Position numbers and translations under genes: made by a program
Virus record (IMG/VR): IMGVR_UViG_3300040801_004114
Strand: one strand, 5' to 3'
DNA: 64,000 bases
Source of the DNA: a virus
The notes under the pieces: generated by a model
Told to the model about the DNA's origin: nothing
Database searches by the model: none
What the model saw: only the letters and a program-made list of their open reading frames with translations
Shown: one piece after another, positions 1 to 64,000 of the stretch
Position numbering within the stretch: position 1 is the first letter of the stretch
Layout: every line of letters begins with the position of its first letter

Positions 1-281
1 TCAATGATATACTGTAAAAAAAATTTATTTACTATACTAATTTCGTTATCTGCATAATAGGAACGTGTGTCACTATTTTCGAAGAAACCATTATAACATC
101 CTTTAGGTGGTTCAAAATCAGTGTACTTACCAAATTCGTACACTCTATCACCTAAATCATATACACCTACATGACCATCTTCATCTTCGCCATAATGTCC
201 CAAAAGTTCATCATGAGTCATGCTTTTTATGGTATCATACTTCGTTTTCTCTATTTTTCCTATGTATGTTCTATACCCCAT
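1..281 (-). CDS. Hypothetical protein, 3'-partial (runs off window start)
   Basis: Manual translation from ATG at 281 (MGYRTYIGKIEKTKYD...) stays open to position 1; abuts the stop of 282..635. Confidence 0.6.
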   Translation of the reverse strand, partial: MGYRTYIGKIEKTKYDTIKSMTHDELLGHYGEDEDGHVGVYDLGDRVYEFGKYTDFEPPKGCYNGFFENSDTRSYYADNEISIVNKFFLQYII

Positions 282-635
282 TTAATCTTCTTTATATAGT
301 ATGTTGTAAAATTCATCTTCAAACTTTTCAAAGCCTTTATCTAACCAATAGAAATAAGTATTATGGTGTTTTATCTTACCCACTCTGTCATTGTTATAGT
401 CATGATGTGGTGATAGTCTTATCACTTTTTTATCTAGTAATACTTTTGCTAACTCTTTTTCTTTATCACTTTCAAAGTAAAAATAATTAGAAGTATAATT
501 ATCAGCACAATCAATGGTTTCTATAAACTCTTCATTAGCCATGTGTAGGAATTGATTTATCATTTTAGCTTCAATGACTCTACCATCGCCAAAGTCGAAT
601 GCATCTACTTCAATAATTTTCTTAACCTTTTTCAC
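282..635 (-). CDS. Hypothetical protein
   Basis: 117 aa ORF, GTG start, TATATTTG element at 640-647. Confidence 0.7.
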   Translation of the reverse strand: MKKVKKIIEVDAFDFGDGRVIEAKMINQFLHMANEEFIETIDCADNYTSNYFYFESDKEKELAKVLLDKKVIRLSPHHDYNNDRVGKIKHHNTYFYWLDKGFEKFEDEFYNILYKED

Positions 636-639
636 AAGG

Positions 640-647
640 CAAATATA
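640..647 (-). promoter_or_regulatory. Bacteroidota sigma -7 element TAnnTTTG
   Basis: TATATTTG upstream of 635. Confidence 0.5.
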
Positions 648-687
648 ATAAAAATAATAACATACACCTTAATAAATAGTAATAAAT

Positions 688-954
688 TTAAAAATCTTTA
701 AACCTTAGTATTTTATTATATGATTTACTCTCGGTTACTTTTGTATTTAGATCGGTCATTATATTATCTAATACTCTTTCATTAAGATAGTCATCGTCTA
801 CTGAACCATAAACTTGATCTGGTGTGTCTGAATATCCATCCCTTTCAACATAAAACTCAATCATATTACCTATAGATAATTCACCATAATCACCAATGTA
901 ATCTGATGGATCTTCTAAACAGTAATTTAATAATTCCTCAATATCAATAAACAA
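688..954 (-). CDS. Probable C-terminal segment of the 995..4216 gene, separated by a frameshift
   Basis: No ATG start; its frame is open upstream into the A9 run at 1001-1009 (FIDKNDKKYRFKDKLELFIDIEE...). Confidence 0.6.
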   Translation of the reverse strand: MFIDIEELLNYCLEDPSDYIGDYGELSIGNMIEFYVERDGYSDTPDQVYGSVDDDYLNERVLDNIMTDLNTKVTESKSYNKILRFKDF

Positions 955-994
955 TTCTAATTTATCTTTGAACCTATATTTTTTATCATTCTTG

Positions 995-3900
995 TCAATG
1001 AAAAAAAAATGGAAGGTTGTCTAGTGTTTTATTAAAATACTCTGATGAGTCTGCATCTGCTTGTGCTGAAGATATACCACGTTCTATACTATCTTTTATA
1101 TCCTCACAAACATCATAAGTTTCATCACTTAATATTTGACTTATCGAATTTTTCATTTTTTCATATTCATCTTCATTTTCACTTTCAAATTTATTAAAAA
1201 ACTCTTTTAATAAATTTGGATTTTTCAGGATAATCATGCTCAGCATCAATTTCTTTATACCCCTTTTATAACTTTCTAGTAAATCTCTATACCCAGATAA
1301 CTCGTCACCCTCTTTACTAATAATGTTAGCAATAGTCATGATGGTATCTATGTATAAATTATCATAACCACTATATTGCTGATCCCATCTAAAAGCATCA
1401 GTGTCATAGTAAAAAGGCTCAACGTCATCATTAAAAGGATCACCCTTATACATATTATTTAAATCTGAAAACTCATCCACTTGGTATATAAAGCATTGTA
1501 ATTCACTGTCATATACTTCGTCTATAATGTTAGCATATGCTTCATGGGTCATATTACTTTCTAAAAATTCAACTGATGAAAGGAATTCATGTTTCACCAC
1601 ATCATCTAGTCTTTTAGTTAATTCATAAATACCCAGTAATGATTCATAACTCCCAACATCTCCTATAATATCATCCCAATCTAAATCATCAACCTCTAAA
1701 TTTTTGTTTATAAAATTTGATACATATTCAGAGAATCCATTTCTTTCACTATACTTATCTATCATATGCTCAGATATAACCATTGAGGTATCATGATCTA
1801 ACTTCATGTCAATACTTTCACAATAATTTATAACTTTTTTGTAATTTTCGAAATCTATTTTCATTTCTGAATATACCCTTGTAGGAATTTCTAAAAATTC
1901 AGAACATATTTCTTTAACAGAATGTTTATCAAATGAGTATATTTCTACTAAACCTTTAAAAAGATCATAGTCTAGATTTAAATTGATTAAATTATTAGTA
2001 AGAATTTCTAAAGAGTCTTTAATAAAATCTAAATTATATTCCTTTAAGTCTCTTAAGTTTCTTAATACAATATCATTTTTTGATTCTCTGTGTAATACTT
2101 CGTTTAAATAATATATTAAGAAAGCCCTATGCGAAAACATAGGTATTAAAGTATCTTTACACCATTTGAGAACTTTATTTTTTTCAATCTCTAATATGCT
2201 GTGAACATTCCCATCACTGTCTTTTAAAATGTTTTTCGTTCCAATATTTTTTAATATTTCTTTGACATCATCTTCTCTTTTCTTAAAGTATTCATCACCC
2301 ACACTATTATAATAACTATATAATGATTTGATATCTTTTACAAATATCTTTGGATCAGCACTTTTGTAACTGCTTAAAAAATTTGCTTGCTCACTTGGTT
2401 CAATAAATGTTATAACCAGTGTATGCAAGCTTTGGTAATCAATACTCCCTGTTTCATTAGACTCTAGTATTTTACCACTTTCAATTTCATTGAATAATTT
2501 TTTATACCTTTTTCTAACACTATTGAAATCTTCTGTGGATATGTGTTGTTTTGATATTATGTTTGATAAGTATTTAAAGTCAAAAAGGTTGAATCTAGAG
2601 GTTATAAACCTAAAATACTCTATATCAACACTAAGCAGTTTATCCAATCTTTCAATTATATGTACAAATTTTTCATAGGCTGTACCATCACTCTCTAACT
2701 TTTTCCTAAAGCTTAAAATCAAAGGATACGAAAGATCAGCAAACCTTTTATCCATACTATCTGATATACTTTTCATTAACTTATCTTCTGGTTTAGGGTT
2801 TGATATGTCTATAAATGGTTTGAAAAAAAATTCATATTCTTTAAAAATATCATTATAAAATAAAGTTAGGTCATTGTCTATATTATCAAAATTTTCAAAA
2901 TAATTATATACAAATTTGCTGTCTTTAATGTGGTCTAAGATATTGCTTACTATTGTTTTAAAATATTCTTTAGGAATTTCTTTTTTATACAGCTTTTTTA
3001 TTTCTTCTAGACAATTTTCAAGATTTTCATACTTTTTGTTTCCCTTTATGAGTGTTTTTGTTGATCCGTCTAAATCTTCGGCTATTAAATTCCTTATATC
3101 GGGATTATCTATTTTTAATATTTCATCTAGTAATTCTTCGATAGATACAATATTATCTATCTTTTTTTGTATTTTTTCCCTTGCAGATTGATAATCTTCT
3201 TTGGTCTGTGCTTTTTTAGTCCCAAAGGCTTCTATTGGAATACCTGTCTTTTCAGATATTCCTTTTAGTGATATCGGATTATTATCATTATCTTGATGTC
3301 CACCATATAATGGTTTTCCATCTACATCAACTGTTACCCCAAACTTACTATACCTGTTAGTTGATGGTAAATTAAAGTTGAAAACCATATACTGTGTGTT
3401 GAAAGTTTTATAAGAGCAGTACTGTGTAAAATAACTATCTGAATACTGAATACACCAAGATGTAGAACCCAGTTCTTTTATTGCTGGTTTATATTCAGTT
3501 TGTACCATAAGAACATCATCTTTATCATACTCAATATTTATTTCATCAGAGTATTTTTGTATTATTTTATTAACATCTTCCCTCGAAGATCCACTTACGA
3601 GATAAGATTCTAAATCGGATAAGAATTCTACTACACTAACATCATTTACTTTAAAGTATTTAATTTTTCTTGTGTACTTTTTTCTCTTATCCTTTGATAA
3701 TTTACCGTATGATATAGCTAAATCCTTTACTTTTTCTTCATTCTCTGAAATATATCTACTATCATCTAATCCAAGATATTTAACCATTTCCCAAAAATGT
3801 TTAGAATTAATTTCTTCTATGGTTTTTGTTATATCATCATTCAGTTTTTCAAAAGATTCATACTGTAGTATGTTTTTTGGCAATTGCTTTATAGTTGGTT

Positions 3901-4216
3901 TGTTTTTCTTCAACCATCCAATAAAGCTCTCTATAGAATCAGTTCTATTTTCTTCCTCACTGGTTCTTTTAAGTGGTACATTCTGCTCAGTGGCAAACTT
4001 AAAAAAGTTAAATACTAGGTTTGGTGATTTTTTTAGAATAGCTTTTAATTCTTCTAATATTTCATAAGCCTTATCTTTATTATAAGTATCATTATCAGAA
4101 GCTTCTTTCTCTATGTAAGTTTTAGTTTGTTTGACATTTTCTAATAATTTAATCGTATTTAGATCTGATAGGTATTTAAGGTTTGGATTCCCTATATTAT
4201 ATGATATTTTTCCCAT
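995..4216 (-). CDS. Large hypothetical, probably virion-associated protein with a PcfJ-like WCI segment
   Basis: 1073 aa; LGSTSWCIQYSDSYFTQY...QYMVFNF...KFGVTV segment; late-type motif at 4234-4244; ends at a homopolymer. Confidence 0.75.
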   Translation of the reverse strand: MGKISYNIGNPNLKYLSDLNTIKLLENVKQTKTYIEKEASDNDTYNKDKAYEILEELKAILKKSPNLVFNFFKFATEQNVPLKRTSEEENRTDSIESFIGWLKKNKPTIKQLPKNILQYESFEKLNDDITKTIEEINSKHFWEMVKYLGLDDSRYISENEEKVKDLAISYGKLSKDKRKKYTRKIKYFKVNDVSVVEFLSDLESYLVSGSSREDVNKIIQKYSDEINIEYDKDDVLMVQTEYKPAIKELGSTSWCIQYSDSYFTQYCSYKTFNTQYMVFNFNLPSTNRYSKFGVTVDVDGKPLYGGHQDNDNNPISLKGISEKTGIPIEAFGTKKAQTKEDYQSAREKIQKKIDNIVSIEELLDEILKIDNPDIRNLIAEDLDGSTKTLIKGNKKYENLENCLEEIKKLYKKEIPKEYFKTIVSNILDHIKDSKFVYNYFENFDNIDNDLTLFYNDIFKEYEFFFKPFIDISNPKPEDKLMKSISDSMDKRFADLSYPLILSFRKKLESDGTAYEKFVHIIERLDKLLSVDIEYFRFITSRFNLFDFKYLSNIISKQHISTEDFNSVRKRYKKLFNEIESGKILESNETGSIDYQSLHTLVITFIEPSEQANFLSSYKSADPKIFVKDIKSLYSYYNSVGDEYFKKREDDVKEILKNIGTKNILKDSDGNVHSILEIEKNKVLKWCKDTLIPMFSHRAFLIYYLNEVLHRESKNDIVLRNLRDLKEYNLDFIKDSLEILTNNLINLNLDYDLFKGLVEIYSFDKHSVKEICSEFLEIPTRVYSEMKIDFENYKKVINYCESIDMKLDHDTSMVISEHMIDKYSERNGFSEYVSNFINKNLEVDDLDWDDIIGDVGSYESLLGIYELTKRLDDVVKHEFLSSVEFLESNMTHEAYANIIDEVYDSELQCFIYQVDEFSDLNNMYKGDPFNDDVEPFYYDTDAFRWDQQYSGYDNLYIDTIMTIANIISKEGDELSGYRDLLESYKRGIKKLMLSMIILKNPNLLKEFFNKFESENEDEYEKMKNSISQILSDETYDVCEDIKDSIERGISSAQADADSSEYFNKTLDNLPFFFH

Positions 4217-4233
4217 TTAAAACAACTTTTATT

Positions 4234-4244
4234 GTATATATTAA
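4234..4244 (-). promoter_or_regulatory. Putative phage late promoter TTAATATATA(C)
   Basis: Upstream of 4216. Confidence 0.55.
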
Positions 4245-4261
4245 AAGAGACATCTACATTA

Positions 4262-4486
4262 TCATGTTTTTAATTTAGCCATATAGAAGTAATCAGACGA
4301 GCTTATAAATTCATCATTCGATAGAACACCTATGAAGGTAAGGGATTTTATTGGTAAGTTTTTTATGACTCCACTTGATAGATCTATAAATGAACCCCAT
4401 TGGTCGAAACCTTTCTTATTCGGGAATATGTTAATAAGTGAGTATCTTAAGCTTTTATTCTCAATGTGTGTAAAAATTTTATCCAT
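4262..4486 (-). CDS. Hypothetical protein
   Basis: 74 aa ORF with ATG and A-rich leader. Confidence 0.5.
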   Translation of the reverse strand: MDKIFTHIENKSLRYSLINIFPNKKGFDQWGSFIDLSSGVIKNLPIKSLTFIGVLSNDEFISSSDYFYMAKLKT

Positions 4487-4515
4487 TTATATCTTTTCTA
4501 ATTTATAATTCACTT

Positions 4516-4526
4516 TTAATATATAC
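4516..4526 (+). promoter_or_regulatory. Putative phage late promoter TTAATATATA(C)
   Basis: Upstream of 4544. Confidence 0.55.
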
Positions 4527-4543
4527 AAGAAACAAATACTATT

Positions 4544-5086
4544 ATGAACAAAAAAATAATCTATGTAATAATAATACTTTTGCTTGTAATTGGGTTAATT
4601 ATTTATTTAAACCCTATTAATTATACTAATAATTTAAAAAATGTTGAGCTTGAAAAAACCAATAAAGTATATAACAGAACTAATGTAAAATCATTAGATA
4701 CTATTTATAAAAAAGGTTTTGAAATTATAGGAATAAAAGATAAAACGTTTATAATAGTTGAAATAGACAATAAGCAATTATCTGTTTTTGGTGATGAGAT
4801 AGACTTAAAGGGTACTGTCATAGACAAAGGTAATTACTATCTTATAAAAACTAAGCTAGGTAGTAATAAAGAGATGATAGATATTGCATCACACGAACTT
4901 ATACATGTTAAGCAAATGGTAAACGGATATTTTTCATACAGTGAATATGGTGTTTATTATAAAGATGAATATTATGAGTTCCCACTGGAAGGAAGTTATA
5001 GAAATGTCCCATGGGAGGTAGAAGCCTATGAAGAAGCACCCAAATTACTTACAAAAATGAAAGATAGTTTACTACAAAAAAAATAA
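4544..5086 (+). CDS. Membrane-anchored zincin-like metallopeptidase
   Basis: N-terminal hydrophobic helix; HELIH (HExxH) followed by PWEVEAY. Confidence 0.7.
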   Translation: MNKKIIYVIIILLLVIGLIIYLNPINYTNNLKNVELEKTNKVYNRTNVKSLDTIYKKGFEIIGIKDKTFIIVEIDNKQLSVFGDEIDLKGTVIDKGNYYLIKTKLGSNKEMIDIASHELIHVKQMVNGYFSYSEYGVYYKDEYYEFPLEGSYRNVPWEVEAYEEAPKLLTKMKDSLLQKK

Positions 5087-5091
5087 TTAAA

Positions 5092-5577
5092 ATGAAAATA
5101 CAAACTAAATACAAGCAATTTATAAAAGAAAACAAACTAGTTAATGATATTCTAGATAAGATAAGTGATAAAGGGATGGATAGCCTATCTGGATATGAAA
5201 AAAGAGTCTTGTATAGAAATTCTAATGATAAATTAGATGTAGATAATAGAGAAGAAGATATAAAAAACCAAATAGAAGCCGAACTAGATCTTAAAGACCT
5301 AGACCATTACACAAGAAAAGGAATAGGTGATATAGAAAAGATAGGTTTTGTTATGTTAGATTCTAAATCTGAAATTGTTTTTGACTTAGAAATAAGTTCT
5401 GGTGGTAGAGCATCTGAAATATTATACATTTATAATGATACTTACAGTAAGCTTAAATCATTATTAGATCTTACTGATGAGAAATTAAATAAATATTTAA
5501 AAGAATACCTCAACAAGAAATTCAAACAGTTTAATTTCAATAAAGTTAATATAAGAATGATGTTTAAGTCAATCTAA
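5092..5577 (+). CDS. Hypothetical protein with capsid-targeting-like N-terminus
   Basis: MKIQTKYKQFIKE N-terminus; 161 aa. Confidence 0.7.
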   Translation: MKIQTKYKQFIKENKLVNDILDKISDKGMDSLSGYEKRVLYRNSNDKLDVDNREEDIKNQIEAELDLKDLDHYTRKGIGDIEKIGFVMLDSKSEIVFDLEISSGGRASEILYIYNDTYSKLKSLLDLTDEKLNKYLKEYLNKKFKQFNFNKVNIRMMFKSI

Positions 5578-6317
5578 ACATTGAGTCTTTCCTTTATGAC
5601 ATTAACCCATTTTTCTTCTTTCTCTATAAGAATACAATTTCTGTTTATACCTTGACATACTTTTCCAGTAGTGCCACTCCCTGCACAAAAATCCCCCACA
5701 ATATCTCCCTCATTTGTATAAGTCTCTAAAAAATATTTAACCAAAGATTCTGGCTTCTGTGTAGGATGTAGAGAATTTTTTTGTTTATCCGAAGCGAATT
5801 TTAAAACAGTTCTGGGATATCTTTCTGTGCTATCATATCCTGTTAAATTATCAACACTCTCTTTGTTGTATATGTAATCTTCTCTTTGGTTACCTCTATC
5901 TACGCATTTGGCTTTACTTTCTTTAGAAGCTACTTTTCTTTTATGACCATATGTTTTCTGCGGATTGTATGTGGGTAGTTTTTTATAAAATATCATAACA
6001 TTCTCATGTGCTTTCATGGGCATCTTTTTCGCATTAAGATGTCCCGTTGCGCTTGTCTTTTCCCAAATCCATTCATACTTTAAATGTTTAAGTTGGGAAC
6101 TACCAAGGATTATATTAAAGGGAACTTGTGCTGTGCATATAACAACACCATTAGGTTTTAACAACTTCCAAGCATTTTCCCAAAATATTTCAAGGTTAAT
6201 TGGTGTGTCCCATTTAGCCCTTGTTGTGCCATATGGGAAGTCTATAAAAATAGCATCTAAAGTAACACCTAACTTAGGCATTTCTTCTTCTAATAAACCA
6301 TTTATTACTTTTATCAT
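5574..6317 (-). CDS. Orphan N6-adenine/N4-cytosine DNA methyltransferase (beta class)
   Basis: Catalytic DFPY near N-terminus, WIWEK, HPTQKP, and SAM-binding DFCAGSGTT near C-terminus. Confidence 0.92.
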   Translation of the reverse strand: MIKVINGLLEEEMPKLGVTLDAIFIDFPYGTTRAKWDTPINLEIFWENAWKLLKPNGVVICTAQVPFNIILGSSQLKHLKYEWIWEKTSATGHLNAKKMPMKAHENVMIFYKKLPTYNPQKTYGHKRKVASKESKAKCVDRGNQREDYIYNKESVDNLTGYDSTERYPRTVLKFASDKQKNSLHPTQKPESLVKYFLETYTNEGDIVGDFCAGSGTTGKVCQGINRNCILIEKEEKWVNVIKERLNV

Positions 6318-6357
6318 AAAAAATTTATTTATTATACGTCAATGTCTATATTTTGTT

Positions 6358-6365
6358 TATATTTG
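6358..6365 (+). promoter_or_regulatory. Bacteroidota sigma -7 element TAnnTTTG
   Basis: TATATTTG upstream of 6379. Confidence 0.6.
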
Positions 6366-6378
6366 CTAAAAAATAATT

Positions 6379-6777
6379 ATGAAAGAGTTAGATGTATTCT
6401 TAACAAAAGTATTATCAGATAAATATGCAGATTTAGATGATACATTCGAAAGAAGAGACTATTTCGAGTTAGAAAAAGAAAATCCAGATTTTTTAAAAGG
6501 AACGAGCGATTCGTATGGAATATCTTATTTAATAGATGTTGGTGATGTCATTCACATAAAAGTTAACCTTTATAAAGATCTAAGTGTTTCCTTAGAAACT
6601 GTTTATGATAATTCTGATATCATCAGAAAAACGATTTTTACTAATATTGAAACACATATAAACGAATTCATAAGGTTAAATGATATATTTATATCTTTGG
6701 AAAGACAGGTTGATAGCTTCATTACTGAGGATAAAAACTACATGAGAAGATTAAAGATTGATCAGATACAAGGTTAG
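6379..6777 (+). CDS. Hypothetical protein (C-terminal RxxK tail)
   Basis: 132 aa, ends RRLKIDQIQG; TATATTTG at 6358. Confidence 0.7.
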   Translation: MKELDVFLTKVLSDKYADLDDTFERRDYFELEKENPDFLKGTSDSYGISYLIDVGDVIHIKVNLYKDLSVSLETVYDNSDIIRKTIFTNIETHINEFIRLNDIFISLERQVDSFITEDKNYMRRLKIDQIQG

Positions 6778-7031
6778 TAATTATTTCTTATATTTTCTAA
6801 CCTTTTGAATTCCTCATCCCATTGTTCTAGTGTTAAACCGTTGATGCTTATGTTATTAAGCTTATCTCTACCATCACCATCCCAATAAATTGATAAATCT
6901 CTTGTGCTACCCATTTCTCCAAGAGAATGCATTTCTAACATTAGCTTTATTAACTTCTCAACTGAATCCTCTGAACATGTAAATGAAATGTTATTTTCAC
7001 AGTCCATTTTAGGTGTCTCGTATTTTTTCAT
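6774..7031 (-). CDS. Hypothetical phage protein
   Basis: 85 aa, LGEMGSTR...WDGDG motif. Confidence 0.65.
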   Translation of the reverse strand: MKKYETPKMDCENNISFTCSEDSVEKLIKLMLEMHSLGEMGSTRDLSIYWDGDGRDKLNNISINGLTLEQWDEEFKRLENIRNNY

Positions 7032-7038
7032 AAGTGTT

Positions 7039-7197
7039 TTATTTTTTTAAATTAGACTTTAATTTATGGTAATCTTCACAAGCATTTAACAACGCATCGT
7101 AATAGTAATCTATTATCCCATCATCATTCACACCACAAATATTAGCTGTCGTTCTTCTTAGTTCCTTTTTAAATTCTTTTAAGTCTTTATATATCAT
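7039..7197 (-). CDS. Small hypothetical protein (52 aa, below ORF-track cutoff)
   Basis: Manual translation MIYKDLKEFKKELRR...KSNLKK; fills the gap in the minus-strand operon. Confidence 0.55.
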   Translation of the reverse strand: MIYKDLKEFKKELRRTTANICGVNDDGIIDYYYDALLNACEDYHKLKSNLKK

Positions 7198-7226
7198 ACA
7201 CGTTATATGATAATAAAAATAAAAGT

Positions 7227-7406
7227 TTATTCATGGATCACCCAATAACCACCTGATAGTTCATATACTTTGTTTTCGTAGAATAAAAAGGGGAATTTTC
7301 TATTCAAAGTCCATTCACGCCTAAAATAAATATCACCTTCCTTACCTAATATTTTATCGCCCTCTTTGTTAATAAATTTAAATTTATTTTTTTTAAACCT
7401 TTTCAT
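7227..7406 (-). CDS. Small hypothetical protein (59 aa)
   Basis: Manual translation MKRFKKNKFKF...GGYWVIHE; TATTTTTG at 7421-7428 upstream. Confidence 0.55.
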   Translation of the reverse strand: MKRFKKNKFKFINKEGDKILGKEGDIYFRREWTLNRKFPFLFYENKVYELSGGYWVIHE

Positions 7407-7477
7407 ATTATTTTTTTTTGCAAAAATAGTAAATTAATAATAAATTAATGTATATTTGCCTTTTAAATTTAAAAATT

Positions 7478-7687
7478 ATGATGTATACTATTAAAGATAA
7501 AGATGGATTTTTTGTATCAAGAGACAATGATGACAGTAAAAAATTATTCTATGGGGATTTAGACCACAATAGGCTACTCTCTAAATCTGAAGTGGGTGTT
7601 ATCCAAGAAAGGTTCAAAGGAACTTGGAGAAGACGAGAATTTAAAGTATATGAGGTAAATCTAACTTTAACAGAAGCAAGCCTGTAA
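7478..7687 (+). CDS. Hypothetical protein
   Basis: ORF 7448..7687; start moved to ATG 7478 because 7451-7458 is a promoter-like element. Confidence 0.6.
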   Translation: MMYTIKDKDGFFVSRDNDDSKKLFYGDLDHNRLLSKSEVGVIQERFKGTWRRREFKVYEVNLTLTEASL

Positions 7688-7690
7688 TTA

Positions 7691-8821
7691 CTATACTTTT
7701 TTCTTGAAATCTTCTATGAATTCATCAACGCCTATGTTGTTATAAAATGCTTTGTATATATCAAATTCATTAAGCCAAAGAGACAATGGGGTTTTACTAT
7801 CAATGTTATTTACTCTTTTGTGTATTTCTTTACTGAAATCTAAGTATTTTTCTCTATCTTTAAAGCTTTCGAATTTGTGTCCAATTGGAAACTCATATGA
7901 AATTATTTCAACAGTTTTAGAGGGATCAAATATACAATATGTTTTCTCTTTATTTTCTAAAGCAACATATCCATCATAACCCATTTTTTTAATAGATTCA
8001 TAAACAATTTCGTTTTCATAGAATCTCCATGTGTCATCTAATTTTATTTTGGTTGAATCTAATACAAATTTTTTTCCATATTTTTTTTCTAACTTATCAT
8101 CAATTGCACTAGATTCTATTTCAGACTCTATTTTTTTAAATTCTTCTACCTCATCTTTTGAGGGTACACCCATTTTATTACCACCTCTCATTAGACTATC
8201 TAAAAAATAAAGGTAGTGTTCGGTATTTGAATATCTATCACCTTTAATTCTTCTACCAAAGGTATCAACTAATTCGGTTATCCTTGGGTCTTCATTCATT
8301 TTTGAATTAATTTCTCTATTCAAGTTATCTTGATTCAGAACAATGGCGTGTTTATCTGTTTTTCTAACAATAACAAATGTATCTCTAGCATATGATGGAT
8401 CAGGAAAAGTATCTCCTATTTCCATATCCTTTATACCATCGATAGGTTCTATAATATCATATCCTTTCATATTCATTATAAATTCATCTTTATCAACCTT
8501 AGCATTAAACCCGAAGTTATTATATGTGTACTCTATCTCACTAGGTAGTGCTTCGTATAGTTTATCTAACTCTTTTTCGTTTTCTATATCAAATATATCA
8601 CCTAGTACTTTAACAGTGTAAATGTTTGTTTGGGAATCCATAGCAGCATCCATGGATTTTTGATTTGAGTAGTTTTCTGCAAATTCTCTATTTGTAGAAA
8701 AAAAGGTAGCCTTGGGAAAGAAATTCTCAAAGATATAAGGACTCCCATGATATAATACTTTGTCTATTTTAGATTCCTTGATAAAGTTATAATAAGATGT
8801 TTGTAAATATGTGTTTTTCAT
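7691..8821 (-). CDS. ADP-ribosyltransferase-like (ART-PolyVal-like) protein with capsid-targeting-like N-terminus
   Basis: LYHGS...FFST...FAENY at N-terminus and GYDGYVALE...YCIFDP near C-terminus, split by a long insertion; N-terminus MKNTYLQTSYYNFIKE. Confidence 0.6.
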   Translation of the reverse strand: MKNTYLQTSYYNFIKESKIDKVLYHGSPYIFENFFPKATFFSTNREFAENYSNQKSMDAAMDSQTNIYTVKVLGDIFDIENEKELDKLYEALPSEIEYTYNNFGFNAKVDKDEFIMNMKGYDIIEPIDGIKDMEIGDTFPDPSYARDTFVIVRKTDKHAIVLNQDNLNREINSKMNEDPRITELVDTFGRRIKGDRYSNTEHYLYFLDSLMRGGNKMGVPSKDEVEEFKKIESEIESSAIDDKLEKKYGKKFVLDSTKIKLDDTWRFYENEIVYESIKKMGYDGYVALENKEKTYCIFDPSKTVEIISYEFPIGHKFESFKDREKYLDFSKEIHKRVNNIDSKTPLSLWLNEFDIYKAFYNNIGVDEFIEDFKKKV

Positions 8822-8824
8822 ATT

Positions 8825-8835
8825 GTATATATTAA
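8825..8835 (-). promoter_or_regulatory. Putative phage late promoter TTAATATATA(C)
   Basis: 3 nt upstream of ATG 8821. Confidence 0.6.
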
Positions 8836-8845
8836 ATATATTCCT

Positions 8846-8853
8846 TATATTTG
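8846..8853 (+). promoter_or_regulatory. Bacteroidota sigma -7 element TAnnTTTG
   Basis: TATATTTG upstream of 8869. Confidence 0.6.
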
Positions 8854-8868
8854 CCTAAAACAAAGACA

Positions 8869-9114
8869 ATGGCTTTATTATATACAAGAGCAAAAGTAAT
8901 TAGAAGAATTGAAAGGCTTGTTAAGTCTTGTCCTTTTAAGGCTAAATATATAAATGTCTCTACTGACATGACTTATTTATTGGAAGAGATAAGGCTATGT
9001 GATAATCCTAGATTTGAAATAAAAATAGAAGATGGGATTTATAAAGCTTTTTATAAGAACATACCTATTGTCAAAAGAAAAGGTAAAAGTCAAATTTACT
9101 TAACTAATTTTTAA
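8869..9114 (+). CDS. Hypothetical protein
   Basis: ORF 8851..9114; ATG at 8869 lies downstream of TATATTTG 8846-8853. Confidence 0.6.
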   Translation: MALLYTRAKVIRRIERLVKSCPFKAKYINVSTDMTYLLEEIRLCDNPRFEIKIEDGIYKAFYKNIPIVKRKGKSQIYLTNF

Positions 9115-9123
9115 AATTAAATT

Positions 9124-9546
9124 ATGCCTATATTAAATTACACAACCCAAATTAAATACGAAAAGACCATTATGGAGATTCAAAAGGTCTTAGTAGATAG
9201 AGGTGCTACAAAAATAGTTACTGATTATGATAATGGGATGCCAGTAGGTTTAACTTTTGGTATTGAAGTAGAGGGTAAAATGCTAGCCTTTTCATTACCT
9301 GCGAATTATAGTGGTGTTTTAAGAGCCATGAAAAGGGATAAAAAAGTTCCTAAGTCTAAGCTAACCGAAGAACAAGCCCTTAGAGTTTCGTGGAGAATAA
9401 TCAAAGATTGGGTTGAAGCACAAATGGCTATTGTTGAAGCTGATTTAGCGAATTTAGATGAAGTATTTTTACCATATTCTATTACTAGAAACGGCAATAG
9501 GCTTTATGATGAGGTAAAGGGATCTAATATGTTACTCGATAGTTAA
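9124..9546 (+). CDS. Hypothetical phage protein
   Basis: 140 aa; MPILNYTT...ALRVSWRIIKDWVEAQ...EVFLPY, a pattern I associate with phage proteins. Confidence 0.75.
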   Translation: MPILNYTTQIKYEKTIMEIQKVLVDRGATKIVTDYDNGMPVGLTFGIEVEGKMLAFSLPANYSGVLRAMKRDKKVPKSKLTEEQALRVSWRIIKDWVEAQMAIVEADLANLDEVFLPYSITRNGNRLYDEVKGSNMLLDS

Positions 9547-9553
9547 TATATAC
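9543..9553 (+). promoter_or_regulatory. Putative phage late promoter TTAATATATA(C)
   Basis: 3 nt upstream of ATG 9557. Confidence 0.6.
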
Positions 9554-9556
9554 TAT

Positions 9557-10033
9557 ATGAAAAAATATATTAAAACTAGCATAAAAGACTTCATAAACGA
9601 AAACGTTCAAAGGAATAACAGGGATGTCATTTTAGTTGATGAACATGGAAAAAATATAGTCTATGATAGCGGAAACTACCGAATTGCAGTTGATGATCCA
9701 AAAAGTGCTAGGTATATAACACTTTGGTATAAAGAAGATGAAAACAAATGGGTTAAAGTAGGTGTTTTAGATGCTAGTAAAACCTATAGAAAATTAGGCA
9801 AATATGATGGTGACTTTTTATCTATCAGATCAATAGAAATAGACAAAAAGCATAGAAAGTTAGGTTTGTCAACTTTGATGTATAGAGCCTTAATTGATTT
9901 TAGTGATAAAGATGTAATCGGAATATTTTCCTACCTTCCAGATAGGGTTAACAAAAGAGAAATTCCTAATATTTATTCTAAATTTGATGCTGTAACAGAC
10001 GAAGACTATCAATATATAATTTTTAAAAAGTAA
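9557..10033 (+). CDS. GNAT-family acetyltransferase with capsid-targeting-like N-terminus
   Basis: Motif A IEIDKKHRKLGLSTLMY; N-terminus MKKYIKTSIKDFINE. Confidence 0.65.
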   Translation: MKKYIKTSIKDFINENVQRNNRDVILVDEHGKNIVYDSGNYRIAVDDPKSARYITLWYKEDENKWVKVGVLDASKTYRKLGKYDGDFLSIRSIEIDKKHRKLGLSTLMYRALIDFSDKDVIGIFSYLPDRVNKREIPNIYSKFDAVTDEDYQYIIFKK

Positions 10034-10037
10034 AAAA

Positions 10038-10307
10038 ATGAGTTCTAAAAGAGTAGAAAATTATCGTGGTGATATTAAATGGGTAAATGAGGATGGTGAG
10101 CTACATAGGCTAGATGGTCCTGCTTATATATCAAGCGATGGAAAAGATAAAGAATGGTGGGTTAATGGATTCCCACATAGGTTAGATGGTCCTGCTTTGG
10201 AATGGGATTCATCAGACACCAAACAATATTATATTGAAGGTGAAAAGGTTAAGGAAGAAAATTTTCTGGAATTATCTAGAAAAAAGAAACTTAAAGATAT
10301 CCTTTAA
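10038..10307 (+). CDS. LHRxDGPA-repeat protein
   Basis: Two HRLDGPA units with W spacers; ends RKKKLKDIL. Confidence 0.8.
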   Translation: MSSKRVENYRGDIKWVNEDGELHRLDGPAYISSDGKDKEWWVNGFPHRLDGPALEWDSSDTKQYYIEGEKVKEENFLELSRKKKLKDIL

Positions 10308-10400
10308 TTTAAAACACTTACATTTTTCACAAAAACAAGATTCACATAACATACGTGGTGTTGTTTTTATTATTTTATCTTTATCTATTTTTAATTTCAT
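10272..10400 (-). CDS. Cys-rich microprotein (42 aa)
   Basis: MKLKIDKDKIIKTTPRMLCESCFCEKCKCFKLKDIFKFLFSR; ATG 3 nt after the stop of 10403..10588. Confidence 0.4.
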   Translation of the reverse strand: MKLKIDKDKIIKTTPRMLCESCFCEKCKCFKLKDIFKFLFSR

Positions 10401-10402
10401 CT

Positions 10403-10588
10403 TTAAAGTCTTTTACTCATGATTAGAACTAATAAAGATATAGGAAATCCGATAAAAATCATCAAGACTAACCAATCTTCTAAACCAGTAACATTTTCAT
10501 TAAGACAAGCACCTAATGAACATAGTAGAAAAACTATAATAAAACCAAACCAATTTAGTTCTTTGATTTTACTACGTATGTTTTTCAT
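10403..10588 (-). CDS. Small two-TM membrane protein
   Basis: 61 aa, two hydrophobic segments. Confidence 0.6.
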   Translation of the reverse strand: MKNIRSKIKELNWFGFIIVFLLCSLGACLNENVTGLEDWLVLMIFIGFPISLLVLIMSKRL

Positions 10589-10621
10589 ATTTCTTTACTG
10601 TGTTTTCTTTATTTTATTATA

Positions 10622-10876
10622 TCAAAAATTTCTCCAAAGTTTGATATGTGATCTTTTTTTTGTTGATTCGTTTTTGGTATCATCAATCTCAAATTTGATA
10701 TCAGATTTTTCTACTTCACCATCTACTATATCCCTTATAGTGTTATATAAATCAACACTGTCGCTAGATATATTAGCTATCGGTATAACGAACTCGGGTT
10801 TTAAATTAAACTCATCACATATCCTCTCAATAACCTTATCGTCAATTTTATTCTTATTTTCGGATTTTTCTGACAT
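10622..10876 (-). CDS. Hypothetical protein ending in a CTS-like motif
   Basis: 84 aa; ends NESTKKRSHIKLWRNF; late-type motif at 10895-10904. Confidence 0.65.
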   Translation of the reverse strand: MSEKSENKNKIDDKVIERICDEFNLKPEFVIPIANISSDSVDLYNTIRDIVDGEVEKSDIKFEIDDTKNESTKKRSHIKLWRNF

Positions 10877-10972
10877 TTCTAATTTTATTTATAATATATA
10901 TTAAATATTGAAAACAAAAAATTAAAATATACTATAACTAATCACAATAATTATTCACATAAAAATAAATAA

Positions 10973-11155
10973 ATGATAAAAAAACCAGAAGAAATGATCG
11001 AATTCACTTATGTATGTACTTTTTGCGACTCAAAGGTTAAAGAGTCCAATTTAGCTTACACAGAAGATTATGAGCCTAGTCATAAGCAGTGTCTAGAAAG
11101 TTTTGAAAACCACTGGGACGAAAGGGAAGAAGCACTCGATTTATTAGGTTGGTAA
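10973..11155 (+). CDS. Small putative zinc-binding protein
   Basis: CTFC...HKQC. Confidence 0.55.
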   Translation: MIKKPEEMIEFTYVCTFCDSKVKESNLAYTEDYEPSHKQCLESFENHWDEREEALDLLGW

Positions 11156-11863
11156 TTAATCTAATAACTGCTGAGCTAAGTCTTTCCACTTTTGGGGGTA
11201 ATTATACCTTAAACTAGCTATTATACCCAAAGCTCTCATAGTTATATCAAATTTGTCCTTGTTATCATGTAGATACTCAAGGGCATCTTCTTTTATATCC
11301 ATACTAAAATCTTTTTCTACGAATTTAAGTATAGAATACATTCTGGCTATTTTCTCATCATCAGTCATAGATAAATCAACAACCATACTTCTTGATAGTA
11401 TTGCTTGATCTATATCTGATTTGTCTAAATTAGATATGAATATAACTGATCCTGTAAAATCAAAGTTAGGTGGATATTTATCATTCTTTTGTAATTTAGC
11501 GTTCCAACTAACTGTTCTCACATCGTCAGAATCAAGAGCAGGTTTGAATAGTCCTATACTTATTTTGTTTTCTAAAACGGCATCACAATCATCGAATATG
11601 ATAAGGGAATCCTTATTGTCGTATAAAGTTTCGTATAAACCTCGGGCAGTAGAGTAACCCTTTACTGTTTTTACACCTTTTTCATCGATGCCCATACTTT
11701 TGATGGTCTGGCTAACATTAAACGTTTTTCCTAAACCACCTTTACCAACTATTATCATAGAAGGTCTTTGACCTGATGCTACCATAGCAACAACAGTTCT
11801 TAGTGTTTTAAATCTTTCGTCAGTTTCTTTAGATAGTCTTTCTAACTTTTGTTTATCCATCAA
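11156..11863 (-). CDS. P-loop AAA+-type ATPase
   Basis: Walker A GKGGLGKT, Walker B LIIFDDCD, sensor-like FISN, AILSR. Confidence 0.8.
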   Translation of the reverse strand: MMDKQKLERLSKETDERFKTLRTVVAMVASGQRPSMIIVGKGGLGKTFNVSQTIKSMGIDEKGVKTVKGYSTARGLYETLYDNKDSLIIFDDCDAVLENKISIGLFKPALDSDDVRTVSWNAKLQKNDKYPPNFDFTGSVIFISNLDKSDIDQAILSRSMVVDLSMTDDEKIARMYSILKFVEKDFSMDIKEDALEYLHDNKDKFDITMRALGIIASLRYNYPQKWKDLAQQLLD

Positions 11864-11919
11864 ATATACTTAGTTTAGTATATATATTAAAAAGAGTTTA
11901 TTACTTTTTAAAGATAGAT

Positions 11920-12111
11920 CTAGTCTAAAACTTCATGTCCTTTTTTGATGAGTATCTTTGTTAATTTGGTACGTGAATCATTTTCACTAGTTCCATATTT
12001 TACAACACCAGGTGTTCCTACCTTACCACCATCATGTTTGTTCCAATCTACTATGGATATCCAAGTGTTTTCAGCTTCGCTTAACTTTCGTGATAATATG
12101 CTTAATTTCAT
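11920..12111 (-). CDS. Hypothetical protein
   Basis: 63 aa ORF in minus-strand operon. Confidence 0.55.
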   Translation of the reverse strand: MKLSILSRKLSEAENTWISIVDWNKHDGGKVGTPGVVKYGTSENDSRTKLTKILIKKGHEVLD

Positions 12112-12113
12112 AA

Positions 12114-12392
12114 TTATTTATTTTTCTTTTGAGTTTTTAGAAGATTTACAATATTTTCTAAATCAGATAATGAAGTATACCCATCATAATCATAATTTCT
12201 AAGCACAATAATATCTTCTATTTTCTTAAAATCATCAGCATCATGGTTAGATATAAATATCATCTCATTTGGTGTTGAAGGTGAGCTAATATCAATAGTT
12301 CTATCTCTACCAATATCTATTGTATAAGAATCTAGAAATAGATGTTTAACTTTACTAAACCCAATACTTACTAAATCATTTCCTTTAATCAT
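12114..12392 (-). CDS. Hypothetical protein
   Basis: 92 aa ORF in minus-strand operon. Confidence 0.65.
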   Translation of the reverse strand: MIKGNDLVSIGFSKVKHLFLDSYTIDIGRDRTIDISSPSTPNEMIFISNHDADDFKKIEDIIVLRNYDYDGYTSLSDLENIVNLLKTQKKNK

Positions 12393-12528
12393 CTTTAGTT
12401 TTTTTATAAAGTTTTAATAATTTACAGACTTCGCTATAATGGTAATAAGTACCATCATTACCTTCCACACCCTTTGCATTATCTAATACAAAGTCACCGA
12501 TTGGTTTTTCTATTTTTTTAGATTCCAT
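12385..12528 (-). CDS. Small hypothetical protein (47 aa)
   Basis: Manual translation MESKKIEKPIGDFVLDNAKG...; TATATTTG at 12543-12550. Confidence 0.55.
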   Translation of the reverse strand: MESKKIEKPIGDFVLDNAKGVEGNDGTYYHYSEVCKLLKLYKKTKDD

Positions 12529-12552
12529 TTTAATATTTTATCCAAATATAGT

Positions 12553-12885
12553 TTAAAAATATGAGACTACAAAATACATCCATATAAAATGAAAGACTTG
12601 ATCAACTATAAAATGACCCCAGGGTAATGTATTCATTTTTAATTCAGATTGAAATGAGCCAAATATTTTACACCACCATTTAACGAATCCTGATCTATCT
12701 TGAATCCAATGTTGAATGTATATGAGTATTATTTGAAAAGAGCTTAACTCTGTTAGTAAAAAAGGCAAAATGTAGAGTGTTACATGCACAGTGCATATTA
12801 AACTACTTTTTTTCTTACCAACTGCCATCCAATCATTCTGTAAAAGAAAATCTCCTATGAAATGTGCAAGTACGTATGGTATCAT
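12553..12885 (-). CDS. DUF3307-like membrane protein
   Basis: LAHFIGDFLLQNDWMA, HVTLY, HWIQD, VDQVFH. Confidence 0.75.
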   Translation of the reverse strand: MIPYVLAHFIGDFLLQNDWMAVGKKKSSLICTVHVTLYILPFLLTELSSFQIILIYIQHWIQDRSGFVKWWCKIFGSFQSELKMNTLPWGHFIVDQVFHFIWMYFVVSYF

Positions 12886-13181
12886 AATTCTTTAATTACT
12901 TTCATTCTCTGAGCTAGTACCCAAGTCCCACCTTGTGATTCTGGTCTCTTATAGTATTCATAATCATCAATATCTACCTCTATCCACACTCTATCCTTTT
13001 CTGAAAGATGCGGTGCATTAGGCGTTAGACAACAATGCCATCCTTTTCTGTATGCAAAACCTTTGGTCGGGTGTGATTCTGCATCCATCCAAACATTTTT
13101 ATCAAGTCTTATTTTCTTATTAATGAAGAGTGGTGCTATAGTCCCATCTTTCATCTTTCTAACTAATTTATATGCTTTCAT
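12882..13181 (-). CDS. Hypothetical phage protein
   Basis: 99 aa; HPTKGFAYRKGWHC...RPESQGGTWVLA. Confidence 0.7.
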   Translation of the reverse strand: MKAYKLVRKMKDGTIAPLFINKKIRLDKNVWMDAESHPTKGFAYRKGWHCCLTPNAPHLSEKDRVWIEVDIDDYEYYKRPESQGGTWVLAQRMKVIKEL

Positions 13182-13226
13182 CCCTATTATATTTAAAAGT
13201 CAAAAAAAGTTCAAAAGTTAAAGAAA

Positions 13227-13248
13227 CCCTAGGCTTTTAAACCTAGGG
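13227..13248 (-). terminator. Intrinsic terminator
   Basis: CCCTAGG-8nt-CCTAGGG followed by a T-rich run on the minus strand. Confidence 0.6.
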
Positions 13249-13259
13249 ATAACTACACC

Positions 13260-13505
13260 TTATAAAAGGTACGTCTCAACAATAAGCTTTATTACATAAA
13301 AAATAAAAGGTGAAATAAAAGAAATTGGAGAAAACTTGGTAGATTTCTTTTCCTTTCTTTTTCCTTTCACCTTTTTACTATCTAGTTCCTTAATGCTGAT
13401 TTCTACATCTAACATACCTGAAACTTCTGATAAGTTTTTAGTAATTTTAGCCTTTGCTGCTCCAATACATTTCAAAGCATAGCTTCTTTCACTTTTTTTA
13501 ACCAT
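13260..13505 (-). CDS. Hypothetical protein with C-terminal hydrophobic tail
   Basis: 81 aa; promoter-like element at 13534-13541 and hairpin at 13227-13248. Confidence 0.55.
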   Translation of the reverse strand: MVKKSERSYALKCIGAAKAKITKNLSEVSGMLDVEISIKELDSKKVKGKRKEKKSTKFSPISFISPFIFYVIKLIVETYLL

Positions 13506-13612
13506 AAAAATAGGGATTTAAGTTAATAATACTCAAATATACGCATAATATATGGATAAACAATACATGATTTAGTTAAATATATGTTAAATTTTTTGCT
13601 ATGTATTTTTCT

Positions 13613-13894
13613 TTACTTAATTTGGTAGGTTATTTGCCCCATATTCAAAGAAGTAAATCTACCATCCATGTACTTATTATAGACACTAAGTGGTATTGAC
13701 ACCTCTGCATCTTTCCAATTTTCACCACCACTTAATGATATTCTAGCATCCCACATTACCACTTTATCATTTAATACTGGTGTCTCTTCCTTAAGGACAC
13801 AGGTAAATATATTATCAGATGATGGGTTTTCGTACATTCTTTGCTTTTCCCAAGAGTTTATAACTTCTTTATTTAGTTCTATAAGCTTATCCAT
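13613..13894 (-). CDS. Hypothetical protein
   Basis: 93 aa; TATATA motif upstream. Confidence 0.65.
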   Translation of the reverse strand: MDKLIELNKEVINSWEKQRMYENPSSDNIFTCVLKEETPVLNDKVVMWDARISLSGGENWKDAEVSIPLSVYNKYMDGRFTSLNMGQITYQIK

Positions 13895-13977
13895 TATTTT
13901 TTATTTTATATATAAAAACAGTCTATATCGTTTTGTTAAATACTGACTTTATTTTCTGCATTGCCCTATATATAGCT

Positions 13978-13985
13978 TAATTTTG
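13978..13985 (+). promoter_or_regulatory. Bacteroidota sigma -7 element TAnnTTTG
   Basis: TAATTTTG upstream of 14000. Confidence 0.5.
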
Positions 13986-13999
13986 TAATAAAAAATACT

Positions 14000-14401
14000 A
14001 TGATAGTTGAGAAAACAGTTTCTAAAGATGGAACTAAAAGATGGAGATTAATGAATGGTAAATTACATAGAGAAGATGGTCCTGCCGTGATTTACGAAGA
14101 TGGAACTAGAAAATGGTACAGGCAAGGTGTTCTTCATAGAGAAGATGGTCCTGCAATAATGGAGAGAAATGGATCACAGGCTTGGTATAACAAAGGAAAA
14201 TTACACCGAGAAGGCGGTCCTGCTATACACACATCTAATGGAAATAAGATTTGGTACGTAAATGGTGTAAAACACAGGATAAGCGGTCCTGCTGAACTTT
14301 TACTAGGTGGTATTAAAAAATACTGGTTAGAAGGTAAACCGATAGATAAACAAAGATTCAGATCTATATCCAGAAAATACAAAATAGAAAATTGTATATA
14401 A
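14000..14401 (+). CDS. LHRxDGPA-repeat protein
   Basis: Four HR[E/I]xGPA units about 22 aa apart; ends RKYKIENCI. Confidence 0.8.
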   Translation: MIVEKTVSKDGTKRWRLMNGKLHREDGPAVIYEDGTRKWYRQGVLHREDGPAIMERNGSQAWYNKGKLHREGGPAIHTSNGNKIWYVNGVKHRISGPAELLLGGIKKYWLEGKPIDKQRFRSISRKYKIENCI

Positions 14402-14437
14402 AATATAAAGGCTTAAAGTTTTAATATATAATGTGTT

Positions 14438-14692
14438 ATGAAAAAATATATACTTACATCCACGAACGAAAACTTTACTAAATTTCAACAAATAGAAAAA
14501 GATAATGAAATACCTAATCAAAGAACTATAATAAATAAATATTTAATTATTAATAGAATTGAAGAAAGTAAAGCAGAATATTATATCCACAATACTAATA
14601 CTGAAAGGTTAAATAAAGTAAGTGTTAATAATGGAGATCTTAAGTGCGGATCTAATGGGGATATAATAAGTGAATTACCAAAAATAAAATAA
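14438..14692 (+). CDS. DUF3892-like protein, divergent paralog of the next gene
   Basis: MK-YIL...EYY...V.V...L...D.ISELP aligns by eye to 14697..14951. Confidence 0.55.
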   Translation: MKKYILTSTNENFTKFQQIEKDNEIPNQRTIINKYLIINRIEESKAEYYIHNTNTERLNKVSVNNGDLKCGSNGDIISELPKIK

Positions 14693-14696
14693 ACCT

Positions 14697-14951
14697 ATGA
14701 AATACATACTTGTAAACAGAAACGAAGCAACCAATGTTTTTAGAATTGTCGAAGAAAGTAATACTAGTGGTGGTGAAATAGTATCAGAGGCTGAAATGAT
14801 AGACCGTGTTAAAAATGATGAACATGAGTATTACACAATAAATACAGGTGACGATTCATTGACCGAAGTTGTTGTTATTAATGATAAGGAACTTAGGTCA
14901 GTTCCCAACGATACAGAAATTGATAATATATCTAGACTACCAAGAATATAA
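14697..14951 (+). CDS. DUF3892-like protein
   Basis: C-terminal LRSVPNDTEIDNISRLP matches the DUF3892 pattern LRT.pD....NL..LP. Confidence 0.65.
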   Translation: MKYILVNRNEATNVFRIVEESNTSGGEIVSEAEMIDRVKNDEHEYYTINTGDDSLTEVVVINDKELRSVPNDTEIDNISRLPRI

Positions 14952-14985
14952 AAAAAACCCCAATTAAGTTAATTGGAGTTTTTTT
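14951..14985. terminator. Bidirectional intrinsic terminator
   Basis: A7-CCCCAATT-loop-AATTGGAG-T7 between convergent genes. Confidence 0.75.
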
Positions 14986-15003
14986 GTCTGAGAAAATTAC
15001 AAA

Positions 15004-15276
15004 TTAAAAATTAACAATAAGTATTCTTTTACCAGAGTTAATATTGTATTCACCTTCTAATTCTGATTGGTGCATCCACATGTGGTTAGATCCAAATCCA
15101 ACATCAAAATATTTTACATGTTTGTAAGGTAGTGATGTAGCTACATTTTTCTTTAATTCATCTAAGTCCTTAGAAGATGTTATAGCATCTAATAAGTGGT
15201 TAAAAGAGCATAACATTTCTTCATTTTTTCTTTTGTTTACTAAGAAAGATAGTGGGTTTTCGATAACTGGTTTCAT
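15004..15276 (-). CDS. Hypothetical protein
   Basis: 90 aa; TATATTTG at 15302-15309. Confidence 0.65.
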   Translation of the reverse strand: MKPVIENPLSFLVNKRKNEEMLCSFNHLLDAITSSKDLDELKKNVATSLPYKHVKYFDVGFGSNHMWMHQSELEGEYNINSGKRILIVNF

Positions 15277-15359
15277 TATTTAGTGTTTAAATTGTTCATC
15301 ACAAATATAACATTTTTAATAATAGTACACAAGATATAATGGCACAAATATTAAACATT

Positions 15360-15578
15360 TTATTTAGAATCACCATCATCTTCATCATCGCTATTCATGA
15401 GTTCTTTTAACTCAAATGAGTTATGACCTTTCATACATTCTAACATTGCTGCATTTATTTCAGTGTATGTTATATCATATTCTTCTTCCTCACAGATTTC
15501 ATCGATAGCCTTATCAATAGCAATCTTCAGTTTCGAAATTCTTTTTCTGTATTTAAGTTGCTTTCCGTGAACAATCAT
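15360..15578 (-). CDS. Hypothetical protein
   Basis: 72 aa ORF in minus-strand operon. Confidence 0.6.
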   Translation of the reverse strand: MIVHGKQLKYRKRISKLKIAIDKAIDEICEEEEYDITYTEINAAMLECMKGHNSFELKELMNSDDEDDGDSK

Positions 15579-15579
15579 C

Positions 15580-15732
15580 TTATGTGGTCTTATAGATTTT
15601 ACTAATTTTACATTCTTCTAGCTTCTGTTCATAACTATCAGTTATCTTACCAATAGTATACCCAAATAAAAGTGAGTATAACACCATAGTAAAGGCTACA
15701 ATGAGTAACGTTTTTCTGTCAGATTTTTTCAT
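15580..15732 (-). CDS. Small single-TM protein (50 aa)
   Basis: Manual translation MKKSDRKTLLIVAFTMVLYSLLFGYTIG... Confidence 0.55.
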   Translation of the reverse strand: MKKSDRKTLLIVAFTMVLYSLLFGYTIGKITDSYEQKLEECKISKIYKTT

Positions 15733-15743
15733 AGTTTTATTTT

Positions 15744-15989
15744 CTACGAATATACGAAAAATAATTCATATATGAATAGTAAAATAGGAATAAATACTGT
15801 TGCATAAAAATCATGCACATCAGGTGTTCCTCTACCCATCCATTTATCCCACACTATTTCCTTACCACCTGCTATTATAAAAGTTAGTATCAAAGCTAAT
15901 AAAGAACCGATAACATGTGTACTAGAAGAGTATATAAGGATACCTAATACTATATGCATTTTTTTATCTATCTCTAAATATCTTCTCAT
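15744..15989 (-). CDS. Small membrane protein
   Basis: DKKMH...GKEIVWD...G.PD..DFYAT; three hydrophobic segments. Confidence 0.65.
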   Translation of the reverse strand: MRRYLEIDKKMHIVLGILIYSSSTHVIGSLLALILTFIIAGGKEIVWDKWMGRGTPDVHDFYATVFIPILLFIYELFFVYS

Positions 15990-15990
15990 G

Positions 15991-16257
15991 TTAAAACAAT
16001 AAAGTTATAAGAAATACTAAAGCAGGTGGAAGCACAAATGCGAAATATAAACTTGGTCTCCAAGTCTGATCGTATATAACTATTTCTTTTTTGAATATAG
16101 AATGTATAATACTTATAATTATACCTACTATAACTGTTCCAGCGACAGCGTTTGCGAATGAGATGAATATAGATATTAGAAAAAATGTAGCAAGACCTAA
16201 AACTACTGAGTATAATTTAGATCTTCTCCAAAGTCTATCGAATATTAATTTAATCAT
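15991..16257 (-). CDS. Small membrane protein
   Basis: 88 aa, three hydrophobic segments. Confidence 0.6.
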   Translation of the reverse strand: MIKLIFDRLWRRSKLYSVVLGLATFFLISIFISFANAVAGTVIVGIIISIIHSIFKKEIVIYDQTWRPSLYFAFVLPPALVFLITLLF

Positions 16258-16304
16258 AATAATTTTTTATTTTAACTTATATATTAAAATAAAAAATATC
16301 ACTT

Positions 16305-16619
16305 TTAACACATATTTTCTATCTCACATTGGAATATAAACACTTTCTCTCTCAACCATTTAGTATCACCTCTGTGTTGTGATTCGTTATCACAAAAGTC
16401 TTTTATAAGTAACTCTACTCTCTTTTTTTGACCTCCGTCTAAATTATCATTACCAAATACATCTGGATGAAAATAGTCCATATAACAATGGGCGCATCCT
16501 ATTTCTTGGAACATCAAATTTCTTAAAGGTTCAGCTTTTTTTGGCAAGTGTGAATATGTTGAGTCATCATCTAAGTCAACTTCAATATTTTCTAGACCTC
16601 TTATATTAAATTTTCTCAT
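16305..16619 (-). CDS. Hypothetical protein
   Basis: 104 aa ORF. Confidence 0.65.
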   Translation of the reverse strand: MRKFNIRGLENIEVDLDDDSTYSHLPKKAEPLRNLMFQEIGCAHCYMDYFHPDVFGNDNLDGGQKKRVELLIKDFCDNESQHRGDTKWLREKVFIFQCEIENMC

Positions 16620-16625
16620 AACTTT

Positions 16626-16799
16626 TTACCATTTACTTGGATTGTCTATAGTCATTGTATAACCACAACATTTGGGGTAGCCATTTTTCAAAGCATTTGA
16701 AGATTTTATATTCTTCTTCGCCCCACATTCTCTGCACCAAACGTCACCACTTTTAAGTGATGGGTGCGAATTTGCTATGTCAGTATAAACACTATTCAT
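16626..16799 (-). CDS. Small zinc-ribbon-like protein (57 aa)
   Basis: Manual translation MNSVYTD...VWCRECG...GYPKCCGYTMTID. Confidence 0.6.
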   Translation of the reverse strand: MNSVYTDIANSHPSLKSGDVWCRECGAKKNIKSSNALKNGYPKCCGYTMTIDNPSKW

Positions 16800-16998
16800 T
16801 TACTATCCATCTATTTAAAAGCTTAGCATCCATAGTAGGTAAAAAATCGGCATCACCCATATCATCTACTGGAACTTCAAAATTTACACGCCCTTGTTCT
16901 AAATCGGCATAGTAATAAGCTACACCCTTTCTTATAAATCTAATTGATGCATCAGGCTTTTGTTTATATAATTCTTTTTTTATTTCTGTTGTTGTCAT
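16792..16998 (-). CDS. Hypothetical phage protein
   Basis: 68 aa; EIKKELYKQKP...FEVPVDDMGDADF. Confidence 0.7.
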   Translation of the reverse strand: MTTTEIKKELYKQKPDASIRFIRKGVAYYYADLEQGRVNFEVPVDDMGDADFLPTMDAKLLNRWIVNE

Positions 16999-17038
16999 GT
17001 TTCTTATTTTTAAGTTATATTAATAATGTTTAAAAAGT

Positions 17039-17266
17039 TTATTTTAAAGACTGGATTATCCAACCATGTATTTCAATATATCTTTTTTCATCCAACCGTT
17101 CAGAAAATTTTAAACCATGTTTAGACAATAATTTAAATGACAGTCCTTTGCCAAATATTCTAAACCACCCACTTTTATCATCGTAATAAAGATAAAATAA
17201 ATTATAACCTAGTATATTTATTTTTTTAACTAACACTTTATCTAAGGTAAGGATGTAAAACCTCAA
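17039..17266 (-). CDS. Hypothetical protein (start uncertain)
   Basis: 75 aa ORF with non-ATG start overlapping the upstream gene. Confidence 0.5.
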   Translation of the reverse strand: MRFYILTLDKVLVKKINILGYNLFYLYYDDKSGWFRIFGKGLSFKLLSKHGLKFSERLDEKRYIEIHGWIIQSLK

Positions 17267-17552
17267 GGCTATCTATTTTGACTTCTTCCCAAATTATATT
17301 TCTATTCCAGTTAGAATTAACAAGGATTTGTCTACAATATAATTTGATTCCAGATTCCCGAAGCTCGGATATAACATCTTCCATCTCTTCATCACTCATA
17401 TTATTCGAGCTTTTAGCATTTTTGGTTATGAAGTCAGCTACTTGTGAGCTTTCGTTTTTATCACATACATAACACCTTGTTTTCTTATCAGAGCAAGATA
17501 TTAAAACCAATCCTAATATTGCAATAAGTAATAAATTTTTAATTTTCATCAT
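17238..17552 (-). CDS. Lipoprotein
   Basis: Signal peptide II with lipobox LISC (MMKIKNLLLIAILGLVLISC-SDKK). Confidence 0.7.
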   Translation of the reverse strand: MMKIKNLLLIAILGLVLISCSDKKTRCYVCDKNESSQVADFITKNAKSSNNMSDEEMEDVISELRESGIKLYCRQILVNSNWNRNIIWEEVKIDSLEVLHPYLR

Positions 17553-17713
17553 GATATTTTTATATTAACGTCTTCTATTAATTCTTTTCTTCTCATAGTA
17601 TGATCTCTTAAAACACAACCAACTAAGACAATATGCTTTTTTCCTTGATAGTAAAAACCCTTAGGATATAATACTTCATCACCTATCGTGGCTTCAAATT
17701 CATACTTTTTCAT
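17549..17713 (-). CDS. Small hypothetical protein (54 aa)
   Basis: Manual translation MKKYEFEATIGDEVLYPKG...; 4-nt overlaps with both neighbours. Confidence 0.6.
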   Translation of the reverse strand: MKKYEFEATIGDEVLYPKGFYYQGKKHIVLVGCVLRDHTMRRKELIEDVNIKIS

Positions 17714-17958
17714 AATTTTGTTTCTATGACCTTGTGACCCCTTTTTATTAACTTTTCAATGTGGTTGTTTAGTTTCTCTTTTGCTTCTTCTTCTTTTTTA
17801 CTCAAATCATTAGCATCTAAGCTCCAATCATATCCAACATTAAAACGTTTAAAACGTTTGAATCCCAACCAACTATCTTTGAGTAAGTCATAATATACGA
17901 ACCCATCTAAAGTTCTTACTTTTGACCACTTATAAGTTTTTTTATTTTTCTCACTCAT
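17710..17958 (-). CDS. Hypothetical protein
   Basis: 82 aa ORF. Confidence 0.6.
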   Translation of the reverse strand: MSEKNKKTYKWSKVRTLDGFVYYDLLKDSWLGFKRFKRFNVGYDWSLDANDLSKKEEEAKEKLNNHIEKLIKRGHKVIETKL

Positions 17959-17976
17959 ATCTTATATATTTCTGAT

Positions 17977-18231
17977 TTAATCCTCATCTGCATAAAGTTT
18001 AACAAAAGGATCTAGTTTTATTTCCTTCACTAACTTATAATGAGATTCCTTTGGATGTGAATCTAAAAGATTTCTAATGACTTTGGTATCATTAAGAATA
18101 AACCCACCAGTCATAAATTCCATCCCATCAACTCTTATAAGCTTCATACTATTGTTTCTGCTTACTTTATTAGCAACTAATTCAACTAGTTCATAACCAT
18201 TTGAGTTTTGTGATACATGTAGTACATTCAT
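17977..18231 (-). CDS. Hypothetical protein
   Basis: 84 aa; TATATTTG at 18263-18270. Confidence 0.65.
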   Translation of the reverse strand: MNVLHVSQNSNGYELVELVANKVSRNNSMKLIRVDGMEFMTGGFILNDTKVIRNLLDSHPKESHYKLVKEIKLDPFVKLYADED

Positions 18232-18285
18232 AATATAATTGTTTTAATTAATTTTAGGTTAGCAAATATATAATTTTTTTTGAAT

Positions 18286-18795
18286 TTATTTATTAATTTT
18301 ATTTATAATCGGTAAATAGTATTCTGGATTACCGTAATAAAGATGTTTTAAGGCTTCATAAAACTCAACAATAGAATTATGATCAGTAAATGCTTTTTTA
18401 GGTAAATGAAATGTATACTTCTGTTTGTAATCGAAATTGATTTCATCACCATCTTTATAAAATCTAACCAATGAATTAAGTATAGTTCTTGATTTATCGG
18501 CTGAACAACTTCTACCCTCTTTTTTTACAATAACCTTTTTAAAGTGATTATCTATAAAATTATGATTCTGGTATATGAATTTAACATCATCATTTTTGCT
18601 TAATTTATGAGAAAGCAATCCATCAATAAACATTTCATGTGGATAAATGGCTGTTATATGAAAATCTTCTGGGTTACCCAAATCAGGTAATAACCTATCG
18701 CTGTATAACTCTTTAAAGAGTGATATATTATCCTCGCCAATGGAGTCTGTTAACGCATCTAGCATTTTTGAAAAATCATCTTTATTTATTCCCAT
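18286..18795 (-). CDS. Hypothetical protein
   Basis: 169 aa ORF. Confidence 0.7.
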   Translation of the reverse strand: MGINKDDFSKMLDALTDSIGEDNISLFKELYSDRLLPDLGNPEDFHITAIYPHEMFIDGLLSHKLSKNDDVKFIYQNHNFIDNHFKKVIVKKEGRSCSADKSRTILNSLVRFYKDGDEINFDYKQKYTFHLPKKAFTDHNSIVEFYEALKHLYYGNPEYYLPIINKINK

Positions 18796-19135
18796 TTAAT
18801 TTGTCTTTTATGTAGTTACCGAATGTATCTTGAACTAGGATAGCTTCTTTTACACTTAGATTATGTGAACCTGTTCCAGTTAAGTTTCCCCAACCCCTTA
18901 TTAATATTAAATTATTTTTTTCACCATCGATTATATATCCATCCTCATATACAAATGGTGTACTACCTTTTTGTGTATATGCTTCACCATTTAACAAGCC
19001 TATTATCTTTTTACATAACTTTGTGTGTTCAATTGTAAATTGAAACACAAAATTATCATTCGAATCCCACACCCATCCGATGCTATCATCTAACCGTAAA
19101 GGTAATTTATAAATGTCTTTCCAATCTTTTATCAT
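18782..19135 (-). CDS. Hypothetical phage protein
   Basis: 117 aa; LILIRGWGNLTGTG. Confidence 0.7.
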   Translation of the reverse strand: MIKDWKDIYKLPLRLDDSIGWVWDSNDNFVFQFTIEHTKLCKKIIGLLNGEAYTQKGSTPFVYEDGYIIDGEKNNLILIRGWGNLTGTGSHNLSVKEAILVQDTFGNYIKDKLNGNK

Positions 19136-19278
19136 AGTTTATCATTTAAATCTTTCAATATTTCACTAGTTTTATAATATCTAAGTTTTTTCTTAATTCG
19201 ATAGGATATTTCTTCCCTCCAATCCTCATAACTCATTATATTAGCTAATTGATATATTTCTTTTAATGTGTTTCTCAT
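19132..19278 (-). CDS. Small hypothetical protein (48 aa)
   Basis: Manual translation MRNTLKEIY...KKLRYYKTSEILKDLNDKL; ATGA-type overlaps on both sides. Confidence 0.6.
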   Translation of the reverse strand: MRNTLKEIYQLANIMSYEDWREEISYRIKKKLRYYKTSEILKDLNDKL

Positions 19279-19577
19279 AATCTTATAAGGGGTGTTATTA
19301 GCTGATCATTATGGTCTTTTACCTTTTCATATACATGTGCTATAACAAAGCAAGGCTCTGGTATTGGGTCACTACTTATAGTACCTCTTAACAAATGTAT
19401 TTCATATAATGTTTCCTCTTTTGGTGTAAAATCACCATCATTATCTATAGCATCAAAAGCTAGCTGTACATCATGTGTCAGGGAAAAACTATCGTTTATA
19501 ACACCAACTATGTCCAAATGATAACCATCTGTATAAGGATCTGTTCCGCTTTCAAGCCATAAATTAACAACAACCAT
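19275..19577 (-). CDS. Hypothetical protein
   Basis: 100 aa; TACATTTG at 19591-19598. Confidence 0.65.
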   Translation of the reverse strand: MVVVNLWLESGTDPYTDGYHLDIVGVINDSFSLTHDVQLAFDAIDNDGDFTPKEETLYEIHLLRGTISSDPIPEPCFVIAHVYEKVKDHNDQLITPLIRL

Positions 19578-19610
19578 AATATTATTTTTACAAATGTAAA
19601 TAAAAATATC

Positions 19611-19618
19611 TATATTTG
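19611..19618 (+). promoter_or_regulatory. Bacteroidota sigma -7 element TAnnTTTG (divergent partner at 19591-19598, minus strand)
   Basis: TATATTTG upstream of 19637. Confidence 0.6.
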
Positions 19619-19636
19619 CTACTAAATATATAATAA

Positions 19637-19867
19637 ATGTTTGATTTTAATGAAATTATAAAAGAAGAAATTCATCCAGATTATAGAAAGTCTGCTAAAG
19701 AAATAATAGATAATGTCTATCAGTTAGATAATAGTGGTGAACTACTGACAGAATTAAAAAAATATTATTTAGAAGATAAAGGTAATATATTTTGTCTACA
19801 TTTAGACCACATAAAATCATTATTAATCGATAAAGGCATAATTGATCCTCAAAAAAATAGATTTTAA
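19637..19867 (+). CDS. Hypothetical protein
   Basis: 76 aa; TATATTTG at 19611. Confidence 0.65.
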   Translation: MFDFNEIIKEEIHPDYRKSAKEIIDNVYQLDNSGELLTELKKYYLEDKGNIFCLHLDHIKSLLIDKGIIDPQKNRF

Positions 19868-19868
19868 T

Positions 19869-20048
19869 ATGGGAAAAATAATTAATTTTTTATGGGTTTG
19901 GATAATACCTATTGGGTTTGTAAAATTACTAGCGAAGCTAAATGACAATTTATTTACTAAAGATTCAATTGGTGAACAATCCTATTGGAGAGTATCTGAG
20001 TGTAAAGGTAAAAAGAAAGGTGCTAATATTCTAATTCGAAGATCTTAG
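19869..20048 (+). CDS. Small hypothetical protein
   Basis: ORF 19842..20048; ATG at 19869 follows the previous stop. Confidence 0.5.
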   Translation: MGKIINFLWVWIIPIGFVKLLAKLNDNLFTKDSIGEQSYWRVSECKGKKKGANILIRRS

Positions 20049-20111
20049 AATTTTTTAAAATAATGTTTGTATATCACAATAATTGCTTACTTTTGTAAAA
20101 AATAATAATTG

Positions 20112-20318
20112 ATGGATGTAATTGATACCGATGATAATGTTTATATAATGTTTCTTTTTGATAAACAAAAAAATAAACCTAATGCATATAAAGATGTAAA
20201 TGAGTTTAAAGAAGATGAAAGTGCAGTATTTGATTTGCATGAAGAGTACTACGAAGATTGGTGGCAAGTTATGGATAGGTGTAGAAAAATTGAAAATATT
20301 TTTAAAATAAAAAAATAA
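20112..20318 (+). CDS. Hypothetical protein (C-terminal RxxK-like tail)
   Basis: Ends DRCRKIENIFKIKK; TACTTTTG at 20088. Confidence 0.6.
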   Translation: MDVIDTDDNVYIMFLFDKQKNKPNAYKDVNEFKEDESAVFDLHEEYYEDWWQVMDRCRKIENIFKIKK

Positions 20319-20389
20319 AATCTTGATTTATAAGGTTTTGTAATATTTTTTTATATATTTGCATATTATTAATCATTAAAACAGTTAAA

Positions 20390-20530
20390 ATGAGTGATTC
20401 AATCGAAAAAATCGAAAAGAGAATTAGCTTTCTAAAGCACATGAAGAAAGAAAACAAAATCAAATTCGTAGATCCTTTAATCAAAAGGAACGAAAGTGAA
20501 TTATCATTATTCAAAAGGCTAAAGTTATAG
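20390..20530 (+). CDS. Small hypothetical protein (46 aa)
   Basis: Manual translation MSDSIEKIEKRISFLK...; TATATTTG at 20354. Confidence 0.55.
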   Translation: MSDSIEKIEKRISFLKHMKKENKIKFVDPLIKRNESELSLFKRLKL

Positions 20531-20532
20531 TT

Positions 20533-20982
20533 ATGGATAAGCCAGTATCATTTAGGGTAGCTAAGTTAGCTAAAATAAAAGAATATAGGGAAACATGTTA
20601 TTCAGCATATTCTATATGGAGAGATAATATCCGAAGGGCTAGTACTGAAGAACAGGCTCTTGAGAGTTATGAGTTAGAACGTGAACCATCTTATCCTGGT
20701 AATGAAGGTTATTATACTATTAAAGAACATTTTCAAGGTCCTGATTATACATTAGCACCAACTAGTGGTGATTTAAGGGTATGGTTATGGGAAAAATTTG
20801 GTATTATAGTAAGTGTTGATTTCAAAACAAAATGGACTTTTTTCTCTACGGTTAAATTTGTACATAATGATGAGGTTGTATCATTCGAGACCGAAACTTA
20901 CAATAGCAAAAAAGAAGCAGAAGAAGAAGGATTTATCTTAGCTTTAAATAAATTAATTTTAGAGCCAAATCCAGAAGGATAG
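20533..20982 (+). CDS. Hypothetical protein of a type I associate with Bacteroidota phages
   Basis: VSFRVAKLAK...APT..DL..WL...EAEEEG..LAL pattern. Confidence 0.75.
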   Translation: MDKPVSFRVAKLAKIKEYRETCYSAYSIWRDNIRRASTEEQALESYELEREPSYPGNEGYYTIKEHFQGPDYTLAPTSGDLRVWLWEKFGIIVSVDFKTKWTFFSTVKFVHNDEVVSFETETYNSKKEAEEEGFILALNKLILEPNPEG

Positions 20983-21006
20983 TATTAAATTTTTATACTA
21001 AATATT

Positions 21007-21041
21007 AGACCGATATAGTTTGTAAATAATTATATCGGTCT
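21007..21041 (+). terminator. Intrinsic terminator
   Basis: AGACCGATATA...TATATCGGTCT 11-bp inverted repeat after 20533..20982. Confidence 0.65.
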
Positions 21042-21175
21042 TAATTTTAACAAAATTTTAACAAAAAAGATGCAGCATAATGATATATAAAATTAAAATA
21101 TATAAATTTTTGTTTCTTAACCCTTTCTTAATATAATAATAGATAACTTTATAAAACCGTTTAATATATAACCAC

Positions 21176-21286
21176 ATGGAAATATTATTCTCTATATTTA
21201 TTTTTATTTTAGCTTTCGTTTTAGAGAGTGTTCTACCTTATAAAAAAATTTCCAATCGTATAAAAACCAAATTTTATAAAAAATAA
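21176..21286 (+). CDS. Small single-TM peptide (36 aa)
   Basis: MEILFSIFIFILAFVLESVLPYKKISNRIKTKFYKK; TTAATATATA 5 nt upstream. Confidence 0.5.
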   Translation: MEILFSIFIFILAFVLESVLPYKKISNRIKTKFYKK

Positions 21287-21301
21287 TGTGTGATTTTATT
21301 T

Positions 21302-21311
21302 TTAATATATA
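21302..21311 (+). promoter_or_regulatory. Putative phage late promoter TTAATATATA
   Basis: Upstream of 21329. Confidence 0.55.
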
Positions 21312-21328
21312 AATAAAAATAGCATATT

Positions 21329-21631
21329 ATGATATCCAGATTCAATAATTTTATAAAAGAGCAGAATTCTTTTAACCAAGAAATAAAGATAACAGTTGAA
21401 GATTTTGTTGAATTAAATAGTGCTATAAAAAGAGAAATTGATGAAGATTTCCCATTCATAAAAGATTATCTTCCTAATGGTAATAAAGAGGAAGCTAGAA
21501 TGTATCTAAAACCACTTGATGTAGATACTAATATATTAGAAATAAATACAGTACAATGTAGATTTATAGGCTCTATAATAGATATAGATGACTGTGATAA
21601 AAGAACTACATTAATAATAAAAAACAGATAA
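21329..21631 (+). CDS. Hypothetical protein with capsid-targeting-like N-terminus
   Basis: MISRFNNFIKE; late-type motif at 21302-21311. Confidence 0.7.
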   Translation: MISRFNNFIKEQNSFNQEIKITVEDFVELNSAIKREIDEDFPFIKDYLPNGNKEEARMYLKPLDVDTNILEINTVQCRFIGSIIDIDDCDKRTTLIIKNR

Positions 21632-22161
21632 TGGAATATATAAAAAAATTTGAAAGCTTTTCTAATACACTTAATCCATTTGACATGGATGATATATACA
21701 ACTATGTTGAATTTAACCATCCTCTTTATTGTATATTGAGTAAAAGTAGATCAGCAAAATTACTTATGATGTCACCAAAGAAGTACTTTGAGATAATATC
21801 CAAAAACTTTAACATGAGTTATGAAGATTCTATAAACTCTGGTGCGGTATCTAAAGACCTTTATATGAAATATGCAGAAGATATGAAAAAAGGGGATAAA
21901 TTCCCAGTTCCATATTATAGAGAAGGAACTTCATTACAAGAAGGTAGACATAGGGTATTAGCTTGTATGGAATTAGGAATTGAAGAAATTCCTGTCATAG
22001 AGTTTTTTGAATTAGCATATGATGAGGTAAAAGAAATAGCATATGATTTAAAAAATAAAACAGATGCTGAAATTAAAAAATATCTTTTATCTAAAGGGTT
22101 CGATAATTTCACAGATCTAGATAAGAGAGAACTTTCAAATGTTTTCAAATATAAATTCTAA
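21631..22161 (+). CDS. ParB/Sulfiredoxin-like domain protein
   Basis: YAEDMKKGDKFPVP...QEGRHRVLACMELGIEEIPV; N-terminus MEYIKKFESF. Confidence 0.6.
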   Translation: MEYIKKFESFSNTLNPFDMDDIYNYVEFNHPLYCILSKSRSAKLLMMSPKKYFEIISKNFNMSYEDSINSGAVSKDLYMKYAEDMKKGDKFPVPYYREGTSLQEGRHRVLACMELGIEEIPVIEFFELAYDEVKEIAYDLKNKTDAEIKKYLLSKGFDNFTDLDKRELSNVFKYKF

Positions 22162-22189
22162 ATTCTTTTTTTATTATCTAATATTTGTT

Positions 22190-22197
22190 TATATTTG
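22190..22197 (+). promoter_or_regulatory. Bacteroidota sigma -7 element heading the 22.2-27.3 kb operon
   Basis: TATATTTG upstream of 22216. Confidence 0.6.
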
Positions 22198-22215
22198 ACC
22201 TTTAAATAATAAATT

Positions 22216-22503
22216 ATGAGAAATAAAAAAACACAAAGAGGATTTTCTTACTCAGAATTCGAAGATAGCTATGGTGAGAAGTGCATTCTTCAAAAATCTA
22301 GCTCAGCTATGGAAGATAAAATTTGGTTTGGTATATCTAATCCAAAGCTAACAGTATTTAAAGATAAATCAAAGGGACAATATATCGTTTCTGATATGCC
22401 AGATAATTTTTCGGTCAATTCTAAAATGCATTTGACTAGAGATCAAGTCAAAGACCTTTTACCTTATTTACAAAAATTTGTTGAAACAGGGGAACTAGAA
22501 TGA
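22216..22503 (+). CDS. Hypothetical phage protein
   Basis: TQRGF...FEDSYG..C.LQKSS.A....IWFG...MHLTRDQVKDLLP.LQKFVETGEL. Confidence 0.75.
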   Translation: MRNKKTQRGFSYSEFEDSYGEKCILQKSSSAMEDKIWFGISNPKLTVFKDKSKGQYIVSDMPDNFSVNSKMHLTRDQVKDLLPYLQKFVETGELE

Positions 22504-22661
22504 AAAATAATACTTACATATTATTATCCATCTTATCATTTTTAATGGTAGTGATATCTTATTTTTTAATTGAAGATTTCAATAATGAATATAATGTTTT
22601 TACAACTAGTATTTTACTAGCTTTTTCTTTAGTGTCATTTTTAAAATATATCGAAAAATGA
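22500..22661 (+). CDS. Small two-TM protein (53 aa)
   Basis: Manual translation; ATGA overlaps with both neighbours. Confidence 0.55.
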   Translation: MKNNTYILLSILSFLMVVISYFLIEDFNNEYNVFTTSILLAFSLVSFLKYIEK

Positions 22662-22879
22662 AAGAAGGCGATATTTTAGTATGTACAAAAGAGTTCGAAG
22701 GATTTCCTAACATTTCCTACAAGAAAAAATATAAGTATTTGGAAAAAATTGAAATTAATAATAGAATATTATATCTAGTAGAAGATTTAAGAACAAACCT
22801 TCCGCTATATGGTTTTAAATACCAGTTTATAACTCTGAGAGCTTACAGAGATTTTAAATTAAAACAAATTGAAAATTAA
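22658..22879 (+). CDS. Hypothetical protein (C-terminal RxxKL tail)
   Basis: Ends RAYRDFKLKQIEN. Confidence 0.7.
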   Translation: MKEGDILVCTKEFEGFPNISYKKKYKYLEKIEINNRILYLVEDLRTNLPLYGFKYQFITLRAYRDFKLKQIEN

Positions 22880-23087
22880 TGATATAATAGGTATGCCTAA
22901 TATAAATTATCTTTCTAAAAAAGGTTTCAAGGATGATAGACATTATTTATCTAATCAGAAATTATTTATACTAGATACTTTTTGTGAAAAGGCGGGAATA
23001 TCATATGATGATATTGAAGAACATGATGTAAATTGGCTAAAGAATAAAATAAGACAATATAAATTAAAAACATTAGAAAATGAATAA
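22869..23087 (+). CDS. W-x-K-x-KIRQ family paralog 1
   Basis: Ends DVNWLKNKIRQYKLKTLENE. Confidence 0.7.
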   Translation: MKINDIIGMPNINYLSKKGFKDDRHYLSNQKLFILDTFCEKAGISYDDIEEHDVNWLKNKIRQYKLKTLENE

Positions 23088-23280
23088 AGTGCATAAATAC
23101 GACATGATGTTTGATTTTGGGGATAGAAGAAAAGACAATTCTTATGAAAATGAAAAATTATTGTTAGAAGAAATGAAAAAGCTTATTGGTGTTGATGATA
23201 ACGATCTAATGATTAAAAATGAGGGTTGGATCAAAAACAAAATAAGGCAATATAAATTAAACATTATAGAAAATGGATAA
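23080..23280 (+). CDS. W-x-K-x-KIRQ family paralog 2
   Basis: Ends NEGWIKNKIRQYKLNIIENG. Confidence 0.75.
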   Translation: MNKVHKYDMMFDFGDRRKDNSYENEKLLLEEMKKLIGVDDNDLMIKNEGWIKNKIRQYKLNIIENG

Positions 23281-23533
23281 AGATAATAGTGAAATTACAG
23301 GATATAATTCATGGGGTCTAAATAAAGAATTCTATGATTATTTGAGAAATAATTTAGATGAAATTGTAGAAAAAAAGGGTGTTGATAATACACATAACAA
23401 TGAAAAATTTCTATCTGATCAGTTCAAAGACCTATTGAAAATATCTGACGAAGATATGAGAGATAAGGATAAGGATTGGCTTAAAAGTAAAATAAGACAG
23501 TTCAAAATTGATATTATGTGTAATGGGGCATAA
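23273..23533 (+). CDS. W-x-K-x-KIRQ family paralog 3
   Basis: Ends DKDWLKSKIRQFKIDIMCNGA. Confidence 0.75.
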   Translation: MDKDNSEITGYNSWGLNKEFYDYLRNNLDEIVEKKGVDNTHNNEKFLSDQFKDLLKISDEDMRDKDKDWLKSKIRQFKIDIMCNGA

Positions 23534-23945
23534 TACATATACCAACATAAACATAGATAATTGGGATACTAGCAATGTTACTAACATAAAACATATGTTT
23601 TATGGGAGTAGTAAATTAAATCACAATGAAACATATATCCTTTTAAAAATATTACCTATTTTAGATTTAGATCATGATGATTTAAAATATAAGAGTACAG
23701 AATACATAAAAAGTAAAATTGATAAATTAAAAAATATGGCTTGGAACAGAGATGGTAGAATAACTTCTAGTTTAAAAAAAGACGTTTCAAACTCAGGTAT
23801 AGGAATATATGCAAAGAACAGAGATTATTTACAAGGCGAAATGTTAAATCTGTTAGATATATCTAAAGAAGATATGTGGAATAGAGACGAAGCATGGATA
23901 AAGGGTAAAATAAGAAATTTAAAATTAAAAATACTAGATAAATAA
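23523..23945 (+). CDS. W-x-K-x-KIRQ family paralog 4 (two modules plus one DUF285-like repeat)
   Basis: WDTSNVTNIKHMF; internal EYIKSKIDKLK; terminal DEAWIKGKIRNLKLKILDK; ATG 23523 follows the neighbours' overlap pattern. Confidence 0.7.
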   Translation: MGHNTYTNINIDNWDTSNVTNIKHMFYGSSKLNHNETYILLKILPILDLDHDDLKYKSTEYIKSKIDKLKNMAWNRDGRITSSLKKDVSNSGIGIYAKNRDYLQGEMLNLLDISKEDMWNRDEAWIKGKIRNLKLKILDK

Positions 23946-24223
23946 TGAAAAGAACTGTAATAGTAAATTGCCAAGTCTATAAGAAAAATACACCAGATCA
24001 AAAGTTTCCAAAATTAGAAACTACTGGTAAGGAATTCAGGATTGAACTTGATGAAGCTTTATTAGATGATGAGCCTAAAGTTAAAACAGTCTTGTCTGAA
24101 ATGGTTAGAGAGAAAAGTTCTGATATGTTCAGGTGTGAATATTTTAACCATGTTGTTCAAGACTATACAATAGAAAAATTAGGGAGTCAAAGAGACTTCA
24201 TTAACTTAAAAAATACCTTATGA
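23945..24223 (+). CDS. Hypothetical protein
   Basis: 92 aa, coupled to the Prs-like gene by a 4-nt overlap. Confidence 0.7.
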   Translation: MKRTVIVNCQVYKKNTPDQKFPKLETTGKEFRIELDEALLDDEPKVKTVLSEMVREKSSDMFRCEYFNHVVQDYTIEKLGSQRDFINLKNTL

Positions 24224-25098
24224 TTTTAAATTTAGCAAACATTGAAGATTCTGATATTGAGTATCAGCTAAACCAATTTCCAGATGGACAGCAAAGTGTT
24301 GATATAACAGGTTTACATATCGATAAAACATATGCTAAAATAAAGAGCCGCCTTAGAAATTTTGGTGATTTAGAAGTTATCATAAGTGCAACAGCTTCTC
24401 TAAGGGAATTGGGCATTGAAAAAATAGATCTATTCGTTCCATATTTTTTAGGAGCAAGGTCAGATAGGAAATTTGTAGATGGTGGATCTAATTATATCAA
24501 AGATGTTATAGCACCCATTATAAATATTCAAAATTATAATACTGTAACAGTATTAGATCCACACTCAGATGTATTAGAAGCATGTATTAAAAACTTCAAA
24601 AGTATATCCAATCAAGGCTTTGTGACTTGGGCTTTTGGTAACTTCTCTAATGATATATACTCCGAAGATATAGAAATAGTATCCCCTGATGCTGGTGCGC
24701 TTAAAAAAGTTTTTAAAAATGCTAAAGAGCTTGAACACGAAAGTGTTATTGTAGCACAAAAAGTTAGAAACCTATCAACAGGTGAAATAACGCATACTGA
24801 AGTCCCTCTGTTGGATAATGATAGAAATAAGTTCGTTATTATTGATGATATTTGTGATGGTGGAAGAACATTTATTGAAATAGCAAAAGTGATACTAGAT
24901 AAAAGACCCAAAGATAAATATGATACTAAGATATATTTGGTAGTCACACATGGTATATTTTCAAAAGGATTTAAGGAACTAAACAAATACTTTGATAAAA
25001 TATACACATCTGACAGCTATGTTGATGTTAATAGTGATTATTTTTCCTTAAGAAACGATAATAAATTACATAAAGTAAAACAATTAAAAATATTTTAA
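24220..25098 (+). CDS. prs: Ribose-phosphate pyrophosphokinase-like enzyme (candidate NARP1 Adps)
   Basis: FPDGQ, PYFLGARSDRKF, DPHS, VSPDAGA, IIDDICDGGRTF, VTHGIFSKG. Confidence 0.9.
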   Translation: MILNLANIEDSDIEYQLNQFPDGQQSVDITGLHIDKTYAKIKSRLRNFGDLEVIISATASLRELGIEKIDLFVPYFLGARSDRKFVDGGSNYIKDVIAPIINIQNYNTVTVLDPHSDVLEACIKNFKSISNQGFVTWAFGNFSNDIYSEDIEIVSPDAGALKKVFKNAKELEHESVIVAQKVRNLSTGEITHTEVPLLDNDRNKFVIIDDICDGGRTFIEIAKVILDKRPKDKYDTKIYLVVTHGIFSKGFKELNKYFDKIYTSDSYVDVNSDYFSLRNDNKLHKVKQLKIF

Positions 25099-25114
25099 TC
25101 TAAAAACAAAAAAT

Positions 25115-25366
25115 ATGAGTGGTAGTTGGTGTGGTAATGGTAACTCATTAGGTAATTTCAGTAATATTCATGGAGGAATGGGTATTGACACTTCTATAAT
25201 TAGAGATCGTAAAGAACTAGATAAACATGATAACAATAAAGATTATTTATTGAAACAATTGATGCCTATGTTGGACATATCTGACGAGGAATTAAAAGAA
25301 AAAGATGAAGATTGGATAAAATCTAAAATAAGACAATTTAAAATAAAAATGATAAATGGACAATAA
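25115..25366 (+). CDS. W-x-K-x-KIRQ family paralog 5
   Basis: Ends DEDWIKSKIRQFKIKMINGQ. Confidence 0.75.
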   Translation: MSGSWCGNGNSLGNFSNIHGGMGIDTSIIRDRKELDKHDNNKDYLLKQLMPMLDISDEELKEKDEDWIKSKIRQFKIKMINGQ

Positions 25367-25706
25367 AAGAAAAATAGTGTTTATATCTTCACCCTATTCA
25401 AATCCTGATATAGGAATCCGTGAAGAAAATTTTGCACTTGTTTCCCAATATGTTGCAGAGCTTAATTCAAAAGGAATTGTTGCATTATCACCTATAACAT
25501 ATGGACACACACTTCTAAATTTTAAAGAAATGCCTGGTGATTGGGAGTTTTGGAAAGAATTTTGCATAACTTTTTTAGAAAAGTGTGAAGAAATGATAGT
25601 TTACAAAATACCTGGTTGGAACAAATCCAGAGGTGTTAAAGAAGAAATTGAAATAGCCAAAGAGCTTGGCTTAAAAATAACATATAAAAAACCTATACAA
25701 TTATGA
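25356..25706 (+). CDS. DUF1937/nucleoside 2-deoxyribosyltransferase-like protein
   Basis: FISSPYS, SPITYGH, W...C...LEKC, GWNKSRGVKEEIEIA (G-x3-E catalytic pattern). Confidence 0.75.
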   Translation: MDNKRKIVFISSPYSNPDIGIREENFALVSQYVAELNSKGIVALSPITYGHTLLNFKEMPGDWEFWKEFCITFLEKCEEMIVYKIPGWNKSRGVKEEIEIAKELGLKITYKKPIQL

Positions 25707-27274
25707 ACTTTTTAGAAATTTATTACACAGACGTTTACAAAACTGGACACAAAGCTATGCTACCCAAAGGCAGCGTTCTGATGCAGTCTAACTTTACACC
25801 AAGAAGTGGCAAACACACTAACTGTCCTAATGAAGGTAAAGTAGTAGTGGTCGGATCACAAATGATGGTTAGGAAAATGCACAAAGATTGGAATGATAAC
25901 TTTTTCAATAGACCTGTTCAAGAGATTGAACAATTTGGAAAAGATATGACAGATATGCTTATGTTAGATGAGCCATTTGATGTCTCACACTTCAAAGAAT
26001 TACACGAGTTGGGTTATCTTCCGATAGAGTTCAGATCTATCACTGAAGGAGAAAGAATCCCTTACAAAGTACCTATGACAACAATTGTTAATACTAAGCC
26101 CTTAAATGGGAAAGTATTTGACTGGATTGTTAATTATTTGGAAACGATAAATTCTGCTGAATCATGGCAAGCACCAACTTCTGCCACATTATCTTTTGCT
26201 TTAAGACAGTTATCTACTAAATGGATTAAGAAAACTGATAGCAAGAACATGTGGTTTGTCGATTTTCAAAACCATGATTTCTCTATGAGGGGGTTAGGTG
26301 GAAAAACTGCTATTGTTAATAGTGGGGTCGGATTTGCTACATCTTCAAGGGGTTCAGATAGTCTACCAGTTATCCCTGCAACGAGAATGTTCTATGATGA
26401 AAAAGATGTTTCTATTAACTCAGTTATCGCCACCGAACACGCTATAATGTGTTCATTAACAGGTTTTTATATCAAAAGACAAAAAGGTGATTGGGATAAA
26501 ATAGGTAATTTTGAAATAAAAACCTTTAAGTATTTATTAGAAAAATTTCCAACTGGAATACTATCAGTAGTATCTGATACATGGGATTTATGGAGAGTAG
26601 TGACAGAATATTGCAAAGAGCTTAAAGAAGAAATATTAGCCAGAAAGGGTAAATTAGTTATTCGTCCAGACTCAGGTGATCCAGTTGATATTATATGTGG
26701 TAAAAACACTAGAGAAGATGCAAGTGAATTTGATTCTAAGCACCCATCTTATAAAGGTGTTGTCGAACTTTTATATGAAGTATTCGGTGGAGAAAGAACT
26801 GACGAAGGATATATCAGACTCCATGAAAATATAGGTGTTATCTATGGTGATTCAATTAATTATGATAGAGCATCAAGAATTTATAAAAGGTTAGCCGACA
26901 AAGGATTTTCGACAACTAATGTTGTCTTGGGAGTTGGATCGTACTCACTTCAGATGGTTACCAGAGATACACATGGTATGGCGCAAAAAGCTACCTATGT
27001 TGAGGTTGAGGTTGAGGGGAAAGTAGAAGGTATCGAAGTATACAAAGATCCGATAACCGACTCTGGTATTAAAAAATCAGCAAAGGGACTTTTAAAAGTA
27101 GTTAAAGAAAATGGTGAATACGTTCTTAATGACCAAGTGTCTTGGGAAGAAGTACAGCAAGAAGATAATGAATTAAAAGTTATTTTCAAAGATGGAGAAT
27201 TTTTCAATCAAACTACATTTAGTGAAATTAGAAAAAGGTTAGCAGAAAATTCAAATGTTCCTGAGCTAGCATAG
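25703..27274 (+). CDS. nadV: Nicotinamide phosphoribosyltransferase-like enzyme (NadV/NAMPT; candidate NARP1 Namat)
   Basis: TDVYKTGH, HDFSMRG, ATEHAIM, SVVSDTWD, IRPDSGDP, YGDSI, GVGSYS, TRDT, KDPITDSGIKKSAKG. Confidence 0.92.
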   Translation: MNFLEIYYTDVYKTGHKAMLPKGSVLMQSNFTPRSGKHTNCPNEGKVVVVGSQMMVRKMHKDWNDNFFNRPVQEIEQFGKDMTDMLMLDEPFDVSHFKELHELGYLPIEFRSITEGERIPYKVPMTTIVNTKPLNGKVFDWIVNYLETINSAESWQAPTSATLSFALRQLSTKWIKKTDSKNMWFVDFQNHDFSMRGLGGKTAIVNSGVGFATSSRGSDSLPVIPATRMFYDEKDVSINSVIATEHAIMCSLTGFYIKRQKGDWDKIGNFEIKTFKYLLEKFPTGILSVVSDTWDLWRVVTEYCKELKEEILARKGKLVIRPDSGDPVDIICGKNTREDASEFDSKHPSYKGVVELLYEVFGGERTDEGYIRLHENIGVIYGDSINYDRASRIYKRLADKGFSTTNVVLGVGSYSLQMVTRDTHGMAQKATYVEVEVEGKVEGIEVYKDPITDSGIKKSAKGLLKVVKENGEYVLNDQVSWEEVQQEDNELKVIFKDGEFFNQTTFSEIRKRLAENSNVPELA

Positions 27275-27292
27275 ATTTTATATTGTTACATT

Positions 27293-27326
27293 AAAAGCCA
27301 TAATTTATAAAGTTATGGCTTTTTTT
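27293..27326 (+). terminator. Intrinsic terminator of the NAD operon
   Basis: AAAAGCCATAA...TTATGGCTTTT plus T run. Confidence 0.8.
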
Positions 27327-27339
27327 AATTTAATTTGTG

Positions 27340-27347
27340 TATATTTG
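27340..27347 (+). promoter_or_regulatory. Bacteroidota sigma -7 element TAnnTTTG
   Basis: TATATTTG just after the terminator, upstream of 27389. Confidence 0.6.
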
Positions 27348-27388
27348 TGTGTGGTTTATGAATTTAAAAATAATAAAAAAGCTTTATA

Positions 27389-27967
27389 ATGAATATATTC
27401 GGTGAAGATATCCCAGGTGATCTTAATTTAGATTCAAGGTTTGATAAATTATTTCAACCTACTAAAAAATTAGAATATTTAGACAATAATCTTGACTTAG
27501 AAATATCCACATCAAAGTTCATCGAGTGGTTAACTTTAGAAAATGATTACATGACTGGTGTTTATAAAGAAGATGTATCATCTATGTGTGAATACTCTTG
27601 TTTATATTTATCAATGCTTTTCTTTTATGAGAAATTGGATGGTGAGTTAAAAATTTATACTGGCAATTATGGTTTTTGGGAGCATTTTTGGATGGGATAT
27701 GATTATAAAGGAACTACATATTTTATAGATTTAACATTGGTGCAGTTCGAAGATGATGCGCCTAGGTTATCTATAACTAAATTAGATGAAAATAATAAAA
27801 ATGGAAGCTATGAATGGGATGATGAACACATAATTGACATTAAAGAATATGTTGAATCTAAAGGTGCTTTTGGATTTTATACCAACCCACATACTATGAA
27901 AAAACCAAAAGTTTATGATTATATTAAATCAAATCCATTCAACTCATTAAATGATATAAGCTTATGA
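27389..27967 (+). CDS. Putative transglutaminase/papain-like fold protein
   Basis: Spaced Cys-His-Asp: MCEYSC...G.....EHFW...FIDLTLVQF. Confidence 0.5.
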   Translation: MNIFGEDIPGDLNLDSRFDKLFQPTKKLEYLDNNLDLEISTSKFIEWLTLENDYMTGVYKEDVSSMCEYSCLYLSMLFFYEKLDGELKIYTGNYGFWEHFWMGYDYKGTTYFIDLTLVQFEDDAPRLSITKLDENNKNGSYEWDDEHIIDIKEYVESKGAFGFYTNPHTMKKPKVYDYIKSNPFNSLNDISL

Positions 27968-28515
27968 TTATCCATAAAAATGATCTGTATAGAACATTTA
28001 AATTATATGATAAAAGCATTAATTTAAAAATATTTCATATTTTATACTATGTTCACGCTGTAATTATAATGATTGTTAGCTCTGTGGCTTATGATGAAAG
28101 CATGTATTCTTTTATAGGTCTTTTTTCTTTTTCTTTAATACTCATATTATCAATGCTAGGACTTACTTATTATTATCAAATGTATAAAAAAGGTAAGCTT
28201 AAATTTGATTATTCATTGTATCATTTGCCAGAAAATGGTGATAGGATGATTTGTACTGAAAGTTTTTATTATAGAGCAATAAGTAATAAAATATATTCCA
28301 TAAACACAAAAAAATACATTGATAGGTATATCATAGAAGTAGAAAAGGGCGAAGAATTAATAGTTGAATCTCGTGAATTCTATGAGGGTAAGATTTTCAT
28401 ATCATTATTATACAATAACAAAAGAGTAATATTAGATGATTATGTAGACAATATGAAATATATTAAAAGTAAAAAATTAATAAGACTAGAAAAACTTAAA
28501 AAAATGAACATATGA
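27964..28515 (+). CDS. Two-TM membrane protein with C-terminal RxxKL tail
   Basis: Two hydrophobic helices; ends IRLEKLKKMNI. Confidence 0.7.
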   Translation: MIIHKNDLYRTFKLYDKSINLKIFHILYYVHAVIIMIVSSVAYDESMYSFIGLFSFSLILILSMLGLTYYYQMYKKGKLKFDYSLYHLPENGDRMICTESFYYRAISNKIYSINTKKYIDRYIIEVEKGEELIVESREFYEGKIFISLLYNNKRVILDDYVDNMKYIKSKKLIRLEKLKKMNI

Positions 28516-29123
28516 TTACCTTAAAAAATATAGAGGATTCATTAAATATCCATCCTAGTAGAATCCATAATGCCTATATATTTGGATCAAGAGTCTATGG
28601 CACACATACAAAAGAATCTGATTGGGACGTTATAGTTGTTGCTAATAATTCTGTTGAAGCTATCGAAATTGATAACGGTGATCTTAATATTCATGTTTAT
28701 ACACCTGATAAATTTAAAAAGGATTTAGATTGGCATAGAATTAATAATTTAGAGTGTATATATGCCCCGAAGTGGGCAATACTTAAAGAGAATATTGATT
28801 ATAAAACTGATTTTGAAATTTCTATTCCTAAAATAAGACACGCTATATCCCATGTTAGTTCTAACTCTTGGGTAAAGGCAAAAAAGAAAATATTACAAGG
28901 TGATCAGTATATAGGAATCAAGTCACTTTATCACTCAATAAGAATACCAATTTTTGCTAGACAATTACTAGAGGATGGGTATATTAGTTTTGATTCAACT
29001 GCCTCTTTATGGGATGATATAACTAGCTCAGAAATGGATTGGGATAGTCTGTTCTATAAATATAAACCACTACACAACAATGTGTTATCAGAATTTAGAA
29101 AATTAGCACCTAAAAACAAATAA
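28512..29123 (+). CDS. Pol-beta-superfamily nucleotidyltransferase
   Basis: FGSRVYG...SDWDV, then helical C-terminal KAKKK...KSLYHSIRI..FARQL. Confidence 0.8.
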   Translation: MITLKNIEDSLNIHPSRIHNAYIFGSRVYGTHTKESDWDVIVVANNSVEAIEIDNGDLNIHVYTPDKFKKDLDWHRINNLECIYAPKWAILKENIDYKTDFEISIPKIRHAISHVSSNSWVKAKKKILQGDQYIGIKSLYHSIRIPIFARQLLEDGYISFDSTASLWDDITSSEMDWDSLFYKYKPLHNNVLSEFRKLAPKNK

Positions 29124-29163
29124 AAATATAATAAATTATAGTTAGTAATACATAAATAATGCT

Positions 29164-29171
29164 TATATTTG
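29164..29171 (+). promoter_or_regulatory. Bacteroidota sigma -7 element (clpP)
   Basis: TATATTTG upstream of 29205. Confidence 0.6.
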
Positions 29172-29204
29172 CTATCTATAAAATAATAATTTAAAATAAT
29201 AAAT

Positions 29205-29942
29205 ATGCAAAAAACAGATTTTGAAAAGTTCGCTATTAGCGAGGGAGTGCCATCAAGTAGACTTGATTATTACAACAAACAAGTTACCTCTAGTATGACT
29301 CCTTATATTCTTGAAGAAAGGGAAATGAGGGTAACACAAATGGACATTTTTAGCAGAATGTTAAGGGATAGAATTTTGTGGGTCACAGGAGAAGTAAACG
29401 ACTCAATGTCCTCAGTGGTTATGGCACAATTAATGTTTCTTGACAACCAAGAGAAAAAAGATATTAAAATGCACGTTGATAGCCCAGGTGGATCAGTTAA
29501 GAGTGGGTTATCCATGGTAGATGTGATGGAATATGTAAATTCTGATATAGTCACAATTAATACAGGTATGGCTGCATCTATGGGATCTATTCTTTTATCA
29601 TCTGGTACAAAAGGGAAAAGATTTTCCTTGCCTTTTTCTAAAGTAATGACACATATGGTGTCTCATGGAACTAGTGGTAATGTGCAAGATACTAGAATTG
29701 GTCAGATTGAGGCAGAAAAGTACAACTTCGTTCTATTTAAAATCCTAGCACAAAATTGTGGAAAGACGCTAGAAGAAATGTTAGAAACTTCAAGAGTTGA
29801 CAACTGGTTAAATTCTAGCGAAGCTTTACGTTTTGGTATCATTGACGAGATAATCGGGGGTGATGTTAGAGACATGGATAAAATGATGGAAGGTTTTGAT
29901 GAGTACTACATGGAAGAGGTCATCAAAAGGAATAAAAAATAA
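29205..29942 (+). CDS. clpP: ATP-dependent Clp protease proteolytic subunit (Bacteroidota-type N-terminus)
   Basis: TPYILEER...MDIFSR, DSPGGSV, GMAASMGS (Ser), VMTH (His), VDNW (Asp). Confidence 0.93.
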   Translation: MQKTDFEKFAISEGVPSSRLDYYNKQVTSSMTPYILEEREMRVTQMDIFSRMLRDRILWVTGEVNDSMSSVVMAQLMFLDNQEKKDIKMHVDSPGGSVKSGLSMVDVMEYVNSDIVTINTGMAASMGSILLSSGTKGKRFSLPFSKVMTHMVSHGTSGNVQDTRIGQIEAEKYNFVLFKILAQNCGKTLEEMLETSRVDNWLNSSEALRFGIIDEIIGGDVRDMDKMMEGFDEYYMEEVIKRNKK

Positions 29943-29950
29943 AATCAACA

Positions 29951-29985
29951 AAAAGTACGATGTTTAATATAAATTTCGTACTTTT
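29951..29985 (+). terminator. Hairpin after clpP overlapping the next promoter element
   Basis: AAAAGTACGA...TCGTACTTTT. Confidence 0.6.
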
Positions 29986-30007
29986 GTATTTATAAAAAAA
30001 AAAAGAT

Positions 30008-31096
30008 ATGAGCGATTGGAAAGTTAGTAAACAAAAAATAGAGTTGTTCAACCACTCTAATGCTGATTCATTAGAATTGGGAAAAGTAGGTTCATACCAA
30101 GTCGTAGTTCAAAAGGGACTATATAAAAACGGTGATGAAGTTGTTTTTGCGCCTGAAAAATCAATATTATCAGGCAAAATAAGAGAAGAATTTGAAAATT
30201 ATCTAGTTGGTCCTGATAAGAATAGAGTCAAGGCTGTTAGGTTGAGAGGTGAATTTTCTTCTGGCATAATCATTCCTACGCATTTAGTAGGCGATCTTGA
30301 TGATTATGAATTAGGTGTTGATATATCAGATAAATTAGGCATTGAAAAATATGTTCCACCAATCCCTACACAACTAAGAGGATCTGTGAAGCCATTTGAA
30401 ATGGACAAATTAGGTAGCCATGACTGTGAACAGGTTGGTGTCTATCTAAACCAACTTATTCAAGGTGAAAGAGTTGTTATAACAGAAAAAGTGCATGGGT
30501 CACAGTTTATACTTGCTCATGATATAGATAATGAAGATACTATAGTTTCATCTAAGGGTATGTTTAAAAAAGGTCTGTGTATCGACTTTGATCCTAACAA
30601 CTCATATTGGGCAGCTTCTATGAATGATTCAATTGTTGATAAGATTAAATCTAACTTTAAAAGCGGAGTTGTTCAAATCTTTGGAGAAGTAGTACCTGTG
30701 CAAGGTGGTTATAGCTATGGCAGAGAAAAGCCTAATGTTTTGGTATTTGATGTAAGACATGATGGGGTTTCGATTCCTTATGACAAATGTCCACAAGATT
30801 TCTTAGATATTTGGGTCCCTGTTGTATTTGATGGTGAACTTAAAATGGATGAAAAAGTAGAAGATATCTATCGAGATGATGAAAAGGGCATTCATAAAAC
30901 CAAAACTATATATAGTCTACCCAAAGAAATAATTAAAATGTCTAAGGGTAAAGAGCTAGTATCGGGTAAAGGGCTACACATCAAAGAAGGTGTTGTTATA
31001 AGACCTTATATAGATAGAAGAGCAAATGATGGTAAACCACTTAGGTTGAAAGTTATAAACCCTGCTTACAAAGAAACTGGTGAAGAAATAAGCTAA
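30008..31096 (+). CDS. RNA ligase (DRB0094-like, N-terminal OB/tRNA-binding region)
   Basis: HSNADSLEL, RVKAVRLRGEFSSG, motif I TEKVHGS, FGE, FD, EGVV, KVINPAY. Confidence 0.85.
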   Translation: MSDWKVSKQKIELFNHSNADSLELGKVGSYQVVVQKGLYKNGDEVVFAPEKSILSGKIREEFENYLVGPDKNRVKAVRLRGEFSSGIIIPTHLVGDLDDYELGVDISDKLGIEKYVPPIPTQLRGSVKPFEMDKLGSHDCEQVGVYLNQLIQGERVVITEKVHGSQFILAHDIDNEDTIVSSKGMFKKGLCIDFDPNNSYWAASMNDSIVDKIKSNFKSGVVQIFGEVVPVQGGYSYGREKPNVLVFDVRHDGVSIPYDKCPQDFLDIWVPVVFDGELKMDEKVEDIYRDDEKGIHKTKTIYSLPKEIIKMSKGKELVSGKGLHIKEGVVIRPYIDRRANDGKPLRLKVINPAYKETGEEIS

Positions 31097-31107
31097 ATTG
31101 AAAAGCC

Positions 31108-31620
31108 ATGAGTAATAAAATATGGGTAGTTAAGAAAAATAAGTATTCTAAGAAGCTTCAAACTTTCAAGGATGAGGATAGTTTGATACTTTTTTTAGAA
31201 AATCTATCTAACCATGGCTTTTTATCTGAAGCACGCATAACTACATATAGTTATGAATCAGAATATACTGGTGAAAATTTTTTAAAAAATAAAGAAAGAC
31301 AGTATAAGCTTAAGAATGTAATGGGGGATTTAAATGAGGAAGAGAAAAATATAAAGGACTTAATGGATTACATTGAGGAAAATAATTTAGATAATAAAAG
31401 GATTTATAAAAAAATGAAATCATTATTTAAATATCCTGAAAAATTTAAATCTTTTTTGATGACTAATAAAGTTAAGATTTTTAACATTAGTAGTGATCAA
31501 GAATTTATTTTTTTACTCTTAAAGGTTCATAACTTTAGAAGTTTAGATAGTTATAACAACAACTCACCAACCTATAGGGATTCTTTTAGAAAGGCTAAAA
31601 AGAAAATAAAAAAAGTATAA
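31108..31620 (+). CDS. Hypothetical protein
   Basis: 170 aa; internal KERQYKLKNVM resembles the RxxKL motif. Confidence 0.7.
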   Translation: MSNKIWVVKKNKYSKKLQTFKDEDSLILFLENLSNHGFLSEARITTYSYESEYTGENFLKNKERQYKLKNVMGDLNEEEKNIKDLMDYIEENNLDNKRIYKKMKSLFKYPEKFKSFLMTNKVKIFNISSDQEFIFLLLKVHNFRSLDSYNNNSPTYRDSFRKAKKKIKKV

Positions 31621-31644
31621 AATATAAACTTAACAAATTATTAA

Positions 31645-32268
31645 ATGAAAATTAAATCAACTACATTAGAACTATTTAAATATAATGATACTGCTGTATC
31701 CTTTGACCTATTGACACTTTTATTATATGTGTTTATAGACTTTCCTACGGCTACAGCACTTATAATTTCTATTTTTTTACATGAAGCATCACACGCATTT
31801 ATAGCTATTAAACTAGAAAAGAAAGTGAGCAAAATACATGTTGGGCTATTTGCTGGATATGCTAATATAAAAACCAATATGAATCCGAGGGAAGATCTTT
31901 TTGTTTCGCTAGCAGGTCCTGCTTCTAATTTTATTGCATCAGTACTTTTTTTCATTATTTCTATTTTCTTTATAGACACTTCTTTCGGGGAATTCTTGAT
32001 AATACTAAGCTTTGTCAATTTTCTGTTGTGTATTTTTAATATCTTTCCTATATTACCTATGGATGGTGGACATGTATTAAAAGATATTCTTATAATTAAA
32101 AATAAGAAAAATTATTTAAGGACAACATATAAAGTATCTCTCATTACATCAATAGTATTATTTCTTACATTCATGACAATTGGGTTTTATGTGGTGAGTA
32201 TACTATACTTACTCTCAGGTATCTTATCATACACTAAACTTGATAATATGAAAAGCGAAGATTCTTAA
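31645..32268 (+). CDS. Site-2 protease (M50 family) intramembrane metalloprotease
   Basis: HEASH in TM1, AGP, NIFPILPMDGG. Confidence 0.88.
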   Translation: MKIKSTTLELFKYNDTAVSFDLLTLLLYVFIDFPTATALIISIFLHEASHAFIAIKLEKKVSKIHVGLFAGYANIKTNMNPREDLFVSLAGPASNFIASVLFFIISIFFIDTSFGEFLIILSFVNFLLCIFNIFPILPMDGGHVLKDILIIKNKKNYLRTTYKVSLITSIVLFLTFMTIGFYVVSILYLLSGILSYTKLDNMKSEDS

Positions 32269-32338
32269 CTATTTGTTAAAATTATGGAGCTATGGATTAT
32301 TTTAGTTATATTTGGTATGAACTAAAAACAAAATAGAC

Positions 32339-32575
32339 ATGAAATTTTTATCAATAATAATAAAATTTGTACTTAGGGCTTTCCACCTATTCTGGTTTGT
32401 CCTTATGGAAGCAGTAATTTTCTCTTTAATTTACAGAGAAATGATCAACCAAGAGATGGTTATACTAGCTAATATATTAGCAGTCATATTTATAACATGG
32501 TTATTCATAGACATATTTTTAAAAGTATTTGTGGGGACATCAAAAAGTATAATAAGATATATTATAAACATATAA
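32339..32575 (+). CDS. Two-TM membrane protein
   Basis: 78 aa; TATATTTG at 32307. Confidence 0.6.
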   Translation: MKFLSIIIKFVLRAFHLFWFVLMEAVIFSLIYREMINQEMVILANILAVIFITWLFIDIFLKVFVGTSKSIIRYIINI

Positions 32576-32579
32576 GCAT

Positions 32580-32894
32580 ATGGAACAGTTTAAAATACCT
32601 GTCAATAAGTTTTGGCATAATTTGTATAAAAGGCTATCTAATTTCTTTCTTAAGAAAGCAAGGAAAACAGAAAGCCTAGTTATAGATCCAATAAGTGTTA
32701 AATTCCCAACACCACATTGTGTTATTATAAAATTTAATATCGTCAATAGAAATCAGAAATATGAGATTGTAAAACAGGGCGATTGGAAAGAATGGTATAC
32801 AGATGTGTCAAATAATCCAGAAATAATTCCAAAGGGTTTTGATGTAGAAATGGCGATAAGGCATAACTTTCTCAAATCTTATAAGATATCTTAA
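32580..32894 (+). CDS. Hypothetical protein
   Basis: 104 aa followed by a terminator hairpin. Confidence 0.6.
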   Translation: MEQFKIPVNKFWHNLYKRLSNFFLKKARKTESLVIDPISVKFPTPHCVIIKFNIVNRNQKYEIVKQGDWKEWYTDVSNNPEIIPKGFDVEMAIRHNFLKSYKIS

Positions 32895-32919
32895 TTTTCT
32901 CTATATATTTTATTTTTTC

Positions 32920-32945
32920 AAAGTCCTTTTATAGGACTTTTTTCA
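32920..32945 (+). terminator. Intrinsic terminator
   Basis: AAAGTCCT-5nt-AGGACTTT plus T run. Confidence 0.7.
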
Positions 32946-32982
32946 TTTTTTATATATAATATATGTAAAAAAAGACATATGT

Positions 32983-34251
32983 ATGCAAGATAATGAAATA
33001 TTTGATTTAGTTGGGAAAGAAGAAATAAGACAGAAAAATGGATTAGAATTAATTGCTAGTGAAAATTTTACAAGCCAAAATGTTATGGATGTTTGTGGAT
33101 CTGTTCTTACCAATAAGTACGCTGAGGGATACCCAGGTAAAAGATATTATGGGGGATGCTCTGTCGTAGATGAAGTAGAGAATTTAGCCATTGAACGAGC
33201 TAAAAAATTATTTAATGCAGAGTATGTTAATGTACAACCTCATTCAGGATCACAGGCTAACACAGCAGTTTTTTCAGTTTGTCTGAATCCAGGTGATAAA
33301 ATACTCGGGTTTGACCTAGCACATGGCGGTCATCTAACACATGGCTCGCCTGTTAATTTTTCGGGTAAAATTTACAAGTCTATTTTCTATGGCGTTGAAA
33401 AGGAATCAGGTCTCATAGATTATAAACAAGTAGAAAAGTTAGCTATGTTGGAAAAACCTAAACTAATAATTGCAGGTGCATCAGCATATTCCAGAGAAAT
33501 AGATTATGCATTTTTCAGAAGGGTAGCTGATAAAGTAGGTGCTATACTGCTAGCTGATATGGCACATCCAGCAGGTTTAATAGGGGCTGGGCTATTAACA
33601 AGTCCTATAAAACATTGCCACATAATAACATCTACAACACACAAAACTATTAGAGGTCCTAGAGGTGGGATAATAATGATGGGGAAAGATTTTGAAAATC
33701 CATTTAATGATAAAGATAAAAAGGGAAATTTAAAAATGATGTCTACCATGTTAAATTCTGCTATATTTCCAGGTAATCAAGGTGGTCCGCTTATGCACAT
33801 AATAGCTGGTAAAGCTGTTGCATTCGGTGAAGCACTAACACCAGAGTTCGTGACCTACCAAAAGCAAGTAATTAAGAATGCTAAAAAAATAAGCGATGAG
33901 TTTATATCAAGAGGATATAATATAATATCTGGGGGGACAGATAACCACATGGTACTTATCGACTTAAGCAATAAGGGGATGACTGGCAAAGAAGCCGAGA
34001 AAGCCTTAGAGAAAGCTGATATAACAGTAAATAAAAACATGATACCTTATGATACTAAATCACCTTTTGTTACCTCAGGGATAAGAATAGGCACACCAGC
34101 AGTTACTACAAGAGGTCTCAACGAGGATGATATGGTTAATATTGTAAGTATGATAGACGAAGTTATATCTAGCAATGGTGATGAAAAGGTAATCTTGGGG
34201 GTTAAAGAAAGAGTTAATGATATGATGAGTAATAAGCCATTATTTTATTAA
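32983..34251 (+). CDS. glyA: Serine hydroxymethyltransferase
   Basis: [41 protein letters not shown]-lysine [24 protein letters not shown]. Confidence 0.97.
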
Positions 34252-35058
34252 TTCTTTATCCCTTTTTCTTTTCTTCCTATAATAAATAAAAACTGGTATA
34301 ATAATGGGTATTATTAAGGTGGTGGCTAAAATTTCCCACCACCTTTCAATCCATGAAACAAATGAATACCAAATATCACCTTCTACAGGTATTAATTTCT
34401 CATAAACAACTATATCTTTATCAGAGATAGTTATTATCATTTTAAGGTAGTTATCTTTATTAGTAAGGGGCTTTATTCTCCACACCCACTCGGTATAGCC
34501 TTTCTCACCAATACTTTGTTCAGCACTATCATTTACCATTTCTATAATAGCTGAAGAATCATCACTATATAACTTAGCTTTCATTTTATCGCCAATATTT
34601 ATAGATTCTATTATAACTTTATCTTTTGATCCCTTTTCTACTATAGATATTCCCCTATCACCATTTACAATAATATCTACATTATTTTCTTTAGATATCC
34701 TAAGTTTTATGGTTGAATAAACATTTATTTTGAACTTATCTGGAACATTATACCCAATTATTCCAATCCCCTCTTTTTCAACCTCAACACTGTCAATTTT
34801 ATTAATTGTTACAATGGATTCTGAAGGTGTATAATTTGAATCTACCACAGTTCTTTCTTGTCTTGTATTTCGGGAAGTTAAAGTTAACCTATCAACTTGT
34901 TGGTATTGTCCAATACTTTTATACCTAGTAGTATAGATAGAATCATCAACCTTTTTAAAGTTATACTCTATTGCTTCATCTTTTGGCATTAGATCTTTTT
35001 TAGATCCACATGACCATATTATACTAATTATCAGTAATATGTAGAAAACTTTTTTCAT
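34240..35058 (-). CDS. Lipoprotein with C-terminal TM anchor (u-spanin-like topology)
   Basis: Lipobox IWSC after a hydrophobic N-region; C-terminal [20 protein letters not shown] followed by RKKRKR. Confidence 0.65.
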
Positions 35059-35088
35059 AATCTATATATAATTATCAAAATACCAACT

Positions 35089-35421
35089 ATGTCAATATCA
35101 GAACACATTAATTCACTTATACAAGAGATGAAAATTCCTTTTAGAAAATACAAATGGGGACATTTCATAATTAGAAATTTCATAGATTTAAGAAGAATGC
35201 CAGACCTTAGTTCTGCTTCACCAATAAAAAGCACTGTTATAGTATATAGGTATAGATATTGTCCTAAATACAAAAGATTAGAAAGAGCTTTTATGGGTAG
35301 TAAAAATTATGTACTTCGAAATTTAGAAGCAGAAAAAAGTTTAGATGATGAAATATCATGTAACATCAATAAGATTGACAAGTCATATAATAGATTGGAA
35401 AAAATAAATAAAGCTATATAG
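35089..35421 (+). CDS. Hypothetical protein (C-terminal RxxK tail)
   Basis: 110 aa, ends RLEKINKAI. Confidence 0.55.
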   Translation: MSISEHINSLIQEMKIPFRKYKWGHFIIRNFIDLRRMPDLSSASPIKSTVIVYRYRYCPKYKRLERAFMGSKNYVLRNLEAEKSLDDEISCNINKIDKSYNRLEKINKAI

Positions 35422-35590
35422 CTTCGAAATATCCTTTAAATTTTGTTTCCTTGATATATCCTTCTTCTGCTAGTTGAGATAAATACTTCAAAGTAGATTC
35501 CTCACTACTTTCCAAAATGTATTTAGAAATATAAGTATAATGAATTGGTTGTCTTAGCTTTAATAGTACTTTTCTTTTTAATTCATCCAT
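35414..35590 (-). CDS. Small putative winged-helix protein (58 aa)
   Basis: Manual translation MDELKRKVLLKLRQPIHYTYISKYIL...LSQLAEEGYIKETKFKGYFEAI. Confidence 0.55.
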   Translation of the reverse strand: MDELKRKVLLKLRQPIHYTYISKYILESSEESTLKYLSQLAEEGYIKETKFKGYFEAI

Positions 35591-35594
35591 AGTT

Positions 35595-36257
35595 TTAATT
35601 ATCTTTATTTTCGAATATTTTTACGTCTTTTATTTTAAACCTTATTTTATATCTTCTAGTTATTGATCCATATTGTAATTCTATCCAGTATTTTCCGACT
35701 TTGTTAGCAAACGAGTATATGAAATGTAGCGTATTACCTATTCTGTACCACACCATTTTCTTACCAATTCTAGAAAACTTAAGAGATAAAAAATCTCCTT
35801 TGTTATCTCTGAATTCTCCATCCTTGTTAACATACCTTAAACTAGCTAATGTTTCCCAGTTATGAGGAACACCACTTTCAATACTGCCTTTAAGTGATAC
35901 TTTTTCAACATCGCCAGAATTAGGTTTAAAAACTTCATAATGATTCCAAGCAGGATTTCTAATGACTGACCACATATAAGCTAATCTAAATTTATTCCAA
36001 GCATTAGTTGGGTATAATCCAACAGCTTCATGATACCATTCATAACCAATGTCGTTTGAATTGCCATCATTCAAATATAGCCATAGTGGGAAACTCACCA
36101 CACGTCCAAATTTATTACCATTATTTTTATATTCTCTTATCTTGTCTTTTAATAAGTAAGATATAGGATATACTATATATGCAGTTATTGCAAAAAACCC
36201 ACTAACTAACATGTTTAGAGAGAACCTAATATATGCCCAAATTTTTTCTAGTACCAT
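35595..36257 (-). CDS. Hypothetical membrane-associated phage protein
   Basis: N-terminal TM; W..IRNPAWN motif; late-type motif upstream. Confidence 0.7.
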   Translation of the reverse strand: MVLEKIWAYIRFSLNMLVSGFFAITAYIVYPISYLLKDKIREYKNNGNKFGRVVSFPLWLYLNDGNSNDIGYEWYHEAVGLYPTNAWNKFRLAYMWSVIRNPAWNHYEVFKPNSGDVEKVSLKGSIESGVPHNWETLASLRYVNKDGEFRDNKGDFLSLKFSRIGKKMVWYRIGNTLHFIYSFANKVGKYWIELQYGSITRRYKIRFKIKDVKIFENKDN

Positions 36258-36260
36258 TTC

Positions 36261-37145
36261 TTATATATTAAATCTATTTTTGGCATAATCAAATCCATCT
36301 TTCCACCACTGCTCCATATTATTTTTATCAAATATAAGTGAATTATTTGTAAGGGAAACTGGTGTATAGTATAAATTTAACTTAACACCATTATACATTG
36401 CTGCAAGCTTACCTTCTCTTATATCATTTATCTCAACTTGGTCTACCATGAATGTAAATAAATTTATCATCAAATCAAATGGGTTCTTGCCTAAAACTTT
36501 ATTTTTGCTACATGTTTCGGTTTCTAATATGACTACATCAATTTCTGTTGCGCCCCTTCTAATACATTCCCTGATCGGGACCATACTTCCAAATCCACCA
36601 TCCGCATATTTATACCCATCTTTAGATACTAGACTCATGAAAGGTATCATGTTACACGAGATCCATATCCAGTCTAAAAAATCTTGGTACTCAAAATCTT
36701 TTATTGATTTATACTCTATTTTATTTTTGGTTAAGTTAGATACGGTTACGATTATATCTTTACTTGATTTTTTAATATTTAAAAATTCATCAACTGTGAA
36801 TTTTTTCTCTATTGTCTTTCTAAGATTCTTACTCTCACCAAACGTCCTTCTTTTTTTAATAAATTGCGTTATTGTGTTTATGTAATTTATAGTAACATAT
36901 TTTTGATCTTTCTTGCTTCTTATGACAAATGGATCTAGACTAAATATGTCTTGCTGTGAAACATTTGTATAAATTTTCTTTAATTTTTTAGTTTTAGACA
37001 AACAAAGATGTGGTATTAATAAACTACCTGTTGAAGTTCCGAGTAATATGTCCCATTTTATTGATTTCTGATTAATTAAGTAATCAGTGATTCCACCTGC
37101 AAAAGCTCCCTTGCTACCACCACCAGAAATTACTAAACCTCTCAA
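36261..37145 (-). CDS. Patatin-like phospholipase (Flavobacteria-like)
   Basis: SGGGSKGAF, GTSTG (nucleophile), DGG. Confidence 0.92.
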   Translation of the reverse strand: MRGLVISGGGSKGAFAGGITDYLINQKSIKWDILLGTSTGSLLIPHLCLSKTKKLKKIYTNVSQQDIFSLDPFVIRSKKDQKYVTINYINTITQFIKKRRTFGESKNLRKTIEKKFTVDEFLNIKKSSKDIIVTVSNLTKNKIEYKSIKDFEYQDFLDWIWISCNMIPFMSLVSKDGYKYADGGFGSMVPIRECIRRGATEIDVVILETETCSKNKVLGKNPFDLMINLFTFMVDQVEINDIREGKLAAMYNGVKLNLYYTPVSLTNNSLIFDKNNMEQWWKDGFDYAKNRFNI

Positions 37146-37249
37146 ATTATTATTTTATTGTTTAAAGTATATATTTATTATTCTTTGTGCAATATACAAT
37201 TTTTTTGCATATTTTACCTAACAATATTACATTTTTTTATATATAACCC

Positions 37250-37924
37250 ATGGCAATAAAAAGAGGTCCTAATTTGACAACTAATAATATTATTTTAGCT
37301 CTTGATCCTAAAAATAATAAATCCTATATTGGAACAGGTAATTCTATAAATGATATATCTGGAAATGGTAATAATGGAACATTGATTGATAATCCTCAAT
37401 TTTCAAATGGTGTTTTTTCTTTTGATGGAACATCTTGGATATCTACACCCATTAGTAACTCTGTTAATAATTTATTTGCTGATAATACACAAAGTTGGTC
37501 AGTTAATATATGGTTTAAACCAAATGGTGTTGATGGTGTTATTTGTGGTAATGCTGATGGGATAGACACAGATTCTACATTTGCATTGTATATGGAATCA
37601 TCTAACCTAAAGTCCATGATAAGGGGAAGTGAGACAATAATAAGTAGTAATTTATTAACAACCGATTTCCATTGTATAACTGTGACTTGGGATCAAACAC
37701 AAGCATTTGGATATTATAATGACAACAATTCAGTTGAGTTAAACGTTGGTACAGCAACTATTCAAAATAACAACTATGGGATATGCGATAGTGCAGGAGG
37801 TAGTCTGAGCAATTTTAACAGGTTTTCAGGTGAAGTATCAGCTAATTATTTATATAGCATATCACTTAGTGAAACACAAGCCCATAACAATTATAGATCT
37901 TTATCATCTAGATTTGGTTTGTAG
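37250..37924 (+). CDS. LamG/concanavalin-A-like domain protein, probably virion-associated
   Basis: LALDP.N..SY...DISGNGNNGTL, WSVNIWFK, YSISLS...NNY; late-type motif upstream. Confidence 0.75.
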   Translation: MAIKRGPNLTTNNIILALDPKNNKSYIGTGNSINDISGNGNNGTLIDNPQFSNGVFSFDGTSWISTPISNSVNNLFADNTQSWSVNIWFKPNGVDGVICGNADGIDTDSTFALYMESSNLKSMIRGSETIISSNLLTTDFHCITVTWDQTQAFGYYNDNNSVELNVGTATIQNNNYGICDSAGGSLSNFNRFSGEVSANYLYSISLSETQAHNNYRSLSSRFGL

Positions 37925-37941
37925 GTAATAATATATAGTTT

Positions 37942-38295
37942 ATGGAAATACCAAAAATTATACGCTCTAATAAAATTTTAGACTCTCTTAGTTGGTTTAT
38001 GAGAATAGGTGGGATAACTTTATATCCATTTATCATACTTAGACCATACTCTAATGAAACTACTTTAAACCACGAGAAAATACACATAAAGCAACAGGAA
38101 GAAACATTAGTTGTCTTATTCTACATAATATATGTTCTTGAGTGGTTTTTTGGATTATTTATATATGGCTCATCTCAGGGTGCTTACCGAAATATTTCTT
38201 TTGAAATTGAAGCTTATGAAAACGAAAGTGATTTCAAATACTTGGAGAATAGAAAAAGATTTTCTTGGTTAAAATATATTTTTAACAAAAAGTAA
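37942..38295 (+). CDS. Small membrane HExxH protein
   Basis: GITLYPFI, NHEKIH..QQ, TM segment, AYRNISFEIEAY. Confidence 0.7.
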   Translation: MEIPKIIRSNKILDSLSWFMRIGGITLYPFIILRPYSNETTLNHEKIHIKQQEETLVVLFYIIYVLEWFFGLFIYGSSQGAYRNISFEIEAYENESDFKYLENRKRFSWLKYIFNKK

Positions 38296-38331
38296 AGATT
38301 ATTTTGCTTATATTTGTATAAACAAAAAATC

Positions 38332-38967
38332 ATGAATAAATACGTAAAGGTAAAGGGACACTCCAATTGGTTTTTACAAATTGATGAAACCGATAATATA
38401 GATCCTGACTTTGATGCCAACATGAAAGAGAAACTTATCAGAAAGCATGTGAGTACTATACACAATGAGGGAAAAACACAAGATTTTGTAACAAGGCTAA
38501 TACACCTTGGTATAAATGATATGAACTATCTAAAACTCGCTAAAAAATATGGTACTATATTAGTTAGACCATCTGGGACATTTATGCTACTAAGGGGGAG
38601 TGAGCTTATAGAGGAAAAGTATAGTGATTCTTTCCCAGTAACAGAATATGGTGATGTCGTAATATGTGAGAATGATAGTTCTTCTGAAAGTTTTTGGATG
38701 GATTTTCTAAGAAAAAAATTCCCAGATAAGAAAATAGTAACAATAAACTTTTTTGATTTAAGAACCGATTCTGAAATATCTGACTACTTTGAAAAGGCTG
38801 AAATCGTATCTTTTTCGACAACATTCTCAAACTTAGAATGGTTTAAAAAGCTAAGAAAAAACATAAAGGATAATAATAAGGTAATAGGTTATTCACACGA
38901 TGTAGCTAAATGGGATATCGTAGACACCACAGGGCTGAATATTGAAAAAATAAAAGATATAAAATGA
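38332..38967 (+). CDS. Hypothetical protein
   Basis: ORF 38314..38967; ATG at 38332 lies downstream of TATATTTG 38309-38316. Confidence 0.7.
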   Translation: MNKYVKVKGHSNWFLQIDETDNIDPDFDANMKEKLIRKHVSTIHNEGKTQDFVTRLIHLGINDMNYLKLAKKYGTILVRPSGTFMLLRGSELIEEKYSDSFPVTEYGDVVICENDSSSESFWMDFLRKKFPDKKIVTINFFDLRTDSEISDYFEKAEIVSFSTTFSNLEWFKKLRKNIKDNNKVIGYSHDVAKWDIVDTTGLNIEKIKDIK

Positions 38968-39344
38968 TATTAATAATTATAGCAATAACAATAATATTTA
39001 TAACCGAAGGGTTTCACGATTATTATGTTTGGAAATCAAGTACTAATGATAAATATGAATATACGAAAATATGGCACAAGGTAGACTTTGTATATAATGT
39101 CTTTGTGTGGGCATTAGTATCATATCTTATATTTGGTGTAAGTATTGATGCCATTTCACTCTTGATATTTATAGCAACGACAAGGATGCTTATGTTAAAC
39201 TCCACTATAAATTTGTTAAGGGGTATGAAAATATCCTATCTATCCGAAAGTAGTAATGTGATAGATAAACTACTACATAAATATGAAGATATTGTCTTTG
39301 TTGTCTTAATACTCATATATATTTCAGGATTTTTTTATTTTTAA
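38964..39344 (+). CDS. Multi-pass membrane protein
   Basis: 126 aa, about four hydrophobic segments. Confidence 0.65.
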   Translation: MILIIIAITIIFITEGFHDYYVWKSSTNDKYEYTKIWHKVDFVYNVFVWALVSYLIFGVSIDAISLLIFIATTRMLMLNSTINLLRGMKISYLSESSNVIDKLLHKYEDIVFVVLILIYISGFFYF

Positions 39345-39367
39345 TTAAATATATCAAATATTTTGAT

Positions 39368-39375
39368 TATATTTG
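39368..39375 (+). promoter_or_regulatory. Bacteroidota sigma -7 element (T9SS cargo)
   Basis: TATATTTG upstream of 39397. Confidence 0.6.
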
Positions 39376-39396
39376 CATGTAACTAAAAACAAAAAA

Positions 39397-42354
39397 ATGA
39401 AAACTAAAATTTTATTTATCTTATTATTAATGTCAAAAATGACATTGTTATCACAAGAAAACACTTGTGATATAATCATTTCTAGTATCGATGATTTATC
39501 AGAGCTAGGTAATGTAGACAACTCAACAATATGTTTTGATGGTGTTGTGTTTGATGCATATGAACTAACCAATAAACAATTTGGTGAAAATGTCACATTA
39601 AGAATAAATTCTAATTCTGTTGTTAGAACTAGAAATTTATCTTTTGGCAATAACTTAGCTATTATAAATGATGGTACTTTTGTATACGATGGTGGAACAT
39701 CTATAAATTTACCATCTGGATCTAAAGTTACCAATTTGGGAACTATGTCTATTATATTAAATTTAAATGGTGGTCAAATTATAAACAGTGGAGAATTTTC
39801 ACTAATCAAATATAGCAATTTAAACAGTGGTAGTATACTCAATGAAAGTGGTGTATTAACCTTAGATTCAAATGGGAATACAATTGGTAACAATATTAAT
39901 ATTATATCAGACGGTAATATAGTATTAAATAATGCCTATTCAAATAATGGCTACATTGAGGTTAATGGGAATTCTACATTTAATAGCAAATTCACTAATA
40001 ATAATGAATTTATAACATCGGGTGATGTTTTATTTAAAGGTGATTTTGTCTCTAATAGCAACTCTTCGATATCTACCTTCGAAAAATTCTTTGAGTCCCA
40101 AGGTGATGTAATTCTATATAATGGACAAATAATTGCAGGTAATGGTTTCTCATCTAAGGATTTACTAATGGAAAATCAATCATTAATACAATTTGGTGGT
40201 GACATAGAGGTTGATGAATTAACCTTAAGAGGTGTTTTAGAATCAATCGGTGGTTGTAATCAAATAATTTATGATAACATAACTAATGGCTTTGGTGGAA
40301 CATTGGAAGCTGAAAGTCCAAACTCTATATTGATAAACGACTTCCCTAGAAATTGGACAGTGATTGGAAATGTTGGTGAGACATGCTTATCTAATGAAAG
40401 TTGTGTTGTTTACTGGAATGGTGAGCAATCGTCTGATATAAATAATAAAAAAAATTGGACTAATAACAGTGGGAATTCTCATTTGAATAATGGTAATTGT
40501 ATCTTGGTTATTCCTGATTCAAACGATGTTGATAACAATCCTATTTTTTCGGGATTATCTAGATTCAAGTCACTTGTGGTTGGACAAGGTGGTGAAGCTA
40601 ATATCACAGGAGTTATAGATGTTAATGGTTTTGTTGATAATAAAGGAATCATTAACGGTGAACAGGGCGAAGTATTCACGGACTCATTTATAACAATATA
40701 TGGAGATGGAATTTTAAATATAGGTGATATAACTGGGTCTGGATTTGAATTGAATTCTGGTAACGTTAATTTGTATAATTCTTTAAGTGTGTCAACTGAA
40801 TCAAATGTAATAAATGGTACTTTTACTTTTAAATCTAATGAAACCAATACAGCTTTTATTTCAGATGATTCTAATTCGTTAATTGGTAAAGTAACTACTG
40901 AAAGGTATATACCAGATTCGAACAGGGCTTTCAGATATATAAACTCATCTGTTGACACGCACGAAAGCATCAGGGATAATTTACAAGAGGGTGTAAATAA
41001 CACAGTTAATAATTATGCTAATAACAAAAATCCTAACCCAGGTTTTGGAACTCATATAACAGGATCTAAAAGCGGATCTAATGGCTTTGATGCATCACTT
41101 ACTGGTAACCCATCTATGTTTCTTTGGGACAATATAAATAACGAATGGGGAGATGTAGACAACACAGATGTTGATAAATTAAGGGTAGACACAGCATTTT
41201 CTCTACTTATAAGAGGTGATCGAAGTACTAACATTTATGTAAGTAATGATACATATGAGGGTGTCACAACTTTGAGAATGACAGGGGATTTAAGAAATAA
41301 TGATTTAGATGTTTCAAACAAACTAAATGATGGTGTGAATTCATTTTCATTCATAGGCAATCCATTTCAGAGTAAAGTAGATGTGAGACCCTTGTTGAAT
41401 GAATCAAACGGTGTTAAGAAAACACATTATTATGCTTACTCACCACAACTTCAAGATTTAGGTGCATATATAACTGTTTCTATTGATGACTCGGGAAATG
41501 TTGAGACAACGCCCCAAATGCCAAATCAAGATGATTATAAGTTTATACAAATACATCAAGCTATATTTATAGAGAATACAAGTGATGATGAGCCTAGAAA
41601 CCTTACATTTAAAAATGAATATAGAAGTAATGGGAGTGGTATAAACAATGAGGTTTTTAGTTTAAATGAACCTGATGAACAGATTATTGTTAATTTACTC
41701 TCTAAGGAAACAGGTAAATTAATAGATGGTATTCGTGTTAAATTCAATGATAATTATTCCAACGATGTTAATGATAGTGATTTGACTAAGCTTTGGAATA
41801 GACAAGAAAGTATGTCCACATATAAAGACGAAAACTGGATAAGTGTTGATAAAAGAAATTTATTAGATGAATTAACTGAAGTAGAATTATATACTGGTTT
41901 ATATGATGGTATTCAATATGAGTTTTTAATAGACGTAGATATCAGAGAAGGCAATGATGTTATTCTATTGGATACATATACAGGGGATGAGCATTATTTA
42001 AATAGCGGTGAGAATAAAATAACTTTCGACTCTAATGGTGGGACGGATGCTTACAGGTTTAAATTTATTATTGAGGAATCTGAAACATTATCTGATGATT
42101 CTTTCGAATTGTCGGAAGATGTAGTAATGTATCCTAATCCAGTTACTAGCAATTACACATATATAAAAATGAATGATGTAAATAATGCCAGTGTTCATGT
42201 ATATGATATGAATGGGAACTTACTAAATGTGGGTGTTAATAAAACATCTAATAATGAGCTAAGATTGTCTACTAATACTTTGAGTTCTGGTATATATTTA
42301 GTAAAGATCATATCAAATGGTATCTCAACTACAAAGAAGTTAGTAGTTAGGTGA
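39397..42354 (+). CDS. T9SS type-A C-terminal sorting domain protein (large secreted surface protein)
   Basis: Signal peptide MKTKILFILLLMSKMTLLS-Q; Asn/Gly-rich beta-helix-like N-half; TERYIP, GTHITG..G.NGFDA, LLIRGDRS; CTD VVMYPNPV...VYDMNG...LSSGIYLVKI...TKKLVVR. Confidence 0.9.
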   Translation: MKTKILFILLLMSKMTLLSQENTCDIIISSIDDLSELGNVDNSTICFDGVVFDAYELTNKQFGENVTLRINSNSVVRTRNLSFGNNLAIINDGTFVYDGGTSINLPSGSKVTNLGTMSIILNLNGGQIINSGEFSLIKYSNLNSGSILNESGVLTLDSNGNTIGNNINIISDGNIVLNNAYSNNGYIEVNGNSTFNSKFTNNNEFITSGDVLFKGDFVSNSNSSISTFEKFFESQGDVILYNGQIIAGNGFSSKDLLMENQSLIQFGGDIEVDELTLRGVLESIGGCNQIIYDNITNGFGGTLEAESPNSILINDFPRNWTVIGNVGETCLSNESCVVYWNGEQSSDINNKKNWTNNSGNSHLNNGNCILVIPDSNDVDNNPIFSGLSRFKSLVVGQGGEANITGVIDVNGFVDNKGIINGEQGEVFTDSFITIYGDGILNIGDITGSGFELNSGNVNLYNSLSVSTESNVINGTFTFKSNETNTAFISDDSNSLIGKVTTERYIPDSNRAFRYINSSVDTHESIRDNLQEGVNNTVNNYANNKNPNPGFGTHITGSKSGSNGFDASLTGNPSMFLWDNINNEWGDVDNTDVDKLRVDTAFSLLIRGDRSTNIYVSNDTYEGVTTLRMTGDLRNNDLDVSNKLNDGVNSFSFIGNPFQSKVDVRPLLNESNGVKKTHYYAYSPQLQDLGAYITVSIDDSGNVETTPQMPNQDDYKFIQIHQAIFIENTSDDEPRNLTFKNEYRSNGSGINNEVFSLNEPDEQIIVNLLSKETGKLIDGIRVKFNDNYSNDVNDSDLTKLWNRQESMSTYKDENWISVDKRNLLDELTEVELYTGLYDGIQYEFLIDVDIREGNDVILLDTYTGDEHYLNSGENKITFDSNGGTDAYRFKFIIEESETLSDDSFELSEDVVMYPNPVTSNYTYIKMNDVNNASVHVYDMNGNLLNVGVNKTSNNELRLSTNTLSSGIYLVKIISNGISTTKKLVVR

Positions 42355-42377
42355 GTTTAGTTTTTAGTTTTTTTAGT

Positions 42378-42410
42378 AAGGGGGTAAGGTTCATTCTTTA
42401 TCCCCTTTTT
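42378..42410 (+). terminator. Intrinsic terminator of the T9SS cargo gene
   Basis: AAGGGGGTAA...TTATCCCCTT plus T run. Confidence 0.7.
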
Positions 42411-42624
42411 CTTTACACACTTTATTACGTAGCCTGACTAACCAATAAACTTGTATAATAGCTATTACAACGTTTAATATTATAATAGAGTGCGCATTAT
42501 CCATTACGCCATAAATAACCCATAAGAAAGCTCCTATTAGGCTAAACAATCTTAACTTTACGATATCCTTAAACATAAATGATATTATTATAACCACAGT
42601 CGCAAGCCATCCTACTATCTCCAT
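42391..42624 (-). CDS. Small YgjV/PQ-loop-like three-TM membrane protein
   Basis: GW.AT...ISF.....KLR...LIG..LW.IYG......II..N. Confidence 0.65.
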   Translation of the reverse strand: MEIVGWLATVVIIISFMFKDIVKLRLFSLIGAFLWVIYGVMDNAHSIIILNVVIAIIQVYWLVRLRNKVCKEKGDKE

Positions 42625-42665
42625 TAAAGCATTTTTTAGTTATATATAAAAAGACACTATTTGTT

Positions 42666-42676
42666 TTAATATATAC
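42666..42676 (+). promoter_or_regulatory. Putative phage late promoter TTAATATATA(C)
   Basis: 3 nt upstream of ATG 42680. Confidence 0.6.
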
Positions 42677-42679
42677 AGT

Positions 42680-43378
42680 ATGAAAAAATTTAATGACTTT
42701 CTAACAGAAGATGTTGACGAAAACAATGATAAAATAAAGGTTCTTATGCTTAATTGCACACTTAAGGCAAGTGGAGAATCTAATACAGAAGCACTCCTTA
42801 AAAGGGTTGAGGAAATATACAATGAGCATGATAAAGAAGTTGATGTTGAGATTGTTAGAGTAGCTGAATACAAAATGGACTTTGGTAACAGTGTCGATAA
42901 GTTATCTGATGAAGATCAATTTCCAGAAATATACGAAAAAATGCTAAACTCTGATATAATACTGATCGGTAGTGCTATTTGGTTTGGTGAGAGAACATCA
43001 ATAACACAGATAATTTTCGAAAGAATGATTGGTGCTTATGGGGATACAAATGATCTTGGTCAACCTAAATTGTATGGAAAAGTTGGGGGTGTTGTAGTCA
43101 CTGGAAATGAAGATGGTGTACATGGTGTCGCATCTTTAACATTATTTAATTTAGCACACTTAGGTTGTACTATACCACCAAATGCGGATTGTTATTGGGT
43201 AGGTGATGCAGGTCCTGGTAAATCTTATATTGAAGCTGGTGGTGAAAAACATTTATACACGAATAAAACAGCATATTTCTTAGTTAATAACACTTTACAC
43301 GCTGCTGAAATGATAAAAAATAATCCTTACCAAAGTAACCTAACCGAGTTAGAAGAAATGGCAAAAAAATATTCTTAA
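42680..43378 (+). CDS. Flavodoxin-family NAD(P)H-dependent FMN reductase with capsid-targeting-like leader
   Basis: LNCTLK....SNT, SDIILIGSAIWFG, YGKVGGVVVTGNEDG, IPPNADCYW; leader MKKFNDFLTE. Confidence 0.85.
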   Translation: MKKFNDFLTEDVDENNDKIKVLMLNCTLKASGESNTEALLKRVEEIYNEHDKEVDVEIVRVAEYKMDFGNSVDKLSDEDQFPEIYEKMLNSDIILIGSAIWFGERTSITQIIFERMIGAYGDTNDLGQPKLYGKVGGVVVTGNEDGVHGVASLTLFNLAHLGCTIPPNADCYWVGDAGPGKSYIEAGGEKHLYTNKTAYFLVNNTLHAAEMIKNNPYQSNLTELEEMAKKYS

Positions 43379-43379
43379 T

Positions 43380-43829
43380 TTACTTTTTAGTTATTATTGA
43401 AGTTGGTCCGAAATTGTTATATTCATAGTCTTTTGGGAGATACTTTATTAGAAATCTTCTATTAATTCTAAGTCTTTGATTCTCTTCTTTAGGACTAAAA
43501 TCTTCTTTTTCTTTTTCTTTCTTAGAAGCTATGTGTTCTATTATTATGGTTTCTGGTTCAAACATCTCTATGAAATCTACTGTTATGTCAGTTACTGTTT
43601 TTATAACATTGATAGCATCAGGATTTTCTAACATAGTAAAAGAATTCCTTTTATTTTTTATACCATACTCTCTTGTCCAACCATCTTTTGTTGGTGAGAA
43701 TTCAACATAAAAATTAACATTGTCTTTATTAGTAAATTCGTATTTTAATTTAGATGTATAAGGATCATCTATTGGTTTGAAATTGTAAGATTCTGTTATG
43801 AACTCTATGAATGGTATAATTGTTTTCAT
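43380..43829 (-). CDS. Hypothetical protein with capsid-targeting-like N-terminus
   Basis: MKTIIPFIEFITE; late-type motif at 43833. Confidence 0.7.
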   Translation of the reverse strand: MKTIIPFIEFITESYNFKPIDDPYTSKLKYEFTNKDNVNFYVEFSPTKDGWTREYGIKNKRNSFTMLENPDAINVIKTVTDITVDFIEMFEPETIIIEHIASKKEKEKEDFSPKEENQRLRINRRFLIKYLPKDYEYNNFGPTSIITKK

Positions 43830-43849
43830 AGAGTATATATAAAATATTG

Positions 43850-44236
43850 TCAGTCTTTTTTAATCCACTCTAAGTCGTAGTTTTTGTATTTACCCATGTT
43901 ACCCTCGTATAAATACGTGACCTTACCGCATCTACTACATTTTTTAACATTTCTTTGGACTTGGAAATTGTCTGTGTATAAGCCCTTAACTCTTTCAGAT
44001 CCATTATTGAAATAAGAATGAAACCCTAATTTACATAACATGTTAGATAAAATACTTTTCTTACGGATTGTTATATGATAAGATTTTTTATCTTCACCAA
44101 CATTAGACTCTAGTGAATACTTTTTATAAGGTATTTTAACTTCAAAATCTTTTAATTTTTTAGACTTAAAATACATTGTATCATCTTCAATGTTAAAGCT
44201 ATACGAAGATGATATTTTTAACCTTAACTCCCCCAT
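43850..44236 (-). CDS. Hypothetical protein with C/H zinc-binding motif
   Basis: LCKLGFH...CSRCGK. Confidence 0.6.
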   Translation of the reverse strand: MGELRLKISSSYSFNIEDDTMYFKSKKLKDFEVKIPYKKYSLESNVGEDKKSYHITIRKKSILSNMLCKLGFHSYFNNGSERVKGLYTDNFQVQRNVKKCSRCGKVTYLYEGNMGKYKNYDLEWIKKD

Positions 44237-44419
44237 TTATTTGTGAGTTATTTCGTTAAGTCTTTTTCTAAAAATAATTGCTAGTATAGAAACTGTGATT
44301 AAGATATAAAGAATTGGCATATCTATTGGAACTGTTGGTACATCATTTGCGTTTCCACCTGCACCAGGTCTTGGTGGGTGGTTCTGGATAAATAACAAAG
44401 CATTAAATAGATTTATCAT
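44237..44419 (-). CDS. PID-CTERM-like small protein
   Basis: Pro/Gly linker HPPRPGAGGNANDVPT, then VPID, a TM helix and FRKR. Confidence 0.65.
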   Translation of the reverse strand: MINLFNALLFIQNHPPRPGAGGNANDVPTVPIDMPILYILITVSILAIIFRKRLNEITHK

Positions 44420-44421
44420 AA

Positions 44422-44700
44422 TTATTTTATTTTAATTAAATTTTTAACAAGGTTAAAAACCTCATCATCTAAGAAAGATTCCCATTCACAACTCTCATCG
44501 TTGAACATTTTGATATTCAGCAACTCTAAACCCTTCTCACTACTTGACTTTATAGTAGCGTTCATTGTATATGGTATGATCTCTATAATATTATCAGAAG
44601 AGTCAACTGATAAGTAAATAGTATTAGAACTATTTAATATTTTTTTAATTTTTTCAGTAGTCATTTTAGTTTTTTCAGTTTTGGGTTTAGTTTTTAACAA
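44422..44700 (-). CDS. Hypothetical protein (start uncertain)
   Basis: 92 aa ORF; true start may be the internal MTTEKIKK. Confidence 0.55.
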   Translation of the reverse strand: MLKTKPKTEKTKMTTEKIKKILNSSNTIYLSVDSSDNIIEIIPYTMNATIKSSSEKGLELLNIKMFNDESCEWESFLDDEVFNLVKNLIKIK

Positions 44701-44897
44701 CTACCAAACTTGGTAGATACAAAGCACTCTAAATCATTATCACTTTCGAATCCAAGCTCTTGTAGCTCATCCATATCTTTTAGTGAAACTCTACTCGGTT
44801 CTACGTATACGTACATAACATCGTGTTCGCAACTAGTAGGATAATCTGAATTAGTGTATCTTCCGAAAATTTGAAAAGCTCTTATTAAATCTTTCAT
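44694..44897 (-). CDS. Hypothetical phage protein
   Basis: 67 aa; CEHD...ELQELGF...FGSC; TATATTTG at 44913-44920. Confidence 0.7.
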   Translation of the reverse strand: MKDLIRAFQIFGRYTNSDYPTSCEHDVMYVYVEPSRVSLKDMDELQELGFESDNDLECFVSTKFGSC

Positions 44898-44960
44898 TAT
44901 AAATATTTTTTACAAATATAGCACATAAAAATGATTATACAATAAAAATATCATAAATAT

Positions 44961-45239
44961 TTACCATTTTTGTGTAGCTAATATCTTGCCTTTTTTTGAT
45001 ATTAAATAATTTTCGTTACAATCTTCTCCTGAGCATCCACCACCATAAGATGCATATGCCCATCCATTTTCAAGTAACACACCACTTACTGGATGATGTA
45101 GCTCACTACCATCGGGATATACTGGACTTCCACTATACACATCTTTAATTTTTTGACCTTTTATATACTTGTTAAATGTCTCAGTATATGTCATACCTAA
45201 GTTTTCGTTAAACTTTTCGAAGTTTTTTATTTTTCCCAT
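44961..45239 (-). CDS. Hypothetical protein with capsid-targeting-like N-terminus
   Basis: MGKIKNFEKFNE; GGGCSGEDC. Confidence 0.7.
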   Translation of the reverse strand: MGKIKNFEKFNENLGMTYTETFNKYIKGQKIKDVYSGSPVYPDGSELHHPVSGVLLENGWAYASYGGGCSGEDCNENYLISKKGKILATQKW

Positions 45240-45275
45240 AGTATATATATTAATATGTAAATATAATTTTTTTAT

Positions 45276-45287
45276 TTAATATATAAG
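45276..45287 (+). promoter_or_regulatory. Putative phage late promoter TTAATATATA (divergent partner at 45241-45252)
   Basis: 2 nt upstream of ATG 45290. Confidence 0.6.
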
Positions 45288-45289
45288 TT

Positions 45290-45808
45290 ATGAAATACTT
45301 AAAAAAATATAATAAATTCTTTGAAGATGGCGATGGTGGTGGGAGTACTGGTTCTGGGGATGCTACGGCTAATGCATCCACTTCTGGTATGGGTGCAGTA
45401 GTATCTGCTCAACCAGGTGCGTTACCAGGTGATACTGGTACGTCAGGATCAGGTGATATTGGTTTTACTTTCAAGAAGAAAAAAAGAAAGAAAGGCGATC
45501 CTTCAGAAGTGTCTGACATGAGAGACTTAGAAGATTCTAGTGATGAGATAACTAAATTAGATGAAAACTATTCTGAGCAGGATGTTTTTAATGAAGTGTT
45601 AGACCATTTGAAGTCCAGAAATTTATCACCTAATATGATTAAACAAATAATGGGTAGTTATACAGATATGATTATAGAAATGTATAATGAGGGAATAAAT
45701 ACAACTCAAATAATAAAAAAAGTTATATCTCTATTAGGACATGAGAGTGAAAAAACATTTTTAGGGATACTTCCACCAACTACACCTAAACCTATATCCT
45801 TTCTATGA
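45290..45808 (+). CDS. Gly/Ser-rich protein with capsid-targeting-like N-terminus (internal head protein candidate)
   Basis: MKYLKKYNKFFE, low-complexity GDGGGSTGSG..., KKKKRKK patch. Confidence 0.75.
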   Translation: MKYLKKYNKFFEDGDGGGSTGSGDATANASTSGMGAVVSAQPGALPGDTGTSGSGDIGFTFKKKKRKKGDPSEVSDMRDLEDSSDEITKLDENYSEQDVFNEVLDHLKSRNLSPNMIKQIMGSYTDMIIEMYNEGINTTQIIKKVISLLGHESEKTFLGILPPTTPKPISFL

Positions 45809-46408
45809 TAACACTTTTTTTAGTTTACGAGATCTCTCAATAGAAATATTTGTATATTTTGGCAACGTCATGATATCATATATAGATTTTATATTATTAT
45901 TGTAAAGTGCATCCTTAACATCATATCTATAAGTTTCATTTTTGTTAATACTTCTTAAATACCTACCAAATATAATGTAGTCTATATCATCTTTCACTAT
46001 TTTAGATCTCAAATTTAGATTAACTGCTTTATAAAATACTTTATCTATGTTATAATTTCCCTCTATTATTGAAATTAATAACACCATAAAACTCACAAAT
46101 GACAATAATGCGAGTAATATAATAGATACTACTTCTCCATCAACTATCTTTTCCAAAGTTAAACTACCGTTTTCAGAAAGGGTCTGCTTTTGGTCAAAAT
46201 AATATATTTTTTTCGTTTCAGTTACATAATAATACTGGTCATTGTGTACAAAATCATTTATAACTTTCTGTTGATAATTTACTTTATCGAAGCCTATTGC
46301 GAAGTACATAGTTAATAAAATAATATTAAAGATATATAAAGACATTTTTAGTTTATTAAGAGCCATAAACATCCATATATAGCTAAAAAAATACTTGATT
46401 AAAATCAT
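45803..46408 (-). CDS. Two-TM membrane protein, paralog of 46405..46995
   Basis: IDYIIFGRY, DIMTLPK, ends RSRKLKKVLS. Confidence 0.7.
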   Translation of the reverse strand: MILIKYFFSYIWMFMALNKLKMSLYIFNIILLTMYFAIGFDKVNYQQKVINDFVHNDQYYYVTETKKIYYFDQKQTLSENGSLTLEKIVDGEVVSIILLALLSFVSFMVLLISIIEGNYNIDKVFYKAVNLNLRSKIVKDDIDYIIFGRYLRSINKNETYRYDVKDALYNNNIKSIYDIMTLPKYTNISIERSRKLKKVLS

Positions 46409-46995
46409 ATATCTAATTTTTTTAGTTTATTAATTCTATCCTTTTTCACGGTGTAGTGTTTGGGCAAAGAGGTTATATCAGAGAGTGTTCGTATATTACC
46501 AACAATATCGTATTTATGTAATATTTTATTGGCATCATTAGATCTTCTTATAAACCTATCGAATAATAAGTAATCTATACCATCTTTATCCATTTCGGAA
46601 TGTGTGAGAGTCCAAACAGTATCACGCAGTGGGTCTGTAAAATCTATTTCATTACTTTCACCAAATATGTATATTAATAGCCCAAGTAGTAAAGTTATAA
46701 ATGATGCCCATAATAGAATATTAATCCCTGAGTATGATGAATATTCTATTTGCTTATCAACTATAGGTATTTCTTTTGATTCAGTTTTTAATTGTAATTC
46801 TTCACCATCATCTAATACATAGTAATAATTACCACTTACTTCACCACTATGTATAACCTCCTTTATGTATTTATCATCCTCAAACTCCCCTGCGTAACAA
46901 AATGATAATATACATAAGAAAGAAAATATCACAAATCCTATATTATGGGCTATGAAATTGATGATGTATAGAGGTATTATTTTAAGATACAGCAT
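46405..46995 (-). CDS. Membrane protein, paralog of 45803..46408
   Basis: IDYLLFDRF, DITSLPK, ends RINKLKKLDI; ATG at 46995 lies downstream of TATATTTG 47008-47015. Confidence 0.7.
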   Translation of the reverse strand: MLYLKIIPLYIINFIAHNIGFVIFSFLCILSFCYAGEFEDDKYIKEVIHSGEVSGNYYYVLDDGEELQLKTESKEIPIVDKQIEYSSYSGINILLWASFITLLLGLLIYIFGESNEIDFTDPLRDTVWTLTHSEMDKDGIDYLLFDRFIRRSNDANKILHKYDIVGNIRTLSDITSLPKHYTVKKDRINKLKKLDI

Positions 46996-47007
46996 AATTT
47001 TTTTATG

Positions 47008-47015
47008 CAAATATA
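47008..47015 (-). promoter_or_regulatory. Bacteroidota sigma -7 element TAnnTTTG
   Basis: TATATTTG upstream of 46995. Confidence 0.6.
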
Positions 47016-47030
47016 ATATAAATATCTATA

Positions 47031-47984
47031 TTATTCACTATAATTAAAAACTTTTAATCTATTTAACCACCCTCTTCCGTGTTTTGAGAATGTTTTTGAT
47101 GCTTTATACCTTTTTTCTCTTTCTTTTTTTATGTTATCAAACAGTTGCTTAGAATCAACTTCATTTACGAAATCCATAAATTTATCATCATATGGATTTT
47201 CGTCTTTTCTAATAGGAATCCCAGAAGAATTGAAAGCCTTTCTTAAAACTTTTCTCATCCCATTTATACCTTGGTTAACACATCCATCGTATATTATATT
47301 AGCCACTGACTGGTTATTTATCTTTCCTAAATTTTGATTCTCCCAATATTTTTTTTTGTAAATATCTAAAGCAGTTTCATAACTTAAATTGATCATATCT
47401 TCTTTAGTAGGAAGTTTACTCATGTAATCCATAAGAACAGGTGCTGATATACCATGGTTAGTACCAATAAACCTCTTTCCATAAGGTGTTGATACGAAAT
47501 TACCCCTGTCTTTTCTATCATCTGAATATCCTTTTTCAACACTCTTTACTAAACTTTGAGCATCTAAAAAAGATGCTTTAGTAACTGGTGCTTTAGTAAC
47601 TGTTAAATCTTCTAGGTTTTTAATAGCCTCTAGTGTCTCAGGTGGTATCTCACTGCTTATGACATCATTATCAACTTTGTCATTTGGGAAATAGTAATCA
47701 AATGGTGCGAATAATAGAAACACAGCAGATGCTGACAATAAAATTCTCTTTTTATTTTTATTCTTCATATCTCCTAGTTTACTTAGGAGCTTATAGAAGT
47801 ATTTCTTAATTTGTTTTTTAGACATAGTTTTTAATAGTTTTTTGAGTCTAGATGTTTTTTTCATATCCCAGTGGTATGTATTATCACCTATCCACTCCCC
47901 TTTGTCTTCTAATATAGAATTATCAAAATTAAATATTTGATTAAATTCTTTTTCTAATAAAAAATCATTATATTTGCTAATCAT
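47031..47984 (-). CDS. GH108-like muramidase with peptidoglycan-binding C-terminus and capsid-targeting-like leader
   Basis: EKGYSDD..DRGN...TNHGIS, YKKKYW, D..VNQG, GWLNRL; leader MISKYNDFLLE. Confidence 0.85.
   Translation of the reverse strand: MISKYNDFLLEKEFNQIFNFDNSILEDKGEWIGDNTYHWDMKKTSRLKKLLKTMSKKQIKKYFYKLLSKLGDMKNKNKKRILLSASAVFLLFAPFDYYFPNDKVDNDVISSEIPPETLEAIKNLEDLTVTKAPVTKASFLDAQSLVKSVEKGYSDDRKDRGNFVSTPYGKRFIGTNHGISAPVLMDYMSKLPTKEDMINLSYETALDIYKKKYWENQNLGKINNQSVANIIYDGCVNQGINGMRKVLRKAFNSSGIPIRKDENPYDDKFMDFVNEVDSKQLFDNIKKEREKRYKASKTFSKHGRGWLNRLKVFNYSE
47969..47976 (+). promoter_or_regulatory. Bacteroidota sigma -7 element inside the divergent GH108 coding start
   Basis: TATATTTG upstream of 47999. 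Confidence 0.5.
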
Positions 47985-47987
47985 AAT

Positions 47988-47998
47988 GTATATATTAA
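47988..47998 (-). promoter_or_regulatory. Putative phage late promoter TTAATATATA(C)
   Basis: 3 nt upstream of ATG 47984. Confidence 0.6.
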
Positions 47999-48379
47999 AT
48001 GGAAAAAATATTATTAGAGAATATCGAAGATATATTTAAAACACTTGGTATTAAAGCAAAAAGTAACTCACCTTTAATGGTAATTAAAAGCAACGAATGT
48101 GCTAAGAATGTACCAACCCAATACATATCTCGTAGACCTTTTGGCAGAATTGATTTGTCTATTTTTATTCCAAAGAGAGATTACTATATACATGAGGATA
48201 GAAAGCATTTAGTGAACCTAAAACTCATGGGTTATAATACGAATATTGATATAGATTTTGAACTTACTTTTAAATCATTAAAAGGATTATCAGTGATAGA
48301 CAATGGTATTTTTTTCACCGAATATGAAAAAAATGCTTTGAAAAATAAAATAAGAAAAATTAAACTAAATCAAATTTAA
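47999..48379 (+). CDS. Hypothetical protein (KNKIRKIKL tail)
   Basis: Ends ALKNKIRKIKLNQI. Confidence 0.7.
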   Translation: MEKILLENIEDIFKTLGIKAKSNSPLMVIKSNECAKNVPTQYISRRPFGRIDLSIFIPKRDYYIHEDRKHLVNLKLMGYNTNIDIDFELTFKSLKGLSVIDNGIFFTEYEKNALKNKIRKIKLNQI

Positions 48380-48392
48380 CTATATAAATAAA

Positions 48393-49124
48393 ATGGGAAG
48401 AAGATTATTATTCTTAGGTGATATACACGAAAATTTTAACTTAGTAAAGTATTACGTCAAATCTTATGATATAACCAACGCTGACATCATACAGGTTGGT
48501 GACTTCGGTGTTGGTTTTAAAAAATTTGACAGGGATATGGAAGAATTAAAAAGAGTTAATGATGCCATAGCTGTTAATGATGTAACTCTATATGCAATAA
48601 GGGGGAATCATGATTATAAGCCTTATTTTGATAATGATCCTTTTAATTTGTCTAACATAAAACTATTAAAAGATTACTCGGTTCTAAACCTATCTAACCA
48701 TAAAATATTACTTATTGGTGGAGCTATAAGTGTAGATAGAGTTGAAAGAATTGAGGGTTATAGATCAGGCAAGTATAAATATAGGCATTGGTGGAGTGAT
48801 GAGTCTTTTGAGTTGGATACAGATAAATTAAAAGATGTAAAGGATATTGATATTGTAGTCACACATTCAGCACCTGAGTTTTGCCATCCTACGAATACAG
48901 AGGGTTTTGGTTTTTTTGTGGATAGCAAGGCTAAAAATGATGAATATTTAAAAACTGACCTTTTAACTGAGAGAAAGCTAATAACAGATGCTTTTGATAT
49001 TATTCAGGAGAACAATAATATAACACATCACTATTATGGACACTTCCATACTAGTGCTTCTAGAGAAATTAATGGTGTTAAGCACCGACTTTTAAATATA
49101 GGAGAATTATGGGAAGAGAGATAA
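48393..49124 (+). CDS. Calcineurin-like metallophosphoesterase
   Basis: GDIH, QVGDFG, RGNHD, GGAISVDR, VVTHSAP, YYGHFH. Confidence 0.92.
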   Translation: MGRRLLFLGDIHENFNLVKYYVKSYDITNADIIQVGDFGVGFKKFDRDMEELKRVNDAIAVNDVTLYAIRGNHDYKPYFDNDPFNLSNIKLLKDYSVLNLSNHKILLIGGAISVDRVERIEGYRSGKYKYRHWWSDESFELDTDKLKDVKDIDIVVTHSAPEFCHPTNTEGFGFFVDSKAKNDEYLKTDLLTERKLITDAFDIIQENNNITHHYYGHFHTSASREINGVKHRLLNIGELWEER

Positions 49125-49711
49125 ATAATAAAATAAGAGTTTCATGTGCTAGTTTTGCATCTATAAAGCTTGGTGATAAATACTTATTGTGCCTAAATAA
49201 AAATAAATTAGAAAACGGTATTGAAGTATTCACACCTTTTGGTGGTGCATTAGAATATAAGCAAAGTGCTAAAGATTTTTTAGATAATTTGGGAGTAGAG
49301 TATTTAAGGGAAACCACTGACCTTAGACTAATGATGGATAGAGATAACTTAGACCTTTTTGAAATATGGTTTTCTAAAAGAATAGACCGAGAGGTAAGTG
49401 TTGCTAGAGAATTAGTAGAAGAAATGGTTTATGAAGAAGGTATATTAGAATCTTTGAATCCTAGTGATTATACATCAGAACATATAAAATCAGAAAAGCT
49501 AGAAACCGAAATGGATAACTTGACATTGTTTATGTATTTTGAAATTTTTAATGTTAAATTTAACATACCAAAGGCTAGAGAGATTTTTATGAGTCTAGAT
49601 AATAATGACAAAATAGGACTTTTTACTGAGGAAGAAATATTAAAAGGAGTGTCTGAAAATGGTATCAAAATAGGAACTAACTCTAAATCTATATTACAAT
49701 CAGATGACTAG
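49109..49711 (+). CDS. Stand-alone SMODS-associated-type NUDIX (Sa_NUDIX-like) protein
   Basis: IRVSCASFASIKLGDKYLL, PFGG, DLRL, WF...DRE...RELVEE (NUDIX-box remnant); no TM segment. Confidence 0.7.
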   Translation: MGREINNKIRVSCASFASIKLGDKYLLCLNKNKLENGIEVFTPFGGALEYKQSAKDFLDNLGVEYLRETTDLRLMMDRDNLDLFEIWFSKRIDREVSVARELVEEMVYEEGILESLNPSDYTSEHIKSEKLETEMDNLTLFMYFEIFNVKFNIPKAREIFMSLDNNDKIGLFTEEEILKGVSENGIKIGTNSKSILQSDD

Positions 49712-49898
49712 TAAGCATGTTATATTTTTAAGGTGGAAACTAACTGGTAGGATAGAATGTTTTACAACACTATCAAAAGTATTTGATATTTACGATTCGG
49801 ATATACTAGGAATAAGTATACATTCTTTATATAAAAAAAAGTTACTTGATGGGTGGTCAAACGATTATATAGAAGTGGTTAAGGTTAAGGTTAACTAG
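49704..49898 (+). CDS. Small hypothetical protein
   Basis: 64 aa, overlaps the NUDIX stop codon. Confidence 0.55.
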   Translation: MTSKHVIFLRWKLTGRIECFTTLSKVFDIYDSDILGISIHSLYKKKLLDGWSNDYIEVVKVKVN

Positions 49899-52800
49899 CT
49901 AAGGTTCTAAAAGATACTTCATTACTAAAAGTTGATTTGTTGTATAGAAAATCAACTGTTCTTATTTTTATAGTATAATCCGTATTTGGGACTAATCCTG
50001 TCGAAACCCCATTTGCTATACTAGCTTCTATACTTCCATCACTTCCAAAAGATAGTCTAAAATCTATATTTTCTCCTGTTGTAGATACTTCTCCAAGTGG
50101 AAAATAATTTTGTATTAAGTTATTAGTTCCATCATTTATCCAAACTTCATAGAAGTCATTGACGTTTGTGACAACTTGGGGTTCTGTGAAATTAAGTTGT
50201 ACATTGGTTGATGTTATATTTGAGACGGACAAATTATTGACTTCATTTGGTGCATCTTTGTTAGTGACATATCTTATATCAGTGTTTGGTTCATTGCTTA
50301 ATACTAATTGTAATGACTCGTGTAAGTTTCCACCATTGGCAGTTTCCCACTGTGGATTTATGTAAATTATTTTTTTCATACCACCATTAGCTCTGATACC
50401 CCAGTTATTAAAATAATTATCATACGTAGGATCACCAACTTCTAATTCGGGTATGTATAGGTAATCTAATGTATTTCTCCAATTGTTAAAAAGACCGTTG
50501 TTAATTACATTTATTGTCACCAAATTAGGAAATTCCATAACTCTAGGTGGACTTGTATGCCACCCTAAGCTTTGACTACCAGCCGATGTAACACCTTCTA
50601 GTTTAACAAACATAAGCCTTCCTTGTTGTGATAGATCTCTTCCTGGTAAATTTTCTATTATCCCAAAGTCATCTATTATGTAATCAATAGAGGGCTTATT
50701 TTGCGTATCCTCATATTTGTGAAACATACCAGTATCAGATGGTAGTATAAAAGAACTCCATGAGGGTGATATTAAATTTTCGTTTGCCTCAATTACCACT
50801 TTACATAAATTTGGATATGTTGCGGTTGGCGTTGGTGTTGTAGATATCGATTTTATGTCTTCTTCTCTTAAATTTGGGTTTGCACTTGGATTCCCCGAGG
50901 TTCTGTATGTGTTAGTGAAGACATTAAATGCTTTATTGACACTATCAAAATCCTCTAAAAATACATTATTAACATATAATTCTTTGAAATTATTATCATC
51001 TAATCCACCATCTGTTATAACCCATTGTTTATTCTCAATTAGGTTTCTCCTTGGATTTACACCAGGAAAGTCATATTTGTTATTGAACGCCCCAAAGTAT
51101 ATTTGTTCTGTGTTATTAGTGTAATTAATATCTAATTCAATTAATAAATTTGTATAATCTTCTTTTGGTATAAGTGTTTGATCAAACACTTCACTTAAAC
51201 CGCTTGTGCTACCCTCTTGTAAGTTTAAGTCATTAAAAGTATCACTAGGAACGCTATTTATTGTTCCATTTATAGAGAAGCAATTACTTAAGTTTGATAA
51301 GTTTCCATTGTTGATAAAAATACCCACAGGTATTTCTGATATATTGTTATCAGAAAATGCATATTCCAAACGTATTAAGTTAGTATTATTATCAAATATA
51401 CCAGAGGGTATAATAGAAATGTTATTATTTCCGAATATGTATGATGCATTTATTATTTGTGGTAAATTATCAAATATACCAGAAGGTATTGTAGATATGT
51501 TATTTAATTGAAACACACCACTTACATCCGTTAATAAAATATTGTTATCAAATATTCCTGAAGGAATTTCATTTATATTATTAAATCCAAATGTTCTATT
51601 AACAGATGTTAAGTTAACATTGTTATCGAGTATACCAGGGGGTATTGATGTTATGTTATTGGCAGCGAAAAAAGATCCAATGTCCGTTAATAAAGTATTA
51701 TTATCAAAAAAACCACTTGGTATTGATGTTATGTTATTATCAGCAAAGGCAGCAAATGCAAAATCTAAGTTAGTAAGGTTAGATAATAGTCCACTTGGGA
51801 TAGAAGATATCTCATTAGCATAAAATATATCTGTTATATTCGTTATGAGTGTATTGTTGTCTAAAAAACCCTCTGGTACATCATTTATGTCATTGAATGC
51901 AAATGTGGTTACCATAGATTCAATTAAGGTATTATTTGAGAATAAATTTTCTGGTATAGTAGTTATGCTATTGCTGCTAAATACACCATTAACATTTACT
52001 AATTTCCTACAGTTTTTAAAAAGGTCTGAACCAATAGAATCTATATTATTAGACCCAAAGCATGAAGATACATCTGTCATCTCTGTGCATAGCGAAAATA
52101 AATTTTCTGGTATAGTAGTCAAATCACATCTAAAAAACATCCTACTAAAATCAGTTGCCTCTACAGATTTTAACAATGGTAAGTTTGAAAAACATTTACC
52201 TGATTGTTCACCAATTACTTTAGATTTTATAGATCCAGCTTTTGATATATCTGTTAAATCCCTACAAAATGAAAACATGCTTTCCATACTAGACCATTGT
52301 ACATATCCCCAATTTATAACTTCTAGAACTCTGCCCTTTTTATTATTAGAATCTGTGGCAAATCTTAATCTATTAAAACCATTTACTTCTTTAGGCACTA
52401 CTTCTATCTCAAATATCCCCGATTCTGGTAATGTTATTGTTTCATCTCCCTGTAAGTTATCATAACTTTGGATTAATACATTATCTTTGTATGCGTTTAT
52501 ATCATATTCGCCCTCTGCACCGTTTAATCTGAATTGTGTACCACTTGGATTTTGTGTAGACGTAGTGTCTACCAATAATATGAAGTTAGACTCTCTGTTA
52601 CTAATCGGTTCATTCGAGCCTTTAATGCTTAAAATCCTTCCCTTGGGTAATTGTGTTGAAGAAAAATTGGATATCATTTGATCTTCGCCAATATCTACTG
52701 TTAAATTAGAGTTATAATCTGTTTCTATTATATCTTCACCTCTATTACCTATGCTCGAGGGTATATATGAGGTTAAATCTTCTTCTTCAAGCTGTGCGCC

Positions 52801-53619
52801 AATAAAATAAGAAAACTTAGATGAAGTACTATCATTATTTGGTTTTATGGTGAATGCGCCTTTGTCATTAGTTGAGTTGTTTGTACAAGTTATTGAAATT
52901 CTTATCCATCCATTTTTTAATTTAAAAGACATAAAATCATCTGGGGTGTCTGTGCCTATACTACTAAGGTTGCTAGTAGAAAAATTATAATTAACTTCAA
53001 AATTTAAAGCAGTTCCATTAGAAAGGTCTAACGCCAATGTTATGTTTTCAGAATCGCCTTTTTTCACGAATATAGATGCTGTGTAGCTCGTATCATCAGC
53101 AGGTATAATTATGTCCTGTGATAATGTATTAGTATTACTACCAGTTACTTTTGTAGCTAAATTTGTTTCATATATATCTACCACATCAACAGTCTGTGGA
53201 TCTAGAATAGCTCCATTATTATTCCAGTTAATTGTGTCATAGTTTTCACTTGATAATATTAAATTAGACTTGGATTCTTCAGAAAGTATAACAGGTGTAG
53301 AGGATATACTATAGTCTATTCTAGGTTCGTTGTTGCCAACAACTTCGACTATTCCATTTTTATTTACTTTAGTGGCACTAGTGCTTCTAGAAAAAGTTAG
53401 ATCATTATCAGTGTTATTAGGGAATATCGAATATATTTTAGAGGTTTTATACGCATTAGGCACACACAAAAAATCATAAACGTTACCACTAAGGGCTAAT
53501 TCGTCTAATATGCTAGTATAAGATGATAACTTACCTTCAAATGTTCCAGAATCTTGTATTACTCTTTGATAGAAATCTTTTATAAATTCGCTTTTATAAA
53601 TAACTGGTCCAACTGACAT
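49891..53619 (-). CDS. Large fibre/adhesin-like protein: spike-fibre-like N-domain, BspA/DUF285-like LRR array, C-terminal FN3
   Basis: FSRSTSAT...NNEPRIDY...SNLILSSE...IGAQLEE...SYIP; about 12 x 26-aa IPxGxFDNN repeats; C-terminal APNEVNNLSVSNITST...YEVW...YTIKIR. Confidence 0.8.
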   Translation of the reverse strand: MSVGPVIYKSEFIKDFYQRVIQDSGTFEGKLSSYTSILDELALSGNVYDFLCVPNAYKTSKIYSIFPNNTDNDLTFSRSTSATKVNKNGIVEVVGNNEPRIDYSISSTPVILSEESKSNLILSSENYDTINWNNNGAILDPQTVDVVDIYETNLATKVTGSNTNTLSQDIIIPADDTSYTASIFVKKGDSENITLALDLSNGTALNFEVNYNFSTSNLSSIGTDTPDDFMSFKLKNGWIRISITCTNNSTNDKGAFTIKPNNDSTSSKFSYFIGAQLEEEDLTSYIPSSIGNRGEDIIETDYNSNLTVDIGEDQMISNFSSTQLPKGRILSIKGSNEPISNRESNFILLVDTTSTQNPSGTQFRLNGAEGEYDINAYKDNVLIQSYDNLQGDETITLPESGIFEIEVVPKEVNGFNRLRFATDSNNKKGRVLEVINWGYVQWSSMESMFSFCRDLTDISKAGSIKSKVIGEQSGKCFSNLPLLKSVEATDFSRMFFRCDLTTIPENLFSLCTEMTDVSSCFGSNNIDSIGSDLFKNCRKLVNVNGVFSSNSITTIPENLFSNNTLIESMVTTFAFNDINDVPEGFLDNNTLITNITDIFYANEISSIPSGLLSNLTNLDFAFAAFADNNITSIPSGFFDNNTLLTDIGSFFAANNITSIPPGILDNNVNLTSVNRTFGFNNINEIPSGIFDNNILLTDVSGVFQLNNISTIPSGIFDNLPQIINASYIFGNNNISIIPSGIFDNNTNLIRLEYAFSDNNISEIPVGIFINNGNLSNLSNCFSINGTINSVPSDTFNDLNLQEGSTSGLSEVFDQTLIPKEDYTNLLIELDINYTNNTEQIYFGAFNNKYDFPGVNPRRNLIENKQWVITDGGLDDNNFKELYVNNVFLEDFDSVNKAFNVFTNTYRTSGNPSANPNLREEDIKSISTTPTPTATYPNLCKVVIEANENLISPSWSSFILPSDTGMFHKYEDTQNKPSIDYIIDDFGIIENLPGRDLSQQGRLMFVKLEGVTSAGSQSLGWHTSPPRVMEFPNLVTINVINNGLFNNWRNTLDYLYIPELEVGDPTYDNYFNNWGIRANGGMKKIIYINPQWETANGGNLHESLQLVLSNEPNTDIRYVTNKDAPNEVNNLSVSNITSTNVQLNFTEPQVVTNVNDFYEVWINDGTNNLIQNYFPLGEVSTTGENIDFRLSFGSDGSIEASIANGVSTGLVPNTDYTIKIRTVDFLYNKSTFSNEVSFRTLAS
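51230..52130 (-). repeat. Imperfect coding tandem repeat, 78-bp (26-aa) period, about 12 units
   Basis: ccactt at 51713 and 51791; atcaaatata at 51391 and 51469 (both 78 apart). Confidence 0.85.
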
Positions 53620-53672
53620 ACATCTATAATATATTTTATGTATATATTCAATCGATAACTTTACGTAAACAA

Positions 53673-53700
53673 AAAAAAGCTCGGAAAACCGAGCTTTTTT
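53673..53700. terminator. Intrinsic terminator (symmetric)
   Basis: AAAAAAGCTCGG-AAAA-CCGAGCTTTTTT. Confidence 0.85.
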
Positions 53701-53719
53701 AACTTAAATCTATATATTT

Positions 53720-54157
53720 TTAAGATTCTTTTGGAGCATCTTCTACATTAACTACCTCAATATCAAAAGATAAGTCTTTACCTGCTAGTGGGTGGTTAGC
53801 ATCAACAACAACGTGATCTTCGTTAATTTCTGTAACTACCACATTTATATTCTTACCATCATTAGACGGTGCTTGTAATTGTTGCCCAATTTGAACCTCA
53901 CCAGGAAGTTGCTCTTTTTTAACTTTAGCAATTAAGTCTTCTCTGACATCACCATAACCATCTTTAGATTCAACAGTTACTTGCACTTTGTCACCTACTT
54001 TCTTACCAAGAATCGCACTCTCAAAACCAGGAATTATTTGTCCTGTTCCGATTTGGAATTTAAGCGGTTCTCTTTCAAAAGAGCTATCAAATTGCTTTTC
54101 GTCATCTTTAGTCTTTCCAGTATAATGTACCTCGACTATTTTACCATTTTCTATCAT
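53720..54157 (-). CDS. FKBP-type peptidyl-prolyl isomerase (SlyD/FkpB-like)
   Basis: VEVHYTG, FDSS, GQIIPGFE, GYG, DANHPLAGKDLSF. Confidence 0.93.
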   Translation of the reverse strand: MIENGKIVEVHYTGKTKDDEKQFDSSFEREPLKFQIGTGQIIPGFESAILGKKVGDKVQVTVESKDGYGDVREDLIAKVKKEQLPGEVQIGQQLQAPSNDGKNINVVVTEINEDHVVVDANHPLAGKDLSFDIEVVNVEDAPKES

Positions 54158-54214
54158 AATTTAAATTGTTTTTTACTTATATAGAAAATAAACGTTTTGT
54201 TTAGTAAAAATCAG

Positions 54215-55591
54215 CTATTTACCAAATAATTTTGTATTAGTCTTGCTAGAAGCCTTATCATGCTCAGGATTAAATTGTGTGTTAAAGAAATTACTATGAT
54301 CATTTATAACTTTAACATTAGAGTCCATACTGGCATAAGGACCTAATTTACCAGACCTATAAACACCACCTATCATATCACCATTTAAATATCCTTCTAC
54401 AAAATAGCATTCTTCAAGTGATGATGATTCTACATTACAATTTAAAACTTTACATTTATAAGCATCGCTTTGAAACATTTTACTTCTGGTCATCTGTGAA
54501 TTTCTTATCTCACTACCAACAATATAACAATCAAAGAAAATACCCTCTAATGTACAATTTACTAAATCTACTGTTTTTATGGTTGAGGTTGTTTTAACAT
54601 TAGCATCTATAACTTCTAAAGTTTGCGTTGTTGTCACATAGTTTAAAATACATTCATCTATATCTTCACAAGAAGTTATGAAATTGTATATCTTATCATA
54701 TATATTCCCATAGTATGAATTAACTATATCGTAGTTGCTTCTTTGATCTATTTGTATCTGTATATTAGGAAGCTCTACTATGAAATTATCATAATTAGAT
54801 AGATTTTTATAAGATGATATATTATCTTCCAAATACTCTTCCAATTTTATTTTATCTTCATTATTGAAAGGTGTATTTATACTATCTCTAACATTAATAA
54901 TAAACCTATCCATGAAATATATTATTTGTCCAAGGTTTTTTTCATAGTCCATACCACCTATATACCTGAATTCAACACGCTGATCTTCTTTAGCATTGTT
55001 TATATTTAAAAAGTTTATACCAAAATACTTATCTTTGGGAAACCTCATATTGTTTCTAACAACAGATAAAGGTATATTAAAAAAATCATATTCTTTAAAG
55101 GGGATTATACTTTTAACTGACTTAGCATAAACATTGCCCTTTCTAGATGGATAAGCTCTGTATATTTCTTCTTCATCAGTATTTAATATTAATTTCAAAA
55201 TATTTATATCATTCAAGTCAGTGTCATCATCAAATGATAAGTTAAAGTGTATAGAACATTTTTCATTAGTATAACCGTAATTCTGTATAAATTTTATGAT
55301 GTTTATTAAGAAATATTTAGCATCATAATATCCCAATGGTCCTGTTACTAGTTCTACCATACTAGAACCACCAGAAAGGTCAGGTTCTATCTTAAAATTA
55401 TTGCTATCTGGTTTAAAATCAGAGTGGTATTGCTTAAATCCCCAAACTCTCACGGGTGCTAACTCGTCATTTAACATTTCTAAAGTTTTATAATAAGACA
55501 CGTCCTTCATATAGAATTCGAATTCCATACCTATTTTAGAATTCTTTAGTTTATGTGTTTGGTTTAAAAATTTATCGGAGTATTTTTCCAT
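54215..55591 (-). CDS. Putative amidoligase (Amidoligase_2/COOH-NH2 ligase-like) with beta-repeat C-terminus
   Basis: IGMEFEF, EPDLSGG..MVELVTGP, CSIHFN, KYFGINF, VEFRYIGG. Confidence 0.75.
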   Translation of the reverse strand: MEKYSDKFLNQTHKLKNSKIGMEFEFYMKDVSYYKTLEMLNDELAPVRVWGFKQYHSDFKPDSNNFKIEPDLSGGSSMVELVTGPLGYYDAKYFLINIIKFIQNYGYTNEKCSIHFNLSFDDDTDLNDINILKLILNTDEEEIYRAYPSRKGNVYAKSVKSIIPFKEYDFFNIPLSVVRNNMRFPKDKYFGINFLNINNAKEDQRVEFRYIGGMDYEKNLGQIIYFMDRFIINVRDSINTPFNNEDKIKLEEYLEDNISSYKNLSNYDNFIVELPNIQIQIDQRSNYDIVNSYYGNIYDKIYNFITSCEDIDECILNYVTTTQTLEVIDANVKTTSTIKTVDLVNCTLEGIFFDCYIVGSEIRNSQMTRSKMFQSDAYKCKVLNCNVESSSLEECYFVEGYLNGDMIGGVYRSGKLGPYASMDSNVKVINDHSNFFNTQFNPEHDKASSKTNTKLFGK

Positions 55592-55594
55592 ATT

Positions 55595-55605
55595 CTATAT
55601 ATTAA
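55595..55605 (-). promoter_or_regulatory. Putative phage late promoter TTAATATATA(G)
   Basis: 3 nt upstream of ATG 55591. Confidence 0.55.
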
Positions 55606-55642
55606 AATGGTTATGTATTAATTAATTTTAACGAGATAATGT

Positions 55643-56071
55643 TTATATAAGATCTTTTATCATAACAGAGTTATCACTTAAGTTAGCTATTTTTGTATAT
55701 CCTAAAGATCTATACCAATTATCTAAAACAAACCCATCTAATTGCTTTTCACCTTTATCAGAAACTAGTATTGAATATTGGCATTGATTCATAACTGCCC
55801 ATCTTTCGTATTCTGAATAAAGCTCTTTGCCTTTACCCATCCCTCTATAATTTATATTTATATTTATATTTTCTAGTATAGATATAGGATATAGTTCTTG
55901 ACCATATTCTTCTTCTAATATTTCAAGAACTAGTTGTGAGTCACCATATTTATTAAATATATCTGCTATACCATAAATGTCATGTGCAATAGCTCCCTTT
56001 ATTTTACCAAATTTGCTATCTTGTAATAGTTCATCACTGTTATACTGTTCAAATAGTTTTAAATGTTTCAT
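55643..56071 (-). CDS. GNAT-family acetyltransferase with capsid-targeting-like N-terminus
   Basis: INYRGMGKGKELY motif A, L.NWYRSLGY motif B; MKHLKLFEQY. Confidence 0.75.
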   Translation of the reverse strand: MKHLKLFEQYNSDELLQDSKFGKIKGAIAHDIYGIADIFNKYGDSQLVLEILEEEYGQELYPISILENINININYRGMGKGKELYSEYERWAVMNQCQYSILVSDKGEKQLDGFVLDNWYRSLGYTKIANLSDNSVMIKDLI

Positions 56072-56074
56072 ATA

Positions 56075-56085
56075 GTATATATTTA
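56075..56085 (-). promoter_or_regulatory. Putative phage late promoter TAAATATATA(C)
   Basis: 3 nt upstream of ATG 56071. Confidence 0.55.
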
Positions 56086-56133
56086 TGGGGGGAAATGATA
56101 TATTTGAATATATACATAAAATAAAACTAATTA

Positions 56134-56523
56134 ATGGATTTCTTTTGTGTGTACTGTAAAACTAGGAAAAAGTTTGATAAATATATAAAAACAAATAAAA
56201 TAAAAAATAAGTATATAGTCGATATAAGAAAAATAGTTGATGAAGAAGGAGTTAGCTTCCAAAAAGATAAAACCTATTTAAAAATACTCATCTTCAATAA
56301 AATTCAACAAGCAATAGATAAAAATAAAGACATATATTATATTCCCGATTTCGAAAATGATTTTTCCATTGAAAAACTACTAAACTTAAAAAAGATACTC
56401 GGTGACAACAACTTCAATGTACTGGTATTTTACAACGAATTCAGAAAGAATCCACAAATCATAGACAACGTTTTATCCAACTTAACTAAATTTTCAAACT
56501 CACAAATAGTAAGAGATTATTAA
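56134..56523 (+). CDS. Hypothetical protein
   Basis: 129 aa; TATATAC motif upstream. Confidence 0.65.
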   Translation: MDFFCVYCKTRKKFDKYIKTNKIKNKYIVDIRKIVDEEGVSFQKDKTYLKILIFNKIQQAIDKNKDIYYIPDFENDFSIEKLLNLKKILGDNNFNVLVFYNEFRKNPQIIDNVLSNLTKFSNSQIVRDY

Positions 56524-56527
56524 TACT

Positions 56528-56539
56528 TTAATATATAAC
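56528..56539 (+). promoter_or_regulatory. Putative phage late promoter TTAATATATA
   Basis: Upstream of structural gene 56557. Confidence 0.6.
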
Positions 56540-56556
56540 AAAAATACTTATCCAAT

Positions 56557-58308
56557 ATGGCTAATAGTGTAAATGTAACACCAGTTTTGGGTGGGTCACC
56601 TCTTGGACTTATAACAAGGAGTGGTCCTACAAGGGATGGGATGTCTAATTTCACTGGTGGTGCAAGTAGAAACATAAACGTAAATGATTATAATTCTGGT
56701 AGAAGACAAGCTTCTTCTAACCTAGATGGTGCAGGTAATCCTGTAGAAACCAATGTTTCTTTATTTACTGGTCGATCTATACCTAACTTTTGGCAGAATG
56801 TTGGTAAAATAGGCACTAATGAAGATTTCACTGGGCTAAGTGGTGGATCAGACCAAATCAATAGAAGTATATTACATAATGATGATTTATATGATACGAG
56901 TATATTAAATATAGTCGAAAAGCTTTCCTTTTCTAATAAGGCGGCACTTAGGGCGCAAGACTTCGCTTATTTAAAAAATTTAGGTGTCCTTCCAAATAAC
57001 AGACTGATGATAGCTAGGCGTTTCGACAAGCCTATGGGGGATAATATCTTTAATAAGACAGGAACACCCCCACTTGCAGTTTTAATTGGTTGGAAGCCAC
57101 AAGATGAAGATTTTATAAATATAAAATTTGGTGAAAAGTGGGAAGATGCTGATGCTGACTTTACTAATGTTTTGAATAATTTAGGTAAAGACTTTGGTAT
57201 AGAAGGTGCAGGAGCAGGTGCTGCTAAAGTAGGTAATATGATACCAATGGGTGGTTTTACTGAAAACATACAAAGACAGATTTTAAGCAAATTAGGCATT
57301 CTAAGTGATGTAGATGAGCCATTGCCATCAGGTAACCCAAACATAATAAAAATGGCTAAAAGAAGAAAAACAATACCCTATGGGACACGTGGGAGTGGTT
57401 TGACCTGTGATATATCAATAGATATGGTTGTAGAATATGAGCAGAAGTTTATATCTGGGATTGATCCTACTGTAGCATGGATGGATATTGTAGCCAATGC
57501 AACATCTTTTGGAACTTCTAATAGTACAAATTATGGCTTGACAACAGGATTTGCTAACCAGATAGATAAATACACTGGAAGAAATGGTATAACTATATTA
57601 ATAGAAAATTTAGTTGAAAGCATAAAAGAAGCATTTACTAGCATCAAACGAAATATTGAAGAATTAGTTACTGGAATTATAGAGGGTCAAGATAGACAGT
57701 CTTTAGGTGATATAGTATCTTCTGATGGTGTTGGTGATCTAACTACACAATTATTAGATTCTATAGGTAAAACAATAGAAAAATATAAAGTTGAGATCCT
57801 AGGTATAACACACGCCCTGTCAGGTTTACCATCTACACCTTGGCATATAACTATTGGTAATCCTCTTAGACCGATTTTTTGCTCAGGAGATATGTACACA
57901 CAGGATGTAAAGTTAAAAATGGGTCCAACATTATCTTTTAATGATTTACCATCAACAATAAAAGTAGAATTTACGTTGACCAACGCCAGACCTTTGGGTT
58001 TACAAGAAATATTGGCTAAATTCAACACTGGACATTTGAGAACATCTAACACAAGGAGAGATTATGTTGCACAAATAGCAGGTAAAAATAGCCTTTATTA
58101 TAGCAGAGTAGAGGGATTAGATAACACAGTACAAGAAGTACAAAATAATAACAATACTACTGATGTGGGTGATAATGATAGTGATGGGATACCAAATACA
58201 GTAGATATAGATGGTGGTGGAACATTCGGAAGTTCCAGTGGGAATAGACCGATAGGACCTGAATTACCACCTGATACATCAACAAAAGAAAATGACTTAG
58301 GAATATAA
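56557..58308 (+). CDS. Probable baseplate/tail-tube-junction structural protein
   Basis: 583 aa; PWHITIGNPLRP, GPTLSFNDLP..IKVEFTL.NARP; adjacent to baseplate genes. Confidence 0.55.
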   Translation: MANSVNVTPVLGGSPLGLITRSGPTRDGMSNFTGGASRNINVNDYNSGRRQASSNLDGAGNPVETNVSLFTGRSIPNFWQNVGKIGTNEDFTGLSGGSDQINRSILHNDDLYDTSILNIVEKLSFSNKAALRAQDFAYLKNLGVLPNNRLMIARRFDKPMGDNIFNKTGTPPLAVLIGWKPQDEDFINIKFGEKWEDADADFTNVLNNLGKDFGIEGAGAGAAKVGNMIPMGGFTENIQRQILSKLGILSDVDEPLPSGNPNIIKMAKRRKTIPYGTRGSGLTCDISIDMVVEYEQKFISGIDPTVAWMDIVANATSFGTSNSTNYGLTTGFANQIDKYTGRNGITILIENLVESIKEAFTSIKRNIEELVTGIIEGQDRQSLGDIVSSDGVGDLTTQLLDSIGKTIEKYKVEILGITHALSGLPSTPWHITIGNPLRPIFCSGDMYTQDVKLKMGPTLSFNDLPSTIKVEFTLTNARPLGLQEILAKFNTGHLRTSNTRRDYVAQIAGKNSLYYSRVEGLDNTVQEVQNNNNTTDVGDNDSDGIPNTVDIDGGGTFGSSSGNRPIGPELPPDTSTKENDLGI

Positions 58309-58309
58309 T

Positions 58310-58807
58310 ATGGATATAGAATCATTAAACAACTTAGAGAGGGAAAGCCCTGATGAAATATATGATTTCACGAAACCAAACTTAGTGTATAGGTCAGATA
58401 TTCCTCTACAAGAATATACTGTACAGGAAGGTGATAATATGAGAATAGATTTAATATTTCAGAACATGTATAATCTAGAGCCTAATGAGGTTGGAACAGC
58501 ATTAGCAAATATAGATATAGTATTATCTTTAAATAATATTGATAATCCATTAAATATAGTAAAAGGTCAAGTTCTCTTATATCCTCCCTTTGATAGATTA
58601 TCAGAATTTAGAAGAACTGATGAAAGCATAGAAGAAGACAGAGATAGTGTAAGAGAAAAGCTAATAGTGCCTAACAAAAATACTAAGAAAGACCCTAGTA
58701 GAAAAAATTATTTAGATAATGATTTTTCTCTCCCCCCTGTTGTTTTAAGAAAACCAAGATCCCCAGTTAGATTGGATGGTAGTAGAATATCAGTAGGTGG
58801 ATTATAA
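58310..58807 (+). CDS. Baseplate wedge gp53/LysM-like protein
   Basis: YTVQEGDNMRIDLI...LSLNNIDNPLNIVKGQVLLYP. Confidence 0.7.
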   Translation: MDIESLNNLERESPDEIYDFTKPNLVYRSDIPLQEYTVQEGDNMRIDLIFQNMYNLEPNEVGTALANIDIVLSLNNIDNPLNIVKGQVLLYPPFDRLSEFRRTDESIEEDRDSVREKLIVPNKNTKKDPSRKNYLDNDFSLPPVVLRKPRSPVRLDGSRISVGGL

Positions 58808-58821
58808 AAATAAAAAGAATT

Positions 58822-59151
58822 ATGTACATATATAGATTGATAGAAGATGGTATCGGTACTTATTATTTAATACTTAAAGATGGCGTTGAAATATCTAGAA
58901 CTGATAGGTCTACTGGTAATGTGCTTGTCAATAAATTAAGAAGCCTTGTTTCAGAGTTAGAAAGAATTCCGCAATATGCCGACATAAGAAACTCTATAGT
59001 TCCTTTTGATACCACGGAAGATAATTTAATAGAGAAAGAACCCAATAGAAAGTTTTCCCTTGAAATATCAAGGCGTGAAAATGTAAATATAAGAGTTAGG
59101 GAAGATATCCCAACGTTGACTGTATTTGTAAGTGAGAATACTGATATCTAG
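58822..59151 (+). CDS. Hypothetical protein
   Basis: 109 aa ORF. Confidence 0.6.
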   Translation: MYIYRLIEDGIGTYYLILKDGVEISRTDRSTGNVLVNKLRSLVSELERIPQYADIRNSIVPFDTTEDNLIEKEPNRKFSLEISRRENVNIRVREDIPTLTVFVSENTDI

Positions 59152-59963
59152 ACCTCTCCATTAAATTCATCTCTAGGACCAGACTTAGGTTTATTATCAT
59201 CATCTTTTAAAGTAGTGAAGTTATTATCTTCTCTTGTTGAACTCCAAGAGTCACCGTACTGTGCAGTATCTTCCCTGCTAGTTGATGTTACGGTCTTTAC
59301 TCCATTATTATCTACAATATTAACATTATGTGATAAAAATTTCAAATCTTTTGTTGCCTTAAATTCAAGTATTAGCTTCATTAAAGCAGGGTTAGGCATA
59401 GTAGGACCACCCCCATTATATAACCCACCATTTTGGAGTACATCTAATAGTTTATCCATCCAATCTATGAAATAGTTTCCTAATATAGCTTGTTGGTCTG
59501 CACTTGCATCACCCAAATTCAAATTGGCGTTATTATCTTTAAGATTAATGTCTACACCACTATCCTTGATGTTCATGTTATTGTATTTGTGGTCTATCTT
59601 AAGCCCCTCGGAATCGTTGACGTAAAACTGTGTCTTGTGATCAAAAATAACAGCTTTCATAGATTTATAATCTTCATCAGGCAAAGATTTTATCTTATTT
59701 TCTAAGTTAACATTATAGTGATCAGCATATATATACTCAGGGGTATTTTCATTTCCCTGATCAAAAACAACTATAACTATTTTACCAACCTCTGGTAAAT
59801 TGTAACTGTTTCCATTCAAGTCTTTCCATGGATAAGCCCAAGGCAAATCTTCTGTTTCTATACCTTCATACACATCCATCACCCTTATTTTTAGACGTGC
59901 TAATTTCTTAGGATCTAAATTATCCTCTACTACACCTACGTATGTTTTATTGTTATTTATCAT
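59148..59963 (-). CDS. T4 gp5/VgrG-like baseplate spike protein (N-terminal OB fold)
   Basis: YVGVVEDNLDP....RLKIRV...LPWA.P...LPEVG..V.V.F..G....P. Confidence 0.8.
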   Translation of the reverse strand: MINNNKTYVGVVEDNLDPKKLARLKIRVMDVYEGIETEDLPWAYPWKDLNGNSYNLPEVGKIVIVVFDQGNENTPEYIYADHYNVNLENKIKSLPDEDYKSMKAVIFDHKTQFYVNDSEGLKIDHKYNNMNIKDSGVDINLKDNNANLNLGDASADQQAILGNYFIDWMDKLLDVLQNGGLYNGGGPTMPNPALMKLILEFKATKDLKFLSHNVNIVDNNGVKTVTSTSREDTAQYGDSWSSTREDNNFTTLKDDDNKPKSGPRDEFNGEV

Positions 59964-59971
59964 ATTATTAT

Positions 59972-61822
59972 TTATCTTGAACTAAGACCTCCACCTGTAA
60001 ATCCACCACCACCTAATACATCAGCAGCAGAGTTACCTAAAAAGCTTAATACTTCACCCCTAACATCATAAAATATTCGTTCCCCTGCATTGAGTGGTCT
60101 GTCAGTATAAACGTTCCTAGGGGGTCTTACATTAGTTATACCATTAGCATTTAATATCTTATTAAGTGTTTTGTTTAGAATTGCTGTTCTTGTATTAACA
60201 AAGTTTTGAAGTTCTCTTGTTGCTGATCGTATAGCAACATCTTCAAACGTGTCTTTTAAGTTTTTGGCAAAGGAGTTAGAACGCCTTTTAAACTGCTCTA
60301 ATTCATCTAAACTACCATCACCAAATGTTCTATCTGTTCTTTGTTGTTCAGGTATGGATAATATAAACCTACCATCTTCACCTGTTTTATTAAGTGATGT
60401 TTCGCCAACTGTAAAGAACTGTGGAACAGAATTTGAGATGTTATTTCCACCCACAGAAGTAGTTCCACCTTTGTTTCCTATTTTCCATATAGCACCTCCA
60501 TCATACCCTACATATTGCCCATCACCATTTGCTGTTGGCATGAACCTTTCTAATTTATTACTAGAATATTTATAATCAAATTGAACAGTGAAATTATCAT
60601 ATACAGATGGTGCTTGAGTCATATCAACTTCATTTGGGTGTGGTGTGTTGTTGAAATAAAACTGGCATTCTCTCAAAGAATAAATATGCCTTGAAACATT
60701 ATCTTTGACTATTTCTAATTGTGGTTTATCAAAATCCTGAACACTATTAAGTGCTTTTTTAACTCGTTTAAAATTCCTTATTTCTGATATAACTATATCA
60801 CAGTTGAACCTTAGTAAGTTTTCAGGTATAAGACCTTTACCATTTGGCTTTGACCAATAAAGCAACTTGTAAAGGTGTGATAACGTTCCGATGCTAAGGC
60901 TAGTGTCTTCTAAAAAGTCAAGTGTTATCACATCTTTATTATAATCGACTAAAAATGACTTATTTGATGGTGTGTTTTTTTCTATTAAGTTTTGAAGACC
61001 ACCTATTTTCTTTAAATAATATGCCATATAAGCAGCTTTTCCTGGTTGTCTTATTCCTATACCTTGCCCACTTTGAACTTCTGGCTCATTCCCTTGTCTT
61101 GACTTTGATATACTAGCGTTACCAGTATCTCTCTCTGTCAAAGTACCTTTTGTTTTAAAAAATTTAGAAAATTGCTTTTTAAAATCTTCATATATAGGTC
61201 TTCTTGAAGCAATTTCACTTATACCAGAATAATTATTTAAAAAATCATCTATTGATCCATTTAAAAGTGGTGAGGATATATCATCAATTATTATTTCAAA
61301 ACCATAAATTACAGGATCTTGATTTTCAAATGGTGTCCCATTGGTTGAACCCAAGTTGCCTGTTTGACCATCTAAAACCTGAAGCCCATGTTTAAAATAA
61401 TCAGTTGCATTATCATTAAATATAGAGTAGAAGTCTCTAGTTGTGTAGGCTGAGTCGGTAAGTTCCTCATCTTTTTTTGGTATAGTTTTACTTTTAGAAA
61501 ATTTATCATAATCTCTACCACTTAAATCCTTTGCTGGGTTGAGCATTTGACCTCTCCAATCTTTGTATTCGTAATTACCATATTTAAAAGTTTTACTTTT
61601 CCCATTTTCACCACCTTCACCTTCTTGACCGACTGGTTGTATATCTTCTAAAGGTAAGAATCCTTTAGTTTTATAACTGCCATTAAGACCTAGTACTGGT
61701 TGATATTCCGTTTGTGACCAAGGGTTTCCACCAACACCTATATTATACTGCCTTTTAAGACCCTCGGCAGTTGCTACTGCTTTGTCTCTTATTTTATCTA
61801 AAAGGGTTTTATCTATTGCCAT
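59972..61822 (-). CDS. Probable structural protein
   Basis: 616 aa, late-type motif at 61838-61849, lies within the baseplate cluster. Confidence 0.6.
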   Translation of the reverse strand: MAIDKTLLDKIRDKAVATAEGLKRQYNIGVGGNPWSQTEYQPVLGLNGSYKTKGFLPLEDIQPVGQEGEGGENGKSKTFKYGNYEYKDWRGQMLNPAKDLSGRDYDKFSKSKTIPKKDEELTDSAYTTRDFYSIFNDNATDYFKHGLQVLDGQTGNLGSTNGTPFENQDPVIYGFEIIIDDISSPLLNGSIDDFLNNYSGISEIASRRPIYEDFKKQFSKFFKTKGTLTERDTGNASISKSRQGNEPEVQSGQGIGIRQPGKAAYMAYYLKKIGGLQNLIEKNTPSNKSFLVDYNKDVITLDFLEDTSLSIGTLSHLYKLLYWSKPNGKGLIPENLLRFNCDIVISEIRNFKRVKKALNSVQDFDKPQLEIVKDNVSRHIYSLRECQFYFNNTPHPNEVDMTQAPSVYDNFTVQFDYKYSSNKLERFMPTANGDGQYVGYDGGAIWKIGNKGGTTSVGGNNISNSVPQFFTVGETSLNKTGEDGRFILSIPEQQRTDRTFGDGSLDELEQFKRRSNSFAKNLKDTFEDVAIRSATRELQNFVNTRTAILNKTLNKILNANGITNVRPPRNVYTDRPLNAGERIFYDVRGEVLSFLGNSAADVLGGGGFTGGGLSSR

Positions 61823-61837
61823 TTAAAGTAATATTTC

Positions 61838-61849
61838 CTTATATATTAA
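61838..61849 (-). promoter_or_regulatory. Putative phage late promoter TTAATATATA
   Basis: Upstream of structural gene 61822. Confidence 0.6.
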
Positions 61850-61860
61850 ATATAGTGTTT

Positions 61861-64000
61861 CTAGGTTAGTCTATCCAAACCTAAGTCGCTGAAAAATAAA
61901 TTAGATTCATTACCTGCCAGTCTAGTATAAGGTCCTTTTTGTTTAGATTTTATAAGGTTAGGTAAATAATCAAAATGCCATTCTTCACTTCTCACACTTC
62001 TCACAAATCCATACTTCCAAGAGTTTTTAACAAGCCATGAATAGACATTTTCATTTAATGTTCCTTTTCTTCTGCTTCCAGTATTTAAATCTAAGCTAAT
62101 ACCATTACCATGTTTAGATTTTCCAGGTGGTGCAGCTAGGTTATACCCAGGAACACCTGCTTTCCATTTTCTATACAATTCATCTTGAGAGGTAGCTCTT
62201 ACCCTTACCCCATCGTTAGACTGTGTATTTATATTATCATAAGGTGACCTAAATCCAGAATTTATCCTTAGGATGACACCATCATTGCTAGCTGCTTTCT
62301 TCATATCCAGATACTTACCTACTATTTTTGTGTTAAGAGCATTTCCCTCTACTTGACACAATTCTATCTTATTACCACTATTGTCAACATACAAGCCAGG
62401 TATTAAGTCTATGTCATAATTGCCCTCAGTAGGAGGTGTAGAAGTATTATTTATCTGTTCAGATTCTCTATTATATAGCTCTTGATCTTCTGGTGGGATA
62501 GTTTGTTCAGATTCTTCCTCACCTCTAAATTCTCTTTCGGTGAATTCAGCACCTTCGGTAAATTCTCCACCACTAAATACGAAATCTTCATTTTCTACAA
62601 TTTCTTGATCACTATCTACTATGATACCATCTGTTGGATTTTCGTTTATTTCGGAATTATTTTCAGAGGTATCTTCTATTTCTTGTTTATTTTTCTCTTT
62701 TAAAGTTTTACTTAACTCTTTCCTGACTATGGTCAATTTTTGCTTTAGTCTACCTTTTGAGTAATAAAACATCAAATCTGCAATCATCCATTCACCTGTT
62801 AGCCTTTGATTAACTATATTCTCATTAATAGGCGTTTGTTTTAAATTTATGAAATTAACTCTTATCTTTTGATATCTATATAAGTTAAAGTTTGGATGAG
62901 GTAATTCTAAATCTATAGTTATGTTGTAAAGGTTCTCTTTATTTCTACTATTCTGTGAAACTGCATAGAGGTAGTTTTGGTGCATATTATCACTATCTAT
63001 TTTACCACCATAGTTAGTATTATAGTTGTTCTCTATTTCGCCAGTCTCGGATGGTTTGCTCTTAAGAATTACATTTTCAGATTGGTCAGACGATAGTGAA
63101 TCAATGTCAAATTTTAAAAATTGTTTTTTATTTCTATCATAAGTTCTAGATATTGTGTAAACACCTTTATTAGTTGTCTGATATGTAGAATTGTTCCTAA
63201 ATTTATACTTTTGGAAATAAAAAGGTGAACTATCTTGACTAGGATCATTTGTCAGTGATAAGTTAACCAGTTCAGTTTTGTCTAAGATAGATGATAGCCC
63301 ATGTGTGTTTAGGGCTAAATCATTTTTTATATTTCTTTTCCACTCTTTTTCAATGTCAATATAATTGAAACACCAATAGAAGTCTACATACCCGACAAGA
63401 AATGAATTATCAGATATATACGAGTGCTTTGTTATGTCGTTCATAAAGTTTTTTACATTGAGACCATTCTTTCTCCAAGTCATCGAATCAACAGTATTGG
63501 ATATATTAGAATTGAATCCTAATCCATTTTCAGAAGATATTCTTTTAAGAACCTCAAATGATGTACCTACATAAGATTTATAAGATGTTTTGTAAAAATC
63601 ATCTATATCTATAACACCAGTTATAGTTTGTGTTTTTTTACTTTTACTCTCTTGGTTAAACTGCATCTTAAATTTTAGGTGTATGGATTTTAATATATCT
63701 GACCCAGAATTTATAAAGACTTCAAAATTAGTATCATTTAATGGCATTGTGTCATCATTGCTTATCACACCAAATGTATCAACAAATGTTACTTTACAGT
63801 TTGGTATGCCATCTTTGTAAAAAAGTTTAAGAGAGACTATATCAGATCCCCTTATCTCGATACCGTTATACCATAGAAAAGGTATATATCCTAAACTATT
63901 AGCAATTTCACTATTATCTTTATCATTTACACTTTTATCAAAGCTCATCGGTGGTAGGTTAATGGTAGGTTCTTGTATTTGTGAGACAATTGGTCTAGTT
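61861..64000 (-). CDS. Baseplate hub-like protein fused to an M15B (VanY-like) peptidase; 5'-partial
   Basis: Frame open from ATG 63948 to the window edge (TRPIVSQIQEPTINLPP-MSF); C-terminal INSGFRS...AAPPGKSKHGNGISLD...WL..N..KYGF...EEWHFDY. Confidence 0.75.
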   Translation of the reverse strand, partial: TRPIVSQIQEPTINLPPMSFDKSVNDKDNSEIANSLGYIPFLWYNGIEIRGSDIVSLKLFYKDGIPNCKVTFVDTFGVISNDDTMPLNDTNFEVFINSGSDILKSIHLKFKMQFNQESKSKKTQTITGVIDIDDFYKTSYKSYVGTSFEVLKRISSENGLGFNSNISNTVDSMTWRKNGLNVKNFMNDITKHSYISDNSFLVGYVDFYWCFNYIDIEKEWKRNIKNDLALNTHGLSSILDKTELVNLSLTNDPSQDSSPFYFQKYKFRNNSTYQTTNKGVYTISRTYDRNKKQFLKFDIDSLSSDQSENVILKSKPSETGEIENNYNTNYGGKIDSDNMHQNYLYAVSQNSRNKENLYNITIDLELPHPNFNLYRYQKIRVNFINLKQTPINENIVNQRLTGEWMIADLMFYYSKGRLKQKLTIVRKELSKTLKEKNKQEIEDTSENNSEINENPTDGIIVDSDQEIVENEDFVFSGGEFTEGAEFTEREFRGEEESEQTIPPEDQELYNRESEQINNTSTPPTEGNYDIDLIPGLYVDNSGNKIELCQVEGNALNTKIVGKYLDMKKAASNDGVILRINSGFRSPYDNINTQSNDGVRVRATSQDELYRKWKAGVPGYNLAAPPGKSKHGNGISLDLNTGSRRKGTLNENVYSWLVKNSWKYGFVRSVRSEEWHFDYLPNLIKSKQKGPYTRLAGNESNLFFSDLGLDRLT

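Follow-up and report, generated by a model that had tools for sequence, protein, structure and literature searches.

We found that a series of otherwise unrelated genes in a giant phage of Bacteroidota encode proteins beginning with one of two short recurrent leaders, and we consider it probable that these leaders are capsid-targeting propeptides of the T4 type, cleaved by the prohead protease. The tags most likely mark enzymes for packing into the capsid, as judged from the sequence comparisons described below. The stretch of DNA analyzed (64,000 nucleotides; hereafter the window) is part of the genome of an uncultured giant phage with 28% G+C, and the closest genome to it is LR745206 (635 kb). 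We found no publications on such tags in giant Bacteroidota phages and no cultured member of this phage clade.

An initial annotation of the window had listed 11 genes with similar N-termini, and all 11 start codons and N-terminal peptides were exactly as written there. The genes had been described as unrelated, and the proteins are indeed mutually unrelated after the first 18 residues are dropped. The core proposed for all of them, [FY]xxF[IL]xE, was matched exactly by six genes (5092, 8821(-), 21329, 42680, 43829(-) and 47984(-)) and nearly by a seventh (9557, in which the first aromatic residue is replaced by I; all seven, class 1), but the other four (21631, 45239(-), 45290 and 56071(-)) do not fit it. 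A second leader, M[KR][YH][LI]Kx[FY] (class 2; in a narrower form MK[YH][LI]Kx[FY]), recurs in these four; it heads 4 genes in the window and 49 in LR745206, compared to 0.07 expected. The leader ends in [L/I]-x-E, the site of the T4 protease gp21, in seven of the 11 genes, all of class 1. Class 2 leaders end in F-N-E, F-x-E, I-F-E or F-F-E and so deviate from the strict site, which counts against a capsid-targeting function, and the N-terminus of 21631 contains no hydrophobic-x-E.

The late-type promoter motif of the phage is TAATATATA, and the host-type box is TAnnTTTG. The class 1 gene at 5092..5577 (+) (161 aa; PSSM score 26.4 bits) has the leader MKIQTKYKQFIKE at 5092-5130 with a DUF6576 match directly after it. 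It has no late motif of its own; TTTTAATATATAC lies about 20 nt ahead of the preceding gene (4544-5086). The gene at 7691..8821 (-) (class 1, 376 aa, 22.4 bits) encodes an ART-PolyVal-like protein (Pfam E 5e-4, below cut-off) with the leader MKNTYLQTSYYNFIKE at 8774-8821, and ATATATA at 8826-8832 lies 4 nt from its ATG. The near class 1 gene at 9557..10033 (+) (158 aa, weak GNAT match) has the leader MKKYIKTSIKDFINE (7.8 bits), with ATATATA at 9546-9552, also 4 nt from the ATG. At 21329..21631 (+), a class 1 protein of 100 aa and no known family starts with MISRFNNFIKE (21.1 bits), 17 nt downstream of ATATATA at 21305-21311. The class 1 gene at 42680..43378 (+) encodes a 232-aa protein of the NADPH-dependent FMN reductase / flavodoxin family (E 6e-13), in which the leader MKKFNDFLTE and an acidic linker (residues 1-18) precede the fold; ATATATA at 42669-42675 is 4 nt from the ATG. 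The gene at 43380..43829 (-) (class 1, 149 aa, no known family) has the leader MKTIIPFIEFITE (19.7 bits) and ATATATA at 43834-43840, 4 nt from the ATG. The last class 1 gene, at 47031..47984 (-), encodes 317 aa with a GH108 muramidase domain at residues 147-239 (E 6.5e-15) behind the leader MISKYNDFLLE (24.0 bits), and has ATATATA at 47989-47995; its LR745206 orthologue (47% identity) retains the leader.

Four genes carry the second leader or a similar one. The gene at 21631..22161 (+) (class-2-like, 176 aa, weak ParB-like match) begins with MEYIKKFESF, and its start adjoins the end of the gene at 21329-21631. The genes at 44961..45239 (-) (class-2-like, 92 aa, N-terminus MGKIKNFEKFNE) and 45290..45808 (+) (class 2, 172 aa, N-terminus MKYLKKYNKFFE) are divergent, and the 50-bp spacer between them carries the late motifs of both (ATATATA at 45244-45250 and 45279-45285, respectively). 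The leader of the latter is kept in its LR745206 orthologue (MRYLKPYKKFIE). The gene at 55643..56071 (-) (class 2, 142 aa, weak GNAT match), with the N-terminus MKHLKLFEQY and ATATATA at 56076-56082, is located within the tail/baseplate gene block. One candidate had been overlooked in the initial annotation: the gene at 19637..19867 (+) encodes 76 aa starting with MFDFNEIIKEE (10.5 bits) and has both ATATATA (19626-19632) and the host-type box TATATTTG upstream.

The leaders are associated with late-type promoters. As had been claimed, ATATATA is separated from the ATG by 4 nt (17 nt in one case) in nine of the 11 genes, and the remaining two (5092 and 21631) directly follow a late-motif gene. 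Tagged genes account for 9 of the 25 late-motif genes in the window (36%), none of the 20 with the host-type box and 3 of the 65 with neither, and for 42 of 207 late-motif genes compared to 2 of 86 host-promoter genes in LR745206. The motif is thus not equally common in host-promoter genes, a condition that the initial annotation had named as refuting its proposal. Motifs of the TAATATATA type are also found ahead of the portal, sheath, terminase, gp4-like, gp25-like and fibre genes, and a gp55-like late sigma factor is encoded in a relative. The late motif is absent within 60 nt of about half of the tagged LR745206 genes, which speaks against capsid targeting; some of these genes may lie inside operons.

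The number of tagged N-termini greatly exceeds chance. With a position matrix (≥6 bits), we detected leaders in 10 of 115 window genes (0.13 expected) and in 40 of 956 LR745206 genes (1.5 expected), where class 1 leaders head at least 27-40 genes. The strict motif starts within the first 12 residues of 19 LR745206 proteins compared to 1.3 expected (13.6-fold enriched, p 1e-15), and in the window its N-terminal rate is 39 times (about 40-fold) the internal rate (p 1.6e-8). Using a relaxed motif, 6 of 9 matches in the whole window proteome were N-terminal. In principle, this pattern could arise without any protein signal, from AT-rich composition or from constraints on the opening codons of leaderless late transcripts. 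In 107 genes, 4-5 nt separate ATATATA from the ATG, placing the first codons in the initially transcribed/initiation region, and a G+C content of 28% favours K, N, I, F, Y and E. However, at the conserved F, I and E positions the choice among synonymous codons matches the genome average, which argues that selection acts at the protein level. The distance of the motif from the ATG differs between genes (the conserved E is at residue 10-18), many tagged genes have a promoter 17-25 nt away or none, and the strict motif starts in the first 12 residues of six window proteins compared to 0.14 expected from N-terminal composition. Because PTm1, an AT-rich Bacteroidota phage that served as a control, has such N-termini in only 2 of 315 proteins, the pattern is not a composition effect. 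The same peptide also occurs inside the scaffold protein (see below). We regard this explanation as largely refuted and give it hardly any weight.

The leaders are grafted onto otherwise complete domains. Removing them from 96 tagged proteins of the window and LR745206 left 91 unrelated clusters. Thirteen phage FMN reductases begin with MKKFxDF[IL]xE followed by a variable acidic linker, whereas their cellular homologues have no leader and begin directly at the first strand. In an AlphaFold model of the 42680 protein, the fold starts at residue 19 and residues 1-18 are of low confidence. The Sa_NUDIX protein is untagged in the window (49109..49711 (+)) and tagged in LR745206 (MILDFLSFINE). Because the leader of this homologue lies exactly ahead of the aligned region, we conclude that the tag is a portable module. 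Among the cargo assignments in the initial annotation, the FMN reductase and the GH108 muramidase are firm and the ART-PolyVal protein is a fair lead, but the two GNATs and the ParB-like protein are weak. Overall, the cargo types include ART-PolyVal, a 2H/Acb1-like domain fused to an exonuclease, Sa_NUDIX, DHH, RNA ligase and muramidase. Such domains are typical of head-packaged polyvalent proteins (PMC5512222), and these predicted activities would suit pre-loaded counter-defence.

The resemblance to T4 that had been proposed for the leaders is upheld and strengthened by the T4 sequences themselves, the scaffold repeat, the grafting and the late promoters, although four of the 11 genes bear a different leader. 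The T4 capsid-targeting sequence of IPII and IPIII, MKTYQEFIAE, and its function are known (PMC8442874), and its removal by the prohead protease gp21 is attributed to Mullaney & Black 1996, as cited in PMC8442874 and PMC5694885. YQEFIAE fits our strict regular expression, which also matches the maturation site FGSFLTE65 of T4 gp23, whose propeptide is 65 residues long (PMC5694885). A matrix built from the phage leaders with no T4 data gave its three highest scores among 271 T4 N-termini to gp61.1, IPIII and IPII, with IPII and IPIII second and third at 11.4 bits. As in T4, leaders of 10-16 residues on unrelated proteins have aromatic-x-x-F-[IL]-x-E ending at about residue 10-13, and the late-type promoter is AT-rich; relatives also encode a T4-type module of portal, gp21-like protease and capsid protein, and a gp55-like sigma factor. 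Whereas T4 tags a handful of small basic proteins, those tagged here number in the dozens, are mostly acidic and include many enzymes. Their leaders fall into two classes, and the protease of the relatives is joined to a scaffold composed of tandem motif copies.

There are no head genes on the window's own 65.6-kb contig, and the protease and scaffold were identified in relatives (roughly 45-70% protein identity). These relatives encode a portal (PF07230, E 4e-58) and a gp23-like capsid protein (PF07068, E 7e-26) with a T4-like propeptide start. A gp21-like protease and scaffold were found in LR745206, LR756501 and PTm1. The S77 match is over the Pfam cut-off in PTm1 and below it in LR745206 (E 1e-4); this weak assignment and the missing head genes on the window contig both count against capsid targeting. 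The LR745206 protease also matches gp21 by BLAST (9e-4) across the GExxHP motif, and PF03420 is precomputed on its close homologues. The protease is fused to a scaffold of tandem 14-residue repeats, YSEY[IL]AE/N (slash, putative cut), with 11 copies in LR745206 and 14 in LR756501, and the repeats contain the same motif as the leaders. Relaxed-motif matches were N-terminal or in the protease-scaffold protein in 33 of 79 cases in LR745206 and in 47 of 71 in LR756501.

We propose the following model. Late in infection, the gp55-like sigma factor would drive the TAATATATA promoters; the mRNAs are probably leaderless because many of these promoters lie 4-5 nt from the ATG. The products would start with an amphipathic peptide of 9-16 residues ending in hydrophobic-x-Glu. 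Because this peptide imitates the repeat of the protease-fused scaffold, it may dock the protein in the scaffolding core while the gp23-like shell closes. The protease would then cut after the Glu, as it would in the scaffold repeats and the capsid-protein propeptide, and the mature enzyme would stay inside the head until it exits together with the DNA in the following infection. The docking and cleavage steps, like retention in the virion and injection, are all inferred.

The leader might instead be an address label for a partner other than the prohead core, such as a chaperone, a modifying enzyme, a degradation system timing late proteins or a compartment of the infected cell, its likeness to a protease site being secondary. 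The tagged genes of LR745206 (about 90, dispersed, about 9% of its genes) are a very large number for virion cargo, far above any characterised phage, and the tagged proteins are acidic on average, whereas the T4 internal proteins are basic. Both observations count against capsid targeting and favour an address label, as does the presence of two distinct leader classes side by side in the same genomes. However, the scaffold domain of the head protease contains 11-14 copies of the motif, which also fits both the T4 capsid-targeting sequence and the gp23 site, and the tagged genes share their promoter type with structural genes, so we consider an address label unlikely. One specific form of recognition leader, a radical-SAM/RiPP-like system, was rejected: LR745206 has only one generic radical-SAM gene (Radical_SAM + Fer4_12, no SPASM) for its many dispersed tagged genes.

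It is also conceivable that the leaders serve only processing or assembly, and that the tagged proteins are auxiliary core or scaffold parts, or zymogens activated by cutting, that are degraded or left behind and never delivered. The T4 core proteins gp22, gp67 and gp68 are cut at such sites and then expelled (PMC5694885), the T4 gp22 N-terminus (MLKEQLIAE) is similar to the capsid-targeting sequence, and the acidic stretches behind the leaders resemble scaffold tails. But the cargo consists of folded enzymes with complete domains and a single N-terminal site, and late production of enzymes of the counter-defence type is easiest to understand if they enter the next cell. A role restricted to assembly therefore seems quite improbable, and we favour capsid targeting.

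Several known systems share some of these features. The giant phages phiKZ, 201phi2-1 and SPN3US process many internal head proteins, and their gp21-related proteases (gp175/gp245) cut long propeptides of head and ejection proteins after S/A/G-x-E (PMC5694885). These propeptides are thought to direct proteins to the prohead, but they are mostly 80-160 residues long with no shared short tag, and the P3 residue is small rather than aliphatic or aromatic. Polyvalent proteins and MuF/portal-fused effectors (Iyer et al. 2017, PMC5512222) are likewise predicted to be packed in the head and injected, with a similar payload of ART-PolyVal, 2H phosphoesterase, GNAT and nucleases. Their domains lie on one giant polypeptide or are fused to a structural head domain, whereas here separate enzymes each have a small, putatively removable tag. 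By analogy, encapsulin cargo-loading peptides are short terminal peptides sufficient for loading unrelated enzymes into an HK97-fold shell. They differ in being usually C-terminal and uncleaved, in binding the shell directly, and in involving no DNA or delivery.

A broader reading is possible, and we hold it tentatively: the clade may load roughly a tenth of its proteome (some 90 unrelated proteins) by means of two interchangeable 10-residue leaders that mimic the scaffold, and deliver a counter-defence kit along with the DNA. The kit in that reading comprises Acb1-like and exonuclease domains, signal-degrading Sa_NUDIX and DHH enzymes, ART, acetyltransferases, an RNA ligase, a flavoprotein and a muramidase. 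The likeness of leader and scaffold repeat suggests that a capsid-targeting sequence is recognized through its imitation of the scaffold. Judging by the >4,000 metagenomic homologues of the protease-scaffold protein and by the occurrence of both leader classes on many IMG/VR contigs (up to about 500 kb), the phenomenon is widespread. If the tags work as in T4, the proteins that a megaphage carries into the cell would be predictable from its genome, and they would be far more numerous than in T4 and more often enzymes. Signal-degrading and host-modifying enzymes would reach the cell ahead of all phage gene expression, which would bear on how huge phages evade defences based on abortive infection and cyclic nucleotides. 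The leaders would also be useful as short, portable tags with which foreign proteins could be packed into large capsids.

The G+C content of the window is 28%, and short, tightly packed genes fill it. Its RNA ligase is 67% identical to that of LR745206.1, an uncultured phage of 634,780 bp. A tail-block protein of the window first matched proteins of other uncultured phages of 636-735 kb and, more remotely, those of jumbo phages of Tenacibaculum, Chryseobacterium, Flavobacterium and Prevotella. Many window genes have TAnnTTTG, the Bacteroidota housekeeping promoter box, about 20 nt 5' of the ATG. The matches to these relatives, together with the TAnnTTTG boxes, indicate that the window is a piece of a Bacteroidota megaphage. 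Megablast of the window against the phage collection gave no match, and neither did a 40-mer of it in IMG/VR or an exact query with one of its proteins. The contig of the window is 65,573 bp, and we used all of LR745206 (the closest genome) and the first 400 kb of LR756501 (a second relative) to represent the remainder of the genome. T4 was the positive control and Tenacibaculum phage PTm1 the composition control.

The initial annotation had reported an N-terminal motif resembling the capsid targeting sequence (CTS) of T4, with the core [FY]xxF[IL]xE, on 11 window genes, named here by their start coordinates. All 11 N-termini read exactly as reported. The core is exact in six (5092, 8821(-), 21329, 42680, 43829(-) and 47984(-)), is nearly matched in 9557, where Ile replaces the first aromatic residue, and is missing from 21631, 45239(-), 45290 and 56071(-). 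Since these four have M[KR][YH][LI]Kx[FY] in common, there are two classes of leader, and the 11 genes divide into seven of class 1 and four of class 2. Using a simple longest-ORF call for the window, we found the strict class 1 motif beginning within residues 1-12 in 6 of 115 genes, compared to 0.14 expected from N-terminal composition, a 39-fold enrichment over the internal rate (p = 1.6e-8). The corresponding number for LR745206 was 19 of 956 genes, with 1.3 expected (p = 1e-15). A 10-column matrix built from 25 leaders of the window and LR745206 gave at least 6 bits for 10 window genes (0.13 expected) and 40 LR745206 genes (1.5 expected). The Glu of the class 1 leader is mostly at residue 10-13. 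The class 2 motif heads 49 LR745206 genes compared to 0.07 expected. There were 35 class 1 leaders among 551 genes of LR756501 (1.3 expected), where class 2 was almost absent.

Leaders were also found in IMG/VR. Of 22 matches in a scan with back-translated MIKKYxxFIKE, 21 fell where a long ORF begins, and a scan with back-translated MK[YH]LKKFNE gave matches on 118 DNA stretches, with an ORF start in 83 of the 85 matches at the loci examined. The G+C content of the contigs with leaders is 23-42% and their length is up to about 500 kb; several contain both classes. DNA related to this clade is present in lake or microbial-mat metagenomes. The leader pattern is real and far beyond chance. We found no publication describing these leader tags. 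Base composition or host translation signals might produce similar N-termini, and PTm1, a cultured phage with 29.7% G+C, a Bacteroidota host and an S77 protease above the Pfam cut-off, shares these properties. Only 2 of its 315 N-termini scored above 10 bits, and none had a class 2 leader. PTm1 is thus almost devoid of leaders, which shows that the pattern does not arise from composition or from host translation signals. One clear class 1 leader, MENTQTKYLNFLKE (22.7 bits), is present in PTm1 at AP019524 47243-47686. A recognition tag for a radical-SAM enzyme was considered as well; the one radical-SAM gene of LR745206 is of a generic type, and a SPASM domain is absent.

Several observations establish the leader as a portable module at the protein level. 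Synonymous codons at its conserved Phe, Ile and Glu follow the genome-wide ratios. When the first 18 residues were removed, 96 tagged proteins (those with either leader) from the window and LR745206 fell into 91 unrelated BLAST clusters. The 13 phage homologues of the FMN reductase encoded by 42680 (53-82% identical) all begin with MKKFxDF[IL]xE and a variable acidic linker, whereas cellular homologues (Methanosarcina, Methanofollis, Cytophagaceae and others) start right at the first beta strand. In the AlphaFold model of this reductase, the fold begins at residue 19 with pLDDT of at least 95, and residues 1-18 score 47-66 and lie outside the fold. The Sa_NUDIX gene of the window (49109) has no tag, and its LR745206 homologue has MILDFLSFINE exactly N-terminal to the aligned region. 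The leader is kept in the LR745206 orthologues of the GH108 gene and of 45290. Homologues in LR745206 exist for only 2 of the 11 tagged window genes, and the cargo set therefore turns over fast.

The claim that all 11 genes lie in units headed by a late-type motif held up. ATATATA is at or ahead of each of them: it ends 4 nt from the ATG in eight and 17 nt from it in one, and the remaining two follow such a gene. Leaders were not equally common in genes with host-type promoters. In the window, 9 of 25 late-motif genes were tagged compared to 0 of 20 genes with the host-type box only, and in LR745206 the numbers were 42 of 207 late-motif genes and 2 of 86 host-type-box genes (p = 2e-5). In LR745206, ATATATA is found 5' of the genes homologous to those of T4 for the portal, sheath, terminase, gp4, gp25 and fibres and of few replication genes, and a gene for a gp55-like late sigma factor is also present in this genome (PHROG 234, E = 2e-7). 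Because of the positions at structural genes, the sigma factor and the bias among tagged genes, we read ATATATA as a putative late promoter and counterpart of T4 TATAAATA.

The distance from ATATATA to the ATG in the window and LR745206 is sharply bimodal: in 107 genes it is 4-5 nt, and about 100 others have 17-25 nt; window examples of the short spacing are at 8826-8832, 42669-42675 and 47989-47995. The short spacing would imply transcripts starting at or beside the ATG, that is, leaderless late mRNAs. To our knowledge, Shine-Dalgarno pairing is not used in the Bacteroidota, the host phylum. In the 50-bp spacer at 45240-45289, two TAATATATA motifs lie in opposite orientations, each at 4 nt from the start codon of a class 2 gene (45239 on the minus strand and 45290 on the plus strand), forming a putative compact divergent late promoter pair.

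The CTS of T4 internal proteins, MKTYQEFIAE, is removed by a single cut by the prohead protease gp21, and proteins fused to it stay in the head (PMC8442874, PMC5694885). When we applied the matrix to all 271 T4 ORFs, the top three were gp61.1 (MKTFKEFIKE), IPIII and IPII. The strict expression had ten matches in the T4 proteome, including the N-termini of these three proteins. Another, FGSFLTE65/AEIGG, is the maturation site of the capsid protein gp23, whose propeptide has 65 residues (PMC5694885). Since the strict motif matches this site as well as the CTS, it describes a preferred gp21 site in addition to the CTS. The T4 scaffold protein gp22 begins with MLKEQLIAE. The gp61.1 gene (NC_000866 18966-19130, minus strand) adjoins the primase gene and encodes a hypothetical protein of 54 aa; its matrix score, 19.4 bits, was above those of IPII and IPIII, and it may be an unrecognised CTS-bearing protein of T4.

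The head genes of LR745206 include those for a T4-type portal (E = 4e-58) and for a capsid protein of the gp23 type (E = 7e-26); as in T4, where the sequence is NKWKPLLE, the propeptide of the capsid protein opens with a similar stretch, KKWSPVLE. Between the two genes is that of a 707-residue protein, P0121 (198546-200669). Its first 150 residues match Peptidase_S77 below threshold (E = 1e-4), with an alignment to gp21 that spans the GExxHP motif; no HK97-type protease was found. Metagenomic homologues of P0121 number more than 4,000 (68-98% identity), and some have a precomputed PF03420 assignment. The protease domain is followed by 11 tandem 14-residue repeats, YSEY[IL]AE/N[LV]DKNI, and then by a very acidic stretch. 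LR756501 has the same protease-scaffold repeat in 14 copies (73913-76336), and the PTm1 scaffold repeats are of another type, [FY]TKxLSE. The repeat has the layout of the leader (aromatic residues at P7 and P4, Ile or Leu at P3, Glu at P1), and YSEY[IL]AE is almost the T4 CTS core YQEFIAE. With a relaxed motif, 11 of 79 matches in the whole LR745206 proteome were in P0121 and 22 at N-termini; for LR756501, 14 of 71 were in the protease-scaffold protein and 33 at N-termini. Only the relaxed motif brought out the link to the scaffold; Tyr at P4 carries a penalty in the matrix, and high-scoring internal matrix matches were not concentrated in recognisable head proteins. On the simplest reading, the leader would imitate the scaffold, co-assemble with it and be cut at the same site.

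Directly 3' of the LR745206 capsid-protein gene, 202508-202897 encodes a small protein with an NFACT-R RNA-binding domain. It begins with MIKKYKLFKE, which resembles a leader, and its gene has a late motif at a distance of 4 nt upstream. A candidate gp24-like vertex protein with a leader, at about 222 kb in LR745206, was rejected, as the weak Gp23 match beside the tagged gene proved spurious. In LR756501, 21458-26533 encodes a 1,691-aa protein with seven tandem copies of a unit of about 58 residues, in each of which the motif recurs as FVKY[IL]IE; it may be a polyprotein cut by the head protease.

Targeting and cleavage like those of the T4 CTS are the best available reading of the leaders and are probably what they serve. 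Delivery into the host, also proposed in the initial annotation, is less likely than targeting and cleavage. We regard the leaders as a large-scale variant of the T4 CTS, not as a new kind of system. Several points weaken the reading of targeting and cleavage. Cargo would make up about 9% of the genes of LR745206, a share that would be unprecedented and counts against it. T4 internal proteins are basic, whereas the tagged proteins of this clade are on average acidic. For half of the tagged genes in LR745206, no late motif lies within 60 nt, and class 2 leaders are only a loose fit to the protease site. The LR745206 protease match is sub-threshold, and the head genes are known from the relatives alone. 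PTm1 is a possible laboratory model for leader cleavage.

The domain calls for the proposed cargo were confirmed in part. The assignments to the FMN reductase/flavodoxin family (E = 6e-13) and to GH108 muramidase (E = 6.5e-15) are firm, those of two GNATs and one ParB-like protein are weak, and the ART-like protein is a fair lead (ART-PolyVal, with an E of 5e-4 that is below the Pfam cut-off and an Atlas feature score of 0.90). Searches of PHROGs and Pfam gave no match for 5 of the 11 tagged genes (21329, 43380-43829, 44961-45239, 45290 and the body of 5092) or for several tail-block genes. In window gene 5092-5577 and in LR745206 133378-134001, a DUF6576 match starts directly after the leader Glu, and profile position 14 of 47 is the first one aligned in both. 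Among the proteins with a tag in LR745206 are a fusion of a 2H/Acb1-like phosphoesterase with an RNase T-type exonuclease (448257-449573), Sa_NUDIX (340824-341435), a DHH phosphoesterase, a T4-type RNA ligase 1 and a Toprim-like protein. The first two carry domains linked to degrading cyclic-nucleotide defence signals. Domains of the kinds found across the tagged proteins occur in head-packaged polyvalent proteins (Iyer et al., PMC5512222). By analogy with T4 Alt, late-made enzymes of these kinds would be of most use on entry into the next cell. If the tag is a packaging signal, the 2H/Acb1-like and Sa_NUDIX proteins would be pre-loaded anti-CBASS-type enzymes.

Follow-up and report, generated by a model that had tools for sequence, protein, structure and literature searches.

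Why should proteins of an uncultured giant phage that have little else in common end in nearly the same few basic and hydrophobic residues? The question is raised by the IMG/VR record IMGVR_UViG_3300040801_004114, analysed here as a single stretch of 64,000 nt (the window). The preliminary description of this DNA proposed a shared C-terminal tail of the form R-x-x-K-[LI]-x-x-hydrophobic on about 15 otherwise unrelated proteins, and each of the tails that it quoted was found at its gene (Table 1). The strict pattern R-x-x-K-[LI]-x-x-[ILMV], ending no more than five residues before the stop codon, occurs in 13 of the 114 window ORFs, whereas the interior of the window proteins yields 6 matches at 18,398 positions (Fisher p = 3e-15 against C-termini). 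Shuffling of the C-terminal 30 or 13 residues gave a mean of 0.20 or 0.40 strict matches, with a highest value of 3-4 over 5000 shuffles, so that the C-terminal enrichment is far above what a Lys/Ile/Leu-rich composition would give and stronger than first claimed. A scoring matrix built from two relatives alone, LR745206.1 and the IMG/VR genome G003, and applied to the window at a threshold of at least 6 bits, returned 16 C-terminal matches and one internal match (31108), with 0.34 expected; it missed the tail of 46405 and added one weak candidate, 15580-15732.

Table 1. Tails, internal motif copy and context gene in the window
Feature	Coordinates	Strand	Motif	Remarks
Tail of 132-aa ORFan 6379-6777	6733..6777	+	...YMRRLKIDQIQG-stop	Convergent gene end; matrix 6.8 bits
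Tail of 89-aa repeat protein 10038-10307	10266..10307	+	...LSRKKKLKDIL-stop	19.5 bits; paralogue of 14000
Tail of 133-aa repeat protein 14000-14401	14360..14401	+	...ISRKYKIENCI-stop	Relaxed match, C at last hydrophobic position; 7.0 bits
Weak, doubtful tail of 48-aa ORF 19132-19278	19132..19194	-	LRYYKTSEIL + further residues	6.5 bits
Tail of 68-aa ORF 20112-20318	20265..20318	+	...DRCRKIENIFKIKK-stop	Pattern and matrix; variant of tail kept in L019 homologue
Tail of 73-aa ORF 22658-22879	22835..22879	+	...YRDFKLKQIEN-stop	14.1 bits; best BLAST match in LR745206 (38% identity) has C-terminus REWKLRKILD
Tail helix, family-A mini-protein 22893-23087	23040..23087	+	...KIRQYKLKTLENE-stop	Pattern, matrix, paralogy
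Tail helix, family-A mini-protein 23080-23280	23233..23280	+	...KIRQYKLNIIENG-stop	Pattern, matrix, paralogy
Tail helix, family-A mini-protein 23273-23533	23483..23533	+	...KIRQFKIDIMCNGA-stop	Pattern, matrix, paralogy
Tail helix of 23523-23945	23901..23945	+	...KIRNLKLKILDK-stop	Pattern, matrix, paralogy; protein also has DUF285-like N-terminus and second, internal family-A module
Tail helix, family-A mini-protein 25115-25366	25319..25366	+	...KIRQFKIKMINGQ-stop	Pattern, matrix, paralogy; within NAD-salvage operon
Tail of 183-aa membrane protein 27964-28515	28471..28515	+	...IRLEKLKKMNI-stop	Pattern and matrix; tail retained in homologues
ClpP, context only; candidate part of a putative reader machine	29205..29942	+		PF00574, 180 bits; 67% identical to LR745206 ClpP
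Internal motif copy in 170-aa protein 31108-31620	31285..31326	+	KNKERQYKLKNVMG	11.2 bits; 99 residues before end
Tail of 110-aa ORF 35089-35421	35380..35421	+	...NRLEKINKAI-stop	Relaxed match; 10.6 bits; convergent gene end, TATATA-type unit
Tail of 201-aa membrane protein 45803-46408	45803..45847	-	...ERSRKLKKVLS-stop	Convergent end; 17.5 bits
Tail of 196-aa membrane protein 46405-46995	46405..46449	-	...DRINKLKKLDI-stop	Paralogue of 45803; LR745206 homologue has C-terminus RENFLNKIGIK
Tail of 126-aa ORF 47999-48379	48341..48379	+	...KIRKIKLNQI-stop	19.1 bits; homologue of neighbour 48393 adjoins LR745206 98040-98438 (C-terminus RDYKIKEIL)

The carriers are less diverse than was first supposed. 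Several bodies are indeed unrelated, but five carriers are paralogues of one another (family A: 22893, 23080, 23273, 23523 with two modules, and 25115, with some 45-50 residues in common) and two further pairs are paralogous (10038 with 14000, and 45803 with 46405); because of this paralogy the independent carrier families in the window number about 9-10, not 15. The inclusion of 19132 is also weak, since it has T at the [LI] position and 8-9 residues after the motif. Across the clade, the same tail is found in 98 of 935 genes of LR745206.1 (635 kb), in 74 of 637 genes of G003 (476 kb) and in each of the further relatives sampled, while five control stretches of similar composition gave 0-1 matches. 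The tail is thus present on roughly a tenth of the proteins of this phage and its relatives, and most carriers are small ORFans: the bodies of 114 carriers fall into 108 BLAST clusters, and the 20 largest carriers of LR745206, compared with Pfam, gave no significant match and three weak, sub-threshold ones. Where G003 carriers have an LR745206 homologue (27-65% identity), all 28 homologues end in a motif-like tail; 20 retain it strictly, and the other 8 deviate, whether by R in place of K at +3, by a change elsewhere in the pattern or by a greater offset. Homologues of the window carriers likewise keep motif-like tails, the window version being more degenerate than those of its relatives, with Q/K at +1 and +8 unconserved.

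Aligned on the arginine (position 0), the tails give the consensus [KIL]-[SQE]-x-[IL]-R-[DEN]-x-K-[IL]-x-x-[IL]-[LGI], after which 1-3 residues remain before the stop. Conservation extends to positions that were not part of the search pattern, including +1 (D/E/N, 1.4 bit) and +8 (L/G/I, 1.55 bit) as well as -4, -3, -1 and +5, and none is seen in the alignment upstream of -4; the stop codon lies 0-8 residues after the motif, with a peak at two residues after +7. Synonymous codons at motif positions follow genome usage (Arg: AGA 72, AGG 12, CGN 14) and the DNA pattern is essentially limited to the coding frame (frame counts 13:0:0, 122:6:7 and 84:3:1); the tail is therefore selected as protein and not as DNA. 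On a helical wheel, conserved positions lie at 260-100 degrees and variable ones at 140-240 degrees, and the conserved face consists of hydrophobic residues at -4, -1, +4, +7 and +8 with Arg0 and Lys+3 at its centre. The family-A module is predicted to be a helix-loop-helix hairpin, and the AF2 model of 25115 places the tail within helix 65-80 (pLDDT 74-88 by 10-residue block). Outside family A, the periodicity of the residues, together with one single-sequence model of low confidence, points to a tail that is probably helical in all carriers. As proposed at the outset, then, the element behaves as a transplantable short motif, being modular, acting at the protein level, sitting on unrelated bodies and conserved clade-wide. 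In family A at least, it may also be partly structural, since the modelled tail helix packs on the protein's own upstream helix.

The carriers also tend to lie in one type of unit. An association with the Bacteroidota-type promoter element TAnnTTTG had been noted, and all 13 strict window carriers prove to lie in units with this motif upstream: strict carriers make up 11 of the 36 genes in TAnnTTTG units and 2 of the 18 in mixed ones, but 0 of the 36 in TATATA-only units and 0 of the 24 where both motifs are lacking. The late-type motif TTAATATATA is depleted in carrier units, both in G003 (1/39 versus 69/256) and in LR745206 (7/79 versus 74/324). Nearly all carriers are, in short, small ORFans in non-late units that are enriched for TAnnTTTG.

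The reading that we favour, with somewhat better than an even chance of being right, is that the tail forms an alpha-helix of some 13 residues at the C-terminus, is transplantable and peculiar to this clade, and serves as a docking tag read by one shared partner. If the carriers dock on a common partner, one helix face should be conserved and the other variable, which is the pattern seen. The conserved face, with its hydrophobic residues and central Arg0 and Lys+3, would plug into an acidic-hydrophobic groove of a single putative reader, leaving the opposite face free. With the tag on about a tenth of the proteome, many unrelated early proteins might be handled as one group, an ability suggested by the fact that nearly all carriers are small ORFans in non-late, TAnnTTTG-enriched units. 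The docking half of the preliminary proposal therefore gains from the conservation pattern, but the partner itself was not found, nor was any published description of the tail; the clade's own ClpC (lacking the N-domain) with ClpP, and Hsp70, would be the most obvious candidates.

Some of the same genes feature in the strongest rival, which the preliminary description put first and which is unlikely: that the tail is recognised by host ClpX or by the phage's own unfoldase of the ClpC type in partnership with its ClpP, either to clear early proteins on schedule or to deliver bound host targets for degradation. The window ClpP, called as such in the preliminary description, is genuine; in LR745206 and G003 there is a ClpC orthologue without the N-domain, in which the VGF loop for ClpP docking is kept; between these genomes the unfoldase is 85% and ClpP 84% identical (median 57%), and the M16 and M42 peptidases too rank with the most highly conserved genes. 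That carriers are non-late proteins would suit this scheme, as would the resemblance of the tail to the C-terminal C-motif-2 degron of MuA (CILEQNRRKKAI; PMC12723719), which has L-E-x-x-R-x-x-K-hydrophobic in register. However, conservation on one helix face suits docking better than the pore-threading of an unstructured degron; the free carboxylate stands at no fixed distance from the motif, because 0-8 residues trail it; and Hsp70 and a Clp-type ATPase are likewise encoded by two huge phages in which the 50-kb stretches sampled hold 0 and 1 tails.

It is improbable that the tails instead pair with each other, as homo- or heterotypic helices through which carriers oligomerise or co-assemble into one body without a separate reader. 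The conserved basic R0 and K+3 beside an acidic +1 D/E could be self-complementary, and the weak structural neighbours of the family-A hairpin include dimerising HLH domains; but these matches (all Z 3-3.8) are at noise level, 13 residues are short for a stable coiled coil, and the window variant lacks the acidic +1. Smaller still is the chance that the tail acts as a nascent-chain signal in the ribosome at termination, favouring re-initiation on an overlapping downstream gene in a host group without Shine-Dalgarno pairing. A role in translation is entertained because carriers unusually often overlap the next start codon: a downstream start lies within 5 nt in 54-66% of carriers versus 34-37% of other small genes, an ATG falls in the last 8 nt of 76/172 carriers versus 217/1400 other genes, and the distance from motif to stop has its preferred value. 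Yet that distance ranges from 0 to 8 residues, 15-23% of carriers finish where two genes converge and in 8-14% the next gene downstream is far away, coupled junctions without the tail outnumber those with it in G003 (130 versus 48), the motif also occurs internally (in 31108 and in the first module of 23523), and the excess of coupling may simply mirror the dense gene arrays that house carriers. An amphipathic helix that targets the membrane, as in MinD/FtsA, and parks early proteins on the inner membrane is very doubtful. The element is indeed C-terminal, short, basic, hydrophobic and probably helical, and there are a few membrane proteins among the carriers (27964, 45803 and 46405), but Arg0 and Lys+3 are central in the hydrophobic face and not at its edge, specific polar positions are conserved (+1 D/E/N, -3 S/Q/E), and TM-like segments are no commoner in carriers (8/114) than genome-wide (68/935). 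Finally, an artefact of composition, hidden paralogy or a DNA element at gene 3' ends (promoter, coupling signal or cassette recombination site) has next to no probability: the genome is of 28-29% GC, the C-terminal residues hold more K and L than the protein bodies, part of the carriers are paralogous and the next gene's ATG shapes the last one or two residues (e.g. ATA-TGA in 29 endings), but this reading was tested and not supported by the shuffles, frame specificity, background codon usage, number of body clusters or control stretches.

Read as a docking tag, the tail recalls several known systems and matches none exactly. The MuA C-terminus of the phage Mu transposase, a ClpX degron, is likewise short, basic and hydrophobic, C-terminal and transplantable onto unrelated proteins (PMC12723719). 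Its residues align with tail positions -4 to +4, but MuA ends two residues after the Lys, whereas the tail runs 5-8 residues further, adds two more conserved hydrophobic positions and helical periodicity, and occurs on about 10% of a proteome. A variable body joined to a constant short C-terminal docking element, bringing many proteins into one machine, is also the plan of adaptors. SspB docks on the ClpX N-domain through its C-terminal XB peptide, and poxvirus ankyrin-PRANC/F-box proteins are viral adaptors with a constant C-terminal module. The tail differs from these in sequence, no flexible linker before it is evident in the alignment, and the clade's ClpC lacks the N-domain, the very part that classical adaptors bind. 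Sliding-clamp peptides (T4 gp43, gp33 and gp55 on gp45; bacterial QL[SD]LF; the PIP box) are similarly short terminal motifs common to unrelated clients of one hub, and the tail positions +1 to +8, spaced as [DENQ]-x-x-[LI]-x-x-hydrophobic-hydrophobic, are similar to a PIP box. However, clamp motifs have nothing like the invariant Arg and Lys, the carriers are early ORFans and not replication proteins, the clade's family-B DNA polymerase ends without the tail, and no DnaN or PCNA was found (a gp45 model was uninformative). The T4 capsid targeting sequence, encapsulin cargo-loading peptides and microcompartment encapsulation helices are, like the tail, short, transplantable and terminal, in some cases helical, and direct unrelated cargoes to a single shell protein; those cargoes are produced late, along with the shell, whereas the units that encode carriers are depleted in the late motif and enriched for a host-type promoter.

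The preliminary description of the window (phage DNA of 28-29% GC, from a 65.6-kb contig) had listed proteins ending in a common basic tail, and every tail quoted there is present. In a simple greedy call of 114 ORFs, covering 93% of the window, the pattern R-x-x-K-[LI]-x-x-[ILMV] ends within 5 residues of the C-terminus (the strict form) in 13/114 ORFs, whereas of 18,398 positions inside the proteins just 6 have it (Fisher p = 3e-15). The excess is also well beyond composition, as shuffling of the last 30 or 13 residues gave a mean of 0.20 or 0.40 carriers, respectively, and a maximum of 4 in 5000 trials, against the 13 observed. Because the search pattern had been picked post hoc, a position matrix was trained solely on the tails of two relatives, the phages LR745206.1 and G003, and then applied to the window at a cut-off of >= 6 bits. 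With 0.34 matches expected, it returned 16 at C-termini and one internal match (in ORF 31108), and in this way the original list was recovered almost in full, with ORF 46405 missed and one weak match added.

Megablast of the window against the phage collection gave no close DNA relative or near-identical record. Based on protein comparisons, an uncultured huge phage, LR745206.1 (634,780 bp), is the closest relative among public records; it has homologues for 27/114 window ORFs, including the RNA ligase, ClpP (67% identity) and a structural protein (69%). An alignment of the RNA ligase (A1) led to five further IMG/VR relatives of 62-70% identity, among them the 476,236-bp G003 (CheckV completeness, 97%); the lysozyme, when used as the query in a search for related loci, found none. 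The window's relatives, whose portal is of the Gp20 type and tail tube of the gp19 type, are T4-like myoviruses and belong to a clade of 0.5-0.6 Mb phages whose host is probably a member of the Bacteroidota. That host is indicated because one window protein has, at its C-terminus, a sorting domain for type IX secretion, and because many transcription units are headed by TAnnTTTG, which we take to be the -7 element of Bacteroidota promoters. The former protein, as a predicted phage-encoded substrate of type IX secretion, is the best clue to the host.

The tail is a property of this phage clade. Within the whole of LR745206.1, 98/935 ORFs (10.5%) have the strict form, as do 74/637 (11.6%) in the whole of G003, where 21/46 genes in the final 16 kb are carriers. 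The other relatives (L019-L023, L052-L055) yielded, in eight stretches scored with the matrix at >= 8 bits, 2-6 matches per 8-37 genes, whereas the controls (one 50-kb stretch from LR756501.1 and one from LR756508.1, plus three IMG/VR contigs having only a 34%-identical ligase) yielded 0-1 per 25-83 genes. Homologues shared by G003 and LR745206.1 have a median identity of 57%; for the G003 carriers with an LR745206.1 homologue (27-65% identity), the homologue has a motif-like tail in 28/28 cases and a strict one in 20/28, the other eight showing K to R at +3 (counting from the arginine as 0), another change at a pattern position or a longer offset from the stop. Likewise, the LR745206.1 counterpart of ORF 22658 ends in REWKLRKILD, homologues of ORF 27964 in G003, L022 and a Logan contig have tails, and a word-based search with ORF 27964 gave one homologue, its tail retained. 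ORF 46405 and a paralogous set of mini-proteins, family A, have degenerate tail versions in LR745206.1.

Alignment of the 98 LR745206.1 tails revealed conservation beyond the search pattern, at -4 (K/I/L), -3 (S/Q/E), -1 (I/L), +1 (D/E/N; 1.4 bit), +5 (N/K/D) and +8 (L/G/I; 1.55 bit). Upstream of -4 there is no conservation in this alignment, and the tail is therefore a linear motif of 13-14 residues rather than the exposed end of some larger domain common to the carriers. Between 0 and 8 residues follow +7, most often 2 (47/98 in LR745206.1; 42/74 in G003), and the endings ...[IL]-L-[KN] and ...L-G-I interchange between homologues. The tail of the window phage is more degenerate, with Q/K at +1 and no conservation at +8. 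On a helical wheel, the conserved positions all fall in one arc (260 degrees via 0 to 100 degrees) and the free positions all lie opposite; the conserved hydrophobic arc spans 260-80 degrees and encloses both Arg0 (0 degrees) and Lys+3 (300 degrees).

The tail is conserved as protein, not as DNA. Leucine and isoleucine codons differ among the window's tails, and synonymous codons at each motif position in LR745206.1 follow genome-wide usage; e.g., its 98 tail arginines are encoded by AGA (72), AGG (12) and CGN (14), against background fractions of 0.77, 0.12 and 0.11. An equivalent degenerate DNA pattern, searched for over the final 63 nt of each gene, is almost confined to the coding frame, with counts of 13:0:0 for the window, 122:6:7 for LR745206.1 and 84:3:1 for G003. 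This frame-specificity, together with the background codon usage, rules out a 3'-end DNA element such as an integron attC-like site, a promoter or a coupling signal. Since carriers 6379, 35089 and 45803 end at convergent gene ends, neither is the motif a signal for a downstream start. DNA shapes just the final one or two codons, where 'GI-stop' is mostly ATA-TGA, its ATG being the start of the next gene.

That the carriers are otherwise unrelated holds overall, but not for three sets of paralogues: family A (ORFs 22893, 23080, 23273, 23523 with two modules, and 25115), which is paralogous over ~45-50 C-terminal residues, the repeat proteins 10038 and 14000, and the membrane proteins 45803 and 46405. 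The window thus has 9-10 independent carrier families. When tails were removed from the 114 carriers of the window and LR745206.1, 108 clusters remained (BLAST E < 1e-3); with similarity beyond the motif limited to those three sets, a single paralogous family is rejected. Pfam gave nothing above cut-off for the window carriers except a DUF285 fragment in ORF 23523, and the 20 largest LR745206.1 carriers had no significant domain and three weak sub-threshold matches. The repeats of ORFs 10038 and 14000 look MORN-like, as judged from their sequence, with no Pfam model above threshold. ESM Atlas look-alikes of a 581-aa carrier and of ORF 47999 gave no usable lead.

Family A, the KIRQ mini-proteins, has as its C-terminal module a ~45-residue helix-loop-helix, N-x-x-Y-L-L...L-G-I-[ST]-x-E-D-L...W-I-K-x-K-I-R-x-x-K-I-x-x-I, found in all five window members. 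A profile of the family retrieved 41 cluster representatives from 1.84 billion proteins, nearly all being 56-143 aa long and ending in the module; a word-based search with ORF 25115 retrieved itself alone. The AF2 model of ORF 25115 has a disordered N-terminus followed by helices at 38-53, 57-62 and 65-80 (pLDDT 74-88 by 10-residue block), and the tail forms its final helix. Foldseek matched the family-A model to nothing in the PDB, and comparison by VIA gave just noise-level helix-loop-helix matches (Z <= 3.8), with no convincing structural neighbour. In the window and in contigs of unrelated samples, family-A genes directly precede, or lie within, an NAD-salvage block of Pribosyltran, DUF1937 and NAPRTase-family genes.

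Two promoter-like classes partition the genes upstream of which they lie in the window, G003 and LR745206.1: TAnnTTTG, ~20-50 nt before the starts of small-gene units, and TTAATATATA/TATATA, ~10-25 nt before those of structural genes and of many genes for enzymes. The link of the carriers to the former, made in the preliminary description, is borne out: units that have TAnnTTTG upstream contain 13/13 strict window carriers, and the TATATA-only units (36 genes) and the units lacking both motifs (24 genes) contain none (Fisher p = 4e-4). TAnnTTTG also marks carrier units more often than others in G003 (38% vs 18%) and LR745206.1 (34% vs 17%), whereas the late-type TTAATATATA is upstream of 1/39 vs 69/256 units in G003 and 7/79 vs 74/324 in LR745206.1. 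Given this enrichment and depletion, the carriers are not late proteins, and this speaks against a tail that addresses them to the virion; a cargo-address peptide like the T4 CTS or encapsulin CLP, which calls for late co-expression with the shell, is rejected.

The reading that is somewhat favoured, from sequence patterns, is that all the tails dock, as helices, on a single partner that reads them. Such docking predicts the features seen here: a short predicted helix with conservation confined to one of its faces, two invariant-like basic residues within the hydrophobic stripe, attachment to about a hundred unrelated bodies, and retention of the tail as these bodies diverge.

As to the identity of such a partner, the preliminary description had pointed at the ClpP at 29205. 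That protein is a genuine ClpP and a candidate component of a reader. Both complete relatives, G003 and LR745206.1, encode a ClpC orthologue that has an M-domain and VGF loop but no N-domain, along with Hsp70, two J-domain proteins, an M16 peptidase, an M42 aminopeptidase and ClpP (two in LR745206.1). Hsp70, ClpC, ClpP, M42 and M16 are in the top conservation tier between these genomes (84-87% identity vs the median of 57%). Additionally, the MuA degron CILEQNRRKKAI is the ClpX C-motif 2 and is transplantable (PMC12723719), and it agrees with the tail in an L-E-x-x-R-x-x-K-hydrophobic register. Although the R-x-x-K-hydrophobic register is common to both, C-motif 2 terminates in a basic cluster followed by one or two hydrophobic residues (RRKKAI-COOH), whereas the tail has 5-8 more residues, and the motif itself is followed by 0-8 residues. 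Hsp70 and a Clp-type ATPase also occur in two huge phages with 0 and 1 tails in the stretches sampled, and helical one-face conservation is unlike that of degrons threaded through a pore. A Clp-linked role is attractive but, on balance, unlikely. Complex prediction for the G003 ClpC (710 aa) with one 42-aa carrier scored 0.00, which speaks neither for nor against binding. A more elaborate version, and a very improbable one, would cast the early ORFan proteins, fast-evolving and roughly a hundred to a genome, as interchangeable adaptors, each body gripping a different host protein, the helix tethering it to the phage's own N-domain-less ClpC/ClpP, and the phage M16/M42 peptidases finishing the digestion. 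If true, the virus would encode a modular system of targeted protein degradation, by which the host proteome is dismantled and its amino acids are reused to build a giant virion.

Features in the window and its relatives, by position
Sequence	Position	Feature	Details
Window	10038-10307; 14000-14401	Paralogous repeat proteins	Built of W-x-x-G-x-L-H-R-x-D-G-P-A repeats
Window	15580-15732	Weak tail match	Added by the matrix
Window	24220-27274	Family-A mini-genes	Just upstream of/inside NAD-salvage block
Window	30008-31096	RNA ligase	67% identity to LR745206.1
Window	31645-32268 (+)	M50 (site-2 protease-like) peptidase	207 aa; no PDZ domain; 37% identity to LR745206.1 counterpart
Window	39397-42354 (+)	Protein with type IX sorting domain	985 aa; C-terminal PF18962, 47.9 bits
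LR745206.1	122918-124089 (L017:851-2154)	Second ClpP gene and 210-aa carrier	Carrier (...LRDYKIQKIME) 5 nt downstream, same strand
G003	84859-89001 (L032)	Family-B DNA polymerase	Two ORFs, 508 + 555 aa; two small opposite-strand ORFs between
G003	91898-92872 (L032)	324-aa protein	Ends ...NLNKLNNIDFL
G003	L044:8736-10619; L042:4643-6775; L050:754-1512; L039:4446-5516; L037:5477-6586	Proteostasis genes	
L052	4305-5973	IS200/IS605-type pair (Y1 transposase + OrfB/TnpB)	Adjoins family-A paralogue array; 9.3-kb Logan contig
L053	873-3692	Family-A mini-genes	Just upstream of/inside NAD-salvage block
L055	10001-12680	Family-A mini-genes	Just upstream of/inside NAD-salvage block; Zeta_toxin/AAA_33-like kinase in place of its first two genes

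That the tails pair with each other is improbable. It is harder still to credit a role for the tail as a nascent chain within the ribosome; an overlapping start follows 54-66% of carriers vs 34-37% of other small genes, and an ATG lies in the last 8 nt of 44% of carriers vs 16% of others, but 15-23% of carriers stand at convergent ends and the majority of coupled junctions lack a tail.

Other candidates were rejected. MinD/FtsA-type membrane-targeting sequences are amphipathic helices having an uninterrupted hydrophobic face, with basic residues at the polar-apolar boundary; in the tail, the basic residues are inside the hydrophobic arc, and TM-like segments occur in 8/114 carriers, a frequency no higher than that of the genome (68/935). 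Nor is the tail the clade's clamp-binding peptide, as the two G003 PolB ORFs end in ...IKQLEAEI and ...KKININTTA, and the carriers lack recognisable replication domains. Searches for DnaN/PCNA_N gave no match, and the gp45 model was silent too, uninformatively so, being silent in every control genome as well. The ...NNIDFL end of another G003 protein is reminiscent of the acidic-hydrophobic tails by which T4 gp43, gp33 and gp55 bind the clamp, and by this analogy a distinct motif for clamp binding may exist in the clade. The split in the G003 polymerase may reflect an intervening mobile element. Likeness to SAP/HeH/Rho_N and to J-domain helix I (KDYYxxLGV) is one residue out of register, and that to the ClpP C-terminal helix (YGLIDxIL) has in common just the low-information IDxIL; mimicry of an IGF loop by ...LGI endings fails in that homologues freely exchange LGI for ILK and the ATA of the ATA-TGA overlap accounts for most of the final Ile residues.

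The literature searched describes no phage C-terminal tag of this form, nor, for phages, any tag on ~10% of the viral proteome that is borne almost exclusively by proteins of unknown function. If a single reader exists, its discovery would open some hundred 'dark matter' early proteins per genome to experiment through one handle, and would also supply a portable 13-residue tag. The underlying principle, common terminal peptides read by one hub, is known from degrons, clamp-binding tails and cargo-loading peptides.

Follow-up and report, generated by a model that had tools for sequence, protein, structure and literature searches.

A Psychroflexus-type surface protein gene with type IX secretion signals in a phage genome

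Introduction

By its sequence, P0001, a 985-residue protein encoded on a 64,000-nucleotide stretch of viral DNA (IMG/VR record IMGVR_UViG_3300040801_004114; the whole stretch is referred to below as the window), is the product of a genuine type-A type IX secretion system (T9SS) cargo gene located inside a phage genome. We consider it quite probable that the phage carries here a functional copy of a gene for a core Psychroflexus-type surface protein, which would be exported by Sec and the T9SS and would alter the surface of the infected cell.

Phage-encoded T9SS cargo has been described before. Cryophage genes with a T9SS type-A sorting domain at their end, which form hypervariable islands and whose passengers are an endoglucanase, a GH39 protein and a PA14 protein, were read as phage cargo hijacking the host T9SS, possibly with effects on competition or superinfection (Bellas et al. 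2020, Nat Commun, PMC7468147), and T9SS sorting domains also occur in ORFs of gut phage 'cluster 2' (de Jonge et al. 2019, Viruses, PMC6949934). Foldseek searches of BFVD retrieved 'Secretion system C-terminal sorting domain' proteins from uncultured Caudovirales phages, and also a protein of an uncultured marine phage with a match to the full stalk and C-terminal sorting domain (CTD) of P0001 (E 1.4e-20, TM 0.56). The first-pass annotation of this DNA had put forward phage-encoded T9SS cargo as a possible hijack of the host system; the cargo gene is confirmed here, but the idea was already in print, and its novelty had therefore been overrated (PMC7468147; also PMC6949934). The gut-phage and BFVD entries differ from P0001 in carrying other passengers, BACON repeats among them. 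P0001 is set apart from the Cryophage cargo by a beta-helix placed on a host-type stalk, by a full-length host orthologue and by its conservation (dN/dS 0.15), and the host and the type of phage differ as well.

Export signals and domain architecture

The N-terminus of P0001 consists of MKTK, a hydrophobic run and LLS↓QEN. This signal peptide was called by eye and from an alignment in which Ser or Ala followed by Gln occupies the cleavage position in all full-length cellular homologues (13/13), and predicted cleavage at LLS↓Q agrees with the Q-rule of Bacteroidetes (PMC5837995). A Lys interrupts the hydrophobic core in the window copy, at a position where the sister phages have Thr. At the other end of the protein, residues 911–985 cover the full TIGR04183 model and score above its curated cut-off (E 1.2e-13, 50.8 bits, cut-off 23), in line with the type-A assignment of the first-pass annotation, and PF18962 is likewise matched over its full length (E 1.7e-12, 47.9 bits, cut-off 27). 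The AF2 model of the CTD, with a pLDDT of about 90 throughout, is an Ig-like beta-sandwich, for which Foldseek returned probabilities of 0.99 to the RgpB CTD (5ag8) and 1.00 to PorZ (5m11). An Asn/Gly-rich beta-helix-like region between these two export signals, as well as a promoter-type element and a terminator belonging to the gene itself, had been part of the earlier description, and all are present at the locus (Table 1), the two regulatory features as a copy of TATATTTG and as a hairpin that matches the terminator consensus. In the window, 17 of the 36 copies of TATATTTG precede the start of a gene on the same strand by 0–60 nt, where position would lead one to expect about 5%, and the element presumably functions as a promoter.

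Table 1. Features of the cargo locus and of the nearby small gene, in window coordinates.
Feature	Coordinates	Strand	Basis
Cargo gene P0001, 985-aa secreted surface protein (export predicted)	39397..42354	+	ORF, profile matches, orthology, selection
Signal peptide, residues 1–19, predicted cleavage LLS↓Q	39397..39453	+	Sequence; alignment; kept in L001 and L005
Right-handed beta-helix passenger domain, adhesin-like, residues ~21–330	39457..40386	+	AF2 model; shape comparison
Linker, residues 331–473, W-x-G-x-x-S-x-D...N-W motif	40387..40815	+	Sequence comparison
Beta-sandwich 'stalk' module, residues 474–905 (~430 aa)	40816..42111	+	dN/dS 0.08–0.12
Type-A T9SS C-terminal sorting domain, residues 906–985	42112..42351	+	TIGR04183, PF18962, Foldseek
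TATATTTG, putative Bacteroidota-type -7 element (TAnnTTTG), 21 nt before cargo ATG	39368..39375	+	Position statistics; conserved in L001
Terminator-like hairpin, 12-bp stem and T-run, 24 nt past cargo stop, convergent gap	42378..42407	+	Consensus match only
TATATTTG heading leftward gene string 44897->43380, which includes the 60-aa gene	44913..44920	-	Operon inferred from spacing
60-aa gene P0002: Pro/Gly stretch, DVPTVPID, TM (17 hydrophobic residues), RKR	44237..44419	-	Sequence; possibly truncated diverged PID-like peptide

The stalk module, which is covered by no Pfam model, is widespread across Flavobacteriia T9SS cargo. Secreted ice-binding surface proteins of Psychroflexus torquis (PF11999 plus CTD; P0017, P0018 and P0020) share linker, stalk and CTD with P0001, at 37% identity over residues 330–985, but carry a DUF3494 ice-binding domain as their head instead of this beta-helix. 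This common C-terminal part shows that the stalk serves as a scaffold on which interchangeable heads are displayed. The linker motif W-x-G-x-x-S-x-D...N-W is common to P0001 and the P. torquis proteins.

The beta-helix head

The Asn/Gly-rich region was modelled by AF2 as a right-handed beta-helix (pLDDT 86). In VIA-align comparisons, the head gave a Z score of 18.6 to the HMW1 secretion domain and of 16–17 to Vag8, TibA, Ag43 and phage tailspikes, and an Atlas comparison gave a TM of 0.68 to autotransporter passengers. Based on this modelled fold and on residue conservation, the head is most likely non-enzymatic and adhesin-like. Polysaccharide lyases and tailspikes, too, typically have beta-helices of this size, and P0001 might instead be a T9SS-exported beta-helix enzyme of the lyase, hydrolase or epimerase type, which would help progeny to escape or spread by removing the capsule or EPS of the infected cell or of neighbouring cells. 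Such an activity would agree with the glycoside hydrolases among the published Cryophage cargo (PMC7468147) and with VIA-align matches to the AlgG epimerase (Z 16.0), the K1 capsule lyase (Z 16.1), PL6 lyases and phage depolymerases. We nevertheless regard an enzyme as unlikely, as the top shape matches are adhesins, the coils are short and regular as in autotransporter and TPS adhesins, and no enzyme family was matched in the Pfam or NCBIfam profiles. Furthermore, no conserved acidic or basic cluster was found in the helix among 16 homologues: Asp24, located in an N-terminal C-x-C-D cap, is the only invariant D, E, K, R or H in residues 21–330, and the other invariant positions are G, N, L, F and C; non-conservation of this kind is not proof against catalysis.

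The tailspike matches, the frequency of Ig-like domains on virions and a tail module located 7.5 kb away would also suit a virion component: a beta-helical tailspike or fibre whose C-terminal domains are Ig-like and in which the CTD is no more than a retained Ig-like fold. This is very improbable in view of a predicted cleavable signal peptide that is kept in all three phage copies, full-length orthology to chromosomal, non-prophage host genes, purifying selection on the CTD and the lack of a PHROG match to P0001. In addition, the neighbouring genes are auxiliary (patatin, FMN reductase) and a host-type promoter element precedes the gene.

Phage context and relationship to host genes

Phage genes in the window include Phage_base_V, tail PHROGs 5939 and 1419, a VanY tail-lysin-like ORF and a GH108-type endolysin. 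The window contains neither a capsid nor a terminase gene. An independent 31-kb Logan contig, L001, is collinear with the window over 17 kb at 89.9% nucleotide identity, for which reason the locus is not considered chimeric, and a third sample, L005, also holds the cargo gene, so that the concern about chimerism raised in the first-pass annotation can be set aside. Its expectation that the gene would recur in related phages with a dN/dS below 1 is borne out too: the copies in the window, L001 and L005 are all intact and have a dN/dS of 0.15–0.17 (0.08–0.12 for the stalk and 0.05–0.17 for the CTD), and each has retained signal peptide, stalk and CTD. The nearest named homologues are all cellular, but an assembly chimera, host contamination or a freshly captured, decaying passenger gene is hardly credible given the synteny in an independent assembly and the third sample, an intact reading frame under selection, only 35–39% identity to any cellular copy, and a GC and GC3 content that fits the phage and not the host (GC 30.5% for the cargo gene versus 29.3% for the window and 33–34.5% for the host orthologues).

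Psychroflexus encodes full-length orthologues of P0001 (35–39% identity over 98–100% of the length), which occupy a conserved place on the chromosome: in three loci they are found between rhodopsin and BrxC-like/PAPS-reductase genes. These chromosomal proteins, for instance P0007 of P. montanilacus and P0009 of P. tropicus, have the same architecture from signal peptide to CTD and differ from the phage gene in being cellular, in their C-x-C-D N-terminal cap, which is T-C-D in the phage, and in their higher GC content. The taxonomy of the homologues points to Psychroflexus-like flavobacteria as the presumed host, and SprA_N (PF14349) was matched in a 2424-aa frame of the P. montanilacus genome (E 5e-127).

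A cargo orthologue is also present in a second phage, a 201-kb T4-like UViG with a Gp23 capsid gene and a DnaK only 67–68% identical to host DnaK, which is unrelated to the window phage in the parts compared. The copy of this jumbo phage nests within a cellular Psychroflexus clade (support 95/99). The window lineage has a very long branch of 1.9 substitutions per site, so that P0001 may have diverged in function from the host protein.

The small PID-like peptide gene

The 60-aa peptide P0002 has the Pro/Gly linker, VPID, TM segment and RKR that had been reported from the first reading of the sequence; the order at its C-terminus is VPID, MPILYILITVSILAIIF, RKR, that is, P-I-D, TM helix and basic cluster. 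This layout is shared with the PID-CTERM family NF046080, for which no mention was found in the literature searched. The PID-CTERM-like label given to the peptide is not confirmed, as NF046080 (cut-off 26 bits) yields no match at E<=10 for P0002 or its L001 copy. P0002 starts with MINLFNALLFIQN, comprising about eight hydrophobic residues with an in-frame stop four codons upstream and no basic n-region, and it lacks the first ~11 signal-peptide residues of its only plausible relatives. One of these is a 79-aa PID-like peptide encoded in the 201-kb jumbo phage (L006), 32 nt downstream of the cargo orthologue, whose top NCBIfam match is NF046080, below the cut-off (E 0.021, 14.7 bits).

Judged from the sequence, P0002 is probably a degenerate relative of small PID-like membrane peptides. 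BLASTP relates it weakly to the jumbo-phage peptide (E 4e-4), with PGAGGN, DVP-x-PID, the TM segment and the basic cluster in the same order in both, and a motif scan of 11 loci and the window matched only P0002, its L001 copy and the peptide gene beside the cargo gene in the other phage. When a profile of the Psychroflexus PID-like family (alignment A4) was run against 3559 ORF segments, the two phage peptides ranked right after the true members, with one interloper between them, but at E values of only 0.7 (window copy) and 0.14 (L001 copy). It is a realistic possibility, if the less favoured one, that P0002 is an unrelated small phage membrane protein, such as a lysis or exclusion component, and that the PID-TM-RKR layout is coincidental. 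The missing NF046080 match and the improper signal peptide agree with this, as do a dN/dS of 0.55, the occurrence of just two P0002-type proteins among 5.8 billion clusters and the position of the gene apart from the cargo gene, in a leftward string with a TATATTTG of its own, on account of which the two genes are not expected to be co-transcribed.

According to the first-pass annotation, small PID-CTERM proteins commonly neighbour T9SS cargo genes in Flavobacteria, and the phage acquired both genes from a host-like locus and kept them intact. The loci examined do not bear out the first statement, as no PID-like gene was found near cellular cargo (0/10 loci) and no type-A CTD gene near a cellular PID-like gene (0/6 loci). 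The second holds for the cargo gene, which derives from a host-type gene with Psychroflexus orthologues and is intact, but not for the 60-aa gene, which appears truncated, and the two do not stem from one host locus. The PID-like gene located 32 nt past the cargo orthologue in a second phage lineage argues that the pairing in phages is real. Conceivably, phages assembled the two genes into a module for re-tooling the host envelope during infection, in which the peptide would work alongside the T9SS cargo, for instance as an anchor, as a partner in assembly or glycosylation, or by modulating attachment to the surface. This reading is based on the genes being unlinked in all cellular loci examined, yet less than 2 kb apart in two phage lineages with separate cargo histories; it assumes that neither chance nor phage-to-phage transfer is responsible, and we regard it as doubtful.

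Proposed route and role

For the expression of P0001, its export route in vivo and its biological role, we infer the following. The cargo gene would be transcribed from the host-type (TAnnTTTG) promoter, and the pre-protein would cross the inner membrane via Sec, with signal peptidase I cleaving before Gln20. Next, the type-A CTD would be recognized by the host T9SS with its SprA translocon, and P0001 would reach the cell surface, where it may be anchored, or released once the CTD has been removed. There, a non-enzymatic, adhesin-like beta-helix would be shown on the conserved stalk that is also used by host proteins.

Lom and Bor of lambda and Llp of T5 are phage products that reach the host envelope through host machinery and there alter surface properties or block a receptor. 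The likeness to P0001 is a functional analogy only, as these proteins use the Bam and Lol routes and not the T9SS, and have no sequence or fold kinship with it. The first-pass annotation had named exclusion, adhesion and jamming of the T9SS as possible roles. A specific role in receptor masking or exclusion may be proposed by analogy and from the recurrence of the family in two phages. A cell surface altered by P0001 could bring about superinfection exclusion or prevent the loss of progeny on debris.

P0001 is a well-documented further example of phage T9SS cargo, a phenomenon that is itself known. Since it is a diverged host surface protein and its family is carried by two separate phage lineages, its most likely purpose would be to alter the infected cell's surface where this host protein is concerned, with P0001 taking the place of the host copy, masking it or competing with it.

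Secretion signals and flanking elements of the cargo gene

The cargo protein ends in a type-A T9SS sorting domain, which occupies its final 75 residues with the full model covered; TIGR04183 matches at E 1.2e-13 (50.8 bits, cut-off 23), in agreement with the first-pass annotation, and PF18962 at E 1.7e-12. At the N-terminus MKTK is followed by a hydrophobic run and LLS|QEN, and in an alignment with the cargo the signal peptides of all 13 cellular full-length homologues end in [SA]|Q in the same column, the pattern that the 'Q-rule' describes for substrates of signal peptidase I in Bacteroidetes (PMC5837995). The octamer TATATTTG, positioned 21 nt 5' of the ATG, fits TAnnTTTG, named as the Bacteroidota -7 element (PMC6847099, PMC9723704), and a hairpin of 12 pairs with a T-run starts 24 nt past the stop codon. 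Copies of the octamer in the window lie 0-60 nt 5' of a same-strand gene start in 17 of 36 cases, mostly at 12-33 nt, against a positional expectation of ~5%, which is consistent with the host primary sigma factor reading many phage genes. The cargo ORF, its signals, promoter element and hairpin, as well as the layout of the 60-aa ORF P0002, had all been described correctly from the sequence alone.

Coordinates of the cargo gene, the small peptide genes and associated features
Feature	Sequence	Coordinates	Strand	Remarks
Cargo gene	window	39397-42354	+	translates to 985 aa
Stalk	window	40816-42111		cargo residues 474-905
P0002	window	44237-44419	-	Pro/Gly stretch, DVPTVPID, 17 hydrophobic residues, RKR
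77-aa multi-TM protein	window	42391-42624	-	convergent with cargo gene
DUF7338-like protein	window	35595-36257	-	220 aa, membrane-associated
DUF7338-like protein	L006	16659-17339		
Patatin-like phospholipase	window	36261-37145		dN/dS 0.03
First 201-aa gene	window	45803-46408	-	N-terminal TM segment
Second 201-aa gene	window	46405-47010	-	N-terminal TM segment
Segment collinear with L001	window	32949-49897		
Last ten codons, cargo gene	L006	11546-11575		stop included
Last ten codons, peptide gene	L006	11817-11846		stop included
PID-like gene locus	L011	8001-8246		
PID-like gene loci	L012/L013	8001-8204		
PID-like gene loci	L018/L019	7001-7231		
PID-like gene locus	L020	5055-5285		

Phage context and selection

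Phage genes in the window encode a baseplate spike (Phage_base_V), a protein of 1242 aa that matches tail PHROGs, a large VanY-containing protein, a GH108-type endolysin, and a phage-type NAMPT and RNA ligase; its GC content is 29% along the whole length, and no tRNA genes were found in it. An assembly chimera or host contamination is excluded as far as the assemblies show, since L001, a 31-kb contig from another run, is collinear with part of the window at 89.9% nucleotide identity and with the same gene order, L005, a 3-kb contig from a third run, carries the cargo gene, and the composition of that gene (GC 30.5%, GC3 21%) is the phage's, as against GC 33-34.5% and GC3 25% in the host orthologues. 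All three phage copies are intact at 985-986 aa and keep the signal peptide, which in L001 and L005 is present 5' of a later ATG picked by the gene caller. Recurrence in related phages with dN/dS below 1 is borne out by these copies, among which dN/dS (Nei-Gojobori) is 0.15-0.17 overall, with 0.23-0.26 in the beta-helix, 0.14-0.18 in the linker, 0.08-0.12 in the stalk and 0.05-0.17 in the CTD; neighbouring phage genes span 0.03-0.6, a range that includes the cargo.

Searches of GenBank phages by distant blastn with the gene, megablast with 24 kb and tblastn with the protein gave no matches, PHROGs held no family for either the cargo or the 60-aa protein, and a single-protein cargo query found no relatives in IMG/VR. 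The alignment-based scan was the sole IMG/VR search to recover, via the cargo, the 201-kb UViG L006. As to habitat, a microbial-mat study was the only one with a third of the sampled words, the remaining runs having small shares, and the runs listed for the cargo gene included no RNA data.

Two further loci in this region merit mention. The 77-aa multi-TM protein is 97% conserved in L001 (dN/dS 0.06) and has sub-threshold matches to MtN3_slv and Imp-YgjV, of a clan that includes PnuC; it could be a small transporter subunit, and the phage also has NAMPT-type NAD salvage genes. The two adjacent 201-aa genes follow the GH108-type endolysin gene directly and in the same orientation, share similar C-terminal K-L-K-K motifs in the manner of paralogues (dN/dS 0.61 and 0.24) and are candidate lysis accessory genes.

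Domain architecture of the cargo protein

BLAST layering of 120 homologues divides the cargo into three zones. The first (residues 1-330) is restricted to ~15 full-length proteins, each from Psychroflexus or from an unnamed metagenome contig; the second (residues 330-473) also occurs in the P. torquis 'secreted ice-binding cell surface proteins' (DUF3494 head); and the third (residues 473-985) recurs in over 100 T9SS cargo proteins of Flavobacteriia, whose heads are highly diverse (LTD, MAM, M14 peptidase, PA14, LRR, GEVED); some homologues of 550-650 aa consist of hardly more than this last region. AlphaFold models from these alignments are confident (pLDDT 86 and 88). The head is modelled as a right-handed beta-helix, aligning with HMW1 at Z 18.6 and with Vag8, TibA, Ag43, MpAFP and phage tailspikes at Z 16-17 (VIA-align); its closest Atlas shapes are autotransporter passengers (TM 0.68), and Foldseek against the PDB returned no match at E<=0.001. 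Among 16 homologues the invariant helix residues comprise G, N, L, F and C, with Asp24 in the N-terminal cap as the single invariant D/E/K/R/H residue, and enzyme-family HMMs do not match the cargo. We accordingly interpret the modelled head as an adhesin-like domain and not as a catalytic one.

In the C-terminal half, beta-sandwiches are strung one after another up to a CTD that matches those of RgpB and PorZ. A Foldseek comparison of the stalk with PDB structures yielded nothing beyond generic Ig-like arrays with low TM, the named AFDB-cluster matches to the C-terminal half are nearly all T9SS sorting-domain proteins, and an uncultured marine-phage protein in BFVD matches the entire stalk and CTD. 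The C-terminal half looks like a display stalk for swappable heads. The stalk proper, a beta-sandwich region of ~430 aa that has no Pfam model, contains strongly conserved motifs such as G-T-H-I-T-G and N-P-Y-Q and stands before the CTD in over 100 T9SS cargo proteins of Flavobacteriia; the heads of these are unrelated, the ice-binding DUF3494 being one of them. A widespread, unnamed display stalk of flavobacterial surface proteins is thereby brought to light.

Host orthologues and a second phage lineage

Chromosomal full-length orthologues are present in P. montanilacus, P. tropicus, P. aestuariivivens and related MAGs, with 35-39% identity to the window cargo over 98-100% of its length. At three loci the gene is flanked by a rhodopsin gene on one side and a BrxC-like/PAPS-reductase pair on the other, and in another clade it precedes a gene for an FAD-dependent enzyme; these are ordinary chromosomal, non-prophage settings. 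Given these orthologues and the SprA encoded by P. montanilacus, the host is most likely Psychroflexus or a close T9SS-bearing relative, judging from the taxonomy of the homologues.

The second phage, the jumbo phage L006, is T4-like and shows three phage traits: a T4-type Gp23 capsid gene (E 2e-27), a T4 Rnl1-type ligase gene adjoining the cargo gene, and a DnaK with only 67-68% identity to that of Psychroflexus. The L006 cargo protein, of 1047 aa, shares 35% identity with the window cargo over the full length and 67% with cellular Psychroflexus proteins, the stalk reaching ~80% with the P. torquis ice-binding proteins and the head 67% with other species. We relied on the head-region tree, as the linker-stalk-CTD tree is confounded by mosaicism and carries a long-branch warning. 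In the head tree the L006 copy falls inside a cellular clade (support 95/99), and the window lineage branches off on its own with a length of 1.9 substitutions per site. The two phages thus carry members of one host gene family that differ in their histories; since the window clade is unrooted and on so long a branch, its donor lineage cannot be named. The stalk looks mosaic among Psychroflexus paralogues and L006 in the linker-stalk-CTD tree, and when the homologues P0010 and P0012 are set against P0005, the head of P0010 is P0005-like and its stalk groups elsewhere. Such differing affinities of heads and stalks in P0010 and the jumbo phage suggest head/stalk recombination among Psychroflexus paralogues and the jumbo phage.

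Three window proteins from the tail end and auxiliary block had no match in the L006 fragment (~28% complete), so a relationship between the two phages could not be shown. Besides the cargo and a weakly similar peptide, the regions compared share only a DUF7338-like viral protein (48%), which the protein atlas groups with DUF7338 viral proteins and whose gene in the window adjoins that of a phage patatin-like phospholipase.

Small PID-like peptide genes

P0002 lies on the strand opposite to the cargo gene and belongs to a gene string of its own, at the head of which is another TATATTTG. Its PID-TM-RKR core is almost unchanged between copies and both ends are variable (dN/dS 0.55, from only 24 substitutions), and it is without the first ~11 residues of a signal peptide. 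The PID-CTERM identity proposed earlier did not hold up against NCBIfam, where P0002 is unmatched even at E<=10; the literature searched makes no mention of 'PID-CTERM', and among 5.8 billion clusters the one relative is the L001 copy. A motif scan of all the loci retrieved gave one further match, a gene of 79 aa that follows the jumbo-phage cargo gene after 32 nt. Its product carries a complete signal peptide (end IA|Q), then PGAGGN, DVPAPID, a TM helix and KNK, and in NCBIfam it matches NF046080 PID_CTERM best, though below the cut-off (14.7 versus 26 bits). This peptide has 47 relatives, one of them in Psychroflexus sp. MES1-P1E, and the cargo-peptide pair is conserved in at least 24 contigs of the jumbo phage. 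An IMG/VR scan with an alignment of Psychroflexus PID-like peptides recovered the L006 UViG alone, and one with P0002 as first sequence was empty. P0002 matches the 79-aa peptide at BLASTP E 4e-4 with an identical motif order, and the family profile reaches P0002 and its L001 copy at E 0.14-0.7 only; homology of the two peptides appears somewhat more likely than not.

In cellular Psychroflexus-type contigs the PID-like gene always converges on an operon comprising an MptA_B-family GT-C gene and two GT2 genes, with an overlap of 14 nt, which suggests a link of these peptides to envelope glycan synthesis; one contig, L011, carries two copies. The first-pass annotation had supposed that the phage acquired both genes from a host-like locus and that PID-CTERM peptides commonly neighbour T9SS cargo in Flavobacteria. 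The former view is not supported, nor, at least in the genomes examined, is the latter, since the PID-like gene was never found adjacent to a cargo orthologue (0 of 10 cargo loci) and type-A CTD genes are absent from all six cellular peptide loci; the association occurs in phages instead of cellular genomes. The final ten codons of the jumbo-phage cargo and peptide genes agree at 25 of 30 nt (termini T-T-T-H-K-L-I-V-E and T-I-T-H-K-L-I-I-E, respectively), which looks like a recombination scar. Cellular PID-like peptides have other ends (A-I-K-I-D), and the I-T-H-K terminus of P0002 is absent from its L001 copy.

Proposed export route and significance

On sequence and modelled fold, the cargo has everything that export through Sec and the T9SS would require, and it is under purifying selection. 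The infected cell would transcribe the gene from its host-type promoter, and the protein would pass through Sec, be cut before Gln20 and then travel via the host T9SS, to be displayed or released at the surface. With low confidence as to the specific role, we tentatively hypothesize that it interferes with how the host protein occupies the surface, whether by masking a receptor, excluding superinfection or shielding progeny from debris, because two phage lineages took the same host surface protein from among many T9SS cargo; altered adhesion ranks second.

Three T9SS cargo genes have been described in 'Cryophage', with hijacking of the host T9SS proposed (Bellas et al. 2020, PMC7468147), gut phages encode T9SS sorting-domain proteins (de Jonge et al. 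2019, PMC6949934) and secreted proteins that follow the Q-rule are known from phages of P. gingivalis (PMC10367356). Several uncultured-phage proteins in BFVD also carry the sorting-domain annotation. Phage-encoded T9SS cargo is already known from the literature, and the present case is well supported. To our knowledge, such cargo has so far been mentioned only in passing, in metagenomic papers, and we know of no experiments on these systems and no demonstration of T9SS export for any phage protein or of what the phage gains by it. New here are the full-length orthology of a phage cargo to a core host surface protein, the quantified selection on it, the recurrence of its family in a second phage lineage and its phage-specific closeness to a PID-like peptide gene. 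The case is unusually clean: a single gene has all the signals and is clearly under selection, its host orthologue is recognisable, and its family recurs in a second phage lineage. If the host orthologue is the phage receptor or a major surface determinant, the cargo would represent a T9SS-based counterpart of receptor masking and superinfection exclusion in the Bacteroidota, a phylum of major degraders in marine, polar and saline habitats.
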